From Chlamydiota bacterium (GTDB lineage Bacteria > Auribacterota > JACPWU01): a DNA stretch of 32,000 nucleotides. Shown piece by piece: positions 1 to 32,000 of this stretch; positions within the stretch are counted from its first letter, which is position 1, and each line of letters begins with the position of its first letter. The position numbers were made by a program, and so were the translations under genes. The notes under the pieces were generated by a model. That model was given only the letters and a program-made list of their open reading frames with translations. It searched no databases and was not told where the DNA came from. The stretch spans positions 504 through 32,503 of the forward strand of contig JACPWU010000053.1 in the NCBI GenBank assembly GCA_016196885.1, given 5' to 3'.

Positions 1-490
1 GCGCGAAGAAGAAAAGAAATATTGTTTGAAAAAAACCTGCCTTGGCATAAAAACCCCACCGGTGTTGATAAAGGCCCTTGACGAACCAATCTGTAAATGT
101 TGACACTATTAAGAAAAGGGCACTTAGCCAATAACACCCCTTTAAGAATGTTTTCTGAGTTTTAATATCAAGAAGCGCAACCGTAATGTGGTAAAAAACA
201 GTAGGAATAAAAATAACTCCAAGATAAACAAACTTTGTCCAGAAATACGCTTCCTTAGGATCAGGAGTTGAGAAGATGATTGCATAACCAAACAACCAGA
301 GGGCAATACAGAACCACAGGAGTCCAAAAGCGATGTTGGTTTGAGAATTTCTATTTTTCAGATAAATATAAAATCCCGTCAGAGAGAAAAGGATTGAGGC
401 AACCAAATGTTGGATCGAGACAAATGTGGGTGGGTGAGAAGAGAATGAGTAGAGGGCAGCTGTAAGGCAGCTTCCCAGAAAAGCAGTCAT
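1..490 (-). CDS. Multi-pass membrane sensor-type protein, N-terminal part; ORF runs off the left edge
   Basis: ATG at 490 opens a minus-strand frame that stays open to position 1. It is absent from the ORF track because no stop lies in the window. Sequence: MTAFLGSCLTAALYSF..IAFGLLWFCIALWLFGYAIIFSTPDPKEAYFWTKFVYLGVIFIPTVFYHITVALL.. About six hydrophobic helices with an aromatic-rich pattern, like the 7TM N-terminal modules of histidine kinases or GGDEF proteins. Family call by eye only. Confidence 0.5.
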   Translation of the reverse strand, partial: MTAFLGSCLTAALYSFSSHPPTFVSIQHLVASILFSLTGFYIYLKNRNSQTNIAFGLLWFCIALWLFGYAIIFSTPDPKEAYFWTKFVYLGVIFIPTVFYHITVALLDIKTQKTFLKGCYWLSALFLIVSTFTDWFVKGLYQHRWGFYAKAGFFQTIFLFFFA

Positions 491-550
491 CAATAGCTTA
501 GAATATCTAACCGACCCGCTCGTAATCTTTCTCCTTAAAAGGGTGGAAGA

Positions 551-727
551 CTAAGGGATCTCAATCATGCCTTTAGAAAAATCAAGGATGACTTTTGCTT
601 TCTTTAGAAAATCCAGACCCAGAAGACCCTCGATCGTACTTTCGGGAGGAAGATTGTGACAAATGTGAGAGATCTTAACCTTGCTCAAGATAATTCCAAA
701 TCGCGTATCGAGTTTAAACGTCCCCAT
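551..727 (-). CDS. Retropepsin-like (clan AA) aspartic protease, C-terminal half only; probably a remnant
   Basis: 58-codon ORF, below the track cutoff: MGTFKLDTRFGIILSKVKISHICHNLPPESTIEGLLGLDFLKKAKVILDFSKGMIEIP. The GLLGxDFL motif and the tail are typical of bacterial retropepsin-like proteins. The N-terminal D-T/S-G-A catalytic part is missing. Confidence 0.4.
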   Translation of the reverse strand: MGTFKLDTRFGIILSKVKISHICHNLPPESTIEGLLGLDFLKKAKVILDFSKGMIEIP

Positions 728-730
728 GGA

Positions 731-976
731 CTAAAGCCCTTCTAAAAAGGCAGCCACATCCCCTTGAGGGAGTTTGTCTTCGGAGTACTCGACGAGAATA
801 TTGCGTCTCTCGCGTAGGGAAAAGAGGTTGTGATAAACTTCGTCTCTGTGCGGGCTGTGTGAAAGGACTCTGCCGGAAATGGGCGTGGTTGTAGACTCAT
901 CCATTTTGTCAACAACGATCAAAAGCCATCCGCGATGGTATCTTTTCTTGATGGTATCAATAAGCTCGGCCTTCAT
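731..976 (-). CDS. Hypothetical 81-aa protein upstream of the retropepsin-like fragment
   Basis: ATG-initiated ORF ending 3 nt before the next ATG (727), so it forms a two-gene unit. No family recognised with certainty. Confidence 0.45.
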   Translation of the reverse strand: MKAELIDTIKKRYHRGWLLIVVDKMDESTTTPISGRVLSHSPHRDEVYHNLFSLRERRNILVEYSEDKLPQGDVAAFLEGL

Positions 977-1198
977 TCCTCATTTCTAACATGAAAGAGG
1001 AGGTCGGGTCAAGGAGGTTATACTCACCAAAAAGTGATAAAATTGCATCCCATCGAAATTATAAATCCAGCATTTAAAAGTGTGTCTTTTATTCATGCGG
1101 GTGACGCTCGATGGGGTGCCCCACCGAGCGTCAGCAGGTCGAGACATCGGCTTTGCATTAACGCGACAATTCTACCGAGACCGATGCCGTCGGTGGGG

Positions 1199-1363
1199 CT
1201 ATCGAGCGGCAGGACCCGCTACCTCTTTAAAGGGTCGAAGAAAGTTTGCGAAATGAGCGTCCTCAATTGCTTTACGCGATACAGCCCGGTAGCTCTGGTA
1301 CTTCTCCACAACAAAGGATTGATCTTCCTTACTCCAATAAATAACGAGTTCATAACGATACAT
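1199..1363 (-). pseudogene. HicB-like antitoxin remnant with local frame disruption
   Basis: Frame 0 reads MYRYELVIYWSKEDQSFVVEKYQSYRAVSRKAIEDAHF... The canonical HicB motif EVPELPGCIA appears only in a shifted frame over 1272-1304 and ends in TAA. No hicA partner is present. Confidence 0.4.
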
Positions 1364-1412
1364 GGACTCACCTTTCCATCTCCTATTTCACCTGAATCAT
1401 CAAAGAGTGGGA

Positions 1413-3221
1413 TCACCCCGTCTTTTTCCTCTTCAGAGCCTTGCGGCGCTTGGCCCGCTCTTGATGGAGCATGATGAGTTCGGGGGCGATCTCGGTCAAC
1501 AATTTCACGGCCTTTCTTTCAATTTCTTGGGCAGAGGTTAAACTCAAAACCTCTCGAGCCAATTGCTGAACAACGGAAAAATGAACGGAGCGAATGATTT
1601 TTTTGATTTCGGGAACGGCGGAAGGACTGGTGCTCAATTCATCCAAGCCCAATCCCAATAGAATCAAGGCCATCGCAGGATCACCCGCCATCTCCCCGCA
1701 CATCCCCACCCAAATATCGGCCTCGTGGGCTGCCTCAATCACCATTTGAATGAGCCTCAGAACAGCCGGATGTGCTGGCTGATAGAGATGGGCAATTTTT
1801 TCGTTCACCCGATCTACGGCCAAAGAATATTGAATCAGATCATTCGTCCCAATGCTGAAAAAATCTACATGCTTGGCCAAGACATCCGCGGTTAAAGCTG
1901 CGGAGGGAATCTCGATCATGGCTCCCACCTCGACTTGATCGTTGAAGGGAACACCTTCTTTCTTCAACTCCCCTTTTACATCTTTCAAAACTTCATTGGC
2001 GCGAATCAATTCATCCAGGCCCGAAATCATGGGATACATCAATTTGATATTTCTAGAGGTGCTGGCCCTTAAAATAGCCCGCAATTGAACTTTAAAAATA
2101 TCCAAGCGTTCTAGGCAAAATCGAATGGCCCGCCATCCGAGGAAGGGGTTCATCTCCCTAGGGATTTCAAGATGAGAGAGAAATTTATCTCCGCCTAAAT
2201 CCAGCGTTCGAACAATCACATCATGCGGCCAAACCTTCTTGGCCACCTCTTGATAGGCCTTAAAATGTTCCTCTTCTGTGGGTAAATCAGAACGATTCAT
2301 GTAAAAAAATTCTGTTCGATAAAGCCCGACGCCATGGGCCCCATGCTCTAACACCGAATGAATGTCCTCTGGCATTTCAATGTTCGCAGAAAGCGTGATT
2401 TCATGACCATCTAATGTTTTGGCCGTTAAATCTTTTAACACCGCGAGCTTGTTTTCAAAAACAACAACCTTTTGGCGCTCCTGTTTATAACTCGCAAGGG
2501 TGGATTTGGAAGGATTGACAATCACCACCCCCCGATTTCCATCGAGGATGATGGTCTCTCCCATCTTGAGCCGAGAACTCAAATCGTGAAGACCCACCAC
2601 GGCAGGAATCTCCAGGGACCGGGCCATGATCGCCGTGTGACTGGTTTTGCTTCCAATATCGGTCACAAATCCAATCACCCGCTCCTTGTGCATCAAGGCC
2701 GTGTCAGAGGGAGAAAGATCATAGGCTGCGACAATCATTTCCTCCGGCAGATGCACCAAATCCTCCCGCTTCTTTCCCGTAAGGTTGTGGAGCACGCGCC
2801 GGCTGACGTCTCGAATGTCGCTCGATCGCTCTTTTAAATATTCATCGTTGATCTGAGAAAAAATCTCACAATATTTTTTAATCACCTGCTGAAAAACATA
2901 TTCGACATTGTATTGATCTTTTTCCAAACGCTTGATCACCTCTTCAATCAAAGCGCGGTCCTCAAGGACCATCAAATGGGCATTAAAAATCTGGGCATGC
3001 TCGACATCCAGTTTTTGAGAAATCTGCCGCTGAATGTTGAGAATCTCACGGCGGGTGGCAATGAGCGCATCTTCAAAACGCGCAATCTCCTTAGGCAAAT
3101 CCTCTTCGGAAATAGGCCTCTGTACGACAGAATCTTCTGAACTGTCGAAAATAAAGACCTTTCCGATCGCAATGCCCGGAGAAACCGCGATGCCTTTATA
3201 GCTTTTTTCTTTGGTTTTCAT
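1413..3221 (-). CDS. ptsI: Phosphoenolpyruvate-protein phosphotransferase (PTS enzyme I)
   Basis: Full-length EI pattern: KGIAVSPGIAIGKVF, GFVTDIGSKTSHTAIMARSLEIPAVVG, GTNDLIQY. Start placed at ATG 3221 (MKTKEKSYKG). The track's GTG at 3275 would translate a repeat arm. Confidence 0.93.
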   Translation of the reverse strand: MKTKEKSYKGIAVSPGIAIGKVFIFDSSEDSVVQRPISEEDLPKEIARFEDALIATRREILNIQRQISQKLDVEHAQIFNAHLMVLEDRALIEEVIKRLEKDQYNVEYVFQQVIKKYCEIFSQINDEYLKERSSDIRDVSRRVLHNLTGKKREDLVHLPEEMIVAAYDLSPSDTALMHKERVIGFVTDIGSKTSHTAIMARSLEIPAVVGLHDLSSRLKMGETIILDGNRGVVIVNPSKSTLASYKQERQKVVVFENKLAVLKDLTAKTLDGHEITLSANIEMPEDIHSVLEHGAHGVGLYRTEFFYMNRSDLPTEEEHFKAYQEVAKKVWPHDVIVRTLDLGGDKFLSHLEIPREMNPFLGWRAIRFCLERLDIFKVQLRAILRASTSRNIKLMYPMISGLDELIRANEVLKDVKGELKKEGVPFNDQVEVGAMIEIPSAALTADVLAKHVDFFSIGTNDLIQYSLAVDRVNEKIAHLYQPAHPAVLRLIQMVIEAAHEADIWVGMCGEMAGDPAMALILLGLGLDELSTSPSAVPEIKKIIRSVHFSVVQQLAREVLSLTSAQEIERKAVKLLTEIAPELIMLHQERAKRRKALKRKKTG

Positions 3222-3231
3222 GTTTTTCAAG

Positions 3232-3309
3232 ATGTGCGCATGTGCCAATGTGTCAATGTGCCAATGATAAAACACCTTATTTCATTGGCACATAGGCACA
3301 TAGGCACAG
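3232..3309. repeat. Inverted tandem-octamer element (ptsH|ptsI junction)
   Basis: Left arm ATGTGCGC ATGTGCCA ATGTGTCA ATGTGCCA ATG; A/T-rich centre ataaaacaccttattt; right arm CATTGGCA CATAGGCA CATAGGCA CAG. The innermost 8 bp are perfectly complementary. Confidence 0.85.
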
Positions 3310-3312
3310 TCG

Positions 3313-3615
3313 TTACGCCTCCCCAAACTTCTTCAAAAAAACATCCTCTAACGCCTGAACAGCCAAAGCCGCATCATCTCCCTTGGCAATAATCTTAAGC
3401 CTTGTCCCCTTGGAAGCGGCCAGCATCATGACCCCCATGATGCTTTTTCCATTGACCTTCTCACCATTCTTCTCCAAAAAAATTTCCGAGTGAAAACCAT
3501 TGGCGACCTTGACCAGCATGGCCGCAGGACGCGCATGAAGCCCCAACTCATTTTGGACCAGAAGCTCCTTCACCACCCAACCCCTTTTTTCTTTTGAATC
3601 TATTTCTCGGCTCAT
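3313..3615 (-). CDS. ptsH: Phosphocarrier protein HPr
   Basis: GLHARPA (active-site His) and GKSIMGVMML (regulatory Ser) motifs. Lies between hprK and ptsI. Confidence 0.9.
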   Translation of the reverse strand: MSREIDSKEKRGWVVKELLVQNELGLHARPAAMLVKVANGFHSEIFLEKNGEKVNGKSIMGVMMLAASKGTRLKIIAKGDDAALAVQALEDVFLKKFGEA

Positions 3616-3616
3616 A

Positions 3617-4594
3617 CTAAGATTCTTTACGATGCACGATGTTCGACGTACGATGTACGGTTTTTTTTCTCATCTGTTCAATCAGCTCTTGGTTCAAATC
3701 CCGGCTTGCATGATATCCCATCTTTCTCAAGCGTTGATTGAGAGCCGCCACCTCTACCAACAATGCCAAATCCCTTCCCGGCCTCACCGGGACCAAGACA
3801 TGAGGCAAATCCACATCAAAAAGGCGATAGAATTGTTCGTCCATTCCGAGCCGGTCATATTCTTTTTCTGATTTCCAATCCTCTAGACTCACGACCAGTT
3901 CTACTTCTTTTTCTTGCATGACACAACTGGCACCAAACAAGGTCTGAATATTGATAATCCCAAGTCCTCTCACCTCCAAGTGATGCTTCAGGAGAGGATC
4001 GCCTGTCCCCAGGAGACGACCTCCCGCTGTGTACCGAACCCGCACCACATCGTCAGAGATCAAGCGATGTCCGCGCTCAATCAAACTTAAGGCGCATTCG
4101 CTTTTACCCACCCCGCTTTCACCCCGAATCAAAACTCCCACTCCAAATACTTCCACCAAATCAGCACTCACGGCTAAAACGGCTGCAAAAATATCTTCTA
4201 GGAAAAGGGTGGCTTTATTCACCAAAATCATGGTAACAAGGGGAGAGCGAAAAACAGGAATTTCTTTTTTTTCTGCTTCCTCCACCAGTTCGGTGGGAGG
4301 AAGCATTTGCCGAGAAACGATGCAGCAAGGAACGTCTTGGTCCAGAAGTTCAATAATCCTGGAGCGGCGCAGTTGGGGATCCATGTTCTTGAGATAAATG
4401 AGCTCCACTTTCCCCAACACCTGAACGCGACGACGAGCAAAGTAATCGAAATAACCCGCCAGCGCTAAGCCCGGGCGATTGACCTCTGCAACTTTGATTC
4501 GACGCTTCAACCCGCCAAAGCCAGCGACCAGACGCAACTGCAGCGAATCCCGCGTCTTTTGAAAGAATTCCTCAACGGTGAATCCTTTACTCAA
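3617..4594 (-). CDS. hprK: HPr kinase/phosphorylase
   Basis: GVLIRGESGVGKSECALSLIERGHRLISDDVV P-loop signature. TTG start overlaps the hpf stop (TTGA). The last ~17 codons are encoded by a tandem heptamer tract. Confidence 0.92.
   Translation of the reverse strand: MSKGFTVEEFFQKTRDSLQLRLVAGFGGLKRRIKVAEVNRPGLALAGYFDYFARRRVQVLGKVELIYLKNMDPQLRRSRIIELLDQDVPCCIVSRQMLPPTELVEEAEKKEIPVFRSPLVTMILVNKATLFLEDIFAAVLAVSADLVEVFGVGVLIRGESGVGKSECALSLIERGHRLISDDVVRVRYTAGGRLLGTGDPLLKHHLEVRGLGIINIQTLFGASCVMQEKEVELVVSLEDWKSEKEYDRLGMDEQFYRLFDVDLPHVLVPVRPGRDLALLVEVAALNQRLRKMGYHASRDLNQELIEQMRKKTVHRTSNIVHRKES
3628..3660. repeat. Tandem heptamer tract without an inverted partner, inside the hprK 3' end
   Basis: TACGATG CACGATG TTCGACG TACGATG TACGG. 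It encodes the hprK tail ..TVHRTSNIVHR.. Confidence 0.8.
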
Positions 4595-5139
4595 ATCTTC
4601 ACCTTCCCCACACGGGGCTCAATCAGGCCAAAATTCCCATCTTTCTTTTTATAGACTACATTCACCGACTCACTCTGAGCGTTCAAAAAAACCAAAAAGA
4701 CATCATCTGATAATTTGAGTTGGGCCATGGCCTCCTCAGAAGACATGGGTTTGGTCGCAAATTTCCGAGCTCTGACAAGGTGGGGTTCATTCTCCTCCTC
4801 ATCCATCTCGTCGCCATCACCAGAAGAAGTCTCAAATTCCTTCTCTTTGGTTCGATGAAATTGAAGCTTGTCCTTGTACTTTTTCAACTGGCGCTGAAGT
4901 TTGTCCATGACTTTGTCAATGGAAGCCATCACATCTTCCGTTTTCTCAGCCGCACGAATCCGCGTATGATGGACAAGAATCACCACCTCCACTTTATGCT
5001 GATAGCGCTCAGAATCAAAAATGGCATGCGCCCCCGTGACCTTCGGAATATTCTTTGAAATGCGCTCAAGCTTTTCAACCAAATAAGACTTGGCCATCTT
5101 GGACACTTCTTGATGCCGACTCGTAAATGTAATATCCAC
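4591..5139 (-). CDS. hpf: Ribosome hibernation promoting factor, long form
   Basis: N-terminal S30AE/HPF domain, an acidic linker, and the C-terminal dimerisation domain (RKFATKPMSSEEAMAQLKLSDDVFLVFLN). GTG start with GGAG 8 nt upstream. Confidence 0.9.
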   Translation of the reverse strand: MDITFTSRHQEVSKMAKSYLVEKLERISKNIPKVTGAHAIFDSERYQHKVEVVILVHHTRIRAAEKTEDVMASIDKVMDKLQRQLKKYKDKLQFHRTKEKEFETSSGDGDEMDEEENEPHLVRARKFATKPMSSEEAMAQLKLSDDVFLVFLNAQSESVNVVYKKKDGNFGLIEPRVGKVKI

Positions 5140-5160
5140 ACTTTTCTCCTTTGTAAAAAA

Positions 5161-5223
5161 AAGTTGTAAGTAAGAAAATAAACTCTTTTAAAACTTAGAA
5201 CTTAAAACTTACAACTTAGAACT
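5161..5223. repeat. Inverted tandem-heptamer element with conserved core (lptB|hpf junction)
   Basis: AAGTTGT AAGTAAG / aaaataaactcttttaaaa / CTTAGAA CTTAAAA CTTACAA CTTAGAA CT. Confidence 0.8.
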
Positions 5224-5283
5224 GCTTTTCTCAGTTGATCCTACTAGAAAAAGAAGCCACGCGTCAACTAGAACAGAACGGCA

Positions 5284-6006
5284 TTACATCGAAAATTTCT
5301 CGCCCAAATAAAGTTGACGCGCTTCAGGGTCATTGGCTAAAAATTCAGAAGTCCCCGATTTCAAAACCTTTCCTTCATAAATTAAATAAGTTCGATCCGT
5401 CACGGAAAGGGTTTCACGAACATTGTGATCCGTCAAAAGAATCCCCATGCCTTTTTTTCTTAACTTCTTCAAAATTTCCTGGACATCCAAAACAGCTATA
5501 GGATCCACTCCTGAGAACGGCTCATCTAACATGAGAAAAGAAGGTTTCGTAACCAAGGCCCGTGTGATTTCAAGCCGGCGCCTTTCACCCCCTGAAAGGG
5601 TATAGGCCTTACGAGTTGCCAGGGACGTCAGTTGAAGTTCATCCATCAATTCTGCCACCCTCTTTTTTCTCTCAGAGCGGGACATGGGCAGCATTTCTAA
5701 AATGGCGAGAATATTTTCCTCGACGGTTAGGTTACGAAAAATCGATGGCTCTTGAGCCAGGTATCCCATCCCCAGCCGCGAGCGCGTAGACACGGGAATT
5801 TTACTGATATCTCTTTGCCTAAAAAAAACCTTGCCAGCACTTGGAGAAATGAGCCCCACAATCATGTAGAAGGACGTGGTCTTCCCTGCCCCATTGGGCC
5901 CTAAAAGCCCCACAATCTCCCCCTCATTCACCGTGAGATTGACCTCATTCACCACTTTTTTACGGTGATAGGCCTTTACTAAATTTTCAGTTTGAAGAAG
6001 TTGCAT
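5284..6006 (-). CDS. lptB: LPS export ABC transporter ATP-binding protein
   Basis: Walker A GPNGAGKTT, signature LSGGERRR, Walker B LMLDEP. Sits directly downstream of lptA. Confidence 0.93.
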   Translation of the reverse strand: MQLLQTENLVKAYHRKKVVNEVNLTVNEGEIVGLLGPNGAGKTTSFYMIVGLISPSAGKVFFRQRDISKIPVSTRSRLGMGYLAQEPSIFRNLTVEENILAILEMLPMSRSERKKRVAELMDELQLTSLATRKAYTLSGGERRRLEITRALVTKPSFLMLDEPFSGVDPIAVLDVQEILKKLRKKGMGILLTDHNVRETLSVTDRTYLIYEGKVLKSGTSEFLANDPEARQLYLGEKFSM

Positions 6007-6030
6007 GCTTGTTTTCCCTCACGTGAAAAC

Positions 6031-6111
6031 GGTCGTGAGTCGTGAGGGATGAGTCGTGAGTAAAAAATAAATACCTTAAAACTCACGACCCACGACCGAC
6101 GACTCACGACT
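6031..6111. repeat. Inverted tandem-heptamer element with conserved core (lptA|lptB junction)
   Basis: G GTCGTGA GTCGTGA GGGATGA GTCGTGA G / taaaaaataaataccttaaaa / CTCACGA CCCACGA CCGACGA CTCACGA CT. Confidence 0.9.
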
Positions 6112-6117
6112 GTTTTC

Positions 6118-6606
6118 CTAAAGCCATCCCTGATCCTGAGCTGACTTCTGATCCGTAGAATATAAAATGAGCTTCGCACTCGGCTCTACCAGCATACGGC
6201 TGTCATCTCGATAAAAAGTGATTTTATCTCCCGTAATGACATCTTCTCCTTTTTTGACCATGGGGTGCCCCGTCAACACCACTTTGCCATCTTTCTCTGT
6301 GTAAATCGCTTCTTCAGATTTAGCGCTTTTCTCTTCTTTGCGAAATCGAACATTCCCCTTTGCCAAGACTTTCTGAATGGTTTTTGTCCCGCTTTCAAAA
6401 TACACCGTCATTTCATTCGCTGTCATTTTCATCCGCGGATCATCTACCACCACATCCTTGTGAAAAATCGCCATGTTCTTTTCATAATCCATGTTCAACT
6501 CACCCTGACAGGTAATGGTGGTCTGAGGTGGGGTCTTCTCAGGAAAAGCCTGAACACAAATGGCCAAGAGAAACATCGCTATGAAAATACTTTTTTTTCT
6601 GTGCAT
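6118..6606 (-). CDS. lptA: LPS transport periplasmic protein LptA (OstA-like)
   Basis: Signal peptide followed by an OstA-like beta-jellyroll pattern (KGNVRF..A..A.Y......VLTGHP....GEDVITGDKITFY). Position between lptC and lptB. Confidence 0.8.
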   Translation of the reverse strand: MHRKKSIFIAMFLLAICVQAFPEKTPPQTTITCQGELNMDYEKNMAIFHKDVVVDDPRMKMTANEMTVYFESGTKTIQKVLAKGNVRFRKEEKSAKSEEAIYTEKDGKVVLTGHPMVKKGEDVITGDKITFYRDDSRMLVEPSAKLILYSTDQKSAQDQGWL

Positions 6607-6617
6607 CTTTTTAATTC

Positions 6618-7118
6618 CTACATTTCCTTAAAAGCCTTCATTTCACTGGAATCCACCACCATCTTCACATTTTTATGAATGACCGCCGTCCTCTTCAGGG
6701 TCTCCCAATACATCCCTACCCCTGTGAGTTTGAAATCGCCTCGAGTAATTTCGACAGGGGCCTCGGTCCAAACATCTCGGGTATTTTTATCCACATACCC
6801 GACAGAAGACTCAATGAAATAATCCGGTTCGTTTCTTCCATAGACAACCGCTCGAACAGGTCTTATCTCAATCTTATCATCGGATAAAAACTGGGCCTCA
6901 TCTCCCTCCACCTTCCAGCGCTTTTCATTTTCAAAACCCGGCGAGACAAACCGAAAGCCCTGTGTGATTTGATCGCCGGTTGAACCTGTTTCGACGCCAT
7001 TCACTAAAATCGGAAGAAAAAAAGAAGCACACAGCATACAGCGTACAGCGTACAAAATTAAAAGGCAAAAAGTTTTTCCGTCCGCTGTGCGCTGTACGCT
7101 GAACGCTCTCTTAAACAT
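6618..7118 (-). CDS. lptC: LptC-like LPS export component with N-terminal membrane anchor
   Basis: Size, position (kdsC-lptC-lptA-lptB) and a single N-terminal TM helix. ATG 7118 has GAGGTG upstream, whereas the track start at 7127 is TTG. Codons ~5-31 coincide with an inverted heptamer element, so the start is uncertain; the alternative is ATG 7037. Confidence 0.6.
   Translation of the reverse strand: MFKRAFSVQRTADGKTFCLLILYAVRCMLCASFFLPILVNGVETGSTGDQITQGFRFVSPGFENEKRWKVEGDEAQFLSDDKIEIRPVRAVVYGRNEPDYFIESSVGYVDKNTRDVWTEAPVEITRGDFKLTGVGMYWETLKRTAVIHKNVKMVVDSSEMKAFKEM
7028..7108. repeat. Inverted tandem-heptamer element lying inside the predicted lptC N-terminus
   Basis: ACAGCAT ACAGCGT ACAGCGT AC / aaaattaaaaggcaaaaagtttttcc / G TC CGCTGTG CGCTGTA CGCTGAA CGCTC. 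Confidence 0.85.
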
Positions 7119-7638
7119 ATTGCGCAATCACCTCTTCCCAAACCCCCTGAGCCTTCAGAATTTTCTCAACCACCTCTCGCACGGCTCCCCGTCCTCCACA
7201 AGACTGGGTCACATAAGAGGCAACCCTTTTCACCTCAGAAACGGCATTCTGGACTGCAACAGAGAAACCAACCCTTTTCAAAATTGAAATGTCAATCAAA
7301 TCATCCCCGACATAACATACTTCCTCAGGTTGAAGCCTAAAATTTCTCAAGAGATCTTCAAACGCCTCACCCTTCTCTAAACGATTTTGATAAAGGGCAT
7401 CCACCCCCAACTCTTTTGCACGTAAGAGAAGCGCCTTGGATTCTCGTGCACTGATAAAGACCGTCTTTAATCCTGCCCTCTTCGCAAGCACAATGCCAAG
7501 CCCGTCCAAGGCGTGAAAAGTCTTAAACTCTTTTCCATCGCCATCCAGGTAAATCACACCATCGGTGAGAACACCATCCACGTCGAGGGCGAGGGCTTTG
7601 ATATTCCGCAAAAGCACTGAAAGAGTTTGTTTTTTCAT
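7111..7638 (-). CDS. kdsC: 3-deoxy-D-manno-octulosonate 8-phosphate phosphatase (HAD-IIIA, YrbI family)
   Basis: LALDVDGVLTDG ... GDDLIDISIL motifs; neighbours kdsD. Confidence 0.9.
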   Translation of the reverse strand: MKKQTLSVLLRNIKALALDVDGVLTDGVIYLDGDGKEFKTFHALDGLGIVLAKRAGLKTVFISARESKALLLRAKELGVDALYQNRLEKGEAFEDLLRNFRLQPEEVCYVGDDLIDISILKRVGFSVAVQNAVSEVKRVASYVTQSCGGRGAVREVVEKILKAQGVWEEVIAQYV

Positions 7639-7641
7639 AGA

Positions 7642-7743
7642 AATTCAGAATTCAGAAGTCAGAATTCAGAAGAAAAGCGAACACGCTAAGTTTTTCGTTT
7701 TTATTCTGAATTCTGTATTCTGTATTCTGACTTCTGTATTCTG
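7642..7743. repeat. Inverted tandem-heptamer element (kdsD|kdsC junction)
   Basis: AATTCAG AATTCAG AAGTCAG AATTCAG AAG / aaaagcgaacacgctaagtttttcgttttt / ATTCTGA ATTCTGT ATTCTGT ATTCTGA CTTCTGT ATTCTG. Confidence 0.9.
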
Positions 7744-7745
7744 TT

Positions 7746-8729
7746 TTAAAAAATCCCATTCCTAATCAAATCCTGCACATCCAACATCCCCACAGGATGA
7801 TCCCTTCCATCCACCACCGGCAATTCATCCACGCGCAAATCCTTCATGACGCGGAGCGCCTCAATCGCCATTTTCCCCACCTCGATGGTCTTCGGATGCC
7901 GGGTCATCAACTCCGAAATCAATTTCTGAAGCACCTGCGGATCTTCTTCTAGATGCCGGCGTAAATCCCCATCCGTAAAAATTCCGACCAAGCGGCCAGA
8001 ATCATCCACCACATTGGCCGCTCCTCCGTGTGCCGTCGTAATACGAATGAGCACATCTCTAACGCATGTTTTCATGTGAACGATGGGGTTCATCTCCCCC
8101 GTTCTCATGATGTCTTCAACCCGCAAGGTCAATTTTTTTCCCAGACTGCCCCCCGGATGATAAAGCGCATAATCCTCTGGTTTAATTCCCTTTCGATCTA
8201 AAAGGGCCATGGCCAAGGCGTCTCCCACCACCAGGCTCACCGTCGTACTGGCCGTAGGAGCAAGACCCAAAGGACAGGCCTCTTTTTGAATCGTGATATC
8301 GAGAACAATGTCCGCATTTTTTGCCAAAGTGGATTGAAGATTTCCTGTCATGCCAATGACCTTGGCCTCCATGTGCTTCAAAAAGGGCAATAAATTTTTA
8401 ATCTCTTCCGTCTCCCCACTGTTAGAAATAATCAGGATGACATCTTTTTCTAAGACTGTTCCCAAATCTCCGTGGCTTGCCTCCGCTGGATGAATGAATT
8501 GAGACGGCGTTCCCGTGCTGTTAAAAGTCGCGGAAATTTTTCTCGCAATAATACCGGGTTTACCCATCCCCGTCACAATCACCTTTCCTTCACAGTGATA
8601 AAGGAGATCCACAGCCCTTTCGAACTCATCTCCCAACCGATCCATCAAAGCTAGAATGGCCTCTGCTTCAGTCTTAATGACCATGCGGGCAATGCGCAAT
8701 GACTCTGATAATTTTTCGGCTGCTCTCAT
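7746..8729 (-). CDS. kdsD: Arabinose-5-phosphate isomerase (SIS + tandem CBS)
   Basis: KpsF/GutQ pattern: GKVIVTGMGKPG, ISNSGETEE, C-terminal CBS pair. Confidence 0.92.
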   Translation of the reverse strand: MRAAEKLSESLRIARMVIKTEAEAILALMDRLGDEFERAVDLLYHCEGKVIVTGMGKPGIIARKISATFNSTGTPSQFIHPAEASHGDLGTVLEKDVILIISNSGETEEIKNLLPFLKHMEAKVIGMTGNLQSTLAKNADIVLDITIQKEACPLGLAPTASTTVSLVVGDALAMALLDRKGIKPEDYALYHPGGSLGKKLTLRVEDIMRTGEMNPIVHMKTCVRDVLIRITTAHGGAANVVDDSGRLVGIFTDGDLRRHLEEDPQVLQKLISELMTRHPKTIEVGKMAIEALRVMKDLRVDELPVVDGRDHPVGMLDVQDLIRNGIF

Positions 8730-8764
8730 GTTTTCTCAATCTATCCTTCTTGGCAACATCTTTT

Positions 8765-8793
8765 AAATCCAAAAATCAAAATGCAAATATCAA
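8765..8793. repeat. Orphan heptamer arm fragment (AAAATCA type)
   Basis: AAATCCA AAAATCA AAATGCA AATATCA. Same unit type as the left arm at 8921-8956, and separated from it by the 100-nt GC-rich element. Confidence 0.7.
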
Positions 8794-8798
8794 TTCCA

Positions 8799-8902
8799 AT
8801 GATCCTTCGAGATCATCATGTGCGATGAAAGTTCTCCCCATCATGCTTTTTTTGTAGTCGCCCGATTCATCGGGCAGCCCCATAAATGGGGCGACTACAA
8901 AA
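8799..8902 (+). repeat. ~100-nt GC-rich structured repeat element, copy A
   Basis: ATGATCCTTCGAGATCAT hairpin, then GATGAAAGTTCTCCCCATCATG, a T-run, GTAGTCGCCCGATTCATCGGGCAGCCCCATAAATGGGGCGACTAC and an A-run. Near-identical to 20302-20404. Confidence 0.9.
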
Positions 8903-8920
8903 TGAGCCTGACTTTCATAG

Positions 8921-9020
8921 CAAATGACAAACCAAAATCCAAAATGATTACCAAAGATAAAGACGTAGATACACTTTGATTTTTAATATGTCATTTTGAT
9001 TTTTGATATTTGATTTTTGA
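8921..9020. repeat. Inverted tandem-heptamer element (kdsA|kdsD junction)
   Basis: Left arm caaatgacaaaccaaaatccaaaatgattaccaaag; centre ataaagacgtagatacac; right arm TTGATTT TTAATAT GTCATTT TGATTTT TGATATT TGATTTT TGA. Confidence 0.75.
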
Positions 9021-9022
9021 AT

Positions 9023-9868
9023 TTATTTAATTCCAAACTTCCCCACCACTCCATCTAATTCCAAGACCTGTTCCAAAAGGTCTGGAAGATCCGCCAAGCG
9101 AACCATATTCGGGCCATCGCTTAAGGCATGATCGGGATCATCATGCACCTCCATGAAAAGACCGTCACATCCCGTGGCCACCGCTGCCCTCGCCAGAGGA
9201 AGAACGAAAGAACGCTCTCCCCCAGAACGATCCCCTTCGCCCCCTGGCAATTGAACACTGTGCGTCGCATCAAAAATCACAGGAAAACCAAAAGAGCGCA
9301 TCACGACCAAACTTCTCATGTCACTCACCAAATTATGATACCCGAAAGAACATCCCCGTTCCGTTAGTAAAATATTCTCTGTACCTACACTTTGAGCTTT
9401 TTCAACCACATTGTACATATCCCACGGGGATAAAAACTGACCCTTTTTGATATTGATGGCCTTTGCCTTTTTGGCCACCTCGACAACCAGATCTGTTTGC
9501 CGGGACAAAAAGGCTGGAATCTGAAGAACATCGGCGACCTCAGCCACAGGAGAAACTTCCTCTATCGAATGGACATCGGTCAAAATGGAGACGCCAAACT
9601 CCTTTTTCACCTTTGTCAAAATCTCCAAACCTTTTTTCAGACCCGGCCCTCGAAAGGAACGAACGGAACTGCGATTGGCCTTATCATAAGAAGATTTAAA
9701 AATCCAAGGTAAAGATTTATTCTTAAAAACACGATGCAAAGCCTCCGCCATTTTCACACAGTGCTCTTCACTCTCAATGACGCAAGGCCCTGCAATAAAA
9801 ACCAAAGGGTGCCCTGAACCGATAGAAATCTTGCCTATTTTTACTTCTTTGACTGTTGGAGAAGTCAT
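9023..9868 (-). CDS. kdsA: 3-deoxy-8-phosphooctulonate synthase
   Basis: FKSSYDKANRSS, IFDATHSVQLPGG, GLFMEVHDDP motifs. Confidence 0.95.
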   Translation of the reverse strand: MTSPTVKEVKIGKISIGSGHPLVFIAGPCVIESEEHCVKMAEALHRVFKNKSLPWIFKSSYDKANRSSVRSFRGPGLKKGLEILTKVKKEFGVSILTDVHSIEEVSPVAEVADVLQIPAFLSRQTDLVVEVAKKAKAINIKKGQFLSPWDMYNVVEKAQSVGTENILLTERGCSFGYHNLVSDMRSLVVMRSFGFPVIFDATHSVQLPGGEGDRSGGERSFVLPLARAAVATGCDGLFMEVHDDPDHALSDGPNMVRLADLPDLLEQVLELDGVVGKFGIK

Positions 9869-9896
9869 GAGATACCCCTATCCTACGATCAAAAAC

Positions 9897-10013
9897 CAAT
9901 CATCACTAATGACAAATTCCCAATTTCAAATGACAAATAAATGTTCAATGACTCAATCTTCAATTGGACATTGGATCATTGGAAATTAATTTGTTATTTG
10001 TCATTGGTCATTA
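9897..10013. repeat. Inverted tandem-heptamer element (pyrG|kdsA junction)
   Basis: The left arm has AATGACA-type units; caaatgacaaataa at 9927-9940 pairs with ttatttgtcattg at 9994-10006. Right arm CATTGGA CATTGGA TCATTGG ... TTTGTCA TTGGTCA TTAC. The right arm overlaps the pyrG stop region. Confidence 0.75.
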
Positions 10014-11634
10014 CTTTCGACCCCTTCTCTCTACCCTGATGTTCCACCACTGCCTGAATAAAACTCGCAAAGAGAGGATGTGCTCGGTCGGGCTTTGATT
10101 GAAACTCGGGATGATATTGACAGGCCACAAACCAGGGATGACCTTCTAATTCTATCAACTCGGCCAAAACCCCGTCGGGAGAAAGCCCCGTCACCTTTAA
10201 TCCATTTTTCTCAAAAATTTCCCGAAATCCGTTATTGAGTTCATAGCGATGACGATGACGTTCCATCACCCGATGGCGGCCATAAATCTCGTAAACTTTA
10301 GAACCCGGCTTCAATTCGCAAGGGGAAGCCCCCAGGCGCATGGTCCCTCCCAAATTTTTCACATTCTGCTGCTCGGAAAGCAGACAAATCACGGGATGCG
10401 GTGTTTCAGGTTCGAACTCGGTGCTGTTGGCCTTATCAAAACCGCACACATGACGCGCAAATTCAATGACAGAGCATTGCATCCCCAAGCAAATCCCAAA
10501 AAAGGGAATGCGATGTTCCCGCGCGTATTGAATCGCAGAAATTTTTCCTTCAATCCCGCGTGTCCCAAATCCCCCTGGGACTAAAATTCCGGACACGTCT
10601 TTTAAGTAAAGACCCGGGCCATCTTTCTCAATTTTTTCAGCATCCACTTTTGTTACTTCGACCCGGACGCTGTTGTGAAAACCCGCATGGATAATCGCCT
10701 CATAAATACTTTTATATGCATCTTGATGCTCAATGTACTTTCCCACCACAGCCATTTTAACGGTCCCCTTGGGATGCTCCATTCTCTCGATCACCTCTCC
10801 CAAAGGGGTCCCCTGATGTTTTCTGGCTGTCAAGGCGAGCTTTTGAATAATCAAATCCCCCAAGCCTTCTTGGGCCAAGAGAAGAGGTACCTTATAAACA
10901 GAATCCACATCTTTGGCTTGAATCACAGCCTTCGGATCCACATTGCAAAAAAGGGCGATTTTGCGCTTCACGTCATCCGAAAGATCCCGCTCTGTACGGC
11001 ACAAGAGAATATCTGGCTGAATACCGATTTGGCGAAGGGTCCCCACACTGTGCTGCGTAGGTTTGGTTTTAATTTCCTCTGCCGCGCGAATATAAGGAAC
11101 ATAGGTCAAATGAATGTAAAGCACATCTTGCCACCCCAAGTCTAAACGAAATTGACGAATGGCCTCTAAAAAAGGAAGACCCTCAATATCCCCGACCGTC
11201 CCGCCCACCTCCCCAATCACAACATCCAAATTTGGATCCAACTCGACCAATTTGCGGATGCGGCCTTTAATTTCATCAATGATGTGGGGTACCACTTGAA
11301 CGGTACGACCCAGATAATCCCCTTTTCTTTCTTTTTTTATCACAGCATCATAAACCTGACCCGTGGTAAAATTATTCGCCCTCGTCATCCGTGCCGAGGT
11401 AAAACGTTCATAATGCCCCAAATCCAAATCTGTCTCGGCCCCATCGTCTGTGACATAAACCTCCCCATGCTGATAGGGGCTCATGGTGCCTGGATCTACA
11501 TTAATATAGGGATCCAATTTTTGAAGCGTTACCTTAAGCCCCGCTTCTTCCAGCAACCGCCCGATCGAGGCTGAGGCAATCCCCTTCCCCAAAGAAGAAA
11601 TGACACCCCCCGTTATAAAGATGTACTTGGCCAT
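9994..11634 (-). CDS. pyrG: CTP synthase
   Basis: [20 protein letters not shown]-terminus and the glutaminase GICLGMQ Cys motif; full length. The last few codons (..VMTNDK) lie in a repeat arm. Confidence 0.97.
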
Positions 11635-12353
11635 AATATTTTCTTCACCTCCTCTAAATCTTCAGGGGTATCCACCCCGATGGAATCTTCTTGCGTTACC
11701 ATTACTTTAATTCGCCCACCTCTTTCCAAAACCCTCAACTGTTCAAGACCTTCAGCACGTTCCAGAGACGAAGGCTCACTGGAAGCCAAATCCAGCAAAA
11801 AATCCCGCCGATAGGCATAAATCCCCATGTGCTTTAACCAAGAGGGCGTTGGCCCATTTCTAAAAAAAGGAATGGGCGATCTTGAAAAATAAAGCGCAAA
11901 ACCGGACTCATCACAAACCACTTTGACCACCCGTGACTCTTGAAAACCATCGGGCCCCGTCATGGCTCTGGCCAAGGTACTCATCTGGGCATCTCCCTCT
12001 AAAAGACCTTGAACCACTTTATCCACCATGGTTCCTGACATCAAAGGTTCATCCCCCTGAATATTCACAAAAATATCTCCATCCATTTTTCTCGCAATTT
12101 CAGCCACACGATCCGTGCCACTGACATGATCCTTCGATGTCAATAGGGCCCTTCCCCCAAAAGCCTCCACCGCCTTCACAATACTCTGATGGTCACAAGC
12201 AACAATGAGATCCGTCAAAAGCCGAGCACTCTTGGCCCCTTCATAGACGTGCTGAATCATAGGCTTGCCGCAAAGATCGGCCAACACCTTTTGCGGAAAC
12301 CGGGTGGAGCCAAGCCTTGCGGGAATGACTCCAATGATTTTATGAGTAGACAT
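11613..12353 (-). CDS. kdsB: 3-deoxy-manno-octulosonate cytidylyltransferase (CMP-KDO synthetase)
   Basis: [17 protein letters not shown] and IQGDEP motifs. 22-nt overlap with the pyrG start. Confidence 0.93.
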
Positions 12354-12366
12354 AATATTTACCTCA

Positions 12367-12449
12367 GTGAAGAATGAAAAATGAAAAGTGAAAAGTGAGA
12401 AAACTTGTGTTGGTTTTTAATTTTTCACTTTTCATTTTACATTCTCAAC
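12367..12449. repeat. Inverted tandem-heptamer element (gmhB|kdsB junction)
   Basis: GTGAAGA ATGAAAA ATGAAAA GTGAAAA GTGAG / aaaacttgtgttggtttttaa / T TTTTCAC TTTTCAT TTTACAT TCTCAAC. Confidence 0.88.
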
Positions 12450-13047
12450 TTTTTCGCTTTATCCCCATCTCCGCCTTCATGCTCTCCAAAACGCCACTGT
12501 CTTTTAAAATCCACTCCGCCGCGCTTCCCAAATTGTCCGCAACATAATCTGGAAAAGGCCACTCATCATCATCCTCATCTAAATTCACACCTTCATTTTC
12601 AGAAAGAAGAAGAATGGTTTTACAACTTGCATTTTTTCCGGTCAGAACATCTGAAATTTTATCGCCAATTAAATACGATTTTTTCAAATCTATCCCGTAC
12701 CTCTTTGCCAAATCCTTCAACATCTTGGGCTGGGGCTTGCGGCAAAGACACTTTTCCTCGGGGCGGTGGGGACAATAACTGATGGCATCCAATTCGATTC
12801 CATCTTTTTGGAACTCTTCCACCATCCGATGATGAATGGATTTGAGCATTTCTTCCGCAATAATGCCACGCCCCACCCCTGACTGATTGGTTACCACAAA
12901 AAGTTTAAACCCCATTTCTTTTAACAAAAGAAGGGCCGGCTTTACGCCAGCAATCAAATGGAAATTTTCGATCTTGCTGATATAACCAATATCCTCGTTC
13001 AGGGTTCCATCTCGATCCAAGAAAATTCCACGATTCTTAACTGACAT
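12445..13047 (-). CDS. gmhB: D-glycero-beta-D-manno-heptose-1,7-bisphosphate 7-phosphatase
   Basis: HAD-IIIA motifs FLDRDGTLN, VTNQSG and the Zn site CPHRPEEKCLCRKP. Start set at ATG 13047 (MSVKNRGIF), overlapping the upstream stop by 11 nt. Confidence 0.88.
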   Translation of the reverse strand: MSVKNRGIFLDRDGTLNEDIGYISKIENFHLIAGVKPALLLLKEMGFKLFVVTNQSGVGRGIIAEEMLKSIHHRMVEEFQKDGIELDAISYCPHRPEEKCLCRKPQPKMLKDLAKRYGIDLKKSYLIGDKISDVLTGKNASCKTILLLSENEGVNLDEDDDEWPFPDYVADNLGSAAEWILKDSGVLESMKAEMGIKRKS

Positions 13048-14020
13048 TTTCAAGCTCCTTCTCAATTTCACTTTTGTAAACAACCGCCGTCCCTAATTTA
13101 CCCACCACCACACCCGCACAGACATTGGCCAATTGAGCCGCATCCTTCAAACCCGCTCCACAGGCCATCGAAACCGCAAAGCTCGCAATCACCGTATCTC
13201 CGGCTCCGGACACATCATAAACTTCCCTGGCTCGGGTTGGAATCAGATAAGGTTCCTCATTCTTTTCAAAAAGGCACATCCCTTTGGCACCCAACGTCAC
13301 TAAAATCGCTTGGGCCTCCCACCTATCTAGCAAAATTCTCCCAGCCTCGTCCAGCCTAGAATCATCATCCCCTTCAATTCCAGCAAAATAGGAGGCCTCC
13401 TCGAAGTTGGGCGTTGCAAAGGCAATTCCCCGATAATCTAGAAAATGGCCTTTTTTCGGATCTACCCCTATGGGTATTTCTTCCCGCTTTGCAAAATGAA
13501 TGAGGCGATTCACAAAATCCTGATTCACCACGCCCTTTCCATAATCTTCAATCAAAATGACATCCGCTCTATTTTTGATCTTGGAAAGATGAGATAAAAA
13601 TTTCTGAGTTTGCTTTCCATCCAGAGGAGAAAGCGTCTCTCGATCAATGCGAACCACCTGTTGTTGATGAGCCACCACACGTGTCTTTAATGAAGTGGGC
13701 CTTTCTTTATCCTGCAATACAGGTGAGGTATCTATTTTTCTCCGCCTCATGAGAGAAATAAGCTCGCGAGCCTCATCATCTTTCCCCACCACGCCTGAAA
13801 TCCAAACCTTCGCGCCCAAGGCCGCAATGTTACTGGCTACATTCGCTGCCCCCCCTGGTACATAAGAATCCTTTTCCACTTCGACGACGGGAACAGGAGC
13901 CTCCGGAGAAATCCGACGGACCTTCCCCCACACAAAACAATCCAAAATCAAATCACCCACGACGTAAATCTTGGCAGAGTGAAAACGGGATAGTATCTTT
14001 TTATACTTAGAATGCATCAT
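13037..14020 (-). CDS. rfaE1: D-glycero-beta-D-manno-heptose-7-phosphate kinase (RfaE domain I only, PfkB family)
   Basis: VVGDLILDCFVWGKV, PGGAANVA and DVSGAGDT motifs, ~327 aa with no adenylyltransferase domain. Start at ATG 14020. The track's N-terminal extension (..THHSPLTTHHSP..) translates a heptamer arm. Confidence 0.88.
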   Translation of the reverse strand: MMHSKYKKILSRFHSAKIYVVGDLILDCFVWGKVRRISPEAPVPVVEVEKDSYVPGGAANVASNIAALGAKVWISGVVGKDDEARELISLMRRRKIDTSPVLQDKERPTSLKTRVVAHQQQVVRIDRETLSPLDGKQTQKFLSHLSKIKNRADVILIEDYGKGVVNQDFVNRLIHFAKREEIPIGVDPKKGHFLDYRGIAFATPNFEEASYFAGIEGDDDSRLDEAGRILLDRWEAQAILVTLGAKGMCLFEKNEEPYLIPTRAREVYDVSGAGDTVIASFAVSMACGAGLKDAAQLANVCAGVVVGKLGTAVVYKSEIEKELENVS

Positions 14021-14032
14021 AAAATACCCAAT

Positions 14033-14121
14033 GAATGGTGAGTGGTGAGTAGTGAGTGGTGAGTGGTGAGTAAAAACAAAACACATTTTAAAACTCACCC
14101 CTCACCCATCACTCCTCACCC
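14033..14121. repeat. Inverted tandem-heptamer element with conserved core (DUF3108|rfaE1 junction)
   Basis: GAATGGT GAGTGGT GAGTAGT GAGTGGT GAGTGGT GAG / taaaaacaaaacacattttaaaa / CTCACCC CTCACCC ATCACTC CTCACCC. The right arm covers the last codons and the stop of the DUF3108 gene. Confidence 0.9.
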
Positions 14122-14891
14122 TTGTTTTTAATGATTTCCACCTTTACCAACGTTGCAGTCACACTTCCAAAAGGGACTTTGGTTTTCACCAAGAGGGGAA
14201 GACGTCTGCGATCGTCCGAAACCCATGCCCAAACGCGGCCTCGCTTCTCAAACATTCCCTTAAATTGAGCCAGAGGTTCCACATAAAAAGCATTAAAAGT
14301 TCCGAGTCTGTGAACTTCCCAATTTTTTCGATAATCCTCTACTTGTACTTCCAACTTCCAATTTTTCTCATCGGCATTCACATCCATAAAACAACTCTCC
14401 CCCACTTTCATGGGGAAGGTTCGAAAAAAATAAATCGCCGAAAGGGTGTCTTGTACTTTGGGAGGGATCTCCATTTCCTTCACAGATCCATTTTTAAACG
14501 AATGATATCGAGCCGTATGTTTCTCCTGATCGTAAACCATCTCCTCATCCGAGTGGTAACCTCCCTCAGACTGCTTCTTACAAAAACGCCAGGAATAAAG
14601 GCCCTCCACATCAAAGTAGGTCTCTGCATAATCACGAACCTTATAAAAGGTCGAAAGAAACGAATTGGACCCGGCCTCCATCACGATGTGATAGACGCGA
14701 TGCCCTTCATATTCTTGAATCCCGTGCACATGAAGCGTGGCCCAACCGACTGGAATCACTCCCCAACGTAAAAGATAAGTCAACTTCTCACCCACCCTTG
14801 GACCGTGGGTCCCTGAAACTTCTTGAGCGTGAAGAGAAAAAGAAAATAAAAAGAAAATAAAAATTTTAGAAATCAGAAATCGAATCTCCAT
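14109..14891 (-). CDS. DUF3108 domain-containing secreted protein
   Basis: Signal peptide (MEIRFLISKIFIFFLFSFSLHA) and the DUF3108-like pattern GEKLTYLLRWGVIPVGWATL..FYKVRDYAETYFD. Start set at ATG 14891; the track start is TTG. Confidence 0.72.
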   Translation of the reverse strand: MEIRFLISKIFIFFLFSFSLHAQEVSGTHGPRVGEKLTYLLRWGVIPVGWATLHVHGIQEYEGHRVYHIVMEAGSNSFLSTFYKVRDYAETYFDVEGLYSWRFCKKQSEGGYHSDEEMVYDQEKHTARYHSFKNGSVKEMEIPPKVQDTLSAIYFFRTFPMKVGESCFMDVNADEKNWKLEVQVEDYRKNWEVHRLGTFNAFYVEPLAQFKGMFEKRGRVWAWVSDDRRRLPLLVKTKVPFGSVTATLVKVEIIKNKGEE

Positions 14892-14955
14892 AGATTTTTT
14901 AATGTATAACAACGTTCATGAAATTATGAAAGAAAAAAAATAGCATGCAATTTTT

Positions 14956-14980
14956 CTTTGAACCCTTAAACCTTTGAACC
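14956..14980 (+). repeat. Tandem octamer tract CTTTGAAC CCTTAAAC CTTTGAAC at the cyclase 3' end
   Basis: Direct reading. It encodes the cyclase C-terminal ..KGSKV and its stop. Confidence 0.8.
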
Positions 14981-16882
14981 TTTTTTATCGATAACTTCAT
15001 ACACAGCCACAGACCGCTCCATCCCCTTCACCTTGGTCTCCCCCAAAAATCGGGTCTCCCAATGATTTTCCACCCGTGCGTTCGTGGCCTGACTGATGAC
15101 GATCGGAACATCAAAAGACCTTGTGAGCCCTTCCAGTCGAGCCGCCAAATTTACCTCATCTCCCAAAACTGTATAATTCATGACATGAGAAGAGCCCACA
15201 TTTCCAACCACCATCCAACCCGTGTTGACTCCCACTCCGATAGAAAATGGCTCGTGACCGCGTGCCTTCCAATTTTGCTGAAGCTCCTTTAATTTCTTTT
15301 GCATTTGATAAGCCGCATTGACTGCGCACACCGCATGATTCTGAAACAGGGGAAGGGGCGCCCCAAAAATAGCCATGAGACCATCTCCCAAATACTTGTC
15401 CAAGGTTCCGCCACACTCCAAAATAATCTGGGTCATGGCGTCAAAATATTCGTTCAAAATCGAGATCACCTCTTCTGGCGTTTTTCGTTCACAATAAGAA
15501 GAAAAATTTTGAATGTCCGAAAAAAGAACGGTCAATTCCTCGCGTTTTCCTCCTAACGCCAGCCCTTGAGGATCTTTTAAGACTCTCTCCATCACCGCCC
15601 GTGAAACATAATGCTGAAAAGCTTTTTTAACATATCTTTTTTCTTTCTCTTCCGTCCAAAAACGATGGGTCGTTGAAATGAGATACGATCCCAAAATGGC
15701 CAATGAAGAAATCACCCATGGCAATTGAACATTCCACCTGCCGAACAACACAAAATCGCTCACCGTAAAAACCATCAGGATCGCCAGAGACCCTAAAGCA
15801 GCCCAAAGAGGTTCAGCCCCACAACTCACAAGACTCGTCACAAGACAAAGGCCAAAGAGCATCAACCCATAAGCCCAAAGCGGAACAATTTTAATAAAAT
15901 CCCTTTGCAAAATATTTTGGAGGGCATTGAAATGAACCATCACCAAAGGCGTATTGGGAGAAAGGGGAGTGGGCCCCACATCGGCCACGCCTGTCGCAGT
16001 GAACCCCACGACCACAATAGCATGGGGAAAGACCTTTTTTCTTTTTAAGACCTGATCAAAACGATAAGAGCGAATCTCATCCAAACCCGATCTAAAATTT
16101 ACCAGATAATCCCCTTCGCGATCGATCGGAATGAGAAGCGGGCCCTCTTTCAGCTTTAATTTCAAGAAGGGTCCTGGAAGAAGCTCCACATCCTGCCCCG
16201 AAAGATTGTAATATTGCATGATGAGCTTCAAGGTAAAACTCGGGAGAATCTGATCGCCATATTTGACCAGAAGGGGAATACGTCGAATAGAACCATCTAC
16301 ATCGCGGGGAACATTGATAAATCCCAAGGCACCATTCTGAGCAAGCTCTGGATATGGCATTTCTAATTCTTGAGCTGCTCGCAAGGAAAGATTTTCAGAT
16401 GAAATGCGGGTTAATCCTGAAAGCTCATTTTTCTGGACAATCTTAATTTGCCAATCCTCCAAAGGTTTTCCCCAAGTCTTCTCCATTCTAAAATAAGACG
16501 CATAGGTCAAGGTATCAAAGAGGCGGCTCATTTGCGCAAAATCATGATCGTCAGAAGGATGAGCCGTATCCGCCCCCTCAAAAAGGATGTCAAAACCTAA
16601 GGCAAGCGGAGGATTTTGAGAAAGGACTTGAAGAAGCGCTGCATGATAAGACCGTGACCAAGGCCACCGGCCCAGAACCTTAATCGCCCCATCATCAATC
16701 CCCACCAACATGAGTCTTGAATCAGCTCGGTCTAAACCTCGAAAGAAAAATTTGACATCCAGCCCCTTGAGTTCCATCAACCGAATGAAACGGCCTTGGG
16801 AAAGAAAAGAAAAGACGGTGAATGAGAGAACAGCAATCGCAAAACCTCTCTTCATCCACTTCCTTGAAAAAATGTTTGGCAT
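14966..16882 (-). CDS. CHASE2-sensor adenylate/guanylate cyclase (class III)
   Basis: N-terminal TM, a CHASE2-like periplasmic region (VGIDDGAIKVLGRWPWSRSYHA), TM bundle, and a C-terminal cyclase (VLFSDIQNFSS..YLGDGLMAIFGAP..GDEVNLAARLE). Start at ATG 16882. Confidence 0.88.
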   Translation of the reverse strand: MPNIFSRKWMKRGFAIAVLSFTVFSFLSQGRFIRLMELKGLDVKFFFRGLDRADSRLMLVGIDDGAIKVLGRWPWSRSYHAALLQVLSQNPPLALGFDILFEGADTAHPSDDHDFAQMSRLFDTLTYASYFRMEKTWGKPLEDWQIKIVQKNELSGLTRISSENLSLRAAQELEMPYPELAQNGALGFINVPRDVDGSIRRIPLLVKYGDQILPSFTLKLIMQYYNLSGQDVELLPGPFLKLKLKEGPLLIPIDREGDYLVNFRSGLDEIRSYRFDQVLKRKKVFPHAIVVVGFTATGVADVGPTPLSPNTPLVMVHFNALQNILQRDFIKIVPLWAYGLMLFGLCLVTSLVSCGAEPLWAALGSLAILMVFTVSDFVLFGRWNVQLPWVISSLAILGSYLISTTHRFWTEEKEKRYVKKAFQHYVSRAVMERVLKDPQGLALGGKREELTVLFSDIQNFSSYCERKTPEEVISILNEYFDAMTQIILECGGTLDKYLGDGLMAIFGAPLPLFQNHAVCAVNAAYQMQKKLKELQQNWKARGHEPFSIGVGVNTGWMVVGNVGSSHVMNYTVLGDEVNLAARLEGLTRSFDVPIVISQATNARVENHWETRFLGETKVKGMERSVAVYEVIDKKGSKV

Positions 16883-16947
16883 TGCCAAAGTGATCTCCAA
16901 ATGGTTACAATAGGCGTGTTCGTAAAGTCTGCAATACCCCAAGAAAT

Positions 16948-17002
16948 AAGCACGAAATTCGAAGCACGAAGGTTGTACTCATAAGCAACCATACGAAGCA
17001 TG
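16948..17002 (+). repeat. Seven-nt periodic tract (AAGCACG AAATTCG AAGCACG AAGGTTG ...) in the divergent cyclase/FecR intergenic region
   Basis: Direct reading; AAGCACG/ACGAAGCA recurs three times with 7-nt phasing. Confidence 0.7.
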
Positions 17003-17024
17003 TCTTTTTAGAAAGAGTTTTGCA

Positions 17025-18347
17025 ATGAAAAAAATAATCCTCGCTTCTCTCTTTTTACTCATGGTTCTTTCACTTCTTCAAGCTTCTCCCATCCCCCAAC
17101 CCTTGATCCAATCCTTACAAGGAGAAGTCCAAATTCTTAAAACCCAGGGGAGCGAACCGGCCAAAACAGGAATGGCCCTTTCAACATCGGATATTCTTTC
17201 CACGGGACCTCATTCCTTTTGCGTGATCAAAATGGACGAAGAGAATTCCCTTCGTGTGAAGCAAAACTCCAAAATTAAAATCAAAAAAATATGGGAAGAG
17301 GTTCAAAAATCAGACGGCCGTGTGGTTCAGGAATACCGAGTGAATGTGACCCAGGGCGAGCTCACTGCCCAATTAGGAAAACTCCCCAAAGACAGCGAAT
17401 TCAAAGTCTCAAGCCCTGTCGCCGTCGCAGGAGCAAAAGGAACGGTTTACACAACAAGAGTAGAAGGAGAAAGCGGGAAGACACGGGTAAGCGTTCTAGA
17501 CCATGAAGTCTTAGTCGAAAGTTTGGACAGTCCTAACAAAACAGTCACTGTGCAAAAATTTAGATGGGTGGACACGGCCCCCTGGGACGAAACAACACTC
17601 AACGCAACAGGACGCGCTCTCCTCTCCGAGGCCATTTTAGGAAAAAATTTTGCGAAACAGGCGGAACAAAATGCACAAATTCAAGCTATCGGAACAGGCC
17701 CTTCCCCAGAGGAAGCCAAATTTAAGGCTACCTACAACCTATCCAGAATCGCCCTTCAACTCCATGTAGAACCAGAAAAAACCGTCGGCGCCTATATTTC
17801 TCAAAGCACGGAACAAACTCAAAAATTTTATCAGGCGATTGCAAAAGCACAAGTCACCGAGCCCACTCAAAAAGAAGACGGGTCCTTAGAGGCCAAGGCC
17901 CAAATCAATGTTAAAGATTTGGCAGAAGCTTTGAAACATCCCCTTTCAGGGATCACACAAAGCATCATTCCCGTCACCCTTTCCGAATACTCATCAAAAT
18001 TTGGAGCGCTGGCCCGCGTGACCACACAGCGAGCGGCCCAAGTAGAAGGATATCGAAACCTCGCCGAAATCATTTATGGCGTTGTGATCGACTCAAACAC
18101 CACCGTGCAAGACTTGGCCGTAAAAAATGACACGGTTCGCACAGTTGTTCAAGGCGTGGTCAAGGGAGCCAAGGTCGTGAACACTCAATACTTCTCTGAC
18201 GGCTCCGTCATTGTCTCTCTGGAAATTCAGGGAGGACTCATTCCTCAACAGTTAGGGACAACCACAGGCAATGTATTTGGACAAAATTATCTCTCGAGTC
18301 CCAGAATCGTCCAATACGATGAAATCGTAGATTATTTGAACCTTTGA
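17025..18347 (+). CDS. Secreted FecR-domain protein fused to two FlgP/LPP20-like domains
   Basis: Signal peptide, then a FecR-like N-terminus (GEVQILKTQGSEPAKTGMALSTSDILSTGPHSFCVIKMDEENSLRVKQNSKI). The C-terminus carries RAAQVEGYRNLAEIIYGVVIDSNTTVQDL..GAKVVNTQYFSDGSVIVSLEI, the same domain as the proteins at 21893-23786. A weaker copy lies at IQAIGTGPSPEEAKFKATYNL. Confidence 0.7.
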   Translation: MKKIILASLFLLMVLSLLQASPIPQPLIQSLQGEVQILKTQGSEPAKTGMALSTSDILSTGPHSFCVIKMDEENSLRVKQNSKIKIKKIWEEVQKSDGRVVQEYRVNVTQGELTAQLGKLPKDSEFKVSSPVAVAGAKGTVYTTRVEGESGKTRVSVLDHEVLVESLDSPNKTVTVQKFRWVDTAPWDETTLNATGRALLSEAILGKNFAKQAEQNAQIQAIGTGPSPEEAKFKATYNLSRIALQLHVEPEKTVGAYISQSTEQTQKFYQAIAKAQVTEPTQKEDGSLEAKAQINVKDLAEALKHPLSGITQSIIPVTLSEYSSKFGALARVTTQRAAQVEGYRNLAEIIYGVVIDSNTTVQDLAVKNDTVRTVVQGVVKGAKVVNTQYFSDGSVIVSLEIQGGLIPQQLGTTTGNVFGQNYLSSPRIVQYDEIVDYLNL

Positions 18348-18360
18348 ACTTTAGTGAACC
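18335..18360 (+). repeat. TTTGAACC TTTGAACT TTAGTGAACC tract at the FecR-fusion 3' end
   Basis: Direct reading. Same TTGAAC(C/T) unit as at 14956-14980 and 23237-23286. Confidence 0.75.
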
Positions 18361-19098
18361 ATGTTCCTTTTTCTTAGACTGCTTCTGGCTCATTTCATTG
18401 GAGATTTTCCCTTACAAATCGGCGTGGTTTATTCAGCCAAAGTAAAAAGTGTTCAAGGGAAAATACTTCACGCAGGCCTCGTCACCCTTTCCATGATTGT
18501 CTTTACCTGGCCTTACTGGAAAAATTGGATTTACTGGGGTCTAATCCTTTTCTTAGGAACGCTTCATTTCTTTCAAGACTGGGGGAAACTCGCCATTGCT
18601 CAGAGGATCAAAAATTCTAATAACTTTTTTCTCTACATGGCCGATCAAGTTCTTCATGTGGCCAGTTTCTTCATGATCTGGCTAACGCCCTTACCTCAAA
18701 TCCCGATGAGGGCGAGTCATTCTTTTTTCATCTCTGGACTCTACTTCAACGATAAAGTAACGATCTTTCTGATTGCTGTTTTGGCCGTGAGTTTTGCAGG
18801 GACTTTTACCCTGGCCACCTTCAAGGCCACTTTCCTGTCAGAACGGTTCTACACCCCCTATCTCGACCCCCTGGAGAAAAACTATGGAATTTTAGAAAGA
18901 GGCGTCATGCTCGAATTTTTGATTTTATCCCCGAAGCTCATCTGGCTTTTTCCCCTCTTCCTCCTCTCAAAATTCTTCTATGCCAACCACCAGATCAAAA
19001 AAATCGAAGGAAACCCCTTCACACCTTTTCTCTTGGACACCGTTCTGGGAATGATTTTAACGACCCTCATTTACAAAATATACACCCTCTTCTCCTGA
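18361..19098 (+). CDS. DUF3307 family membrane protein
   Basis: LLLAHFIGDFPLQ hallmark at the N-terminus and multiple TM helices. Starts 13 nt after the preceding gene. Confidence 0.7.
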   Translation: MFLFLRLLLAHFIGDFPLQIGVVYSAKVKSVQGKILHAGLVTLSMIVFTWPYWKNWIYWGLILFLGTLHFFQDWGKLAIAQRIKNSNNFFLYMADQVLHVASFFMIWLTPLPQIPMRASHSFFISGLYFNDKVTIFLIAVLAVSFAGTFTLATFKATFLSERFYTPYLDPLEKNYGILERGVMLEFLILSPKLIWLFPLFLLSKFFYANHQIKKIEGNPFTPFLLDTVLGMILTTLIYKIYTLFS

Positions 19099-19109
19099 TC
19101 AGGAGGCTT

Positions 19110-19171
19110 GACCAAAATGCACCCAATTGCATTTTGGTCTTGACTAAAATGCAATGGGGTGCATTTTGGTC
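19110..19171. repeat. Two adjacent 30-nt hairpins built from four copies of the 12-mer GACCAAAATGCA
   Basis: GACCAAAATGCA cccaat TGCATTTTGGTC tt GACTAAAATGCA atgggg TGCATTTTGGTC. The two loops are nearly complementary to each other. Confidence 0.9.
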
Positions 19172-19253
19172 ACTATGGATAGAATCCAAAAAAAGCTTAA
19201 AACACTACATCACTTCGGCTCTGAGTGATCCTCAAAAAGAAAGATCTTTCGTC

Positions 19254-19281
19254 CCCAGCCCTTTGTTAACAAAGGGCTGGG
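19254..19281. repeat. Perfect 28-nt palindrome CCCAGCCCTTTGTTAACAAAGGGCTGGG
   Basis: Self-complementary over all 28 nt. Lies 35 nt downstream of the CsgG-like stop. No flanking T-tract on either strand. Confidence 0.9.
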
Positions 19282-19315
19282 TCCTCGAGATGACACACAA
19301 ACTAGTGCGTTTGTA

Positions 19316-20266
19316 TCAACCCTCAAACTTCAAAACATCGCCGCGTTGAAAACCACCCCCCCCTACTGTGGTTGCAATTGAAAATTTATCCTGAACTTGA
19401 GAAACTTGAATCAGGCCAATTTTGGTGAGTTCAGAACCCAAATCCATTCCGGTGTCAGGATCCACCAAGGTTTCACCTGGACGATAGACTGTAAGCGTAT
19501 CCCCCATCTGAATACCCGCCGAAGCTCCGGCATTGACAAACACTTTACCCTCCGGCTTCACATCCACAATGCGACCCAACCAAGGAACACTTTGCATACG
19601 ACCCACAATAAAAAAAACAGACTTATCAATCGCCTGCTGACAAGCCTGGCCCAAAGGCGTCTTATCAAAACCCGCTCCACCAAAGGCAAAGTCGCTGTCC
19701 GTGTACGAAAAGGAAAGACCTCCCGCTTCAGCAATTCCTTCACAATGTTGAGAGTCCAAAACCTGACCGGTGGTTGTATCATAGATACGAATATTGACAC
19801 CCACCTTGGCCCGCGATTGATTGGCCCCAATGCGAAAACCATGAACAGCAAATCCACCGCCCTCGCCCCCGCCAGAGGCTTCAAATTCAGTCACAGCGCC
19901 ACTGATCATGATTTGACTCTTAAGAATTTTTCCAATCTTGGCCGCCTCTCCACCCGCCGTGCGACCACTGACTCCAAAATCTTGTTCAGCAATCACCTTT
20001 TCAATTTCGGGACGCTCCACCACAATAAAACGCCCGCTTCGAATGAGTGCAGTGGTCAACATCTCGGCCATGCCATTGCCCAAATCCCATTTGGCCCACT
20101 GACCTGCCTTATTTTCAAAAGTCCCGACCGCAATGGTTTTCTTAGGGCCACTGGGAGCCGGCAAGGCCGCCACAGGAGCCGCCTTCACGGGATACGCAAA
20201 GGCCCCGCCCACTGAACACAAAAGTGAAGCAATCGCTAAAACACTCAAAACCTTCATCTTTTTCAT
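19316..20266 (-). CDS. CsgG/HfaB-family outer-membrane protein with a ~90-aa C-terminal extension
   Basis: Signal peptide MKKMKVLSVLAIASLLCSVGGAFA. CsgG pattern TIAVGTFENKAG..WDLGNGMAEMLTTALIRSGRFIVVERPEIEKVIAEQDF...ISGAVTEFE. Start at ATG 20266 with AGGAG upstream. The track's 35-codon N-terminal extension translates the 100-nt repeat element. Confidence 0.85.
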   Translation of the reverse strand: MKKMKVLSVLAIASLLCSVGGAFAYPVKAAPVAALPAPSGPKKTIAVGTFENKAGQWAKWDLGNGMAEMLTTALIRSGRFIVVERPEIEKVIAEQDFGVSGRTAGGEAAKIGKILKSQIMISGAVTEFEASGGGEGGGFAVHGFRIGANQSRAKVGVNIRIYDTTTGQVLDSQHCEGIAEAGGLSFSYTDSDFAFGGAGFDKTPLGQACQQAIDKSVFFIVGRMQSVPWLGRIVDVKPEGKVFVNAGASAGIQMGDTLTVYRPGETLVDPDTGMDLGSELTKIGLIQVSQVQDKFSIATTVGGGGFQRGDVLKFEG

Positions 20267-20301
20267 GACCTTTAGATTTCTCCTTTCACAAATTAATTTC
20301 G

Positions 20302-20404
20302 ATGATCTTTCGAGATCATCGTATGCAATGAAAGTTCTCCCCATCATGTTTTTTGTAGTCGCCCGATTCATCGGGCAGCCCCATAAATGGGGCGACTACA
20401 AAAA
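20302..20404 (+). repeat. ~100-nt GC-rich structured repeat element, copy B
   Basis: Same orientation as copy A. Over the ~100-nt core I count 4 substitutions plus a 2-nt length difference in the T-run. Lies 36 nt upstream of the CsgG-like start codon. Confidence 0.9.
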
Positions 20405-20417
20405 GAACCTATTCTGG

Positions 20418-21560
20418 CTAAAGAGGTGCTTGTCTTTCCCCAACCCACTTCACATCAATACGGTTTTGAGATTTTGCCGTGACCGCCAAGGCAATGCCGG
20501 GAAGATTCTCTAAGTGAACATCAAAATCTTTCCAGATCGCCCCATCCACAGTCAAATCTAAAATCAAAATATTATTCACAAAACTTCTTTCATTCACACT
20601 CTGAATTCCTCGAATTTCTTCCAAGGTCTTGACAAGCATTTGCTTCGCAGTCGCATTCACACCACTGGCTACCACTTGAATGTTCACCACGTTATAGGCC
20701 TCGCTACGCATTTTCTCAACCATTTCACTCATCAATTTATCTGCCAATTGCCCAGCCCCGAACCGAAGGGCATCCTTAGCAGTTGGAATGCGACCGCCGC
20801 CCCTGGCTTCTCCTTCAACATCATCAGACACCATCACTTCAGCTGTATCTGTTTTAATCACCCGAGCTGAAATCTGGGAGCGGTAAGCAAAAACAGAAAC
20901 GCCGTAGGGTCTAGAATGATCAATCAAATCTGCCGTGGCCTGCCCCACCACCACCATCTCTGCTCCAGATTGACGTCCCAGGGCAGCTGCTTTTTGAGGG
21001 TCGGCATAACTCAAGGCCGCATCTCTTTCCTTAATCATCTGTATCTGATTTTTGTCCACCAGAGGAAAATCCTTGGCAAGAAAAGCCCTCTCCATTTCAG
21101 TTTGAGTCACGGCACCTGCCTGCTCCAATCCATCAATCAATTCAGCAAAAATGAACATCACCCTTGGATTTTCCCGACGCTTCATCGTAATCTTAAGCGC
21201 CTTCAAATTCTTTTCCAAAAGGCCCAAGGCAACCACCGCCCGAACACGAATCACATAAAGCCCATCTTGACCTTGATTATCATTAATCACTTCATAGCTT
21301 GTGACATAACCCTTCACCTGAGAATAGACTTGATCGTCCAAAAGCTGAAAATTGCTGACCATGGTTTCAGAATCAATAATCGAACCCACGCCCTGCTCAA
21401 TGGCATTCCTGAGCGCCCGATTCAAAGCCTCATCATGGGCCTGCAAACTATTTCCTACAGATTTCCCCTCAGCTTCAATCGCTGTCTCAGCAACTTGAGC
21501 AGAAAGTTGAAAACCTGAAAGCATCCCTAATAATGTAAAAAACATGATCCATCTTTTCAT
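20418..21560 (-). CDS. FlgT-like periplasmic protein (LPP20/FlgT_N-like N-domain plus an alpha/beta middle domain and a C-domain)
   Basis: Signal peptide, then AEGKSVGNSLQAHDEALNRALRNAIEQGVGSIIDSETMVSNFQLLDDQVYSQVKGYV..LYVIRVRAVV, which resembles FlgT N-terminal/LPP20-type domains. ~380 aa, similar in size to Vibrio FlgT. Assignment by eye. Confidence 0.5.
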   Translation of the reverse strand: MKRWIMFFTLLGMLSGFQLSAQVAETAIEAEGKSVGNSLQAHDEALNRALRNAIEQGVGSIIDSETMVSNFQLLDDQVYSQVKGYVTSYEVINDNQGQDGLYVIRVRAVVALGLLEKNLKALKITMKRRENPRVMFIFAELIDGLEQAGAVTQTEMERAFLAKDFPLVDKNQIQMIKERDAALSYADPQKAAALGRQSGAEMVVVGQATADLIDHSRPYGVSVFAYRSQISARVIKTDTAEVMVSDDVEGEARGGGRIPTAKDALRFGAGQLADKLMSEMVEKMRSEAYNVVNIQVVASGVNATAKQMLVKTLEEIRGIQSVNERSFVNNILILDLTVDGAIWKDFDVHLENLPGIALAVTAKSQNRIDVKWVGERQAPL

Positions 21561-21583
21561 CTAAGTTTTTCCTTTCTTAACCT

Positions 21584-21665
21584 GTCGTGAGTCGTCGGTC
21601 GTGAGTCGTGAGTAAAAACAAATACTTTTTAAACTCACGACTCACCCCTCACGACTCAAGACTAC
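21584..21665. repeat. Inverted tandem-heptamer element with conserved core (mini-lipoprotein|FlgT-like junction)
   Basis: GTCGTGA GTCGTCG GTCGTGA GTCGTGA G / taaaaacaaatactttttaaa / CTCACGA CTCACCC CTCACGA CTCAAGA CTAC. Confidence 0.9.
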
Positions 21666-21799
21666 TCGACCACTTCCGTCTGTTCTACCACCGTTTCATT
21701 CATAACATCTGTATGATGCTCATGAGGTGCTTCACAACCCCAAAGATTCGTAAGAATGACAGCCACATAAGCAACACCCATCCATTTGAAAAGCTTCAT
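21662..21799 (-). CDS. 45-aa putative lipoprotein
   Basis: Below the track cutoff: MKLFKWMGVAYVAVILTNLWGCEAPHEHHTDVMNETVVEQTEVVE. Has a lipobox-like LWGC and GGAG ~9 nt upstream. Bracketed by two repeat elements. Confidence 0.45.
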   Translation of the reverse strand: MKLFKWMGVAYVAVILTNLWGCEAPHEHHTDVMNETVVEQTEVVE

Positions 21800-21820
21800 G
21801 GTCTCTTCTCCTTGTTTTAA

Positions 21821-21884
21821 CAGTCGTCAGTCGTGAATGTTAAAGGTATTGTTTATTTTTTTACTCATCCTCACCCCTCACCAC
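21821..21884. repeat. Heptamer element with the conserved core in inverted orientation and non-matching arms
   Basis: CA GTCGTCA GTCGTGA / atgttaaaggtattgtttattttttta / CTCATCC TCACCCC TCACCAC. The core is the reverse complement of the taaaaa..ttaaaa core seen elsewhere. Confidence 0.8.
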
Positions 21885-21892
21885 AGCTTTTA

Positions 21893-23215
21893 TTACATTC
21901 TATACTTCCTCAACTTCTCCCACAAGCCCGCCAAAGACAACTGTACATCCACTTGAGCACTTCCATCTTCCAAATAACGAGGCTCACTCACTTGAGCCCC
22001 CGCCAAAAAAGTTTGAACCTGGGCATGGATGTCGTCATTCTGAACGGTAAAGTCCTTCACCGTGGTTTGAGAATCAATCCTAACCCCATAAACCATTTCA
22101 GCTAAATTCCGCTTGGCGTCCATTTCAGCAGCCCTGGCAGCCGCTAGTTTGGCTTCCATTCCCGTTTGCCCTTCAGGTGGGATACCCGTCCCTGTCGCAC
22201 TCACCACTTGGAGAGCCCACTCAGGGGTCGTGGGTTGGACCATGGCCACAGGTCCCTGCGCTTCTTGAGGAGCTGTCATGTATTTCTCAGGAGGAACTCC
22301 TTCTCCCGTGACACGGATGACTTTCTTAGGATAAAAATCCAGAACCTCCTCAAACTTGGTGGTTCTCAAATGCTCATGAGCCCAATGATGATAAGGATCG
22401 TAGTGAATGTACCAATCGCGAATGGTGGTCAACTCCTTCACCACCGTTTGAATCGCCACTTCCACATCCACTTGGCAAGTCCCATCGGGAAGATAACGAT
22501 AAGGTCCTGCAGTTCTCATCCCCTTGATAAAAGTATCTACCTTGGTTGTGACCTGATCGGACTCCGCCACAAAATCACGAACGTACGTATCAGCCGTGAT
22601 CTGAAGTCCCTTGATTCGCTCCGCCATGTTGCGATAGGCATCTACCTTTGCTGCCCGTTCAGCCATCATACGGCCCTGAGCCGTCACACTCTCCCAACCA
22701 GGAACTCCTGTACTGGGCACTGCGGAAACACTTTCACCCATGGGAGGAAGAGGAGCCTCACCTGGATTCAAACGAGGGGCCCCATGGCCGGTCTCACGAA
22801 TGACTTTTTGACGATTGACGGTGACCATTTGGTCGAATGAATACACGTGATCGTGGCACAAATGATGATACACGGTGTAAACCCTTTGCAACTGCTGCAC
22901 CACTTCTTCCAAGGTTACCTCCACACTCACCTCAGCCGAGCCATCTTCAAAATAACGGGGAGGACCCACGCGAACACCCTTGATAAAAGTGTCCAGCTCT
23001 GTATTGATTTCATCGGCCTCGGCCACAAAATCACGAACATACGTGGTCGCATTGATCTGTAAACCTTTGATTCTTTCAGCCAAATTACGATAGGCATCCG
23101 CTACGGCAGCCCGCTTCGCCAAAAGCTTTTCTTGCGCTGGTTGCAAGGCCCACGACGGACTGGCCATTACCCACGCAAAAGCAAACAACGTTAAAACACT
23201 CGCTAACTTTTTCAT
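21893..23215 (-). CDS. Secreted protein with three tandem FlgP/LPP20-like domains
   Basis: Signal peptide MKKLASVLTLFAFAWVMASPSWA. Three repeats of RAA..DAYRN(L/M)AE.I.G..I...T.V.DF.......v..FikG......Y..DGs..V.V. Start at ATG 23215 with GGAGG 8 nt upstream; the track start is GTG 23221. Confidence 0.7.
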   Translation of the reverse strand: MKKLASVLTLFAFAWVMASPSWALQPAQEKLLAKRAAVADAYRNLAERIKGLQINATTYVRDFVAEADEINTELDTFIKGVRVGPPRYFEDGSAEVSVEVTLEEVVQQLQRVYTVYHHLCHDHVYSFDQMVTVNRQKVIRETGHGAPRLNPGEAPLPPMGESVSAVPSTGVPGWESVTAQGRMMAERAAKVDAYRNMAERIKGLQITADTYVRDFVAESDQVTTKVDTFIKGMRTAGPYRYLPDGTCQVDVEVAIQTVVKELTTIRDWYIHYDPYHHWAHEHLRTTKFEEVLDFYPKKVIRVTGEGVPPEKYMTAPQEAQGPVAMVQPTTPEWALQVVSATGTGIPPEGQTGMEAKLAAARAAEMDAKRNLAEMVYGVRIDSQTTVKDFTVQNDDIHAQVQTFLAGAQVSEPRYLEDGSAQVDVQLSLAGLWEKLRKYRM

Positions 23216-23270
23216 ATACACTCCCTCCTCTTTCGCTTTTGAACTTCAGATTTTATAGTCCCTGTAGGGA

Positions 23271-23786
23271 TTAAACCCTTGAACCTTCTATTTCCTCCCA
23301 TTCCCCCTGAGAAATTTCTTCCGTTTTGTCATCCACCACATAAACTGGAACACCATAAACTCTCATACGCCGAGAAAAGCAAGCCTCATCATCACACGGA
23401 TGAACCAAGCTGACATCCAAAACCATCTTCACTTGAACCCCGCCATCTGGTAAATAAACTTTCTCGATCACCTTAGCACCGCGAATAAATCCTGTCTCAG
23501 AAATAATAGAAGAGCCATCTCTTAACTCTAGACTCATTCGAGAAAGGGTGCGGGCGAGATTGTAATAAGCCTTCACTTTTGCGGCTCGCTCAGCCAAGAG
23601 TCTGGCCTGGGCGAGAGAACGACCTTGAGGAGCTTCACCTCTTCCAAGCGCTTCAAGACTCATGCTTGAAGGACTTTGTTGAACGGTTTCGCGATTCACA
23701 GTCACGATGACATCTTCCCCCTGTGCAAAACCGAATACTCCTTGTAAGAAGAAAAGTGTTGTTATTATAGAGCGAGCTTTTGTCAT
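23271..23786 (-). CDS. Secreted protein with one FlgP/LPP20-like domain
   Basis: Signal peptide, then ARLLAERAAKVKAYYNLARTL...GFIRGAKVIEKVYLPDGGVQVKMVLDV. Confidence 0.65.
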   Translation of the reverse strand: MTKARSIITTLFFLQGVFGFAQGEDVIVTVNRETVQQSPSSMSLEALGRGEAPQGRSLAQARLLAERAAKVKAYYNLARTLSRMSLELRDGSSIISETGFIRGAKVIEKVYLPDGGVQVKMVLDVSLVHPCDDEACFSRRMRVYGVPVYVVDDKTEEISQGEWEEIEGSRV

Positions 23787-23835
23787 AAATCAATGCCTTT
23801 GTTGTCTTGGCCCTGTCCAATATACCGCAACTTTC

Positions 23836-24138
23836 TTAATAATAACACTCCTCATAATACACCGGACGATGATAATAAGAATAAGCAGGATACCGATGCC
23901 AGCAATTGTGATAAGGATAGGGATATGCATCATAAACAGGCTGAGCAGGATAGCAAGGCTGTGCATAATAATAATCGCCATGAGAATGATAAGCAGAATC
24001 CGCAATGATGGCACCTGTCACCAAACCCACGGCCGCTCCTGCTGCCGCCCAACCCCAATCATCTGAATGAGCATGAGAAGGAACTGCATTCATTAAAAAA
24101 AGACTGACAAGCGCTAAAACCAATATTGTTTTTTTCAT
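23836..24138 (-). CDS. Small secreted Tyr/Pro/His-rich protein with a glycine-zipper segment
   Basis: MKKTILVLALVSLFLMNAVPSHA signal, GWAAAGAAVGLVTGAIIA glycine zipper, then a tail with 17 Tyr in 77 mature residues. GGAGG 8 nt upstream of ATG 24138; an in-frame ATG at 24153 is also possible. First gene after the sigma-54 promoter. Confidence 0.6.
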   Translation of the reverse strand: MKKTILVLALVSLFLMNAVPSHAHSDDWGWAAAGAAVGLVTGAIIADSAYHSHGDYYYAQPCYPAQPVYDAYPYPYHNCWHRYPAYSYYHRPVYYEECYY

Positions 24139-24170
24139 TTGACGAACCTCCATTTCTAAGTGTCAGAAAA

Positions 24171-24185
24171 GCAAAAAAGATGCCA
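24171..24185 (-). promoter_or_regulatory. Sigma-54 (-24/-12) promoter
   Basis: The minus strand reads TGGCATCTTTTTTGC, against the consensus TGGCAC-N5-TTGC, with GG and GC exactly 12 nt apart. It lies ~33 nt upstream of ATG 24138 and faces the divergent sigma-54 activator gene. Confidence 0.6.
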
Positions 24186-24302
24186 AACATAAAATATTTC
24201 TATAACTCATTCTTGTGAAATGTGTTATATCTTTTCTTGCTTCAACCCGCAAAAAACGAATGTTTTAAAATGGAGCAAAATGTGGTAATAAACAAGTGTC
24301 TG

Positions 24303-24316
24303 AGTGCTTAAGCACT
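24303..24316. promoter_or_regulatory. Perfect 14-nt palindrome AGTGCTTAAGCACT; candidate activator binding site (UAS) or autoregulatory operator
   Basis: Perfect dyad 12 nt upstream of the activator ATG and ~120-145 nt upstream of the sigma-54 promoter, a typical enhancer distance. Function is inferred only. Confidence 0.3.
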
Positions 24317-24327
24317 GATTTCGTCAC

Positions 24328-25860
24328 ATGCAAATCAACCAAATCATCAACGAATTAGGAAAAGAAAGCCTTGGAGAATTGATTAAGGTCAGTACCCTTA
24401 TCAATTCTTCCCTAGACCTTTCTGAAATTCTGACCCATGTCATGGAGCTTACCAATAGATTGTTAAATTGCGAGGCAAGCTCTCTTCTTTTACTGAATGA
24501 AAAAACCAATGAGCTCTCTTTTAAAACAGCCACAGGCGAAAAAGCTCAAGACATGAAGGCCTTCAATCTCAAAATGGGTCAAGGGATTGCGGGCTGGGTC
24601 GCTCAGAAGGAAAAGGCGGTGATTATTCCAGATGTTGAAAAAGATCCCCGCCATTTCAGCCAAGCCGATTCCAAAACCGGATTCAAAACCAAATCCATTC
24701 TTTGCGTCCCCATGAAAGCCAAAGGTCAATTGATTGGTGTTTTGGAAGGGATTAACAAAAAAGAAAATTTAGTTTTTGATGAAGCGGATCTTTCCTTGGC
24801 TTCCATTCTTGCGGATCAAGCTGCGACGGCCATTCAAAATGCCAGGGTTTATGAAGAACTCCAGCAAGACCATGAAAATCTAAAAAAAGAAGTACGGCCC
24901 AAGCAAACATTGGTCGGAAAATCTAAAATTATTCAAGATATTTTAAAAATGGCAGGCCGAGCAGCTCAAGGAGATTCTACCCTCTTGATTCGCGGGAAAA
25001 GCGGCACGGGAAAAGAAATGCTTGCCCGCGCCATCCACCAATTGAGCCCACGATCCAACAAGCCTTTTGTTTGTGTCACGTGCTCTATTCTGACCCAGAC
25101 ACTCTTGGAGAGTGAACTTTTTGGCCACGAGAAGGGGGCCTTTACGGGAGCCGATTCCAGAAAAATCGGCCGATTTGAAATGGCTGATGGCGGGACGCTC
25201 TTCTTAGACGAAATCGGAACCCTGGCCCCAGAAACACAACTTCGACTCTTGAGAGTTCTTCAGGACAAGGAATTTGAACGCGTGGGTGGACGAGAAACCA
25301 TCAAGGTCAATGTACGCATCATCGCTGCCACCAATGAAGATTTGGAGAAAGGGATTCAGGAAAATAAATTTCGTGAGGACCTTTATTATCGCTTGAAGGT
25401 GATTGAGATTTTCATGCCTGAGCTGAAAGATCGATCTGAAGATATTCCGATTCTTGCCCAGCATTTTTTAGAAATTTACTCTCGTGAAATGGCCCGTCCT
25501 GTCAAAGGAATTTCTAAAGAAGCGATTGAAATTTTAAGAAATTATCACTGGCCAGGAAATGTTCGGGAACTGAAAAACACCATCGAGCGATCGGTCGTTT
25601 TAGGGTCCAGTGAATACATTGTCTCCGAGGACTTGACTACAGAAATTCGTCATCCCCGTGAGGGAGCTACATCGCTTCCTTCAAGAGAGGGTCCATCGCA
25701 ACTTCCTTCCGGAAACACCCTTGAAGAAGCAGAAATTCGCCATATTCAGGAGATACTCGTCAAAACCAACGGCAATAAAAGCAAAGCCGCCGAACTCCTC
25801 GGCATTTCCAGAAATCGCCTCGACCGAAAATTGGCAGGGATTAAACCGGCCGCGAAATGA
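24328..25860 (+). CDS. Sigma-54-dependent transcriptional activator (GAF + AAA+ + Fis-type HTH)
   Basis: N-terminal GAF-like domain, GKSGTGKEMLARAIH Walker A, ESELFGHEKGAFTGA (GAFTGA loop), and the C-terminal HTH KSKAAELLGISRNRLDRKL. No receiver domain. Confidence 0.93.
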   Translation: MQINQIINELGKESLGELIKVSTLINSSLDLSEILTHVMELTNRLLNCEASSLLLLNEKTNELSFKTATGEKAQDMKAFNLKMGQGIAGWVAQKEKAVIIPDVEKDPRHFSQADSKTGFKTKSILCVPMKAKGQLIGVLEGINKKENLVFDEADLSLASILADQAATAIQNARVYEELQQDHENLKKEVRPKQTLVGKSKIIQDILKMAGRAAQGDSTLLIRGKSGTGKEMLARAIHQLSPRSNKPFVCVTCSILTQTLLESELFGHEKGAFTGADSRKIGRFEMADGGTLFLDEIGTLAPETQLRLLRVLQDKEFERVGGRETIKVNVRIIAATNEDLEKGIQENKFREDLYYRLKVIEIFMPELKDRSEDIPILAQHFLEIYSREMARPVKGISKEAIEILRNYHWPGNVRELKNTIERSVVLGSSEYIVSEDLTTEIRHPREGATSLPSREGPSQLPSGNTLEEAEIRHIQEILVKTNGNKSKAAELLGISRNRLDRKLAGIKPAAK

Positions 25861-25965
25861 GTCGAAAATATATTACATTGACAATGAAATATGCGTCACA
25901 AAATATTTCATTCATAATGAAATGCTTTTAGGAAAATTTTCTAAAAATCATTACTTTCTATCCTA

Positions 25966-25994
25966 TTGACAACGCTGCAGGAATACCGTACACT
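25966..25994 (+). promoter_or_regulatory. Sigma-70-type promoter for the ATPase gene
   Basis: TTGACA, 17 nt, TACACT. The -10 ends 8 nt before ATG 26003 and no Shine-Dalgarno is present. Confidence 0.4.
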
Positions 25995-26002
25995 TTTGCA
26001 TC

Positions 26003-27160
26003 ATGTTAAACAGATACGTTGAACTCCCTCTGAAACAATCCTTTTTTCTCTTTGGATCCCGCCAAACAGGGAAGAGCACGCTCATTCAAACGCACACCCC
26101 TGAAAAGACTTGGAAGATAGACCTTCTTTCATCTGACCTTTTTTTTAAATACTCCAGAGACCCTTCTTTATTCCGTCAAGAGGCAGAGGAAAAGATTAAA
26201 AACGAAAAAATACATACTATTTTTGTAGATGAGATTCAGAGAGTCCCCATTCTGTTAAATGAAATTCAGTCATTGATGGGCCTATGGAATGGGCAATTCA
26301 TTCTGACAGGGTCTAGCGCAAGAAAACTTAAGAAAGGAGGCGCTAATTTATTGGCCGGAAGAGCCGTTGTCAAATATCTATTCCCCCTCATCTATGAAGA
26401 ACTGAAAGATGGATTTAAGTTAGAAGAGGTTCTTCTCTTTGGAACCCTGCCTGCCATTTTGGGTAAAACAAAAGAGGAAAAAATTCAGATTCTCTCCACC
26501 TATGCAAACACTTACCTAAGGGAAGAAATTCAGAGCGAAGGAATTGTCAGAAATCTAGGAGGATTTTCACGGTTTCTAGATTTGTCTGCAAGTCAGTCTG
26601 GAGAACTGGTCAGTTTCTCAGCCATTGGACGAGAATGCCATTTACCTACACGAACGGTTCAATCTTACTACGAAGTTTTAGAAGACACCCTAATCGGCTT
26701 TAGACTTGAGGCCTGGGAAAAATCAATCAGAAAACGTTTAGTCAGTCATCCTAAGTTCTATTTTTTTGATCTGGGCGTAACAAATGCGATCAACCGGTGT
26801 CTGAAAGGGGGATTGCCCTCGCCTCTCAAGGGACGGCTTTTTGAACAATTTGTTATTCTAGAAACCTATCGCCTACTCCATTATCATGAAAGTGAAGCGA
26901 GGCTTTTTTTCTGGAGAACCAATCATGGAGCTGAAGTTGATTTACTTATTGAAAAACATGGAGAAATGATCGGTGCCTTTGAAATCAAATCCTCTTCAAA
27001 TATTGCAAAGGCGGATTTATCCGGTCTAAAATCCTTTCAAGAGGATTTTCCAAAAACACCTTGCGCCCTTGTCTCGACGGCAATCCATGCTTACCAAATC
27101 GATTCGATCAAAATCTTGCCCTGGCAGGTTTATTTAGAGAAGATATCTTCCCTTCTATAA
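26003..27160 (+). CDS. AAA-family ATPase with C-terminal DUF4143 (COG1373 type)
   Basis: FLFGSRQTGKSTL Walker A, IFVDEIQ Walker B, and a typical DUF4143 C-terminal half. Confidence 0.85.
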   Translation: MLNRYVELPLKQSFFLFGSRQTGKSTLIQTHTPEKTWKIDLLSSDLFFKYSRDPSLFRQEAEEKIKNEKIHTIFVDEIQRVPILLNEIQSLMGLWNGQFILTGSSARKLKKGGANLLAGRAVVKYLFPLIYEELKDGFKLEEVLLFGTLPAILGKTKEEKIQILSTYANTYLREEIQSEGIVRNLGGFSRFLDLSASQSGELVSFSAIGRECHLPTRTVQSYYEVLEDTLIGFRLEAWEKSIRKRLVSHPKFYFFDLGVTNAINRCLKGGLPSPLKGRLFEQFVILETYRLLHYHESEARLFFWRTNHGAEVDLLIEKHGEMIGAFEIKSSSNIAKADLSGLKSFQEDFPKTPCALVSTAIHAYQIDSIKILPWQVYLEKISSLL

Positions 27161-27208
27161 AAGATAGAACCAGCGAATCAACGAATTTATATAAAAATTT
27201 ATTTGCTG

Positions 27209-27237
27209 TTGAAATCTTTTTTTAAACATATTAATAT
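27209..27237 (+). promoter_or_regulatory. Sigma-70-type promoter for the RelE/RHH pair
   Basis: TTGAAA, 17 nt, TAATAT. The -10 ends 9 nt before ATG 27247 and no Shine-Dalgarno is present. Confidence 0.45.
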
Positions 27238-27246
27238 CTATATAGA

Positions 27247-27504
27247 ATGAAATATAGAATAGAACTCAGGAAATCCGCAGAAAAGGCTTTAGGCAAACTT
27301 GATGCTAAAAAGCGGGGGTATGTTTATGTAAAGTTACTGGAATTAGGAGAAAATCCTCGGGACCGCAAATGCGAGAAATTAAAGGGGATTGAACAGGGTT
27401 ATCGTAAGGTCGCGTGGCCTTATCGTATTTTGTACACGATTAATGACGAACATAAAATTGTAGACGTTTATTTAATTGCTCATAGAGAGGAGGCTTATCG
27501 GTGA
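27247..27504 (+). CDS. RelE/ParE-family type II toxin
   Basis: Y.IE....A.K.L.KLD......V..KL.EL.ENP......KL.G....YR.....YRILY.I.D....V.V..I.HR..AY pattern; 85 aa. Confidence 0.85.
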   Translation: MKYRIELRKSAEKALGKLDAKKRGYVYVKLLELGENPRDRKCEKLKGIEQGYRKVAWPYRILYTINDEHKIVDVYLIAHREEAYR

Positions 27505-27725
27505 AAACAATTTCCATTGGGTTTGAAGACTCGTTATTTAATGAAATGAATGAAAAAGCAAAGATATTAAAAACAACACGTTCTGAACTCGTTCGGAATG
27601 CCATCATGGAATATCTCTTTCGGTTTGACGAGATCTTAGACGCAAAAATGTTACAGCATGCGATTGAAAAAGATGAATCGAAAAAATCATTAAACCAAAT
27701 TGCCCATGAACTTGGATTGGCGTAA
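27501..27725 (+). CDS. Ribbon-helix-helix (CopG-like) antitoxin
   Basis: GTG start overlapping the toxin stop (GTGA). N-terminal RHH pattern ISIGFEDSLFNEMNEKAKILKTTRSELVRNAIMEYL. Confidence 0.72.
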   Translation: MKTISIGFEDSLFNEMNEKAKILKTTRSELVRNAIMEYLFRFDEILDAKMLQHAIEKDESKKSLNQIAHELGLA

Positions 27726-27772
27726 GGCAATCCGTCTTATCCACTCGTTCCAAACAACCTAAAAAAACAATT

Positions 27773-28078
27773 TTACGCTGCTTGACCCAGCTTATAAATG
27801 TGAACCTCTCGTTCAAGACGTTTGCCTAAATGGTCTTTTCCAATTTCTATATCGTACCTGACTTGCAGATTCATCCAAAAGCGTTCTGAGGTTCCGAAAT
27901 AGCGTGAGAGTCTGAGGGCTGTATCTGTACTAATGCTACGGTCTCCATGCACAATTTCATTGATGCGGCGGGCAGGAACAGAAATATCCTTTGCAAGTCG
28001 GTATTGACTGATTCCCATCGGTCTTAAAAACTCTAACAACAATATTTCTCCTGGATGAACCGGGCTCATTTTTTTCAT
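27773..28078 (-). CDS. higA: HigA-family antitoxin (XRE HTH)
   Basis: HPGEILLLEFLRPMGISQYRLAKDISVPARRINEIVHGDRSISTDTALRLSRYFGTSERFWMNLQ is the classical HigA signature. Confidence 0.88.
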   Translation of the reverse strand: MKKMSPVHPGEILLLEFLRPMGISQYRLAKDISVPARRINEIVHGDRSISTDTALRLSRYFGTSERFWMNLQVRYDIEIGKDHLGKRLEREVHIYKLGQAA

Positions 28079-28103
28079 TTTAATTGACTCCCTTTCCTAG
28101 GGT

Positions 28104-28385
28104 TTAATGATAATCAACCATCTCAACTCGATAGGCACGGCCATTCGCCCATTCAAAACAAATACGCCATTGTTTGTTAACCCGAATGCTATATTGATCT
28201 CTTCTTTTACCAAGCAACTTTTCAAGATGATTAGAGGGTGGTATTCTTAGATCTTCCAAAACTTCGGCCGCATCCAGCAACATCAACTTCCTAAGCGCCG
28301 CAGCTTGAATATCCTGAGGTAATTTCCGAGAACCCTCTCGGCAAAATATTCGCTCAGTTTCTTTACATCTAAAATTTTCAATCAC
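28104..28385 (-). CDS. higB: HigB-family toxin (RelE fold)
   Basis: IENFRCKETERIF....R.LP.DI...A.RKL..L......EDL..PP.N.LE.L.G.R..QYSIR.N.QWRICF.W......V...DYH. Start set at GTG 28385, which gives the typical ~93 aa. An upstream GTG at 28439, abutting the giant ORF stop, is the alternative. Confidence 0.82.
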   Translation of the reverse strand: MIENFRCKETERIFCREGSRKLPQDIQAAALRKLMLLDAAEVLEDLRIPPSNHLEKLLGKRRDQYSIRVNKQWRICFEWANGRAYRVEMVDYH

Positions 28386-28391
28386 AGGAGA

Positions 28392-28420
28392 ATAATAACA
28401 TGAGGCGTTAATAACGTCAA
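28392..28420 (-). promoter_or_regulatory. Sigma-70-type promoter for higBA
   Basis: The minus strand reads TTGACG, 17 nt, TATTAT, then 6 nt, then GTG 28385. No Shine-Dalgarno is present. Confidence 0.4.
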
Positions 28421-28439
28421 AAGGTATTCTTAAAAACAC

Positions 28440-31400
28440 TTACATCGAACCCTGAGTAGCTTCTTCTTCCTGACGCAGCCATTGTAAACGTTCTAGAGGA
28501 GTGCGGGGAGCTTTCATGGGTTTTTTTAATTCATTTCGATCGACCTTCTTAAAAGCATTCAAAAGGTCTTGGTCCTTGACTGAATTTCCAGAAACAAGTT
28601 TCTCTAAAATCCAATCCATTTGTTGATCATCTAAGGAACCTCTTATCACAAGATAAACAAGATTTTCTCCTGAAAGAGGATCCGTCTTTAATAAATCGGC
28701 ATAATGATCCTGATCTCCTTCTGCAATCACAAACCGAACACGCTCTTCTCTATTCCCACTTCGTTGTGCCCCCGCAAAAAATTCATGGATTACATCCCCT
28801 TTCACCTTTGCTCCTAGAGCGTGACTTCTAACGGCCTCATCATGGGCCTCGTAGTAGCGAACAGTCATGTTATCTTTTAACCGGCCATACCTATCTCCAC
28901 AAACGGATTTAAAAATTTTCTCAGTCAGATCAGAAGGTAAATCATTTTTTGAGACCCCTTCAGGAAGAACAATCGAAATCACGATTCTAAATTTGTTCTT
29001 TTGAAGCAGCTGAATAGAATAGTTGTAGAAGAGTTCAAAGTTATCACGAGAGGCCTTCACCTCCCACTCTCCAGAACCCTTTTGAGCAAGTTCAATCCCA
29101 AATGTTTTTTGGGTCATCACCAAAACTTTGAGTGGAGTTTCATCTCTCTTTTTACCTTTGATAGGCTCGCGATAATTTGCCAATCGATCTTGGTATTGTT
29201 CACCAACCGTCTTAACATGAGCCTGAAGTAACCATCCATTCTTCAAAATTTCAACCTTGTCTCCTTCCAAATCTGAATCCTGCTTTGTATCATTCTCATC
29301 ATGATATTTCACCGCCCATCCTCTTTCCAGAGATTGAGGGTCACTTAAAAGAGTCAGCAATAATTTTTGGAAGCGGTCGGGGTGAATCGCCCCCAAACTT
29401 GTAAGGTCAAGGTAGAGATAACCATGATTGAATGATTTCACTCTAGCGCAAAAATCTCGCACTGCGAAACGAGTTGCTGGAGAAAGATCCACAGAAAGCC
29501 ACTGTCCCTCGTTCAATACCTCTAAATTTCCAGTAGTAGAAAATCTCAAAATTTTGGACTGTGATTTTTGAATTAAAACTTTTAATTCATCCGACATATG
29601 AAGCTGCTGTCCTAAGCCTACTAAGGCATTGATTGTTTTTTGATCGCGAAGGCGTTCCAATGCTGCAAAAAATCCAAAGACTGGTGTTAAGCCTGAGAGG
29701 AAAACTTGAGACAGAGGATTGTAACTTTGAATGGATTCTACCTGGCGCCTCAATTCTTTTTGTTCGTATCTTAAAACAACATCCAAAGACTGATGAGATA
29801 AAATTTCATGAGAAATCCCATAATATTCCTTTCCAGCAACATAGCTTTCAATAAGTTGACTCAAGCCTCCAGAATAAGTCCTGCCACTTCTTAAGTGATT
29901 CGCAATAAGAAGGAAAAGAACCACTACATCCTGAACCATGGGAAGTCGTGCATCATCATTGATAGTTCTTTGAGCGCTTGTTTCCTGAGCCATACGCAAA
30001 TTGACTACTCCTTCAATATGACGCATCACATCTCCAAAACTAGGCTGATCGGTAGCCAAAAACTTTAGGGCATTGTCAATGGCTTGAGTTAAGTCCCGAT
30101 CTTCAGGATCAGCACTCAAGTGCTTTCTTAAGAGCAAAAGATAATCTTCTCTCTCAAGACTCTGAAGAAAATGAGGTGCTTTGTTTTGAATATTTTGAAC
30201 GAGGTTAAATTTTGATTCTAGAGATACATTTTTCGCAAAAGTCTGGGCAAGCTCACCTCCCTTTTTACTTAAAGCCTCTCCACTCACTTTCTCTTGAATA
30301 TCTCGAAGAGCCGCCTCTTCTCCTGGAGCCAGACTCTCAAGACTCTTTGGATCTTGAGCACGTCGCCTGACCAACTCTCGAGCGACTCTTCCCTTGACCG
30401 CTCCGTCGATCACCCTCTCACTCTCAGGAAGATCTAAGTCAAAGAGCGGCTCCATCAAGACCATTTCCGTATGAATCGCACGGTTAAAGAGATCTATTTC
30501 TTGAGGTTCTATGGAAACTGAAAGGGCTTCCATTCTCACTGGCAACTGAAGTCTACGCCATCCCTCGATAAATTCATGGGAAATGGCATCTTTAAAAAAC
30601 CCTTCTGTCATAGCAATGCGAATGGTATGGCCGCTGATTTGTGTGACGGCCGATTCTGAAACACCTAAATCTTTTGCCAAATAAATCTGAACCGTATAAT
30701 TTTGTCTAACTTCGGAGAATGGGATAAAAGATCCCTTTTCAGATTGACCGCCCTCGGGAGGAGTTGCAAGCGCTCCGAGGACTTTCTTGAACGGCTCTAA
30801 ACCCATATCCTCAACCTTCAAACCTAATTTTCCAAATTCACCCTCAAGAAATTCAGGCGCGTAACGATTAACCATCTTTAACATTTTTTTGGCTTGTTCT
30901 CTTTCTTCCTCTCTAACTCCCCGCGTCACAATTTGACCCCCATCAATCTGTGTAAAGACTCGATCGACCTCTTCTTGCGTCAGATTTCGAGTTCCGATAC
31001 GTTTTTGATGGGTACCGGAAGACGAATCACCTTTAGTTAAGGGGGTTTTCAAAGCATCACTCCATCGCAAATCACGAGCACTCCGCTGACCTCCATTGAT
31101 TTTAACAAAGTTGATTTTAAAACCGTCTGGGCAGGTTTCAGATTGAATCTGATACTGAAAAACAGCAGCCCCTGATTTTACATTTATTGAAGCCATCAAT
31201 CCGTCTTGCCCTCTACTCAGTTCCAACTCAAAGGCATCTCCACTGTCTCCAAGTCCGCTTAGAATGACCTCCTCCCCTTCCGAAAATCCTAATCGAAGGG
31301 TTCCCTCTGCCCCCAAGTTTCCATGAAGACGATCTGCATCTCGAATCTCTACGATCAATAACGGCGGAATGTTGCCGCTCCGTTCGGCCTCTAAAAACCG

Positions 31401-32000
31401 CTGGACAAGATATCTAAAGTGAAAGGTGTCCGGATCCCAATTAAAAAACTGAAGCAAGCGAATATCACTTTGAAGACCGATCATCTCTGGAGTATTCGCA
31501 GAAACTCCCGCCTGAATAAGTTGTTCATAATATTTTTCTAGTTCACCAAATAGAAGCCTACCCTTTTTCTTATTCTGATCCAGCATCCCTTCTCCATTTC
31601 CATAAATCTTTTTAAGAAAATCTGGAACTGAATTTGCCCCTCTATGATACTTTCGAATAATCCTTTGAATCTCATTGAAAACTCTTTTTTGCGTCGTAGG
31701 GTCAATCTTGTCAGCAGCGACCCCATCCCCAAGATTCTTTGTCTTTGTCGTTTTCCCCTTTCTTCGATTCCACCACCCAGCCGCTTTTCCAGAAACCTTC
31801 GCAGCGCTCCAAGCCGTTAAAGCGCTACGCAATTTTCCATCACTCACGTAACTCTCAAATGTAATACCCTCCACCTTATCTACTTGTCTGGCAGAAGGGG
31901 GCTTCCCTCCTAAAGAAGGTGTGGAGTGAAGATATTCCGAGGGGTCTAAAAGAACCAATCCCTCCTCTCTTCCATCCTCTGTGAGTCGAACCAAAACAAA
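28440..32000 (-). CDS. Giant orphan protein, C-terminal 1186 or more codons; ORF open to the right edge
   Basis: Uninterrupted frame from the window edge to TAA 28440-28442. The only in-window start candidate is TTG 31994, and the two codons beyond it are also open. No domain recognised by eye. Confidence 0.75.
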   Translation of the reverse strand, partial: FVLVRLTEDGREEGLVLLDPSEYLHSTPSLGGKPPSARQVDKVEGITFESYVSDGKLRSALTAWSAAKVSGKAAGWWNRRKGKTTKTKNLGDGVAADKIDPTTQKRVFNEIQRIIRKYHRGANSVPDFLKKIYGNGEGMLDQNKKKGRLLFGELEKYYEQLIQAGVSANTPEMIGLQSDIRLLQFFNWDPDTFHFRYLVQRFLEAERSGNIPPLLIVEIRDADRLHGNLGAEGTLRLGFSEGEEVILSGLGDSGDAFELELSRGQDGLMASINVKSGAAVFQYQIQSETCPDGFKINFVKINGGQRSARDLRWSDALKTPLTKGDSSSGTHQKRIGTRNLTQEEVDRVFTQIDGGQIVTRGVREEEREQAKKMLKMVNRYAPEFLEGEFGKLGLKVEDMGLEPFKKVLGALATPPEGGQSEKGSFIPFSEVRQNYTVQIYLAKDLGVSESAVTQISGHTIRIAMTEGFFKDAISHEFIEGWRRLQLPVRMEALSVSIEPQEIDLFNRAIHTEMVLMEPLFDLDLPESERVIDGAVKGRVARELVRRRAQDPKSLESLAPGEEAALRDIQEKVSGEALSKKGGELAQTFAKNVSLESKFNLVQNIQNKAPHFLQSLEREDYLLLLRKHLSADPEDRDLTQAIDNALKFLATDQPSFGDVMRHIEGVVNLRMAQETSAQRTINDDARLPMVQDVVVLFLLIANHLRSGRTYSGGLSQLIESYVAGKEYYGISHEILSHQSLDVVLRYEQKELRRQVESIQSYNPLSQVFLSGLTPVFGFFAALERLRDQKTINALVGLGQQLHMSDELKVLIQKSQSKILRFSTTGNLEVLNEGQWLSVDLSPATRFAVRDFCARVKSFNHGYLYLDLTSLGAIHPDRFQKLLLTLLSDPQSLERGWAVKYHDENDTKQDSDLEGDKVEILKNGWLLQAHVKTVGEQYQDRLANYREPIKGKKRDETPLKVLVMTQKTFGIELAQKGSGEWEVKASRDNFELFYNYSIQLLQKNKFRIVISIVLPEGVSKNDLPSDLTEKIFKSVCGDRYGRLKDNMTVRYYEAHDEAVRSHALGAKVKGDVIHEFFAGAQRSGNREERVRFVIAEGDQDHYADLLKTDPLSGENLVYLVIRGSLDDQQMDWILEKLVSGNSVKDQDLLNAFKKVDRNELKKPMKAPRTPLERLQWLRQEEEATQGSM

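Follow-up and report, generated by a model that had tools for sequence, protein, structure and literature searches.

Why do the junctions of one bacterial operon carry long hairpins whose arms are tandem repeats of a 7- or 8-nt unit? The question is raised by a 32,000-nt stretch of DNA, referred to here as the window, in which an original prediction placed such elements at 11 or more gene junctions. The metagenome-assembled genome is labelled Chlamydiota at NCBI and its nearest named relatives are Candidatus Auribacterota, in agreement with the prediction that the host is not a cyanobacterium.

Hairpin elements in the window

Period-7/8 arrays were detected by TRF at every position for which they had been claimed, and the window holds 22 arrays against a mean of 0.55 in 100 dinucleotide shuffles. 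Clean inverted pairs of tandem 7/8-mers occur seven times (3232–3308, 6032–6111, 7026–7107, 7642–7744, 12368–12443, 14032–14121 and 21584–21663), and never in the shuffles. Each arm is composed of about four tandem 7- or 8-nt units, and between the arms is an A/T-rich loop of 12–30 nt. All seven fold into long hairpins with stems of 25–40 bp, both as RNA (z −5.2 to −8.8) and as DNA (z −4.6 to −8.9). Three further pairs are degenerate (5161–5223, z −0.8; 9897–10013, z −1.6; 8921–9020, z −3.1) and two arrays are one-armed, bringing the total to ten paired elements, seven of them strong, and two unpaired arrays. The hairpin elements with heptamer-built arms are confirmed as real, as are the predicted architecture and the covariation of the arms within a locus.

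They are listed on the minus strand, and in general they begin at the stop codon of the preceding gene and reach to about 10–25 nt short of the following start codon. At the ptsH/ptsI junction is a paired 8-mer element (3232–3308; sense unit TGTGCCTA), with the family-A core AAGGTGTTTTAT in its loop and a 3′ arm that stops 10 nt ahead of the ptsI ATG (3221). Within the 3′ end of hprK is a one-armed heptamer array (3628–3659; CGTACAT ×4.6) coding for a C-terminal extension, VHRTSNIVHRKES, that is missing from the closest syntenic genome, L004. The lptB/hpf junction holds a degenerate family-A copy (5161–5223) with unequal arms of about 1.5 and 5 units, followed by a T8 run; at this site, where rpoN is usually found, L004 has a 376-aa open reading frame (ORF). 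Between lptA and lptB is a family-A element (6025–6117) with (AGTCGTG)4 arms, loop TTTAAGGTATTTATTTTTTAC and an RNA ΔG of −51 kcal/mol, and its paralog (21584–21663) lies upstream of a 380-aa gene.

The paired (CAGCGTA)4 element (7026–7107) is located inside the probable lptC ORF, not between genes. The probable lptC ATG at 7118, with the SD AGAGGTGAT upstream, overlaps the kdsC stop codon, and the loop and 3′ arm code for the N-terminal membrane anchor. Starting 3 nt past the stop codon and finishing 3 nt short of the ATG at the kdsD/kdsC junction is a CAGAATA/TTCTGAA pair (7642–7744), both arms of which mirror one variant unit. The kdsA/kdsD junction is occupied by a family-B element (8765–9024; arms AAATTCAAAAATCAAATATCAAAAATCAAAATGACAT...), whose 3′ arm is interrupted by a second, nested 127-nt dispersed repeat (8784–8909).

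Arrays also extend upstream ORFs. Degenerate composite inverted arrays at the pyrG/kdsA junction (9897–10013; units AATGACA and CCAATGN) provide, with the first array, the final pyrG codons and stop codon, and the 5′ arm of the family-A element at the DUF3108/hldE junction (14032–14121; arms GGGTGAG/ACTCACC, a single periodic mismatch in each unit) overwrites the final codons of the DUF3108 gene. A one-armed 8-mer array (14956–14983; GGTTCAAA ×3.5) supplies a CHASE2 cyclase gene with both its stop codon and a C-terminal extension, and at the corresponding junction the related genome L173 carries the reverse-complement unit. The AATGAAA/TTTTCAC element at the gmhB/kdsB junction (12366–12450) begins immediately past the gmhB stop codon.

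Arms and loops as separable modules

The units had been described as specific to each locus, which holds only in part. The 6031 and 21584 elements are paralogs, and one loop is common to the elements at 14033, 5161 and 3232. The family-A loop at 6031 is identical at 19 of 20 positions to that of the ptsH/ptsI element in a related genome, L177, on unrelated arms; the core TAAGGTRTTTATTTTTTAC is kept between genomes on wholly different arms, and the 8-mer period is retained at ptsH/ptsI in both the window and L177. Relative to the downstream gene, the loop has the same orientation in all four clear family-A copies of the window. In family B (8921–9020 in the window and five copies in L173) the arms are conserved and the loop is the variable part, as it is for the CAGCGTA arms, shared by the 7028 element and the lptA/lptB junction of a third genome, L179. 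These comparisons, drawn from a sample of about 52 kb of element-rich genomes of the lineage, show that arms and loops are separable modules. As these modules recur at different junctions and in different genomes, the elements spread or exchange in the manner of REPIN/MITE-type repeats. When public metagenomes were scanned for the family-A core, matches were close to chance expectation, and so no high-copy family is demonstrated.

Occurrence in relatives and in other bacteria

Gene order in L004 is identical, with 54–84% amino-acid identity, and its spacers measure −14, 2, −4, 2, 2, 51, 12, −25 and 14 nt, with no arrays in the same operon. As this operon is both compact and element-free, the comparison shows that the elements were gained in the present lineage, at junctions of a once-compact operon. 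The operon is without any element in L178 and L180 as well, and which junctions are occupied differs among the relatives L173 and L175–L181. The flanking genes had been described as co-transcribed in appearance; the junctions are co-directional and, judged from the tight packing in L004, the genes are probably co-transcribed, the element inside the probable lptC being the exception to an intergenic location.

The architecture is general: separate studies have yielded dozens of unrelated genomes that carry it. A set of unrelated bacterial loci totalling 1.76 Mb contains 20 inverted array pairs, exclusively of periods 7 and 8 and with a median of 4.4 units per arm, and no direct pairs. Co-directional junctions, with the element abutting the stop codon, account for 19 of 23 classifiable elements, and a convergent junction for just one. 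Across phyla the median distance from stop codon to stem is about 3 nt, and the stem ends 5–25 nt before the start codon. The units GATTTTG and AAAGTTC are found both in Acidobacteriota and in this lineage, and in two Blastocatellia genomes the arms are as conserved as the flanking coding DNA.

Generation of the arms

The original prediction attributed the matching arms to generation or selection at the level of secondary structure, and the selective part of this proposal is not borne out. The 20 informative sense-strand stem mismatches, a small set, comprise 7 G-U against 13 A-C; 39 of 59 stem mismatches are of transversion type, they recur once per unit, and sense and antisense strands have equal folding energies. 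The missing G-U bias favours generation at the DNA level, which fits better than selection on secondary structure.

Arrays contain higher-order 14/21-nt repeats (TRF), orthologs differ in one arm only (8.3 versus 5 units), and the consensus units of the two arms lie 1 nt apart in five of seven window elements. Whole-unit gain and loss, the higher-order repeats and the per-unit periodic mismatches suggest that replication slippage makes and continually remodels the arms. Between 6031 and 21584 the orientations of arm and loop are swapped, the best arm match being reversed and the best loop match forward; this apparent loop inversion, judged from about ten discriminating arm positions and a loop identity of 14/19 versus 10/19, points to arm-to-arm exchange of DNA. 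Complementarity would be kept mainly at that level, by template switching or recombination between arms, and RNA-specific selection would not be its main force. No target-site duplications above chance were found at the elements, nor any transposase or other mobilising enzyme in the window.

We consider the elements, with a probability of roughly 0.5, to be non-coding, REPIN/MITE-like intergenic hairpin repeats of the heptanucleotide tandem-repeat (LSSR/STRR-like) kind, remodelled by slippage and co-transcribed between cistrons. Owing to their location inside operons they would form intercistronic stem-loops of 25–40 bp that begin at the stop codon of one gene and end shortly ahead of the next ribosome-binding site, and would be tolerated there because the folded stem holds stop and start near each other. 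The period of 7–8 and the ~4 units per arm are left without explanation by this model. The family-A loop is conserved between genomes in which saturation of neutral sites would be expected; this hints at a sequence-specific function, which is not a prediction of a purely selfish or neutral model.

Alternative explanations

Less probable, though the strongest competitor, is that the elements are selected RNA modules acting in mRNA stability or processing, in stop–start translational coupling, or by presenting a sequence-specific U-rich loop to a binding partner. A stability role, similarly doubtful, might involve RNase III sites, 3′-end protection or SRPS-like setting of relative mRNA stability within the operon. 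The conserved and uniformly oriented family-A loop, the consistent stem position across phyla, the Blastocatellia arms and the precedent of SRPS stem-loops (PMC4423207) are consistent with such modules. Selection on RNA is, however, hard to reconcile with the mismatch pattern and the equally good antisense folding, with an operon that works element-free in three relatives, with the differences in occupancy and arm type between close relatives, with the variable loops of families B and CAGCGTA, and with an element absorbed into a coding region.

A further, improbable reading takes the elements as iterated DNA sites bound by a nucleoid-associated or global regulatory protein, a recombinase or a transposase, as has been proposed in Geobacter metallireducens for its paired sites (PMC2700814). 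Families B and CAGCGTA do conserve arms, not loops, with varying inter-arm distance as in Geobacter; a fairly constant ~4 units would suit a protein oligomer (see also PMC4692102); and some units recur across phyla, among them the two shared with Acidobacteriota and ATTCTGA, which fits the Geobacter class 3 consensus MTYCTGA. But a single genome has seven or more unrelated units within 20 kb, for which either many specificities or a protein indifferent to sequence would be needed. Moreover, neighbouring sites 7 nt apart face different sides of the helix, and no candidate protein was identified.

Very improbable are Rho-independent terminators or attenuators lacking canonical U-tracts. The stems are strong, and T-runs, whose absence had been predicted, follow two elements (T8 at 5161 and TCTTTTTTT at 7028, the latter being coding sequence), but eight of ten have none. 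Terminator-like sites in the region are not enriched (29 versus 23.8 expected), stems of 25–40 bp with 12–30-nt loops are unlike intrinsic terminators, essential cistrons follow within 3–25 nt, leaving no room for a promoter, and convergent junctions are nearly absent. The prediction that these are not ordinary terminators is upheld by the scarcity of T-tracts and the placement inside operons, from stop codon to near the next start.

Assembly or amplification artefacts are effectively refuted: short-read contigs do break within arrays, and only there, but independent Logan assemblies of three runs (SRR12113387/416/417) match window positions 8995–14065 at 100% through intact elements, the 5161 element is intact on a further contig, NCBI lists identical proteins under two accessions each, and the architecture recurs in unrelated genomes, including the finished ones of Xanthomonas and Geobacter (PMC4692102, PMC2700814).

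Relation to described repeats

The original prediction knew of no described family with this architecture; two are on record. In Xanthomonas, GGGAATC heptamers form convergent pairs, 70–75 per genome, with one array per strand, a preference for ~4 units, the capacity for stem-loops or cruciforms and a strong bias to sit at or overlap the end of the preceding ORF at its stop codon; between species the pair type is preserved and copy number changes (Rehm et al. 2015, PMC4692102). Inverted tandem heptamers, unit number and stop-codon location are shared with the window. Xanthomonas, however, uses a single G-rich unit genome-wide, studied as a G-quadruplex former (PMC4692102), whereas the units here are many and mostly not G-rich, loops and arms reassort, and 8-mers occur too. 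In G. metallireducens, paired ‘global regulator binding sites’ of classes 1–3 comprise 3–5 tandem 7–9-nt repeats per strand at variable distance, are intergenic and also inside operons (proBA), and are absent from G. sulfurreducens (Aklujkar et al. 2009, PMC2700814). They resemble the window elements in their opposite-strand pairing and lineage specificity, but fall into three or four genome-wide consensus classes read as sites for IHF/HU-type proteins, with neither a hairpin nor a mobility model proposed (PMC2700814).

STRR or long simple-sequence repeats (LSSR) of 5–11 nt, known from cyanobacteria (Mrazek et al. 2007, cited in PMC4679880), include TAACTGA in Beggiatoaceae and TTTTGAA in Nostoc, and slippage is their proposed origin. 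They too are intergenic tandem heptamers, often just upstream of start codons and phylogenetically sporadic, but they are mostly single direct arrays of a few fixed units, with inverted partners rare (one in the Beggiatoa genome). No STRR1–3, GGGAATC or TAACTGA units occur in tandem in the window.

With REPIN, REP-BIME and MITE sequences the elements share short non-coding inverted repeats that form long hairpins, dispersal between genes including operon junctions, probable co-transcription, nesting and, in family B, arms more conserved than the spacer; the lack of target-site duplication is as in REP/RAYT. Each REP arm, however, contains a palindrome of its own and lacks tandem periodicity, and REP mobilisation needs a RAYT transposase, of which none was seen here. 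In MITEs the internal sequence stays constant, and insertion usually produces target-site duplications. To SRPS operons, with strong stem-loops between cistrons of one transcript, there may be a working resemblance, not membership: the stem-loops of SRPS operons are short, are particular to their genes and have been linked to processing sites by experiment, whereas the window elements are known from sequence.

Hairpin-forming tandem-arm elements are a real and widespread kind of bacterial repeat, so far patchily described, and in this lineage they have invaded the intergenic gaps of an essential operon. There they would not act as terminators, and as co-transcribed stem-loops they may secondarily influence mRNA processing or stability, in the manner of REP or SRPS stem-loops.

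Inverted heptamer arrays in the window

Tandem Repeats Finder returned period-7 or period-8 arrays at every locus listed in the original prediction, which had proposed at least 11 junction hairpins. A script counted as a clean inverted pair any two arrays that have equal period, lie within 80 nt of each other and have consensus units reverse-complementary but for one mismatch at most; seven loci qualify: 3232–3308, 6032–6111, 7026–7107, 7642–7744, 12368–12443, 14032–14121 and 21584–21663. The predicted enrichment over shuffled sequence is borne out in the window, as 100 dinucleotide-preserving shuffles gave no pair and a mean of 0.55 arrays, against 22 arrays observed. The median arm length in the window is 4.3 units (IQR 4.1–4.4).

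Folded as RNA, each of the seven pairs makes one long hairpin (−30 to −51 kcal/mol, z −5.2 to −8.8), and so it does as DNA (z −4.6 to −8.9). Inverted heptamers with weak folds are present at 5161–5223 (z −0.8), 8921–9020 (z −3.1) and 9897–10013 (z −1.6), and the arrays at 3628–3659 and 14956–14983 have no partner. The proposed count is thereby reduced to ten paired loci, seven of them strong, along with two single arrays.

Gene order, host and relatives

Every gene between 1413 and 16942 lies on the minus strand, in the order CHASE2 cyclase, DUF3108, hldE-kinase, gmhB, kdsB, pyrG, kdsA, kdsD, kdsC, lptC, lptA, lptB, hpf, hprK, ptsH and ptsI. The proteins are deposited under metagenome-assembled genomes (MAGs) labelled Chlamydiae or Chlamydiota, on a 32.5-kb contig, and LptB similarity places the host in a small clade at 78–85% identity, the next tier (71–72%) including MAGs labelled Candidatus Auribacterota; the host was rightly judged not to be a cyanobacterium.

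The closest species representative, L004, has exactly the gene order of the window at 54–84% amino-acid identity, with intergenic spacers of −14, 2, −4, 2, 2, 51, 12, −25 and 14 nt and no arrays. The operons of L178 and L180/L181 are as compact. Another groundwater MAG, L173 (LptB 84% identical), is occupied as heavily as the window, and L175, L177 and L179 carry one to three elements apiece. A single junction can bear different arms in different genomes and be empty in still other relatives: ptsH–ptsI has TGTGCCTA in the window and CCGGTTKG in L177, DUF3108–hldE has GGGTGAG in the window and GGCTCGA in L173, and lptA–lptB has AGTCGTG in the window, GATTTCG in L173 and CAGCGTN in L179. Judged by this comparison of sequences, the elements are lineage-specific gains within a formerly compact operon.

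Long non-periodic palindromes are also found at operon junctions of the relatives, at 3615–3745 of L173 (kdsB–pyrG, ΔG −79 kcal/mol) and in L176, where a repeat of about 110 nt is common to two junctions (2071–2269 and 8281–8444; CTGAAAAAGSCCMATCTGCT...GCGGCGTA...TACGCCTCCGCAGTC). These indicate that several kinds of hairpin repeat have invaded the operon. Between lptB and hpf, the usual position of rpoN, is a 376-aa ORF in L004 (14165–15295; putative rpoN), whereas the corresponding interval of the window is just 144 nt long and holds a degenerate element (5140–5283). A sigma-54 activator is encoded in the window at 24328–25860, and in L173 an ECF sigma gene follows lptB on the opposite strand.

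Placement between stop and start codons

Read in the mRNA sense, the 5′ arm begins at the upstream stop codon (−13 to +6 nt from it in 6/7 of the window elements), with 3–25 nt separating the 3′ arm from the next start. Some arrays run into the upstream ORF, so that HprK, the cyclase, PyrG and the DUF3108 protein have longer C-termini than their L004 counterparts.

Situated within the probable lptC reading frame (6618–7118) is the 7026–7107 element. The probable LptC start is an ATG at 7118 that overlaps the stop codon of kdsC and follows a strong Shine–Dalgarno sequence (AGAGGTGAT); only with this start does LptC gain an N-terminal hydrophobic anchor comparable to that of L004. The heptamer hairpin would then encode the cytoplasmic tail and membrane anchor of LptC, the predicted anchor being coded by the loop and 3′ arm. 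The lptC start may be misplaced by gene callers.

Arms and loops recur as modules

The repeat units had been described as locus-specific, which is not strictly so, as arms and loops recur as modules across loci and genomes. In the elements referred to here as family A, the loop is common and the arms differ. The elements at 6031 (6025–6117), 21584 and 14033 have the common core GTGAGT-AAAAA...AAAACTCAC (family D1; three matches against zero expected). The loop TAAGGTRTTTATTTTTTAC is 19/20 identical between 6031 and the ptsH–ptsI junction of L177, whose arms are unrelated 8-mers, and a family-A loop is recognisable at window 5161 and 3232 and at hpf–hprK of L175. Three to four copies are present in the window. 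A scan of public metagenomes with GTGAGTAAAAA-N8-20-AAACTCAC returned 88 hits, close to chance expectation, and revealed no high-copy family A; of these hits only L100, L171 and, partly, L102 have heptamer arms. Codons of ptsI for the peptide GKVFIFD (CAAGGTCTTTATTTTTGAC; window 3144–3162, L177 4813–4831, L004 17436–17454) match the family-A loop TAAGGTGTTTATTTTTTAC at 16 of 19 positions, and in L177 an element bearing that loop lies only 125 nt upstream of them; the match could be a coincidence or the source of the loop.

In family B the arms are common and the loops unalignable. Its arms of about 50 nt (AAATTCAAAAATCAAATATCAAAAATCAAAATGACAT... and the complement) are conserved in six copies in two genomes, five of them inside a 20-kb stretch of L173 and one at kdsA–kdsD of the window. 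The true span of the window copy is 8765–9024, its 3′ arm being split by a nested 127-nt dispersed repeat. This repeat (8784–8909, within the arm, and 20287–20410, overlapping the called 5′ end of a CsgG-like ORF; 85–97% identical) holds a REPIN-like double palindrome, GTAGTCGCCCGATTCATCGGGC / GCCCCATAAATGGGGCGACTAC. Arms of the CAGCGTA type, found at window 7028, recur in L179 at another junction and around another loop.

Between the paralogous elements 6031 and 21584, the arms match best in opposite orientation (57/62 versus 50/61) and the loops in the same orientation (14/19 versus 10/19), which is suggestive, not strongly so, of a loop flipped between its inverted arms. The best flanking direct repeats of the elements are 0–5 nt, within the range at random positions, giving no sign of target-site duplication.

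Relation to described repeats

The assertion that no described family has this architecture was too strong. Xanthomonas genomes carry about 180 GGGAATC arrays each, including 70–75 convergent inverted pairs, with four units preferred and positions strongly biased towards touching or overlapping the stop codon upstream (Rehm et al., PMC4692102), and Geobacter metallireducens has pairs of three to five tandem 7–9-mers on opposite strands at variable distance (Aklujkar et al., PMC2700814). The window pairs resemble those of Xanthomonas in having about four tandem 7-nt units per array (median 4.3), in the convergence of two nearby opposite-strand arrays (seven clean pairs, none in shuffled sequence) and in lying at or over the stop codon of the upstream ORF (5′ arm −13 to +6 nt, 6/7). 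They differ in their diverse units, with zero GGGAATC tandem dimers, whereas Xanthomonas has a single G-rich unit with G-quadruplex potential. Single heptamer arrays lie upstream of start codons in Beggiatoaceae (PMC4679880) and Nostoc (bioRxiv 10.1101/2022.06.06.494920).

Intergenic tandem heptanucleotides are also what the window has in common with cyanobacterial STRR sequences. STRR proper was rejected: the STRR1–3 units of heterocystous cyanobacteria, reportedly CCCCAGT, TTGGTCA and CAACAGT, are never in tandem in the window, nor are GGGAATC and TAACTGA, and the host is related to Auribacterota. Like a REPIN, family B in alignment has two inverted conserved arms, a less conserved spacer and a hairpin; unlike the REPIN arm, a REP with its own short palindrome, window arms are built of tandem heptamers and lack palindromes of their own. 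REPINs also go with a cognate RAYT (TnpA-REP) gene in the genome, and the 32-kb contig encodes no transposase. In having terminal inverted repeats and several dispersed copies (three to four of family A in the window, six of family B) the elements recall MITEs, but the copies are flanked by no target-site duplication beyond chance. Rfam families gave zero matches at gathering score, and an E-value search of Rfam only far sub-threshold generic-hairpin matches to miRNA precursors. The elements are a real, dense and informative case of a repeat class that is known but poorly understood; the lineage is new, and so is the multi-unit modular variant. They are neither a new RNA family nor a terminator. 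New here are the many unrelated units in one operon, the reassortment of modules and the cross-phylum regularities.

Occurrence in unrelated bacteria

The same detector, run on 80 KdsA loci (1.25 Mb) and 88 metagenome loci (0.51 Mb) of unrelated DNA, found 20 inverted pairs, 14 of period 7 and six of period 8; no inverted pairs at periods 4–6 or 9–12 and no direct pairs were found in the same 1.25 + 0.51 Mb. Two of the period-7 pairs, at metagenome loci L115 and L120, have telomere-like units and are probably eukaryotic, and 18 pairs are left when both are excluded. Carriers include Acidobacteriota, Verrucomicrobiota and Thermodesulfobacteriota. Arms at these other loci have a median of 4.4 units (IQR 3.8–4.6), and the 23 classifiable elements, most of which fill the stop-to-start gap, lie at 19 co-directional, three divergent and one convergent junctions. 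In one pair of Acidobacteriota genomes, conservation of the arms equals that of the flanking genes and the loop has diverged; in another, one arm differs by about three whole units with no matching change in its partner.

Some heptamer units apparently recur across phyla (window 7642–7744, L030 17155–17274, L065 4843–4975, L082 5319–5472 and L173 300–329). ATTCTGA (window 7642–7744) fits the Geobacter class 3 consensus MTYCTGA; GATTTTG is found in Blastocatellia and family B; AAAGTTC/GAACTTT occurs in Acidobacteriota and, in the form CTTTGAA, in L173, the window having the related 8-mer GGTTCAAA.

A broader reading, to our mind unlikely, is that inverted pairs of arrays of about four 7/8-nt units, spanning stop to start, constitute one cross-phylum modular class, of which the elements of the window lineage, Acidobacteriota, Verrucomicrobiota, Thermodesulfobacteriota, Xanthomonas and Geobacter may be examples. 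The periodic arms would serve either for propagation or recognition by some machinery, for instance an enzyme resembling repair proteins or transposases that rewrites the arms and keeps the loops, or as a device keeping translational coupling across the insertion, and a sequence-specific function would fall to the U-rich loop conserved in family A.

Origin of the elements

For five of the seven window elements, the consensus unit of one arm departs from that of the other at a single position in almost all units, so that a variant has spread along one arm and was not transferred to its partner, a pattern indicative of slippage or unequal exchange inside arms. Higher-order repeats of 14 and 21 nt, unequal arms (5161, L082) and an array seeded from an ORF end (hprK) fit such a process.

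The explanation we prefer, with a probability of about one half, is a self-reinforcing repeat acting at the DNA level. Tandem 7–8-mers would promote slippage, and the inverted arms would promote template switching or recombination, by which the arms stay alike and the loop can flip. Whole elements or modules would spread to new junctions by a REP-like route without target-site duplication. Owing to ancestral spacers of a few nt, elements would be tolerated only in the gap from a stop codon to the ribosome-binding site that follows, two points which the folded stem would keep adjacent. Co-transcription, with effects on processing, stability or coupling, is presumed.

The main rival, rather doubtful on balance, holds that the elements are selected RNA modules, and its strongest point is the conservation of the family-A loop on unrelated arms. 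Selection on RNA predicts that stem mismatches are mostly G–U on the transcribed strand. The 19 stems at co-directional junctions have 457 Watson–Crick positions, seven G–U and 13 A–C on the sense strand (the latter being G–U on the antisense) and 39 transversion-type mismatches. As the G–U to A–C split shows no bias (p = 0.26) and sense-strand folding is no better than antisense, strand-specific RNA selection was rejected.

Two functions considered for the loop were also set aside. A promoter is not convincingly indicated by a sigma-70-like scan (33 versus 22.5 ± 4.5), with no consistent site in the loops, and a Shine–Dalgarno mimic or CsrA-like site at AAGG retains its GG in only three of seven family-A loops.

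That the elements are protein-binding DNA sites, as Aklujkar et al. guessed for the Geobacter metallireducens pairs (IHF/HU-type sites, PMC2700814), seems improbable. Far less probable still are terminators, which the original prediction had already discounted: stems of 25–40 bp and loops of 12–30 nt are not the short G+C-rich stem, small loop and U-tract of an intrinsic terminator, the position of the elements argues against it, and terminator-like sites are not enriched in the region. A following T-run, said to be missing throughout, is missing in eight of ten elements; two have one, of which one is coding sequence. An artefact of assembly is practically negligible, as Logan contigs of three sequencing runs are 100% identical to window 8995–14065, with two whole elements, and break nowhere but in arrays, and a further Logan contig contains the 5161 element intact.

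Other features of the window

At the convergent junction of a DUF3307 gene and a CsgG-like gene are two tandem 32-nt hairpin units (CTTGACCAAAATGCACCCAATTGCATTTTGGT; 19107–19172), candidates for a bidirectional terminator or for a further small repeat family. A cluster of paralogous genes for LPP20-domain lipoproteins adjoins a gene for a CsgG/FlgT_C-like protein (21893–23221, 17025–18347, 23271–23786 and 19316–20371), and one gene of this cluster has three internal repeats of about 456 nt. Small ORFs at 27247–28439 resemble, by eye, toxin–antitoxin pairs (putative RelE/ParE-like and HigB/HigA-like) and adjoin an ORF of 1184 aa (28440–31994) with no Pfam match.

Implications

In many bacterial genomes no other class of long simple repeat is as abundant as heptanucleotide repeats, according to Mrazek et al. 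2007 as cited in PMC4679880. As a natural experiment the window and its relatives are unusually dense, with one conserved operon present with and without elements, and with arms and loops that reassort. The regularities across phyla (period 7 or 8 only, about four units per arm, always inverted and never direct, abutting the upstream stop codon) make the repeat class testable as to the origin of the period, DNA template switching versus RNA selection, and coupling or mRNA stability in operons.

Short-read Logan contigs of the window organism (L001–L003 and L084) stop exactly within heptamer arrays; the elements thus fragment k-mer assemblies and will be under-represented in MAGs. Annotation of MAGs is affected as well, as the elements break short-read assemblies, add C-terminal extensions and can supply a membrane anchor, as in lptC.

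Follow-up and report, generated by a model that had tools for sequence, protein, structure and literature searches.

The 32,000-nucleotide stretch of DNA analysed here (the window) belongs to a MAG with HYS08_ locus tags, which stems from an uncultured PVC-group bacterium and was deposited under the name 'Chlamydiae bacterium'. Five intergenic gaps of the window, each running from a stop codon to the following ribosome-binding site, carry a copy of one short repeat (E1 to E5; Table 1). All five core strings listed by the first-pass annotation are present at the positions it gave. Its description of GAG and CTC flanks around every core is correct for E2 to E4, whereas the E1 core is flanked by AAG...CTT and that of E5 by GAG and, at its other end, TCAC. 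Four cores share one orientation and one is inverted, as had been counted, and at n = 5 this bias is not significant.

Table 1. Repeat elements E1 to E5 and other palindromes of the window.
Feature	Position	Strand	Description
E1	5161..5223	.	gap lptB / hibernation-factor gene
E1 core	5175..5193	+	AAAATAAACTCTTTTAAAA; + strand A-rich, coding strand T-rich
E1 arms			5': ~2 units AAGTTGT AAGTAAG; 3': 4 units CTTAGAA CTTAAAA CTTACAA CTTAGAA
E2	6025..6117	.	fills gap from lptA stop to lptB ribosome-binding site
E2 core	6061..6081	+	TAAAAAATAAATACCTTAAAA
E2 arms			(GTCGTGA)n + (CTCACGA)n; outer clamp GAAAAC/GTTTTC
E3	14032..14121	.	gap DUF3108 gene / PfkB-family kinase gene
E3 core	14071..14093	+	TAAAAACAAAACACATTTTAAAA
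E3 arms			(GTGAGTG)n + (CTCACCC)n; one T·C mismatch per unit
E4	21584..21663	.	from stop codon of 45-aa ORF to ribosome-binding site of 380-aa gene
E4 core	21613..21633	+	TAAAAACAAATACTTTTTAAA
E4 arms			(GTCGTGA)n + (CTCACGA or CTCACCC)n
E5	21825..21885	.	core between two non-complementary heptamer arrays
E5 core	21837..21863	-	inverted vs E1 to E4; reverse complement TAAAAAAATAAACAATACCTTTAACAT
E5 arrays			one side CAGTCGT CAGTCGTG; other side CTCATCC TCACCCC TCACCAC
Same-class palindrome	3232..3308	.	8-nt unit ATGTGCCA; centre ATAAAACACCTTATT
Heptamer-armed palindrome	7026..7107	.	(AGCGTAC)n; centre differs from E cores
Heptamer-armed palindrome	7642..7744	.	(AATTCAG)n + (TATTCTG)n; centre differs from E cores
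Second-family member	8921..9028	.	arms (AAATCAA)n + (TTTGATT)n
Heptamer-armed palindrome	9900..10015	.	(AATGACA)n + (TGTCATT)n
Heptamer-armed palindrome	12364..12448	.	(GTGAAAA)n; centre differs from E cores

The arms of these elements are variable tandem 7-nt repeats around a conserved A/T-rich centre, and their tandem-heptamer nature is the main anatomical fact missing from the first-pass annotation. Approximately 11 intergenic gaps in the window carry heptamer-armed palindromes, most TRF rows have a period of 7 or a multiple of 7, and period-7 tracts (n = 25) exceed those of periods 6, 8 and 9 (5-14). The arms had been described as diverse. This was an overstatement, since the units of E2 to E5 all contain GTGAG (GTGAGTC, GTGAGTG or GTGAGGG) and the E1 unit (NTAAGTT) differs from them by transitions. 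Unit counts are unequal between the two arms (2 versus 4 in E1; 6 versus ~1.5 in L089, from the sister MAG HYS07). In E3, and also in L039, a mismatch recurs once per unit, and the folds of the palindromes at 3241 and 7645 leave one position unpaired at intervals of one unit, as predicted by amplification of an imperfect founder stem. Tandem heptamers provide a simpler reason, slippage, for rapid change of the arms.

The core is a real, polar and sequence-conserved module whose similarity among the five copies lies above chance. Pairwise global alignment of the five cores yields a mean score of 9.7, compared to 4.39 ± 0.77 (maximum 7.5, n = 5000) for mononucleotide shuffles and -0.21 ± 1.24 (maximum 5.7, n = 5000) for genuine stretches of the window with an A+T content of 78% or more. 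When the null allowed for the choice of 5 centres out of the 11 hairpins, with both orientations permitted, it stood at 4.39 ± 0.72 (maximum 6.4, n = 200), and the best-scoring five centres were exactly those of E1 to E5. Aligned to the other four, each core scores 21-24 in the same orientation versus 11-13.5 as the reverse complement; the centre consensus approximates (T)AAAAAA-Y-AAA-W-ACC-TTT-AAAA. A coincidental resemblance, brought about by compositional convergence of A/T-rich loops, is disfavoured and to our mind highly improbable. It would accord with the A/T-richness of most heptamer-palindrome centres (A-runs then T-runs) and with the lack of power of a core-only HMM, which could not tell its own training copies apart from decoys across 340 kb. 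Yet no shuffle, no real A/T-rich sample (5000 of each) and none of the 200 sets corrected for selection attained the observed score, and neither the strong orientation asymmetry nor the close matches in other genomes (see below) fit such convergence. The covariance model and the HMM suggested by the first-pass annotation did not separate distant members from background: these reach 12-19 bits with the covariance model, versus up to 15.5 for member-free loci and 14-19 for true copies scored on the opposite strand. We regard the finding as real but modest.

Contrary to the first-pass annotation, not all five copies are hairpins. The RNA folds of E2 to E4 are very stable (-40 to -54 kcal/mol; the DNA fold of E2 has -28 kcal/mol, z -7.5), and E1, which has an R2 score of 36.9 bits, forms a weak hairpin (about -14 kcal/mol as RNA). 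E5 forms none, because its arrays are not complementary and its fold is no better than shuffles (z = 0.01). With elements filling stop-to-ribosome-binding-site gaps in co-directional gene strings, with the stability of the E2 to E4 folds and with relatives often keeping some hairpin, unrelated in sequence, in the same gaps, a role in the intercistronic transcript comes to mind: as terminator or attenuator, as 3'-end stabiliser, or as RNase III or RNase E processing site, the U-rich loop being a specific RNA motif. Six of the eight oriented cores, those of other genomes included, are T-rich on the coding strand. This 6:2 bias is not significant, however, and cores occur either way round with respect to the genes. 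Moreover, no T-run lies 3' of the stems, a terminator scan found no excess (30 versus 22.4 ± 4.8 expected) and did not pick the E elements, neither strand folds consistently better, and the elements have no Rfam match. Mismatches in the arms are equally often G·T (13) and A·C (13), and hence give no sign of selection for one-strand RNA pairing. Together with the weak fold of E1 and the unfolded E5, these results render a transcript role decidedly improbable.

Other palindromes of the window are armed in the same way (Table 1). A separate, GTAG-tagged palindrome is present at 8841-8911 and 20350-20404. A second family, defined by (AAATCAA)n arms, is represented five times within 14 kb of L094 and once in the window, which indicates that elements of such architecture multiply.

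The core recurs in other genomes within unrelated arms. In L089 (3030-3062) it lies in (AGTCSAC)n arms and is identical to E5 at 18/20 positions (shuffle p = 0.001-0.002), and in the Logan assembly L087 (13139-13172) it lies in (GTAGGTT)n arms and is identical to E2 at 18/21 (p = 0.001-0.012). The metagenome contig L083, first found by a pattern derived from E2 to E4, holds it in (GGTGAAT)n arms, with 38.9 bits and an E of about 1e-5 under a model trained solely on the window copies; the pattern scan of metagenomes yielded one relative only. These three copies sit at non-orthologous positions, and the closing stem GTGAG/CTCAC accompanies the core in most copies. The first-pass annotation had spoken of a conserved loop with variable stems, which is carried by these cross-genome data because within the window the arms are largely of one type. 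The carrier genomes share ~74-79% amino-acid identity, as measured on a single flanking protein, and an orthologous spacer, the only one tried, does not align between them. Core similarity between genomes (86-90%) is not below that inside the window, which favours constraint and argues against recent drift.

Conservation and polarity of the core across genomes, with arms that differ, could also denote a host-factor binding site displayed at a hairpin or cruciform tip. It would be bound by a nucleoid protein, in the manner of IHF in E. coli BIME-1, or by an RNA-binding protein; the arms would only need to pair and could drift freely, and the core would be conserved through selection for the host function. 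The precise placement of the elements between cistrons would suit such a site, as would their layout, since an A/T-rich centre flanked by G+C-containing arms favours cruciform extrusion. On the other hand, orthologous positions do not retain the core: in HYS07 the orthologues of both E4 and E5 are without it, those of E2 and E3 in L094 hold other centres, and in the remaining relatives the same gaps are empty or hold different hairpins. The occurrence of both orientations, the E5 core without a hairpin and the equal numbers of G·T and A·C mismatches, with no transcript-pairing selection seen, also speak against a host-factor site, and read by eye the cores do not match the IHF consensus of E. 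coli, WATCAANNNNTTR, well. We consider it rather unlikely.

The HYS07 orthologue of E5 keeps its arrays (CTGTGGTGAG[T/G]GGTGAG ... CGACTGTTAAAA) and lacks the core, a single and unpolarised case of presence and absence that a central deletion in HYS07 explains equally well. Centreless arrays or palindromes also occur in L095 (6648-6707) and L096 (8943-8993). Such sites raise the possibility that mobility resides in the 19-27 nt core alone, as a tiny unit able to insert into heptamer arrays or hairpin tips that already exist, the arms being its target and no part of the element. Elhai et al. in 2008 reportedly described units of this kind in Nostoc punctiforme and relatives, the small dispersed repeats SDR1-8, which are conserved over 21-27 nt, often lie inside tandem heptameric repeats, differ in presence among related genomes and were put forward as very small mobile elements. 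SDRs belong to heterocyst-forming cyanobacteria, a different phylum, and are likened to the E core by description, not by sequence. In addition to this reported size range, the same core type between unrelated arrays, its occurrence in both orientations and its position amid non-complementary arrays in E5 are what a mobile core would produce. By contrast, the GTGAG/CTCAC closing stem shared by most copies suggests that stem and core move as one unit, the filled and empty sites of E5 and L089 have no clean insertion boundaries, and no solitary core was found outside heptamer contexts in the ~170 kb searched. Unlike in SDRs, the flanking arrays are usually mutually inverted and form palindromes, and the core is as a rule accompanied by its closing stem. 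We know of no mechanism or enzyme for such insertion and judge it unlikely.

Recurrence of the core with unrelated arms, its two orientations and the presence/absence case fit the putative common mobile origin and/or recognition site that the first-pass annotation had proposed. The partner gene it had called for did not turn up: neither the window nor the flank gene lists of close relatives (~140 kb) contain a transposase, RAYT/TnpA-REP-like, recombinase or nuclease candidate. On the best reading, the E elements are small, non-coding dispersed repeats that belong broadly with REP, BIME and MITE elements. REPs and BIMEs of enterobacteria and pseudomonads are short, high-copy intergenic palindromes, often between operon cistrons; E. 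coli BIME-1 (RIP/RIB) consists of two inverted REPs around a conserved A/T-rich linker with an IHF site, and REPs, as in REPINs, are thought to be mobilised in trans by RAYT transposases (PMC3116915, PMC3333891, PMC3733652). The E elements likewise are short intergenic palindromes, similar to BIME-1 in the layout of arms and A/T-rich centre, whereas the arms of REPs lack tandem repeats and keep a conserved sequence from copy to copy; the REP tag GTAG or CGTC is absent from E1 to E5, and no RAYT gene was seen here. Bacterial MITEs (such as Correia, RUP and Nezha) resemble the E elements in being non-coding, intergenic and present in many copies, in their terminal inverted repeats and stable folds, and in showing filled and empty sites between relatives (PMC3184786). 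E elements are shorter (60-95 nt), show no target-site duplications at E2 to E4 and have no known matching insertion sequence, and their inverted repeats are variable tandem arrays instead of a fixed transposase-binding end.

The arms themselves resemble a system in Xanthomonas, for which the available text of PMC4692102 describes over-represented heptamer repeats with 70-75 convergent inverted pairs per genome and a proposed slippage origin, and, for the GGGAATC repeats (Rehm et al. 2015), positions that are often kept while length and sequence vary between close species. Both systems are intergenic, with two opposed tandem 7-nt arrays close together that can form a stem-loop or cruciform. 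Xanthomonas has one G-rich, quadruplex-forming unit genome-wide, whereas here the units are many, unrelated and none of G4 type, and a conserved central module, which E elements have, is not mentioned there.

The explanation that we prefer, and to which we accord about an even chance, is that E1 to E5 form one family of REP/MITE-like dispersed repeats in which stem and core are inherited, arms are amplified by slippage and the centre is under constraint. The inherited unit would be a closing stem of 4-8 bp (usually ..GTGAG / CTCAC..) with the polar 19-27 nt centre. The long arms would be secondary, a founding 7-nt stem unit having been tandemly amplified by replication slippage on each side independently; descent from complementary founders would account for arrays that are complementary in register, and these would be homogenised inside each arm and change fast from copy to copy. 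The centre cannot slip and would thus stay recognisable, while copies may reach new intergenic gaps in either orientation. The E family is common to a narrow clade of uncultured PVC-group bacteria. It would predate the split of the carrier genomes, so that the centre would have been kept by constraint, most likely as a putative cis site for a trans-acting function that propagates or tolerates the element.

The five A/T-rich centres singled out by the first-pass annotation lie exactly where it placed them, inside the intergenic elements E1-E5 (see the table), and their likeness goes beyond chance. Their mean pairwise alignment score of 9.7 was reached in 0 of 5000 shuffles of the cores (4.39 ± 0.77) and compares with -0.21 ± 1.24 (maximum 5.7) for genuine segments of the window with an A+T content of 78% or more, the kind of composition-matched background that the annotation had proposed as a check. 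With the null corrected for the annotation's selection of five among eleven hairpin centres, either orientation being allowed, the maximum in 200 sets was 6.4, and the highest-scoring five of the eleven are those of E1-E5 themselves. Coincidence of A/T-rich centres is thus excluded for practical purposes. As each core, 19-27 nt in length, scored 21-24 against the others in the same orientation versus 11-13.5 as the reverse complement, the core is polar and more than an A-run followed by a T-run. Identification of the core as an IHF, dif/Xer, Shine-Dalgarno/anti-Shine-Dalgarno or CsrA (GGA) site was dropped on inspection by eye, these being inconsistent across copies.

On either side of the cores, the arms consist of 7-nt units in tandem. 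The majority of Tandem Repeats Finder (TRF) rows had period 7 or a multiple of it, and the window holds 25 period-7 tracts, compared with 5-14 at periods 6, 8 and 9. TRF called arrays of this period in both arms of E2, E3 and E4 and, at E1, in the 3' arm; reading of the sequence itself supplied E1's short 5' arm and the arrays that border the E5 core. Palindromes of this heptamer-arm build occupy about eleven intergenic gaps, with a unit specific to each gap. The octamer-armed palindrome has an unpaired position once per unit in its fold, and its centre ATAAAACACCTTATT bears a faint resemblance to the core that is not significant (p = 0.11). Several of the annotation's descriptions had to be narrowed. 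The arms are less diverse than claimed, GTGAG-containing heptamers being present in E2-E5 and NTAAGTT in E1; the GAG and CTC said to flank every core are found as a pair at E2-E4 only; and the elements are not all hairpins, because the arrays of E5 are not complementary and its fold has a z of 0.01 against shuffles, versus -7.5 for E2.

Locations of the elements and other features (window coordinates unless a relative's locus is named)
Feature	Location	Unit, core or segment
E1 (heptamer-armed)	5161..5223	
E2 (heptamer-armed)	6025..6117	
E3 (heptamer-armed)	14032..14121	
E4 (heptamer-armed)	21584..21663	
E5 (heptamer-armed)	21825..21885	
Octamer-armed palindrome	3232-3308	ATGTGCCA / CATAGGCA
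Heptamer-armed palindrome	7026-7107	AGCGTAC
Heptamer-armed palindrome	7642-7744	AATTCAG
Heptamer-armed palindrome	8921-9028	AAATCAA
Heptamer-armed palindrome	9900-10015	AATGACA
Heptamer-armed palindrome	12364-12448	GTGAAAA
Core in sister MAG HYS07	L089, 3030-3062	core AAAATAAATAATTCCTTTAA, against AAAATAAACAATACCTTTAA in E5; (AGTCSAC)n arrays
Core in Logan assembly	L087, 13139-13172	(GTAGGTT)n arms
(AAATCAA)n family	8765-8793 plus 8921-9028	inner segments ..AAAATGACA.. / ..ATGTCATTTT..
(AAATCAA)n family	L094, 5414-5525, 6384-6531, 7522-7664, 8735-8926, 13742-13907	inner segments conserved
Compound (GTAG) palindrome	8841-8911, 20350-20404	TTTTTGTAGTCGCCCGATTCATCGGGC A GCCCCATAAATGGGGCGACTACAAAAA
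Palindrome beside DUF3307 gene	19109-19172	TGACCAAAATGCACCCAATTGCATTTTGGTC tt GACTAAAATGCAATGGGGTGCATTTTGGTCA
Its counterpart in HYS07	L089, 5319-5383	
45-aa ORF, minus strand	21662-21799	MKLFKWMGVAYVAVILTNLWGCEAPHEHHTDVMNETVVEQTEVVE
ORF overrunning E3	13037-14098	
ORF overrunning octamer hairpin	1413-3275	
ORF overrunning GTAG palindrome	19316-20371	
Lower-G+C segment	~26000-28440	

How the arms pair speaks to how they arose. In E2-E4 their complementarity is 80-86% across 23-37 nt; in E3 a T·C mismatch between the arms recurs in each heptamer, and the folds of the palindromes at 3241, 7645 and in L039 (a Verrucomicrobia MAG locus) have single unpaired positions at unit spacing. Unit counts differ between the two arms (2 versus 4 in E1, 6 versus about 1.5 in L089), and among 90 arm mismatches G·T and A·C account for 13 each. 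Together, these once-per-unit mismatches, unequal unit counts and equal numbers of G·T and A·C suggest that a founding 7-nt stem unit was amplified separately on each side, and they do not fit strong selection for pairing or copying of one arm from the other. An assembly artefact is ruled out by like architecture in independent assemblies from several projects. A Logan contig (L001, SRR12113416) identical to window 4982-6061 terminates exactly at the last base of the E2 5' arm, which indicates that such palindromes disrupt short-read assemblies and that their number in MAGs is probably underestimated. Since this contig equals the window, and since the relatives' loci L090 and L089 have no difference across their aligned stretch and equal gene spacing, neither pair is informative on polymorphism in unit number.

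The window is nearly the whole of a 32.5-kb MAG contig deposited as 'Chlamydiae bacterium' (locus tags HYS08_), and because its nearest protein relatives are MAGs labelled Chlamydiota, Candidatus Theseobacter/Auribacterota and Omnitrophota, we take the host to be an uncultured PVC-group bacterium. The minus strand carries the majority of the genes as a long co-directional string (ptsI, HPr, hprK, hibernation factor, lptB, lptA, lptC, kdsC, kdsD, kdsA; pyrG, kdsB, HAD phosphatase, PfkB kinase, DUF3108 protein, CHASE2 cyclase), and the elements take up the interval from a stop codon to the ribosome-binding site that follows. The first base of E2 directly follows the lptA stop, and its end lies 19 nt ahead of the lptB start; E4 extends from the stop codon of a conserved 45-aa ORF to 24 nt ahead of the next start; and E5 lies between an LPP20-like gene and the same ORF. 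Such placement would suit an RNA-level element working between cistrons, a reading that we regard as very unlikely: folding of the two strands was not consistently better for either, and neither this comparison nor the types of arm mismatch gave a hint of transcript-level selection in the arms. The 45-aa ORF, which falls below the 80-aa cut-off of the ORF list, has a lipoprotein-like signal (LWGC), and in most relatives a gene of 43-45 aa is called at the equivalent position. Three mechanically listed ORFs overrun palindromes; judging by domain positions and orthologue lengths, their real starts probably lie further downstream. The segment of lower G+C (0.38-0.40) encodes a DUF4143/AAA ATPase, a ParE-like toxin and a HigB-like toxin that has an HTH protein as its partner; it looks like an inserted island, as other genes follow the sigma-54 activator gene in L086 and L087. 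Scans of the window returned zero tRNAs and no Rfam family match at gathering score.

We then turned to copies in other genomes. A metagenome scan with the pattern GTGAGTAAAAAN{7,18}TTWAAACTCAC gave four matches, the sole real relative being a metagenome contig, L083, with (GGTGAAT)n arms and the core TAAAAAACAAAATTTCAGATATTAAAA, which scored 38.9 bits under a covariance model made from the window copies alone. Syntenic loci were taken from relatives located through two proteins, in which they share 59-79% amino-acid identity. Hairpins are frequent in their orthologous gaps but unrelated in sequence, and some of the gaps are empty, which points to fast turnover; no alignment across six genomes was possible for the spacer that separates the 380-aa gene from the CsgG-like gene. 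The core itself was found again with unrelated arms at non-orthologous positions: in HYS07 it matches that of E5 at 18 of 20 positions ungapped (shuffle p 0.001-0.002), with a mean score of 24.6 to the five cores that exceeds their own 21-24, and in L087 it matches that of E2 at 18 of 21 (p = 0.001-0.012). As the annotation had noted, E1-E4 share one orientation and E5 is opposite, but orientation is not fixed: the coding strand carries the T-rich reading of the core in E1-E4, L083 and L089 and the A-rich reading in E5 and at L087 13139, and 6 versus 2 across copies is not significant. The model searches that it had proposed proved of limited reach. The covariance models R1 and R2 gave 37-50 bits to the training copies and L083 but 12-19 bits to candidates in the relatives, a level similar to coding-region matches in loci lacking members and to the wrong strand of true copies, so that they were not used for calling distant members; the core-only nhmmer model gave even its training copies only about 4.5 bits, with decoys equal, and has no power because the motif is so short and A/T-rich. 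The cross-genome claim therefore stands on array-centre comparisons, not on a genome-wide search.

E1-E5 lack defining features of REPs, MITEs and intrinsic terminators. In form they are intergenic palindromes, present five times within 32 kb. The GTAG or CGTC tetranucleotide conserved at the foot of REP palindromes (PMC3733652) was not seen when the ends of E1-E5 were read, and a search for the partner gene suggested by the annotation found no Y1 (TnpA-REP/RAYT) transposase gene in the window or in the relatives' flank gene lists. The arms of E2-E4 supply the terminal inverted repeats of a MITE, but no direct target-site duplication lies beside E2, E3 or E4 (the E2 flanks, GAAAAC ... GTTTTC, are an inverted, not a direct repeat), and, as regards a parent insertion sequence with the same ends, no transposase gene is present in any sequence examined. 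Promoter and terminator consensus scans of the window gave counts close to shuffle expectation and no coincidence with the elements, the intrinsic-terminator scan being without excess and selecting none of them, and no T-run follows the stems except TTTT after E2. According to PMC4692102, heptamer repeats are over-represented in bacteria, slippage is their proposed origin, and Xanthomonas genomes carry 70-75 convergent inverted heptamer-repeat pairs each; as defined there, these pairs resemble our elements in consisting of two convergent intergenic tandem arrays of one 7-nt unit, whereas the Xanthomonas unit is G-rich and quadruplex-capable (GGGAATC-type) and the units found here (GTCGTGA, GTGAGTG, CTTAGAA etc.) have no G-tract. 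BIME-1 has a conserved protein-binding linker between two inverted REPs. By analogy, the core could be a host-factor binding site shown on a hairpin, which we consider unlikely: in E5 the core lies between non-complementary arrays, with no hairpin to display it.

In Nostoc, Elhai et al. (2008) reportedly described conserved units of 21-27 nt inside heptamer repeats, SDR1-8, which are said to be confined to heterocystous cyanobacteria. Our cores are alike in length (19-27 versus about 21-27 nt) and in being embedded in tandem heptameric repeats, and the core could be a very small mobile module of about 20-27 nt, similar to SDRs, whose targets would be tandem arrays of heptamers or heptamer palindromes at their tips. 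For filled and empty sites there is one case: the HYS07 orthologue of E5 retains both flanking arrays (CTGTGGTGAG[T/G]GGTGAG ... CGACTGTTAAAA) and lacks the core; the boundaries are not clean, and the difference fits gain or loss. Because the host belongs to the PVC group and not to the cyanobacteria, the cores are at most an analogue of SDRs. We judge a mobile module of this kind decidedly unlikely. The literature yielded nothing relevant on hairpins with heptamer arms, whether in Omnitrophota or in the PVC group; what is new here is that features of known systems come together in a phylum new to them, one centre being surrounded by many types of arm.

Other repeats of the lineage bear on whether such structures multiply. 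L094 carries, in 14 kb, five copies of an element of ~130 nt with (AAATCAA)n / (TTTGATT)n arms, of which the window has one copy, and L095 and L096 carry small centre-less palindromes with GGGCTAAG-type arms at different loci; elements of heptamer-arm build thus do multiply. A compound palindrome unrelated to E1-E5 occurs twice in the window, with two small inner hairpins and the REP-typical tag at its GTAG...CTAC ends, from which a RAYT-type system may also exist in this genome. AAATCAA-type repeats flank it on both sides, as if it had been inserted into an (AAATCAA)n copy in a nested insertion. The palindrome beside the DUF3307 gene has 31-nt arms that are 94% complementary and, unlike the heptamer elements, is recognisably conserved in the sister MAG, so that it may be an operator or other functional site. 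Heptamer-armed palindromes also appear sporadically in other phyla, at 1-4 per ~20-kb locus (L022, L024, L008 and L007 from Omnitrophota MAGs, L039, L057 from a Nitrospirae MAG, and L056), with units that include CTAAGAG, GTAAGCT, GAAACTG and GCTGAAG. The architecture is widespread and far denser in the window's clade.

The best-supported account, in which our confidence is about even, is that E1-E5 belong to a family of dispersed repeats in which a short closing stem and the polar A/T-rich centre are inherited as one unit, the arms being later products of slippage. Constraint appears to maintain the centre, because copies from different genomes are as similar (86-90%) as those within the window; most economically, it would be a cis site that the element needs in order to propagate or to be tolerated by its host. 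We infer that the family has been mobile, that its arms originated by slippage and that a protein recognises the centre.

Small palindromic repeats between genes (REP, BIME, MITE, SDR) are common, and this lineage offers a clear natural experiment on how such repeats arise and spread, with one recognisable 20-nt centre inside at least five unrelated arm types, palindromes with and without a centre, and at least one other family whose arms are conserved across copies. Such modularity separates processes that are usually confounded, namely arm growth by 7-nt slippage and the conservation or spread of a central module. Were the core an SDR-like module, present here in a lineage far from the cyanobacteria for which such elements were first proposed, heptamer arrays combined with very small mobile centres would make up a bacterial system that recurs, its undiscovered enzymology working across phyla. 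If the centre is a recognition site, it would provide an oligonucleotide bait for the responsible protein in an uncultured phylum.

Follow-up and report, generated by a model that had tools for sequence, protein, structure and literature searches.

CsgG, the channel of the curli system, builds its β-barrel from two amphipathic hairpins (TM1 and TM2). FlgT is a soluble ring protein that does not form a pore, and flagellar accessory genes such as those of extra rings are frequently sigma-54 dependent. FlgT and FlgP form 26-mer rings, in which the C-terminal tail of FlgP docks into FlgT (bioRxiv 10.64898/2025.12.04.692373). Here, we analyze a gene cluster with relatives of all three proteins in a 32,000-nucleotide stretch of an Auribacterota genome (hereafter, the window).

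Organization of the gene cluster

Six minus-strand open reading frames, g1 to g6, run from 24138 to 19316. Their coordinates, common orientation and gaps (49, 49, 93, 101 and 151 nt from g1 to g6) are as described in an earlier reading of the window made from its sequence alone (the sequence-only reading), and the repeats that it placed in the larger gaps are present. An array of inverted GTCGTGA heptamers forming a REP-like hairpin occupies the g4-g5 gap (21584–21662, no strand), a related GTCGTGA copy is found in the g3-g4 gap (21823–21838), and a nested 27-nt palindrome lies in the g5-g6 gap (20350–20404, no strand). The heptamer has 24 matches in the window compared to 3.4 expected. All six proteins carry an N-terminal signal peptide and only g4 has a lipobox, a pattern that is kept family-wide. 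g1–g6 is a conserved, sigma-54-controlled cluster of secreted proteins, predicted to be co-transcribed.

In agreement with the sequence-only reading, a Pfam scan of the larger window ORFs found neither curli CsgA, CsgB, CsgE or CsgF nor flagellar families. The suggestion that the assembly spans the periplasm is unsupported, as the operon contains no inner-membrane or ATPase component.

The small secreted proteins g1 and g4

The 100-residue g1 protein (23836–24138, minus strand; counted from MKK) consists, as judged from its ORF and composition, of a signal peptide, a glycine-zipper helix and a low-complexity tail that is 31% tyrosine and ends in an acidic/aromatic motif. It belongs to no Pfam family. 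Two sequence types of g1-like protein, with tails containing 19–39% tyrosine, are found downstream of the sigma-54 promoter in eight loci, and g1 is missing from the Auribacter-type loci and from the whole distant branch of the family. As it is absent from so many related loci, g1 is not a universal cargo.

g4 (21662–21799, minus strand) is a 45-residue mini-lipoprotein with the lipobox LWGC, a mature part of about 23 residues and the C-terminal motif VVEQxEVVE. In nearly all related loci its position is taken by lipoproteins of 41–79 residues that end in VVE, and the Auribacter-type loci carry three to four tandem copies. We propose that g4 provides a lipid anchor in trans. The gene closest to the promoter is g1, whose C-terminal motif is similar to that of g4. 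g1 is the strongest candidate cargo or matrix component.

LPP20/FlgP-like proteins and the extent of the system

The secreted g3 protein (21893–23221, minus strand; 440 residues, 442/440 aa) contains three tandem LPP20/FlgP-like domains (Pfam LPP20, 3e-15). It matches FlgP chains in the PDB (9hmf_C, 7e-9; 8z5n_2, 2.6e-6), and the conservation in its family alignment runs from end to end. g2 (23271–23786, minus strand), a secreted protein of 171 residues whose gene is syntenic in 16 loci, has no Pfam match, and an HMM of the g3 repeats locates a single domain of this type at residues ~48–126 (4.6e-8). Of the FlgP/LPP20-like domains originally assigned, the three of g3 have support from Pfam, PDB chains and the repeat HMM, and the one of g2 from the repeat HMM. 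On the plus strand, a secreted FecR-domain protein (17025–18347; Pfam FecR 4e-10, LPP20 4e-7) has two more according to the domain HMM. With this HMM, made solely from the three g3 repeats, we arrive at the previously counted seven domains in the window: three in g3, two in the FecR protein, one in g2 and one at the N-terminus of g5.

A FecR-domain gene adjoins the cluster in 12 close loci and in 30 of 80 distant loci, and it is present in 15 of the 18 distant loci with enough flanking sequence. Because a FecR-domain protein belongs to the conserved core of the distant branch, the FecR-LPP20 gene is part of the system, which extends beyond the interval of 19316–25860 first proposed for it; a FecR-domain protein is core across distant lineages. 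A gene for a polytopic DUF3307 membrane protein follows the FecR gene after 13 nt (18361–19098, plus strand; Pfam 8.7e-14). This gene pair is kept in 10 loci and missing from the distant branch. Within this lineage, the cluster is accompanied by DUF3307 and a CHASE2 adenylate cyclase.

g5 and g6 resemble FlgT and CsgG

g5 (20418–21560, minus strand) is a secreted FlgT-like protein of 380 residues. It comprises an N-terminal LPP20/FlgT_N-like domain, a middle CsgG/FlgT_M-like domain from which the two long hairpins are missing, and a C-terminal domain specific to the family. Its own Pfam matches are below threshold (FlgT_N, 0.011; CsgG, 0.013), and its homologues exceed the FlgT_N threshold. 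A Foldseek search with the AF2 model (pLDDT 75) places Vibrio FlgT at the top (8z5n_0, 2.5e-11; 3w1e, 1.3e-9). Alignment of g5 to g6 with hhalign shows that the CsgG-type hairpin segments are absent from g5.

g6 (19316–20266, minus strand) had been described as a CsgG-family protein with an extra C-terminal domain. Its length of 316 residues is that annotated in the source MAG, and the open frame continues to 20371. The family assignment holds at the sequence level (Pfam CsgG, 1.7e-34; profile against PDB, CsgG 4e-14), and profile and structure searches agree on both the CsgG-like g6 and the FlgT-like g5. The extra domain, a predicted β-sandwich, is by its profile matches the FlgT_C/TsaP ring domain (Pfam FlgT_C, 5e-8; TsaP-type, 5e-11). 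As a whole, however, the g6 model (pLDDT 76, pTM 0.71) is closer in shape to FlgT, with a Foldseek match to its M and C domains of 2.5e-17 and a TM-score of 0.59, than to CsgG (about 1e-9). Both AF2 models are monomers of moderate confidence (pLDDT 75–76).

Two amphipathic hairpins are retained in g6 at the positions of CsgG TM1 and TM2, with a gap-free alignment to CsgG TM1. Their alternating hydrophobic residues are conserved (F139/V141|F144/I146/A148 and L184/F186/Y188|F193/F195/F200). The hairpins are low-confidence segments of the monomeric model, which is what one would expect if they folded only upon oligomerization. With only about three lipid-facing residues each, the strands are short for crossing a membrane. 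g6 also lacks a lipobox, and in a BLASTP comparison with E. coli CsgG its constriction loop is seven residues shorter. We regard g6 as a candidate for a pore or ring in the outer membrane.

Both g5 and g6 find their top structural match in FlgT, a ring protein that forms no pore, and FlgP disks and H-rings are structural. The CsgG-, FlgT- and FlgP-like proteins might assemble beneath the outer membrane into a disk or collar that transports nothing and makes the membrane stiffer or connects it to the cell wall, similar to a flagellar basal disk or H-ring minus the flagellum, with the g6 hairpins as anchors only. The Kdo/Lpt envelope genes that adjoin the cluster in the window, the lack of a universal cargo gene and, in the distant-branch module, a TPR protein that carries a cell-wall-binding SLH domain point the same way. 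However, the sequence of g6 places it in the CsgG family, and both of the hairpins that form the barrel are retained in g6 and lost in g5; Pfam detects no SLH or other peptidoglycan-binding domain in the window; and a tight sigma-54/cAMP switch suits an inducible surface function more than a constitutive scaffold. We consider such a scaffold rather unlikely.

Sigma-54 promoter, activator and cyclase

A sigma-54 type -24/-12 promoter, TGGCAT-N5-TTGC(T) (TGGCATCTTTTTTGC; 24171–24185, minus strand), is located 33 nt upstream of the g1 start. The motif by itself is within chance, with 1.46 occurrences expected per window. It recurs in the corresponding place in every one of the 10 related loci with a divergent activator and in four others (14 of 16 examined), and this positional conservation upholds the promoter proposed earlier. 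The divergent sigma-54 activator of the sequence-only reading (24328–25860, plus strand) likewise contains GAF, AAA+ (GAFTGA) and HTH_8 domains according to Pfam (GAF, Sigma54_activat, HTH_8), and its gene diverges from the cluster in 10 loci. No rpoN gene was found in the window, where it is also absent from the usual lptB-hpf position.

The nearest solved relatives of the activator GAF domain are the cAMP/cGMP-binding GAF domains of CyaB2 (4e-26) and of phosphodiesterases. Divergent from the FecR gene, the window encodes a protein with a CHASE2 sensor and a class III adenylate-cyclase domain (14966–16942, minus strand; Pfam; start codon uncertain). It has the catalytic residues D, D, K, N and R, which are of the adenylate type, and its top PDB match is CyaB (2e-39). 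A cyclic-nucleotide-type GAF domain and a neighboring adenylate-cyclase-type CHASE2 protein suggest, by similarity and adjacency, a cAMP relay from the cyclase to the activator. The activator is absent from the distant branch and CHASE2 from most of it, so the relay would be lineage-specific.

The CHASE2-cyclase gene adjoins the FecR gene in eight loci. FecR-CHASE2 pairs are known sensory operons, and a Burkholderia biofilm operon has this pairing (PMC5192318). One could imagine that the LPP20, FlgT-like and CsgG-like proteins are parts of a periplasmic signaling complex, and not of an effector machine, that relays an envelope signal to the FecR-domain and CHASE2 receptors. Both branches have a FecR-domain protein among their core partners, the one in the window contains two LPP20 domains of its own, and CHASE2 genes also adjoin distant g5 homologues. 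Yet the sigma-54 promoter has the six genes as its regulated output in this lineage, a co-sensor made of four to seven secreted multi-domain proteins would be expensive, and most of the distant branch has no CHASE2. Such a sensory role appears improbable.

Non-flagellar context

Flagellar families are absent from the cluster flanks that carry Pfam annotation and from the conserved neighbors of 80 metagenome loci; for the flanks of loci L007–L037, the HMM scan covered only the families that make up the cluster, not flagellar genes. None of the orthologous clusters in the annotated flanks or the 80 loci is embedded in a canonical flagellar locus. MAGs of Tritonobacter, Theseobacter and Erginobacter, described as non-flagellated, contain the cluster. 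It also occurs in Ace Lake Auribacterota MAGs reported to be without flagella (L017; PMC9324843), and in Auribacterota MAGs of 88–95% completeness for which a lack of flagellar genes was reported. Its hosts are mostly without flagella, and the non-flagellar, non-curli context claimed for it is borne out. Auribacter fodinae, one of the cluster bearers, is flagellated (PMC9324843). This genome, the FlgT and FlgP similarity of g5, g6 and g3, and the common sigma-54 dependence of flagellar accessory genes are what would be expected of a divergent H-ring or basal-disk locus that just happens to lie apart from the other flagellar genes. Given the annotated flanks and conserved neighbors, the flagella-less MAGs and the absence of MotX/MotY or FlgH/FlgI partners, that explanation is largely refuted and very improbable.

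Distribution of the family

The g2-g3-(g4)-g5-g6 synteny is kept in about 20 loci from Auribacterota, Omnitrophota and related candidate phyla. The FlgT-like family of g5, which is unnamed, has 786 representatives at E≤1e-30. In the distant branch (80 metagenome loci), the core consists of an LPP20 protein, a FlgT-like protein, a CsgG-FlgT_C protein and a FecR-domain protein, and GNA1162-like and TPR-SLH partners are frequent beside it. The window module is not an isolated oddity but one branch of a very large, uncharacterized family of outer-membrane modules, and it appears undescribed, as the sequence-only reading had supposed.

Some of these neighborhoods suggest a glycan, and not the tyrosine-rich protein, as the substrate of an export or anchoring device that would act like PelC/PelB or the holdfast anchor HfaB. 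Glycosyltransferase genes flank the Auribacter-type loci, and in Auribacter fodinae the cluster sits among them. ABC-2 transporter genes precede the CsgG-like/FlgT-like pair in Nitrospiraceae and Deltaproteobacteria, with a GldG-like auxiliary protein in one locus (L034). In A. baumannii, a CsgG-GNA1162 cluster affects the surface matrix, and its loss lowers PNAG and matrix (bioRxiv 10.1101/2021.05.19.444899). PelC rings are among the Foldseek matches of g5 and g6, but FlgT and CsgG match better, and neither the window operon nor most related loci contain a glycosyltransferase or polysaccharide export gene. We find a polysaccharide or glycoconjugate device unlikely.

Proposed mechanism and comparison with known systems

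The computational analysis demonstrates the gene set, folds, synteny, promoter conservation, non-flagellar context and regulator domain types. Tentatively, and with somewhat less than even confidence, we favor the reading that the locus encodes a non-flagellar, Sec-exported, outer-membrane-associated ring or pore complex that handles g1 under sigma-54/cAMP control. The sensors of an envelope signal would be the FecR-LPP20 protein in the periplasm and the CHASE2 adenylate cyclase, and cAMP bound to the activator GAF domain would then activate the sigma-54 promoter. We infer that g6 would oligomerize and insert into the outer membrane as a ring or pore through its CsgG-type hairpins, with its FlgT_C/TsaP-like domain forming a periplasmic collar.

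FlgT and FlgP build rings around the flagellar L/P ring, and g5, g2 and g3 (four LPP20 domains in g2 and g3) may likewise form further periplasmic rings beneath the g6 pore. FlgP and CsgG carry lipid anchors, whereas g2, g3, g5 and g6 do not. g4 probably tethers the assembly, possibly through docking of the conserved VVE strand at its C-terminus. Export of g1, or its retention at the surface, could proceed without ATP as in curli secretion. The conserved module shares its folds with the curli channel and with the extra flagellar rings of Vibrio and Campylobacter.

Gene content and layout of the cluster

The six minus-strand open reading frames that the sequence-only reading had placed between 24138 and 19316 were found as described. 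They encode a 100-residue Tyr-rich secreted protein (g1), a 171-residue secreted protein with one LPP20 domain (g2), a 440-residue secreted protein with three such domains (g3), a 45-residue mini-lipoprotein (g4), a 380-residue FlgT-like protein (g5) and a CsgG-family protein (g6). With the g6 start of the source annotation (20266; P0121, 316 aa), the intergenic gaps are 49, 49, 93, 101 and 151 nt. All six products begin with a signal peptide, and a lipobox (LWGC) is found in g4 only. A scan of the operon for sigma-70 promoters gave nothing beyond shuffled expectation, the intrinsic-terminator scan returned no terminator in its gaps, and searches of the window for Rfam families and tRNAs gave no match.

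Pfam assigned g6 to CsgG over nearly the full profile (1.7e-34), with an additional FlgT_C match (5e-8), and g3 to LPP20. The matches of g5 to FlgT_N and CsgG were both below threshold, and no Pfam family was found for g1, g2 or g4. The same database identified FecR and LPP20 domains in a plus-strand protein at 17025-18347 (hereafter the FecR protein), a DUF3307 protein at 18361-19098 (plus strand), a protein with CHASE2 and class III cyclase domains at 14966-16942 (minus strand), and GAF, sigma-54 AAA+ and HTH_8 domains in the divergently encoded activator at 24328-25860 (plus strand).

Several features of the surrounding DNA were also recorded. A dispersed REP-like element, composed of tandem GTCGTGA heptamers in inverted arrays, occurs at 6032-6110, 14042-14071, 21584-21662 and 21823-21838; the arrays are intergenic, with the lptB/lptA gap and two operon gaps among their locations, and the heptamer is matched 24 times against 3.4 expected by chance. 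The stretch that separates g6 from the convergent DUF3307 gene contains two strong palindromes (19107-19172 and 19254-19281). One has 31-nt arms that are 94% complementary, each arm being itself palindromic, and in the other the 14+14 nt pair perfectly; both are candidates for bidirectional terminators or for members of another repeat family. The envelope/PTS block at 1413-12353 (KdsB, CTP synthase, KdsA, KdsD, KdsC, LptC, LptA, LptB, then HPF, HPr kinase, HPr and enzyme I) is classical in arrangement except that hpf directly follows lptB, the usual position of rpoN between them being empty, and rpoN is absent from the window. On the other side of the cluster, a DUF4143/AAA_14 ATPase gene opens the stretch 26003-28439 and is followed by apparent toxin-antitoxin pairs: a RelE/ParE-like gene with a small antitoxin (27247-27725, read from the translation only) and a HigB-like toxin (Pfam, 2.8e-22) with an adjoining XRE/HigA-like frame at 27773-28078. 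A minus-strand frame of 1184 residues (28440-31994) ends near the window edge and has no Pfam match at E<=0.001.

The CsgG-family protein

The g6 protein scored 119.4 bits against Pfam CsgG (PF03783, cutoff 20.8), covering profile positions 8-207 of 210, and 33.7 bits against Pfam FlgT_C (cutoff 27). Searched against the PDB, a profile of the g6 family matched E. coli CsgG at 4e-14 with the TM1 hairpin aligned gap-free, and the C-terminal domain matched the FlgT_C-like domains of TsaP-type chains (6ve2_O, 5e-11; 3jc8, 2.8e-8). Several g6 homologues carry precomputed FlgT_M matches. The alignment used for structure prediction was assembled from protein-search matches; the resulting model (pLDDT 76, pTM 0.71) found FlgT as its top Foldseek match (8z5n_0, 2.5e-17, TM 0.59, 301 columns), with CsgG behind at about 1e-9. 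Judged by its sequence, g6 looks like a member of the CsgG family that carries the C domain of FlgT. Because the g6 family is CsgG by sequence, yet FlgT (M and C domains) by best structural match, these results suggest that FlgT_M is a CsgG-derived domain. In the literature library searched, no paper names CsgG and FlgT together.

In CsgG, the TM1 and TM2 segments are amphipathic beta-hairpins that form a 36-strand barrel. The segments at both of these positions in g6 are low-pLDDT parts of the monomer model; they have nearly the CsgG length and conserve alternating hydrophobic residues across 33 homologues. A BLASTP comparison with E. coli CsgG, for which a reference sequence confirmed in part by the profile-to-PDB alignment was used, aligned both hairpins and placed a deletion of 7 residues in the constriction (C-) loop of g6. 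The g6 of the window has an SPase I-type signal (..AFA/YP) and no lipoprotein anchor, and a lipobox is present in 8 of 36 family members.

The LPP20 and FlgT-like proteins

An HMM built from the three g3 repeats alone finds seven LPP20-like domains in the window, namely three in g3, two in the FecR protein, one in g2 and one at the N-terminus of g5; the earlier count of seven copies is therefore correct. Pfam LPP20 (PF02169, cutoff 25.9 bits) recognizes g3 (56.8 bits) and the FecR protein (30.7 bits), and the g2 domain is detected only with the g3-repeat HMM (4.6e-8). By sequence, the third domain of g3 matches solved FlgP chains (9hmf_C, 7e-9; Vibrio FlgP 8z5n_2, 2.6e-6). The g2 and g3 proteins and nearly all of their homologues have SPase I-type signals and no lipoprotein anchor. 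We also considered metal sites in the His-rich linkers of g3, g4 and g1, and dropped them since the linkers are not conserved in the family.

The model of g5 (pLDDT 75) likewise found Vibrio FlgT first in Foldseek (8z5n_0, 2.5e-11; 3w1e, 1.3e-9), followed by GNA1162, CsgG, HpaA and PelC; its best alignments with FlgT span about 400 columns at a low TM of 0.22-0.32. FlgT_N reaches 16.7 bits in the g5 of the window (threshold 28.8) and exceeds the threshold in g5 homologues, and the C domain of g5 gives no match to FlgT_C. The middle domain aligns to that of g6 minus about 7 and about 13 residues at the two hairpins. Overall, g5 resembles a FlgT in which the barrel hairpins of the M domain have been lost.

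The reading that we favor, to which we give slightly less than an even chance, is that g6 would form a ring or pore in the outer membrane, that FlgT-like and FlgP-like rings would collar it and lie beneath it, that the mini-lipoprotein g4 would tether the assembly, and that the assembly would export or hold a surface component, for which g1 is the local candidate. The missing lipid anchor and the short hairpins of g6 speak against it, as does the absence of g1 from many relatives. The gene-level observations of the sequence-only reading have been confirmed, and its interpretation of the cluster has been supported only in part.

The small proteins vary among related loci. Tyr-rich small proteins with tails of 19-39% Tyr are encoded downstream of the promoter in 8 loci and fall into two sequence types, both of which end in a similar V/Y-rich acidic motif. 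The g4 position is occupied almost everywhere by lipoproteins of 41-79 residues ending in ..VVE. In three loci of the Auribacter type (L004, 9433-10014; L021, 9209-9936; L018, 9369-9909), three or four tandem mini-lipoprotein genes replace the single g4, and their products have a mature N-terminus of CTY(H/N)EHYY.. and a C-terminus of ..YVVE. These three loci have no adjacent activator, yet a sigma-54-like motif precedes g2.

Conservation and genomic context

The window comes from a 32.5-kb contig of a groundwater MAG, and its relatives are found in Auribacterota (Aureabacteria), Omnitrophota and allied candidate lineages. A scan with one genome per species gave 31 loci. HMM mapping located the order g2-g3-(g4)-g5-g6 in about 20 of them, frequently accompanied by a second paralogue of g6. 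In 10 loci, the GAF-sigma-54 activator gene precedes the cluster in divergent orientation; the DUF3307-FecR pair is downstream in 10 loci, and the CHASE2 cyclase is downstream in 8. A reading of the cluster as a sensory scaffold for the FecR and CHASE2 proteins we regard as decidedly improbable. Directly downstream of the CHASE2 cyclase gene in the window is that of a DUF3108 protein (14109-14912, 6e-40); in two related loci (L002 and L003), a GAF-SpoIIE phosphatase, an anti-sigma kinase, a STAS partner-switching set and MlaE/MlaF are encoded there instead.

Flagellar families were absent from the Pfam matches of the window and of every annotated flank, and none of the window proteins scanned matched Curlin_rpt, CsgE or CsgF. 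According to Williams et al. 2022 (PMC9324843), flagella are encoded in Auribacter fodinae and in none of the Auribacterota MAGs from Ace Lake. One of these Ace Lake MAGs, that of Tritonobacter lacicola, contains the cluster, and homologues of g5 or g6 occur in Theseobacter and Erginobacter. A displaced flagellar H-ring was rejected on gene context and the published lack of flagella, and we consider it very improbable. In A. fodinae, the cluster sits among glycosyltransferases. Such neighbors, and the ABC-2 transporters present in some loci, favor a device for glycan export or anchoring, which remains an unlikely explanation in our estimate.

The g5 family is much larger than this set of loci. 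In a search space of 1.84 billion, a g5 profile matched 786 representatives (50%-identity clusters) at E<=1e-30 and 4086 at E<=1e-10; the top-scoring ones match over their full length, and cluster look-up of ten distant representatives gave an informative name for none. For a scan of metagenomes, we used a distant subfamily that shares about 25-30% identity with g5, and the neighboring genes were clustered without prior labels. The module that emerged consists of an LPP20 protein, a TPR+SLH protein, the g5-like protein, optionally a GNA1162-like protein (PF05643), a CsgG+FlgT_C protein, optionally a PEGA lipoprotein, and a FecR-domain protein. CsgG is present in 40 of the 80 metagenome loci and FecR in 30, or in 15 of the 18 with enough flank; the CHASE2 protein, the activator and DUF3307 do not accompany this branch. 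Since these are the genes kept together in the distant branch, the evolutionary core is LPP20, FlgT-like, CsgG-FlgT_C and FecR, and the sigma-54/GAF activator, the CHASE2 cyclase, DUF3307, g1 and g4 are additions in the lineage of the window. The SLH partner of this branch, together with the resemblance to FlgT, favors a purely structural disk or tether, a somewhat unlikely alternative to the exporting or holding ring or pore.

Other distant g5 members adjoin CHASE2 receptors and a sigma-54 activator, or come after ABC-2 transporters. In a deltaproteobacterial locus (L034, 4839-11137) and one from Nitrospiraceae (L035, 8200-11759), a CsgG-like/FlgT-like pair directly follows an ABC-2 transporter, and the former locus also encodes a GldG-like ABC_transp_aux protein and a CsgG-TPR fusion. 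In another (L042, 4562-14666), the distant g5 homologue is a 957-residue fusion with TPR repeats. On one side of it are a CHASE2 histidine kinase, a response regulator and a sigma-54 activator, and on the opposite side is a CHASE2 cyclase; next come a CsgG+PEGA protein and giant PKD-repeat proteins.

Predicted sigma-54 control and a possible cAMP relay

The motif TGGCAT-N5-TTGCT at 24171-24185 (minus strand), upstream of g1, has the -24 GG and -12 GC elements at the correct spacing. Alone it is unremarkable. A -24/-12 motif is found at the equivalent place in all 10 activator-bearing loci and in 4 more, which makes 14 of 16 related loci. The activator matches Pfam Sigma54_activat at 1.7e-69, and its GAFTGA loop is visible in the translation. 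The closest solved relatives of its GAF domain are cAMP/cGMP-binding, namely that of Anabaena CyaB2 (4e-26) and phosphodiesterase GAF domains (1e-20 to 1e-26), whereas the GAF domains of other sigma-54 regulators match at 2e-12 or weaker. The cyclase domain of the CHASE2 protein, best matched by P. aeruginosa CyaB, keeps the two metal-binding Asp residues, the adenine-specifying Lys (DKYLGD), the Asn and the Arg. A FecR protein paired with a CHASE2 protein is a known sensory arrangement from a Burkholderia biofilm operon (PMC5192318).

Because of the likeness of the GAF domain to those that bind cyclic nucleotides, the cyclase residues and the known FecR-CHASE2 pairing, we propose a relay in which an envelope signal would act through the FecR-LPP20 protein and the CHASE2 cyclase to produce cAMP, which in turn would engage the GAF activator and the sigma-54 promoter. 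The proposal is based on similarity and gene adjacency.

Implications

To our knowledge, FlgT and FlgP have been studied only in high-torque flagellar motors and CsgG only in curli. Here, the folds of all three are joined in a conserved operon of bacteria without flagella or curli, and the FlgT-like family counts hundreds of diverged members without a name in environmental metagenomes. The folds are already known. Their combination appears undescribed, and so do the breadth of this combination, the way in which it is wired to its regulators and its existence apart from flagella and curli. Searches of the literature returned no paper on the combinations CsgG-like with LPP20, FlgT with FlgP and CsgG, CsgG with FlgT, or DUF799/DUF4810.

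Should the module prove to be a ring or pore, it would be a new class of outer-membrane assembly. A broader version of this idea, which we hold to be rather doubtful as a whole, is that in this cluster a widespread, non-flagellar nanomachine of the outer membrane, "H-ring-like" in type, is recognized for the first time. Its CsgG-type pore with a FlgT_C collar would be surrounded by FlgT-like and FlgP-like rings, partnered by FecR, and would export or anchor surface material (here a Tyr-rich low-complexity protein), with the cAMP relay as its switch in this lineage. The g6 family, being CsgG by sequence and FlgT by overall structure, would then be an evolutionary bridge to the accessory rings of Vibrio and Campylobacter, and the flagellar FlgT/FlgP rings would have been recruited from an older envelope module, which would supply a concrete hypothesis for their origin. 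Furthermore, the orphan CsgG-GNA1162 clusters of pathogens (Neisseria, Acinetobacter) are linked to a broader system, and CHASE2 and FecR sensor domains gain a rare, testable candidate pathway via cAMP and a GAF-sigma-54 activator.

Comparison with known systems

With the Vibrio H-ring (FlgT, FlgP, FlgO), the parallel is structural, FlgT being the best match of both g5 and g6. The FlgP/LPP20 domain of the H-ring and of the Campylobacter basal disk is common to g2, g3, the N domain of g5 and the FecR protein, and the FlgT_C domain of Vibrio FlgT is also found in g6. In the Vibrio motor, such folds form stacked rings beneath the outer membrane, and the C-terminal tail of FlgP docks into FlgT (bioRxiv 10.64898/2025.12.04.692373). 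Unlike the H-ring and basal disk, the cluster has no flagellar genes nearby and also occurs in organisms without flagella. Its FlgP-like proteins, unlike FlgP, are not lipoproteins, and one has three tandem domains. The parts of FlgT appear divided and recombined, with N and M joined to a new C domain in g5, and M joined to C in g6, where the M domain, unlike that of FlgT, is a true CsgG-family member with candidate barrel-type hairpins.

With CsgG (type VIII secretion) and Caulobacter HfaB, the common element is g6, which aligns with E. coli CsgG through both transmembrane hairpins. As in curli secretion, the whole system is Sec-exported without an ATPase, and the operon encodes a small secreted protein of odd composition. 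Unlike in curli and holdfast loci, no CsgA/B/E/F or HfaA/D homologue was found among the window proteins scanned. In contrast to CsgG, g6 has no lipid anchor, a shorter constriction loop and an extra FlgT_C/TsaP-like domain, and its accessory proteins are FlgT-like and FlgP-like. TsaP is a periplasmic ring around a secretin in type IV pili; it has the FlgT_C-like domain in common with the C-terminus of g6, but g6 has no LysM domain and the cluster no secretin or pilus genes. LipL46 and LipL45/Lsa33 of Leptospira, which are lipoproteins, are only distant relatives of g5 and the FecR protein, since the scores against the NCBIfam models are far below the cutoffs (g5 to LipL46, a weak 4e-6; FecR protein to Lsa33, 1e-16, and to LipL45, 7e-9).

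The Burkholderia "BiofilmReg" operon encodes a response regulator, a LysM-FecR protein, a CHASE2 kinase and a DUF4136 protein (PMC5192318). Similarly, the window has a secreted FecR-domain protein beside a CHASE2 receptor, and an extra domain of the FecR protein could attach it to a structure in the envelope. This extra domain is a pair of LPP20 domains rather than LysM, the output is an adenylate cyclase rather than a histidine kinase, and the proposed downstream reader is a GAF-sigma-54 activator.

Finally, the "csgG cluster" of Proteobacteria groups a CsgG-like protein with GNA1162/DUF799-type and other lipoproteins (Neisseria GNA1162; A. baumannii D1G37_12595-12605), and its loss in A. baumannii lowers PNAG, pili and biofilm (bioRxiv 10.1101/2021.05.19.444899). 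Here, too, a CsgG-family gene is grouped with those of small TolB_N/CsgG-fold envelope proteins. Pfam found no GNA1162-like gene (PF05643/DUF799) in the window; in the distant g5 branch, such a gene lies between the FlgT-like and CsgG genes and thus ties the module to the "csgG cluster". Beyond that cluster, the window adds the FlgT-like and multi-LPP20 proteins, the mini-lipoprotein, the Tyr-rich protein, the FecR partner, and sigma-54 control with its proposed cAMP input.

Follow-up and report, generated by a model that had tools for sequence, protein, structure and literature searches.

A contig-end-truncated large gene of a probably Omnitrophota-like bacterium, with sequence evidence for a small protein family and for exchange between lineages

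At the end of the window, i.e., the whole 32,000-nt stretch of DNA analysed here, a minus-strand reading frame covers the last 3.56 kb (3′) of a gene that is functional and evolves under purifying selection. The 5′ end of this gene was lost to assembly; what is left specifies at least 1186 C-terminal residues of a large protein with several domains. Sequence comparisons assign this protein to a paralogous family that is very small and so far undescribed, and indicate that its gene moved recently between two lineages that co-occur and are deeply diverged. Taken jointly, the results could describe a recently exchanged gene of a new family, encoding an exported contact protein with a zincin-like HE domain and a chassis module, a reading whose chances we consider evenly balanced.

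Open frame, coding status and neighbouring genes

The frame comprises 1186 sense codons followed by a TAA at 28440-28442, and the stops in the remaining five frames across 28440-32000 number 54-87; the probability of an open frame of such length arising by chance at the given composition is ~1e-35. According to the ORF listing, the first possible initiator inside the edge is TTG 31994, with the codons 5′ of it also open. The NCBI record HYZ67_08590 contains the identical 1186 aa on a 32,503-nt contig and is annotated as a 5′-partial CDS, which means that the window and the contig end at the same point; the earlier note, which had described the frame as open up to and beyond that TTG, was correct on this point. 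In all three assemblies the large gene is interrupted at a contig end, and no upstream contig carrying the missing 5′ part was matched in the searched public sequence collections. When compared to the orthologue with 89% amino acid identity, its only close relative, the gene showed a dN/dS of 0.28, a third-position excess of mismatches (80/57/129 by codon position), and a sole indel, which was in frame and spanned 11 codons. No stops or frameshifts were present across 3.5 kb in either of the two diverged copies. This dN/dS comparison, which the earlier note had proposed as a coding check, speaks against a decaying pseudogene.

The 1186-aa fragment contains no transmembrane (TM) segments (maximum Kyte-Doolittle 19-residue mean 1.59), no Walker A or other nucleotide-binding motif, and no internal repeats, as self-BLASTP returned the self match only and TRF detected just one 21-nt array in the gene. 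Likewise, the large protein showed no nuclease, NTPase, or sensor motifs and no phage or plasmid relatives were found. A HExxH motif is absent from it; the non-canonical HEFIEG (residue 475) and HEILSH (731) already named in the earlier note were located together with HEFFAG (1072). The absences listed in the earlier note (TM segments, P-loop, canonical HExxH, and internal repeats) were thus all reproduced. Motif, profile, and structure searches did not place the protein in a known family such as RHS, MARTX, or adhesin repeats.

Regarding the surroundings (Table 1), the predicted presence of toxin-antitoxin genes and a COG1373 ATPase was confirmed. The first pair follows the HigBA type II order, with a RelE-like HigB toxin and then a HigA antitoxin of the HTH type, both above cut-offs. 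The mechanically called HigB-like ORF extends to 28439, while its Pfam match begins at ORF residue 22; translation probably starts at a GTG (28385) that is preceded by a sigma-70-like site (28420->28392). In the second pair, the toxin matched Pfam ParE_toxin (E 4e-7) and the partner matched RHH_1 (E 1.3e-3) and DUF6290 (E 5.7e-4), both under gathering scores. A paralogue of the ATPase, 39% identical, sits upstream of the family member P0017 in another genome. Additionally, an IS110 transposase adjoins P0017, and a multi-enzyme ORF of at least 6910 aa adjoins P0005, another family member.

Table 1. Features of the large gene and its neighbours, with coordinates in the window.
Feature	Position	Strand	Remarks
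5′-truncated CDS	28440..32000	-	C-terminal part of large protein; start codon beyond contig end; identical to P0001
N-terminal part of fragment, residues 1-326	31023..32000	-	homologue: only the 89%-identical orthologue (phmmer vs all family members)
K/T-rich stretch varying by indel, residues 81-98	31707..31760	-	pairwise alignment with orthologue
HE region, residues ~340-540	30381..30983	-	~200 aa long, precedes module; homologous to P0006 720-913 (HMMER)
HEFIE motif, residues 475-479	30564..30578	-	colinear with relatives' HExxH-type motifs
HTEMVLME, residues 510-517	30450..30473	-	second conserved element, ~40 residues past motif; AF2 model helix 174-195
C-terminal module, residues 596-1186	28443..30215	-	family-defining, ~590 aa; HMMER core 627-1171
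Alpha/beta sub-domain, residues ~956-1075	28776..29135	-	sole confidently modelled module part, pLDDT 76-90
HigB-like toxin	28104..28385	-	directly downstream of large gene; Pfam HigB-like_toxin PF05015, E 2.8e-22
HigA antitoxin	27773..28078	-	NCBIfam TIGR02607, E 5e-32; Pfam HTH_3
Second toxin-antitoxin-like pair	27247..27725	+	ParE-like toxin 27247-27504, then ribbon-helix-helix/DUF6290-like 27501-27725
AAA_14/DUF4143 (COG1373-type) ATPase	26003..27160	+	Pfam; PADLOC candidate system PDC-S01, E 3.7e-61; GC3 0.378

Family membership, the C-terminal module, and the HE region

Searching 1.84e9 representatives exhaustively with HMMER returned 6 matches, and a cluster look-up extended the membership; by both, the family is confined to three related MAGs from groundwater plus a few metagenome contigs. 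The genome HYS07 carries the paralogues P0005 (1367 aa) and P0017 (3108 aa), HYZ66 carries a split P0017 orthologue, and JGI fragments also belong to the family, whose members are arranged in tandem at locus L004. An apparent frameshift was seen in L006, which is a distant relative. The earlier description of a giant orphan protein therefore stands in part: no described family was found with the fragment in Pfam, NCBIfam (0 matches at E<=0.1 in both), PADLOC, PHROG, or PDB sequence searches, but the HMMER relatives show that it is no strict orphan, and the word "giant" finds no support in the complete relatives, which measure 1,367-3,108 aa.

The C-terminal module is common to P0003, P0004/P0014, P0005, and P0007/P0017 (22-30% identity, E 1e-9 to 1e-52), and runs from an N-terminal helical part through an alpha/beta part to an extreme C-terminus that is conserved (...TQGSM). 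Its AF2 model had a mean pLDDT of 58.6; neither a PDB sequence match nor a PDB fold match was found for the module, and Foldseek returned weak generic Rossmann/HAD-like matches only (best E 0.02). A SecA-like identity was considered and rejected (hhalign probability of 0.2% against E. coli SecA, no Pfam SecA match). The regions ahead of the module vary among relatives: P0017 bears helical repeats, some 10 TM segments, and a DxDxT motif of the HAD type; P0005 has a TM pair directly ahead of the module, its bilobed hydrophobic segment spanning residues 670-738; and P0014 has just one TM, alongside an extended beta-rich stretch, the HE domain, and the module. Pfam searches with the relatives gave nothing at E<=0.01 beyond one weak HAD match.

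The HE region aligns between residues 327 and 538 with P0006 residues 720-913, and the frameshifted continuation of P0006 aligns with residues 551-594. In its AF2 model (pTM 0.59, pLDDT 61.6), which like that of the module is of low to moderate confidence, helices precede a 4-stranded sheet, the HEFIE helix, and then a helix bearing H510...E517. The positions colinear with HEFIE read HELAH in P0003/P0009/P0010/P0014, HEVLEH in P0017, and HEFIEN in P0006, which suggests that HEFIEG is probably not incidental but occupies the site of the relatives' canonical HExxH. In alignment A2 neither the His of the motif nor the Glu downstream of it varies; E517, 42 residues after H475, falls on the helix predicted to follow and could serve as the third metal ligand. 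The arrangement resembles the M48 (HtpX/Ste24) and M56 (BlaR1) gluzincins in its helix-borne HExx[H/E] after a small beta-sheet and in the conserved Glu on the following helix, ~40 residues on. Unlike these enzymes, the window copy lacks the second zinc-binding His and its motif is not situated between TM helices. The top Foldseek list for the HE region included BlaR1 M56, MATCAP, ZMPSTE24, and SPRTN (E 0.48, non-significant), one family member had a weak Pfam Peptidase_M56 match (E 0.15), and the best hhalign alignment set the HE motif on the HEISH of HtpX (probability 0.45%, non-significant). As the signals are concordant but no profile or fold match to any zincin family reached significance, the HE region is possibly zincin-like.

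Three complete N-termini in the family, those of P0006, P0017, and L004 gene 2, open with a hydrophobic stretch that looks like a signal, while the paralogue P0005 has no N-terminal signal peptide. Export of the window protein, whose own N-terminus is cut off, is therefore plausible by analogy with these relatives. P0006 is colinear with the fragment, which itself shows no TM between its HE domain and the module. Its residues 1-326 are unmatched in the signal-bearing relatives, so the upstream architecture may differ. Those three relatives open with a shared "domain A" of ~550 aa with conserved HIxDxHCHxEAQ and TGGFH motifs, one copy of which has a weak Cofac_haem_bdg match (E 0.027, below the Pfam threshold). 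Its likeness to the Tiki/ChaN/TraB superfamily (Pfam PF04187 clan) concerns the relatives only, as the domain is absent from the window. Domain A may be the missing N-terminus of the window protein; a link between the first residues of the fragment and the end of domain A was tested and found unsupported.

Exchange between lineages and the host

The large gene shares 91.7% nucleotide identity with its HYS07 copy, in contrast to 71-75% for the flanking HPF, HprK, and PtsI genes, and its pS is 0.16 versus 0.67-0.86 for the flanking housekeeping genes, which are synonymously saturated. Its GC3 of 0.355 corresponds to that of HYS07 genes (0.35-0.42) and not to that of the housekeeping genes of the window genome (0.45-0.53). 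An identity of 92% amid saturated flanks, together with the foreign GC3, points to recent horizontal exchange. In both genomes the gene is located upstream of the HPF-HprK-HPr-PtsI cluster on the same strand, and at the orthologous locus it is neighboured by YebC and RuvCAB. Along the gene dS forms a mosaic ranging from 0.03 to 0.39. The large gene, the toxin-antitoxin genes, and the ATPase (GC3 0.30-0.38 together) form a block of composition foreign to the window genome, and the accessory island proposed earlier is thereby supported and extended. Recombining surface-protein genes are known from host-associated bacteria, for example pmp and ompA of chlamydiae. The large gene is like them in its mosaic divergence and in an inter-lineage identity far above that of flanking core genes, but it shares no sequence or domain with them, and a surface location is here only proposed.

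The best matches of the CTP synthase PyrG were mostly from Omnitrophota (60-64% identity), and none of the best 80 came from Chlamydiota. Judged from this single marker gene, the host is probably Omnitrophota-like, despite the NCBI label "Chlamydiae bacterium". The window-related assemblies are absent from the Omnitrophota genome list in the Seymour 2023 supplements.

Possible function, alternative explanations, and significance

The sources used for the Omnitrophota comparison were West-Roberts et al. 2023 (10.1101/2023.11.21.568195) and Nielsen & Lui 2026 (10.64898/2026.06.07.730766). Long Omnitrophota proteins carry a TM segment or signal peptide in 94% of cases, are Pfam-dark in 15%, and are often cut at contig ends, with IS110 and toxin-antitoxin flanks (10.64898/2026.06.07.730766; 10.1101/2023.11.21.568195); in the giant ones, C-terminal TM anchors are followed by a cytoplasmic SecA-like domain (10.1101/2023.11.21.568195). 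The window protein resembles this class in its probable host, unique sequence, Pfam-dark character, and contig-boundary cut in an NCBI MAG, and its family does so through relatives with signal or TM segments, HAD motif, and helical repeats, with TM segments ahead of a conserved C-terminal domain, and with flanking IS110 and toxin-antitoxin genes. Unlike the giants (>=10-30 kaa, Archaeovorin/dockerin type), the known family members measure 1.4-3.1 kaa, the fragment contains no SecA DEAD-like, dockerin, TSP3, glycosyl hydrolase/transferase, or C39 domains, and its C-terminal module forms a separate family. In contrast to most published giant-gene loci, no secretion (T2SS), pilus, or glycoside hydrolase genes were found near the gene in the window.

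On the model of the long proteins of Omnitrophota-type episymbionts, the complete protein would most likely be Sec-exported or envelope-anchored through an N-terminal signal or anchor, as in its complete relatives, and would probably act at the cell surface or envelope, touching another cell, either host or prey. The HE domain could be a zincin-like unit that binds or cleaves peptides, its HExxE variant being perhaps altered or non-catalytic, and the C-terminal module could provide a shared family chassis for anchoring, assembly, or secretion. Frequent recombination between lineages would fit selection for interaction specificity. A further-reaching version, which we consider quite unlikely, is that the module and the HExx[H/E] domain define a new class of envelope proteins that episymbiotic PVC bacteria of the Omnitrophota-like kind exchange horizontally; the module would then be a new fold for the export, anchoring, or assembly of long proteins, taking over the function of the SecA-like tail of the known giants, HExxE would be a new zincin metal-site variant, and swapping would tune host or prey specificity.

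Several other explanations were weighed against that of an exported contact protein. It is unlikely that the fragment is a cytoplasmic or inner-membrane piece of a modular "multi-enzyme" long protein with a non-proteolytic HE motif and an intracellular module. The HAD motif, helical repeats, and TM segments ahead of the module in P0017, the TM pair and missing signal peptide of P0005, the multi-enzyme ORF beside the latter, the anchor-then-SecA layout of the published giants, and the generic alpha/beta fold of the confidently modelled module part agree with such a piece, but three complete family N-termini are signal-like, P0014 has no TM after its first, the module is unlike SecA, and a nucleotide-binding motif is absent. 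A role in anti-phage or other defence, suggested in the earlier note, is decidedly improbable: HigBA, the ParE-like pair, and the PDC-S01-matching ATPase adjoin the gene in a foreign block and a same-type ATPase lies close to P0017, yet PADLOC did not match the large protein, so that the neighbourhood alone speaks for defence. Moreover, the fragment has none of the motifs or phage and plasmid relatives searched for, the orthologous locus has YebC and RuvCAB rather than defence genes as neighbours, the two ATPases share just 39% identity, and signal or TM segments as well as tandem arrangement are seen among family members.

Large lineage-specific effectors are common in chlamydiae, and together with the NCBI organism name and the bilobed hydrophobic segment of P0005 they could suggest a type III-secreted effector or an Inc-like inclusion-membrane protein. 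Against this stand the Omnitrophota affinity of the CTP synthase, the ORF of at least 6910 aa in a related genome, the Sec-type rather than effector-type N-termini of complete relatives, and a fragment that has no hydrophobic segment, and we hold such an effector to be just as improbable as a defence role. Contig-end cuts in all three assemblies, the GC3 shift inside the contig, and the apparent frameshift in L006 could likewise reflect a decaying pseudogene or a chimeric contig giving a false transfer signal. This is very improbable in view of the purifying selection and intact frames; furthermore, a window copy that diverges by 8% from its HYS07 counterpart is not simply joined-on HYS07 DNA, and strand and position relative to the HPF-HprK-HPr-PtsI cluster are conserved. 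A divergent RHS/YD, MARTX/RTX, or repeat-adhesin protein is extremely improbable, as only size and accessory-region position favour it, while Pfam and NCBIfam matches, RTX (GGxGxD), YD (YxYD), and LPXTG motifs, internal repeats, and PDB sequence or fold matches are all absent.

Long proteins lacking recognisable domains are thought to mediate attachment and predation in uncultured, host-dependent PVC bacteria, and most are sequence-unique and cut at contig ends. To these our analysis adds a small family with a conserved module at its C-terminus and a putatively metallopeptidase-like domain, as well as clear evidence of such a gene moving between deeply diverged lineages that live together. It also illustrates that an NCBI organism label can mislead, here towards a "chlamydial effector" instead of an "Omnitrophota-type long protein". 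At present, the finding is a useful yet unsurprising extension of a known class of long proteins, with a function that is proposed here. Should the module indeed prove to serve export or anchoring, this would go some way towards explaining the display of very large proteins by such bacteria.

Coding status and truncation of the large gene

The large gene at the window edge (HYZ67_08590) remains open over 1186 sense codons on the minus strand, while the five other frames of the same stretch contain 54-87 stops, and the probability of an open frame this long at this base composition is about 1e-35. The uninterrupted frame up to the edge reported in the earlier note was thus borne out; TTG 31994, which the note named as the only in-window initiator candidate, is the first possible initiator past the edge, and the frame is already open ahead of it. 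The NCBI record gives the same 1186 residues as a 5'-partial CDS of a 'Chlamydiae bacterium' on a contig of 32,503 nt, so the window edge is also the contig edge. Among 5.8 billion proteins, the sole close relative was P0002, which is 89% identical, likewise 5'-partial, and derived from the related MAG GCA_016178055.1 (HYS07); a second related MAG (HYZ66) encodes the identical protein. The codon alignment of the window and HYS07 copies gave a dS of 0.186, a dN of 0.052, and a dN/dS of 0.28, with 80/57/129 mismatches at the three codon positions and a single indel of 11 codons that preserves the frame. These values, including the dN/dS check proposed in the earlier note, exclude both a chance ORF and a decaying pseudogene; this is a real gene under selection that was cut by the assembly.

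The contigs of the window and of HYS07 both start at the identical base of the large gene, and HYZ66 holds an identical 1175-aa partial protein. As three assemblies break at one place, a systematic assembly break is indicated, which points to a repeat, or to a point where co-occurring variants converge, as its cause. The first 141 nt are identical in the window and HYS07 contigs; however, a k=141 de Bruijn node or branch was dropped as an explanation because two contigs of HYZ66, which is a sister assembly from the same population, share an overlap of 103 nt. A terminal repeat in common with the paralogue P0017 or with an IS110 element was likewise unsupported, as no second copy of the terminal 400 nt occurred in any fetched locus. 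The upstream part of the gene was not found by single-protein search of GTDB representative genomes, JGI metagenome contigs, and IMG/VR, and looking up the exact sequence of the large protein (P0001) yielded no recorded contig.

Family membership and domain architecture

The large protein had been described as an orphan, which did not hold in the strict sense. When 1.84 billion representatives were searched exhaustively with HMMER, six proteins were recovered, and cluster look-ups indicated that the family consists mostly of paralogues within one MAG group. HYS07 encodes P0005 (1367 aa) and the complete P0017 (3108 aa), HYZ66 carries the P0017 orthologue split into P0016 and P0007, and P0003/P0009/P0010, P0004/P0014, P0006, and P0018 are fragments from JGI metagenomes. 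Searching with P0014, a central member, added only one cluster. The other absences listed in the earlier note were confirmed: the protein shows no TM segment, no P-loop (the Walker A motif is absent), no internal repeats, and no HExxH (HEFIEG, HEILSH, and HEFFAG occur instead). Searches of Pfam, NCBIfam, PADLOC, PHROGs, and PDB sequences likewise returned nothing for it. Assignment to RHS, MARTX, or repeat adhesins failed in every Pfam/NCBIfam, motif, and repeat search.

All members have in common a C-terminal module (query residues ~596-1186, counted from the truncated end), in which identity is 22-30% and E-values reach 1e-52, and the extreme C-termini of several members are alike (TQGSM, QTATMA, AQSSM, AQTAM). 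The AlphaFold2 model of the module had a mean pLDDT of 58.6 and a pTM of 0.38, with a confident alpha/beta sub-domain at ~956-1075, for which Foldseek searches of the module returned weak, generic Rossmann/HAD-like matches (best E 0.02). When PDB sequences were searched with the module profile, only two chance-level matches at E 1.2 came up. Likeness to SecA was rejected, its probability in a direct hhalign test being 0.2%, and a HAD assignment based on YLDLT and DRDLT was rejected too, the Asp being unconserved across the family. By these comparisons, the module constitutes a family of its own.

Further upstream, query residues 327-538 match residues 720-913 of P0006, and residues 16-59 of the frameshifted continuation of P0006 on its metagenome contig (L006) match query 551-594, which makes the two proteins colinear. 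On this contig, the P0006 ORF ends at 2962 and is overlapped and continued colinearly by an ORF in another frame, so that the gene either is truly frameshifted or contains a sequencing error. On another JGI contig (L004), a second family gene lies in tandem 95 nt beyond P0014, which has 1656 aa and is cut at its N-terminus. The P0017 loci of HYS07 and HYZ66 are 99.8-99.9% identical and differ by a duplication or deletion of ~148 nt immediately upstream of the P0017 start codon.

The region at query ~340-540 (HE region) contains HEFIE at residues 475-479, and the HEFIEG pointed out in the earlier note proved to lie where relatives carry HELAH (P0003/P0009/P0010/P0014), HEVLEH (P0017), or HEFIEN (P0006). 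In one family alignment (A2), the first His of the motif is invariant, as is a Glu ~40 residues on (query E517, in HTEMVLME). The AlphaFold2 model of residues 326-600 reached a pTM of 0.59, its residues 11-200 having mostly pLDDT 63-87, and places helices, a four-stranded sheet, the motif helix, and then a helix with H510/E517 in succession, an order typical of the zincin/gluzincin core. Foldseek against the PDB gave no match below E 0.48, with BlaR1 (M56), MATCAP, ZMPSTE24, and SPRTN among the top entries of the non-significant list; likewise, one relative matched Pfam Peptidase_M56 at a non-significant E of 0.15. In its best alignment with HtpX of E. coli, hhalign set motif on motif at a probability of 0.45%, and the profile search of PDB sequences was empty. 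The tests point the same way; since none was significant and the second His of HExxH is missing from the window copy, the zincin-like appearance of the HE region may serve as a lead, and the region is not classed as a metallopeptidase.

Exchange between lineages and the surrounding island

The large gene is 91.7% identical in DNA between the window and the HYS07 locus, and the likeness stops at the stop codon. HPF, HprK, and PtsI, which follow the large gene in the same orientation in both genomes, are 71-75% identical. Synonymous sites differ at a proportion of 0.16 in the large gene versus 0.67-0.86 (saturated) in four housekeeping genes with conserved synteny (HPF, HprK, HPr, and PtsI). In the window, GC3 amounts to 0.355 for the large gene, 0.30 for HigB, 0.38 for HigA, 0.38 for the ATPase, and 0.45-0.53 for housekeeping genes; in HYS07 it is 0.352 for the large gene, 0.36-0.42 for housekeeping genes, and 0.35 and 0.41 for P0005 and P0017. 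These figures argue for a recent exchange of the gene between distant co-occurring lineages, and the simplest reading would be that the window lineage recently acquired it from an HYS07-like donor, in whose lineage the family is expanded. A chimeric contig could produce a false signal of transfer; with a difference of 8% between the window and HYS07 copies, this is less likely. Along the gene, dS is 0.03 over the first 100 codons, 0.23-0.39 over codons 100-500, about 0.19 over codons 500-900, and 0.07-0.13 over the last 286 (900-1186), an unevenness that suggests repeated recombination.

The accessory island proposed in the earlier note was supported, with the large gene itself forming part of the low-GC3 block and not just bordering it; the remainder of the window consists of core genes, among them those for PTS, HPF, Lpt, and Kdo functions and pyrG. 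No tRNA adjoins the island, and the Rfam search of the window returned nothing, also for the ~105-nt element. In HYS07, a short ORF past the large gene resembles the truncated N-terminus of a HicB-type antitoxin, so that different toxin-antitoxin remnants occupy one position in the two genomes. The HigB ORF abuts the large-gene stop codon; given a sigma-70-like site within its extension and a Pfam match starting at ORF residue 22, HigB probably begins at GTG 28385 with its own promoter. AAA_14/DUF4143 ATPases lie near two different family members in two genomes; both match the PADLOC candidate system PDC-S01 and are 39% identical. The ~105-nt element contains a hairpin and a 13-nt perfect inverted repeat (TTTTGTAGTCGCC...GGCGACTACAAAA) around two small hairpins. 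On either strand its predicted folding is much stronger than that of shuffled sequences (z about -5 to -6), and it may represent a REP/MITE-like element or a small structured RNA.

Coordinates of features in the window and in related loci
Feature	Locus	Coordinates	Remarks
Large gene	window	28440-32000, minus strand	sense codons 32000 -> 28443; stop TAA 28440-28442
HigB ORF extension	window	28385-28439
Best sigma-70-like site, HigB strand	window	28420->28392	TTGACG-17-TATTAT with TG
ParE-like toxin ORF, then ribbon-helix-helix/DUF6290-like ORF	window	27247-27725	4-nt overlap; toxin-first, reverse of usual parDE order
AAA_14/DUF4143 ATPase	window	26003-27160
GAF/sigma-54 activator	window	24328-25860	adjoins envelope-gene cluster
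Envelope-gene cluster	window	17025-23786	FecR+LPP20 protein; DUF3307; CsgG-like protein with FlgT_C-like tail; 380-aa protein without Pfam match; second LPP20 protein (442 aa); 171-aa protein without match
CHASE2 adenylate/guanylate cyclase	window	14966-16942	adjoins envelope-gene cluster
CTP synthase (pyrG)	window	9994-11634
~105-nt intergenic element	window	8800-8905; 20300-20405	~95% identity
~105-nt element	L003 (HYS07)	5700-5960	split by ~80-nt insertion
Short HicB-like ORF	L001 (HYS07)	3601-3720	just 3' of large-gene orthologue; MKTYRTVIEHCPETRFYVGYVPGFAGAHIQNEIVHGDRNN*
AAA_14/DUF4143 ATPase	L002 (HYS07)	4286-5443	IS110 transposase between it and P0017
~148-nt difference	L002 (HYS07)	7686-7834	compared with L089 (HYZ66)
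ORF of at least 6910 aa	L003 (HYS07)	6068-12800	adjoins P0005
P0014 and second family gene	L004 (JGI)	4-6980
Interrupted P0006 gene	L006 (metagenome)	215-4013	continuing ORF 2934-4013

Host placement and possible role

The CTP synthase of the window was 60-64% identical to its closest matches, mostly from Candidatus Omnitrophota MAGs (best 30 matches, GTDB representative genomes), and no Chlamydiota CTP synthase appeared in the best 80. The 'Chlamydiae bacterium' label is therefore doubtful, and the host is probably Omnitrophota-like, a placement based on this one marker; the assemblies are missing from a published Omnitrophota list. The kdsB-pyrG-kdsA synteny was discarded as a taxonomic marker, being too widespread. 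The ORF adjoining P0005 carries enoyl-CoA hydratase, AMP-binding, and ADH_zinc_N domains, like the 'multi-enzyme' giants known from Omnitrophota. Long Omnitrophota proteins have TM helices or a signal peptide in 94% of cases and lack a domain match in 15%; most have a unique sequence, contig boundaries truncate them in NCBI MAGs, and IS110 and TA genes occur in their flanks (10.64898/2026.06.07.730766; 10.1101/2023.11.21.568195). The large gene and its relatives resemble them in host placement, in the neighbouring giant of HYS07, and in the IS110 transposase adjoining P0017.

Three complete N-termini (P0006, P0017/P0016, and the second gene of L004) open with a signal-like hydrophobic segment, followed by a 'domain A' of ~550 aa with the motifs HIxDxHCHxEAQ and TGGFH, one copy of which weakly matched the ChaN/Tiki superfamily (E 0.027). 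A visual match of the first nine query residues (FVLVRLTED) to the last strand of this domain was unsupported by hmmsearch. Given the colinearity with P0006, and since the stretch separating the HE region from the module is free of TM segments in the query, the most economical reading would place the protein in the envelope, at the surface, or otherwise exported. Against it, the N-terminus of the query is absent from the contig, its first 326 residues resemble no relative beyond the orthologue, and P0005 has no signal peptide. A modular long protein that is cytoplasmic and non-proteolytic is a serious alternative. The defence role raised in the earlier note draws on the neighbourhood, but the protein has no PADLOC match, the orthologue stands beside YebC and RuvCAB, and no phage or plasmid relatives were found. 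A chlamydial effector or Inc protein would depend on the doubtful taxonomic label.

Our best estimate, which is not proven, is that the gene encodes an envelope or surface protein that is exported and contains a zincin-like domain. Its family is tiny and undescribed, and the large protein belongs to the long, Pfam-dark proteins of host-dependent PVC bacteria.
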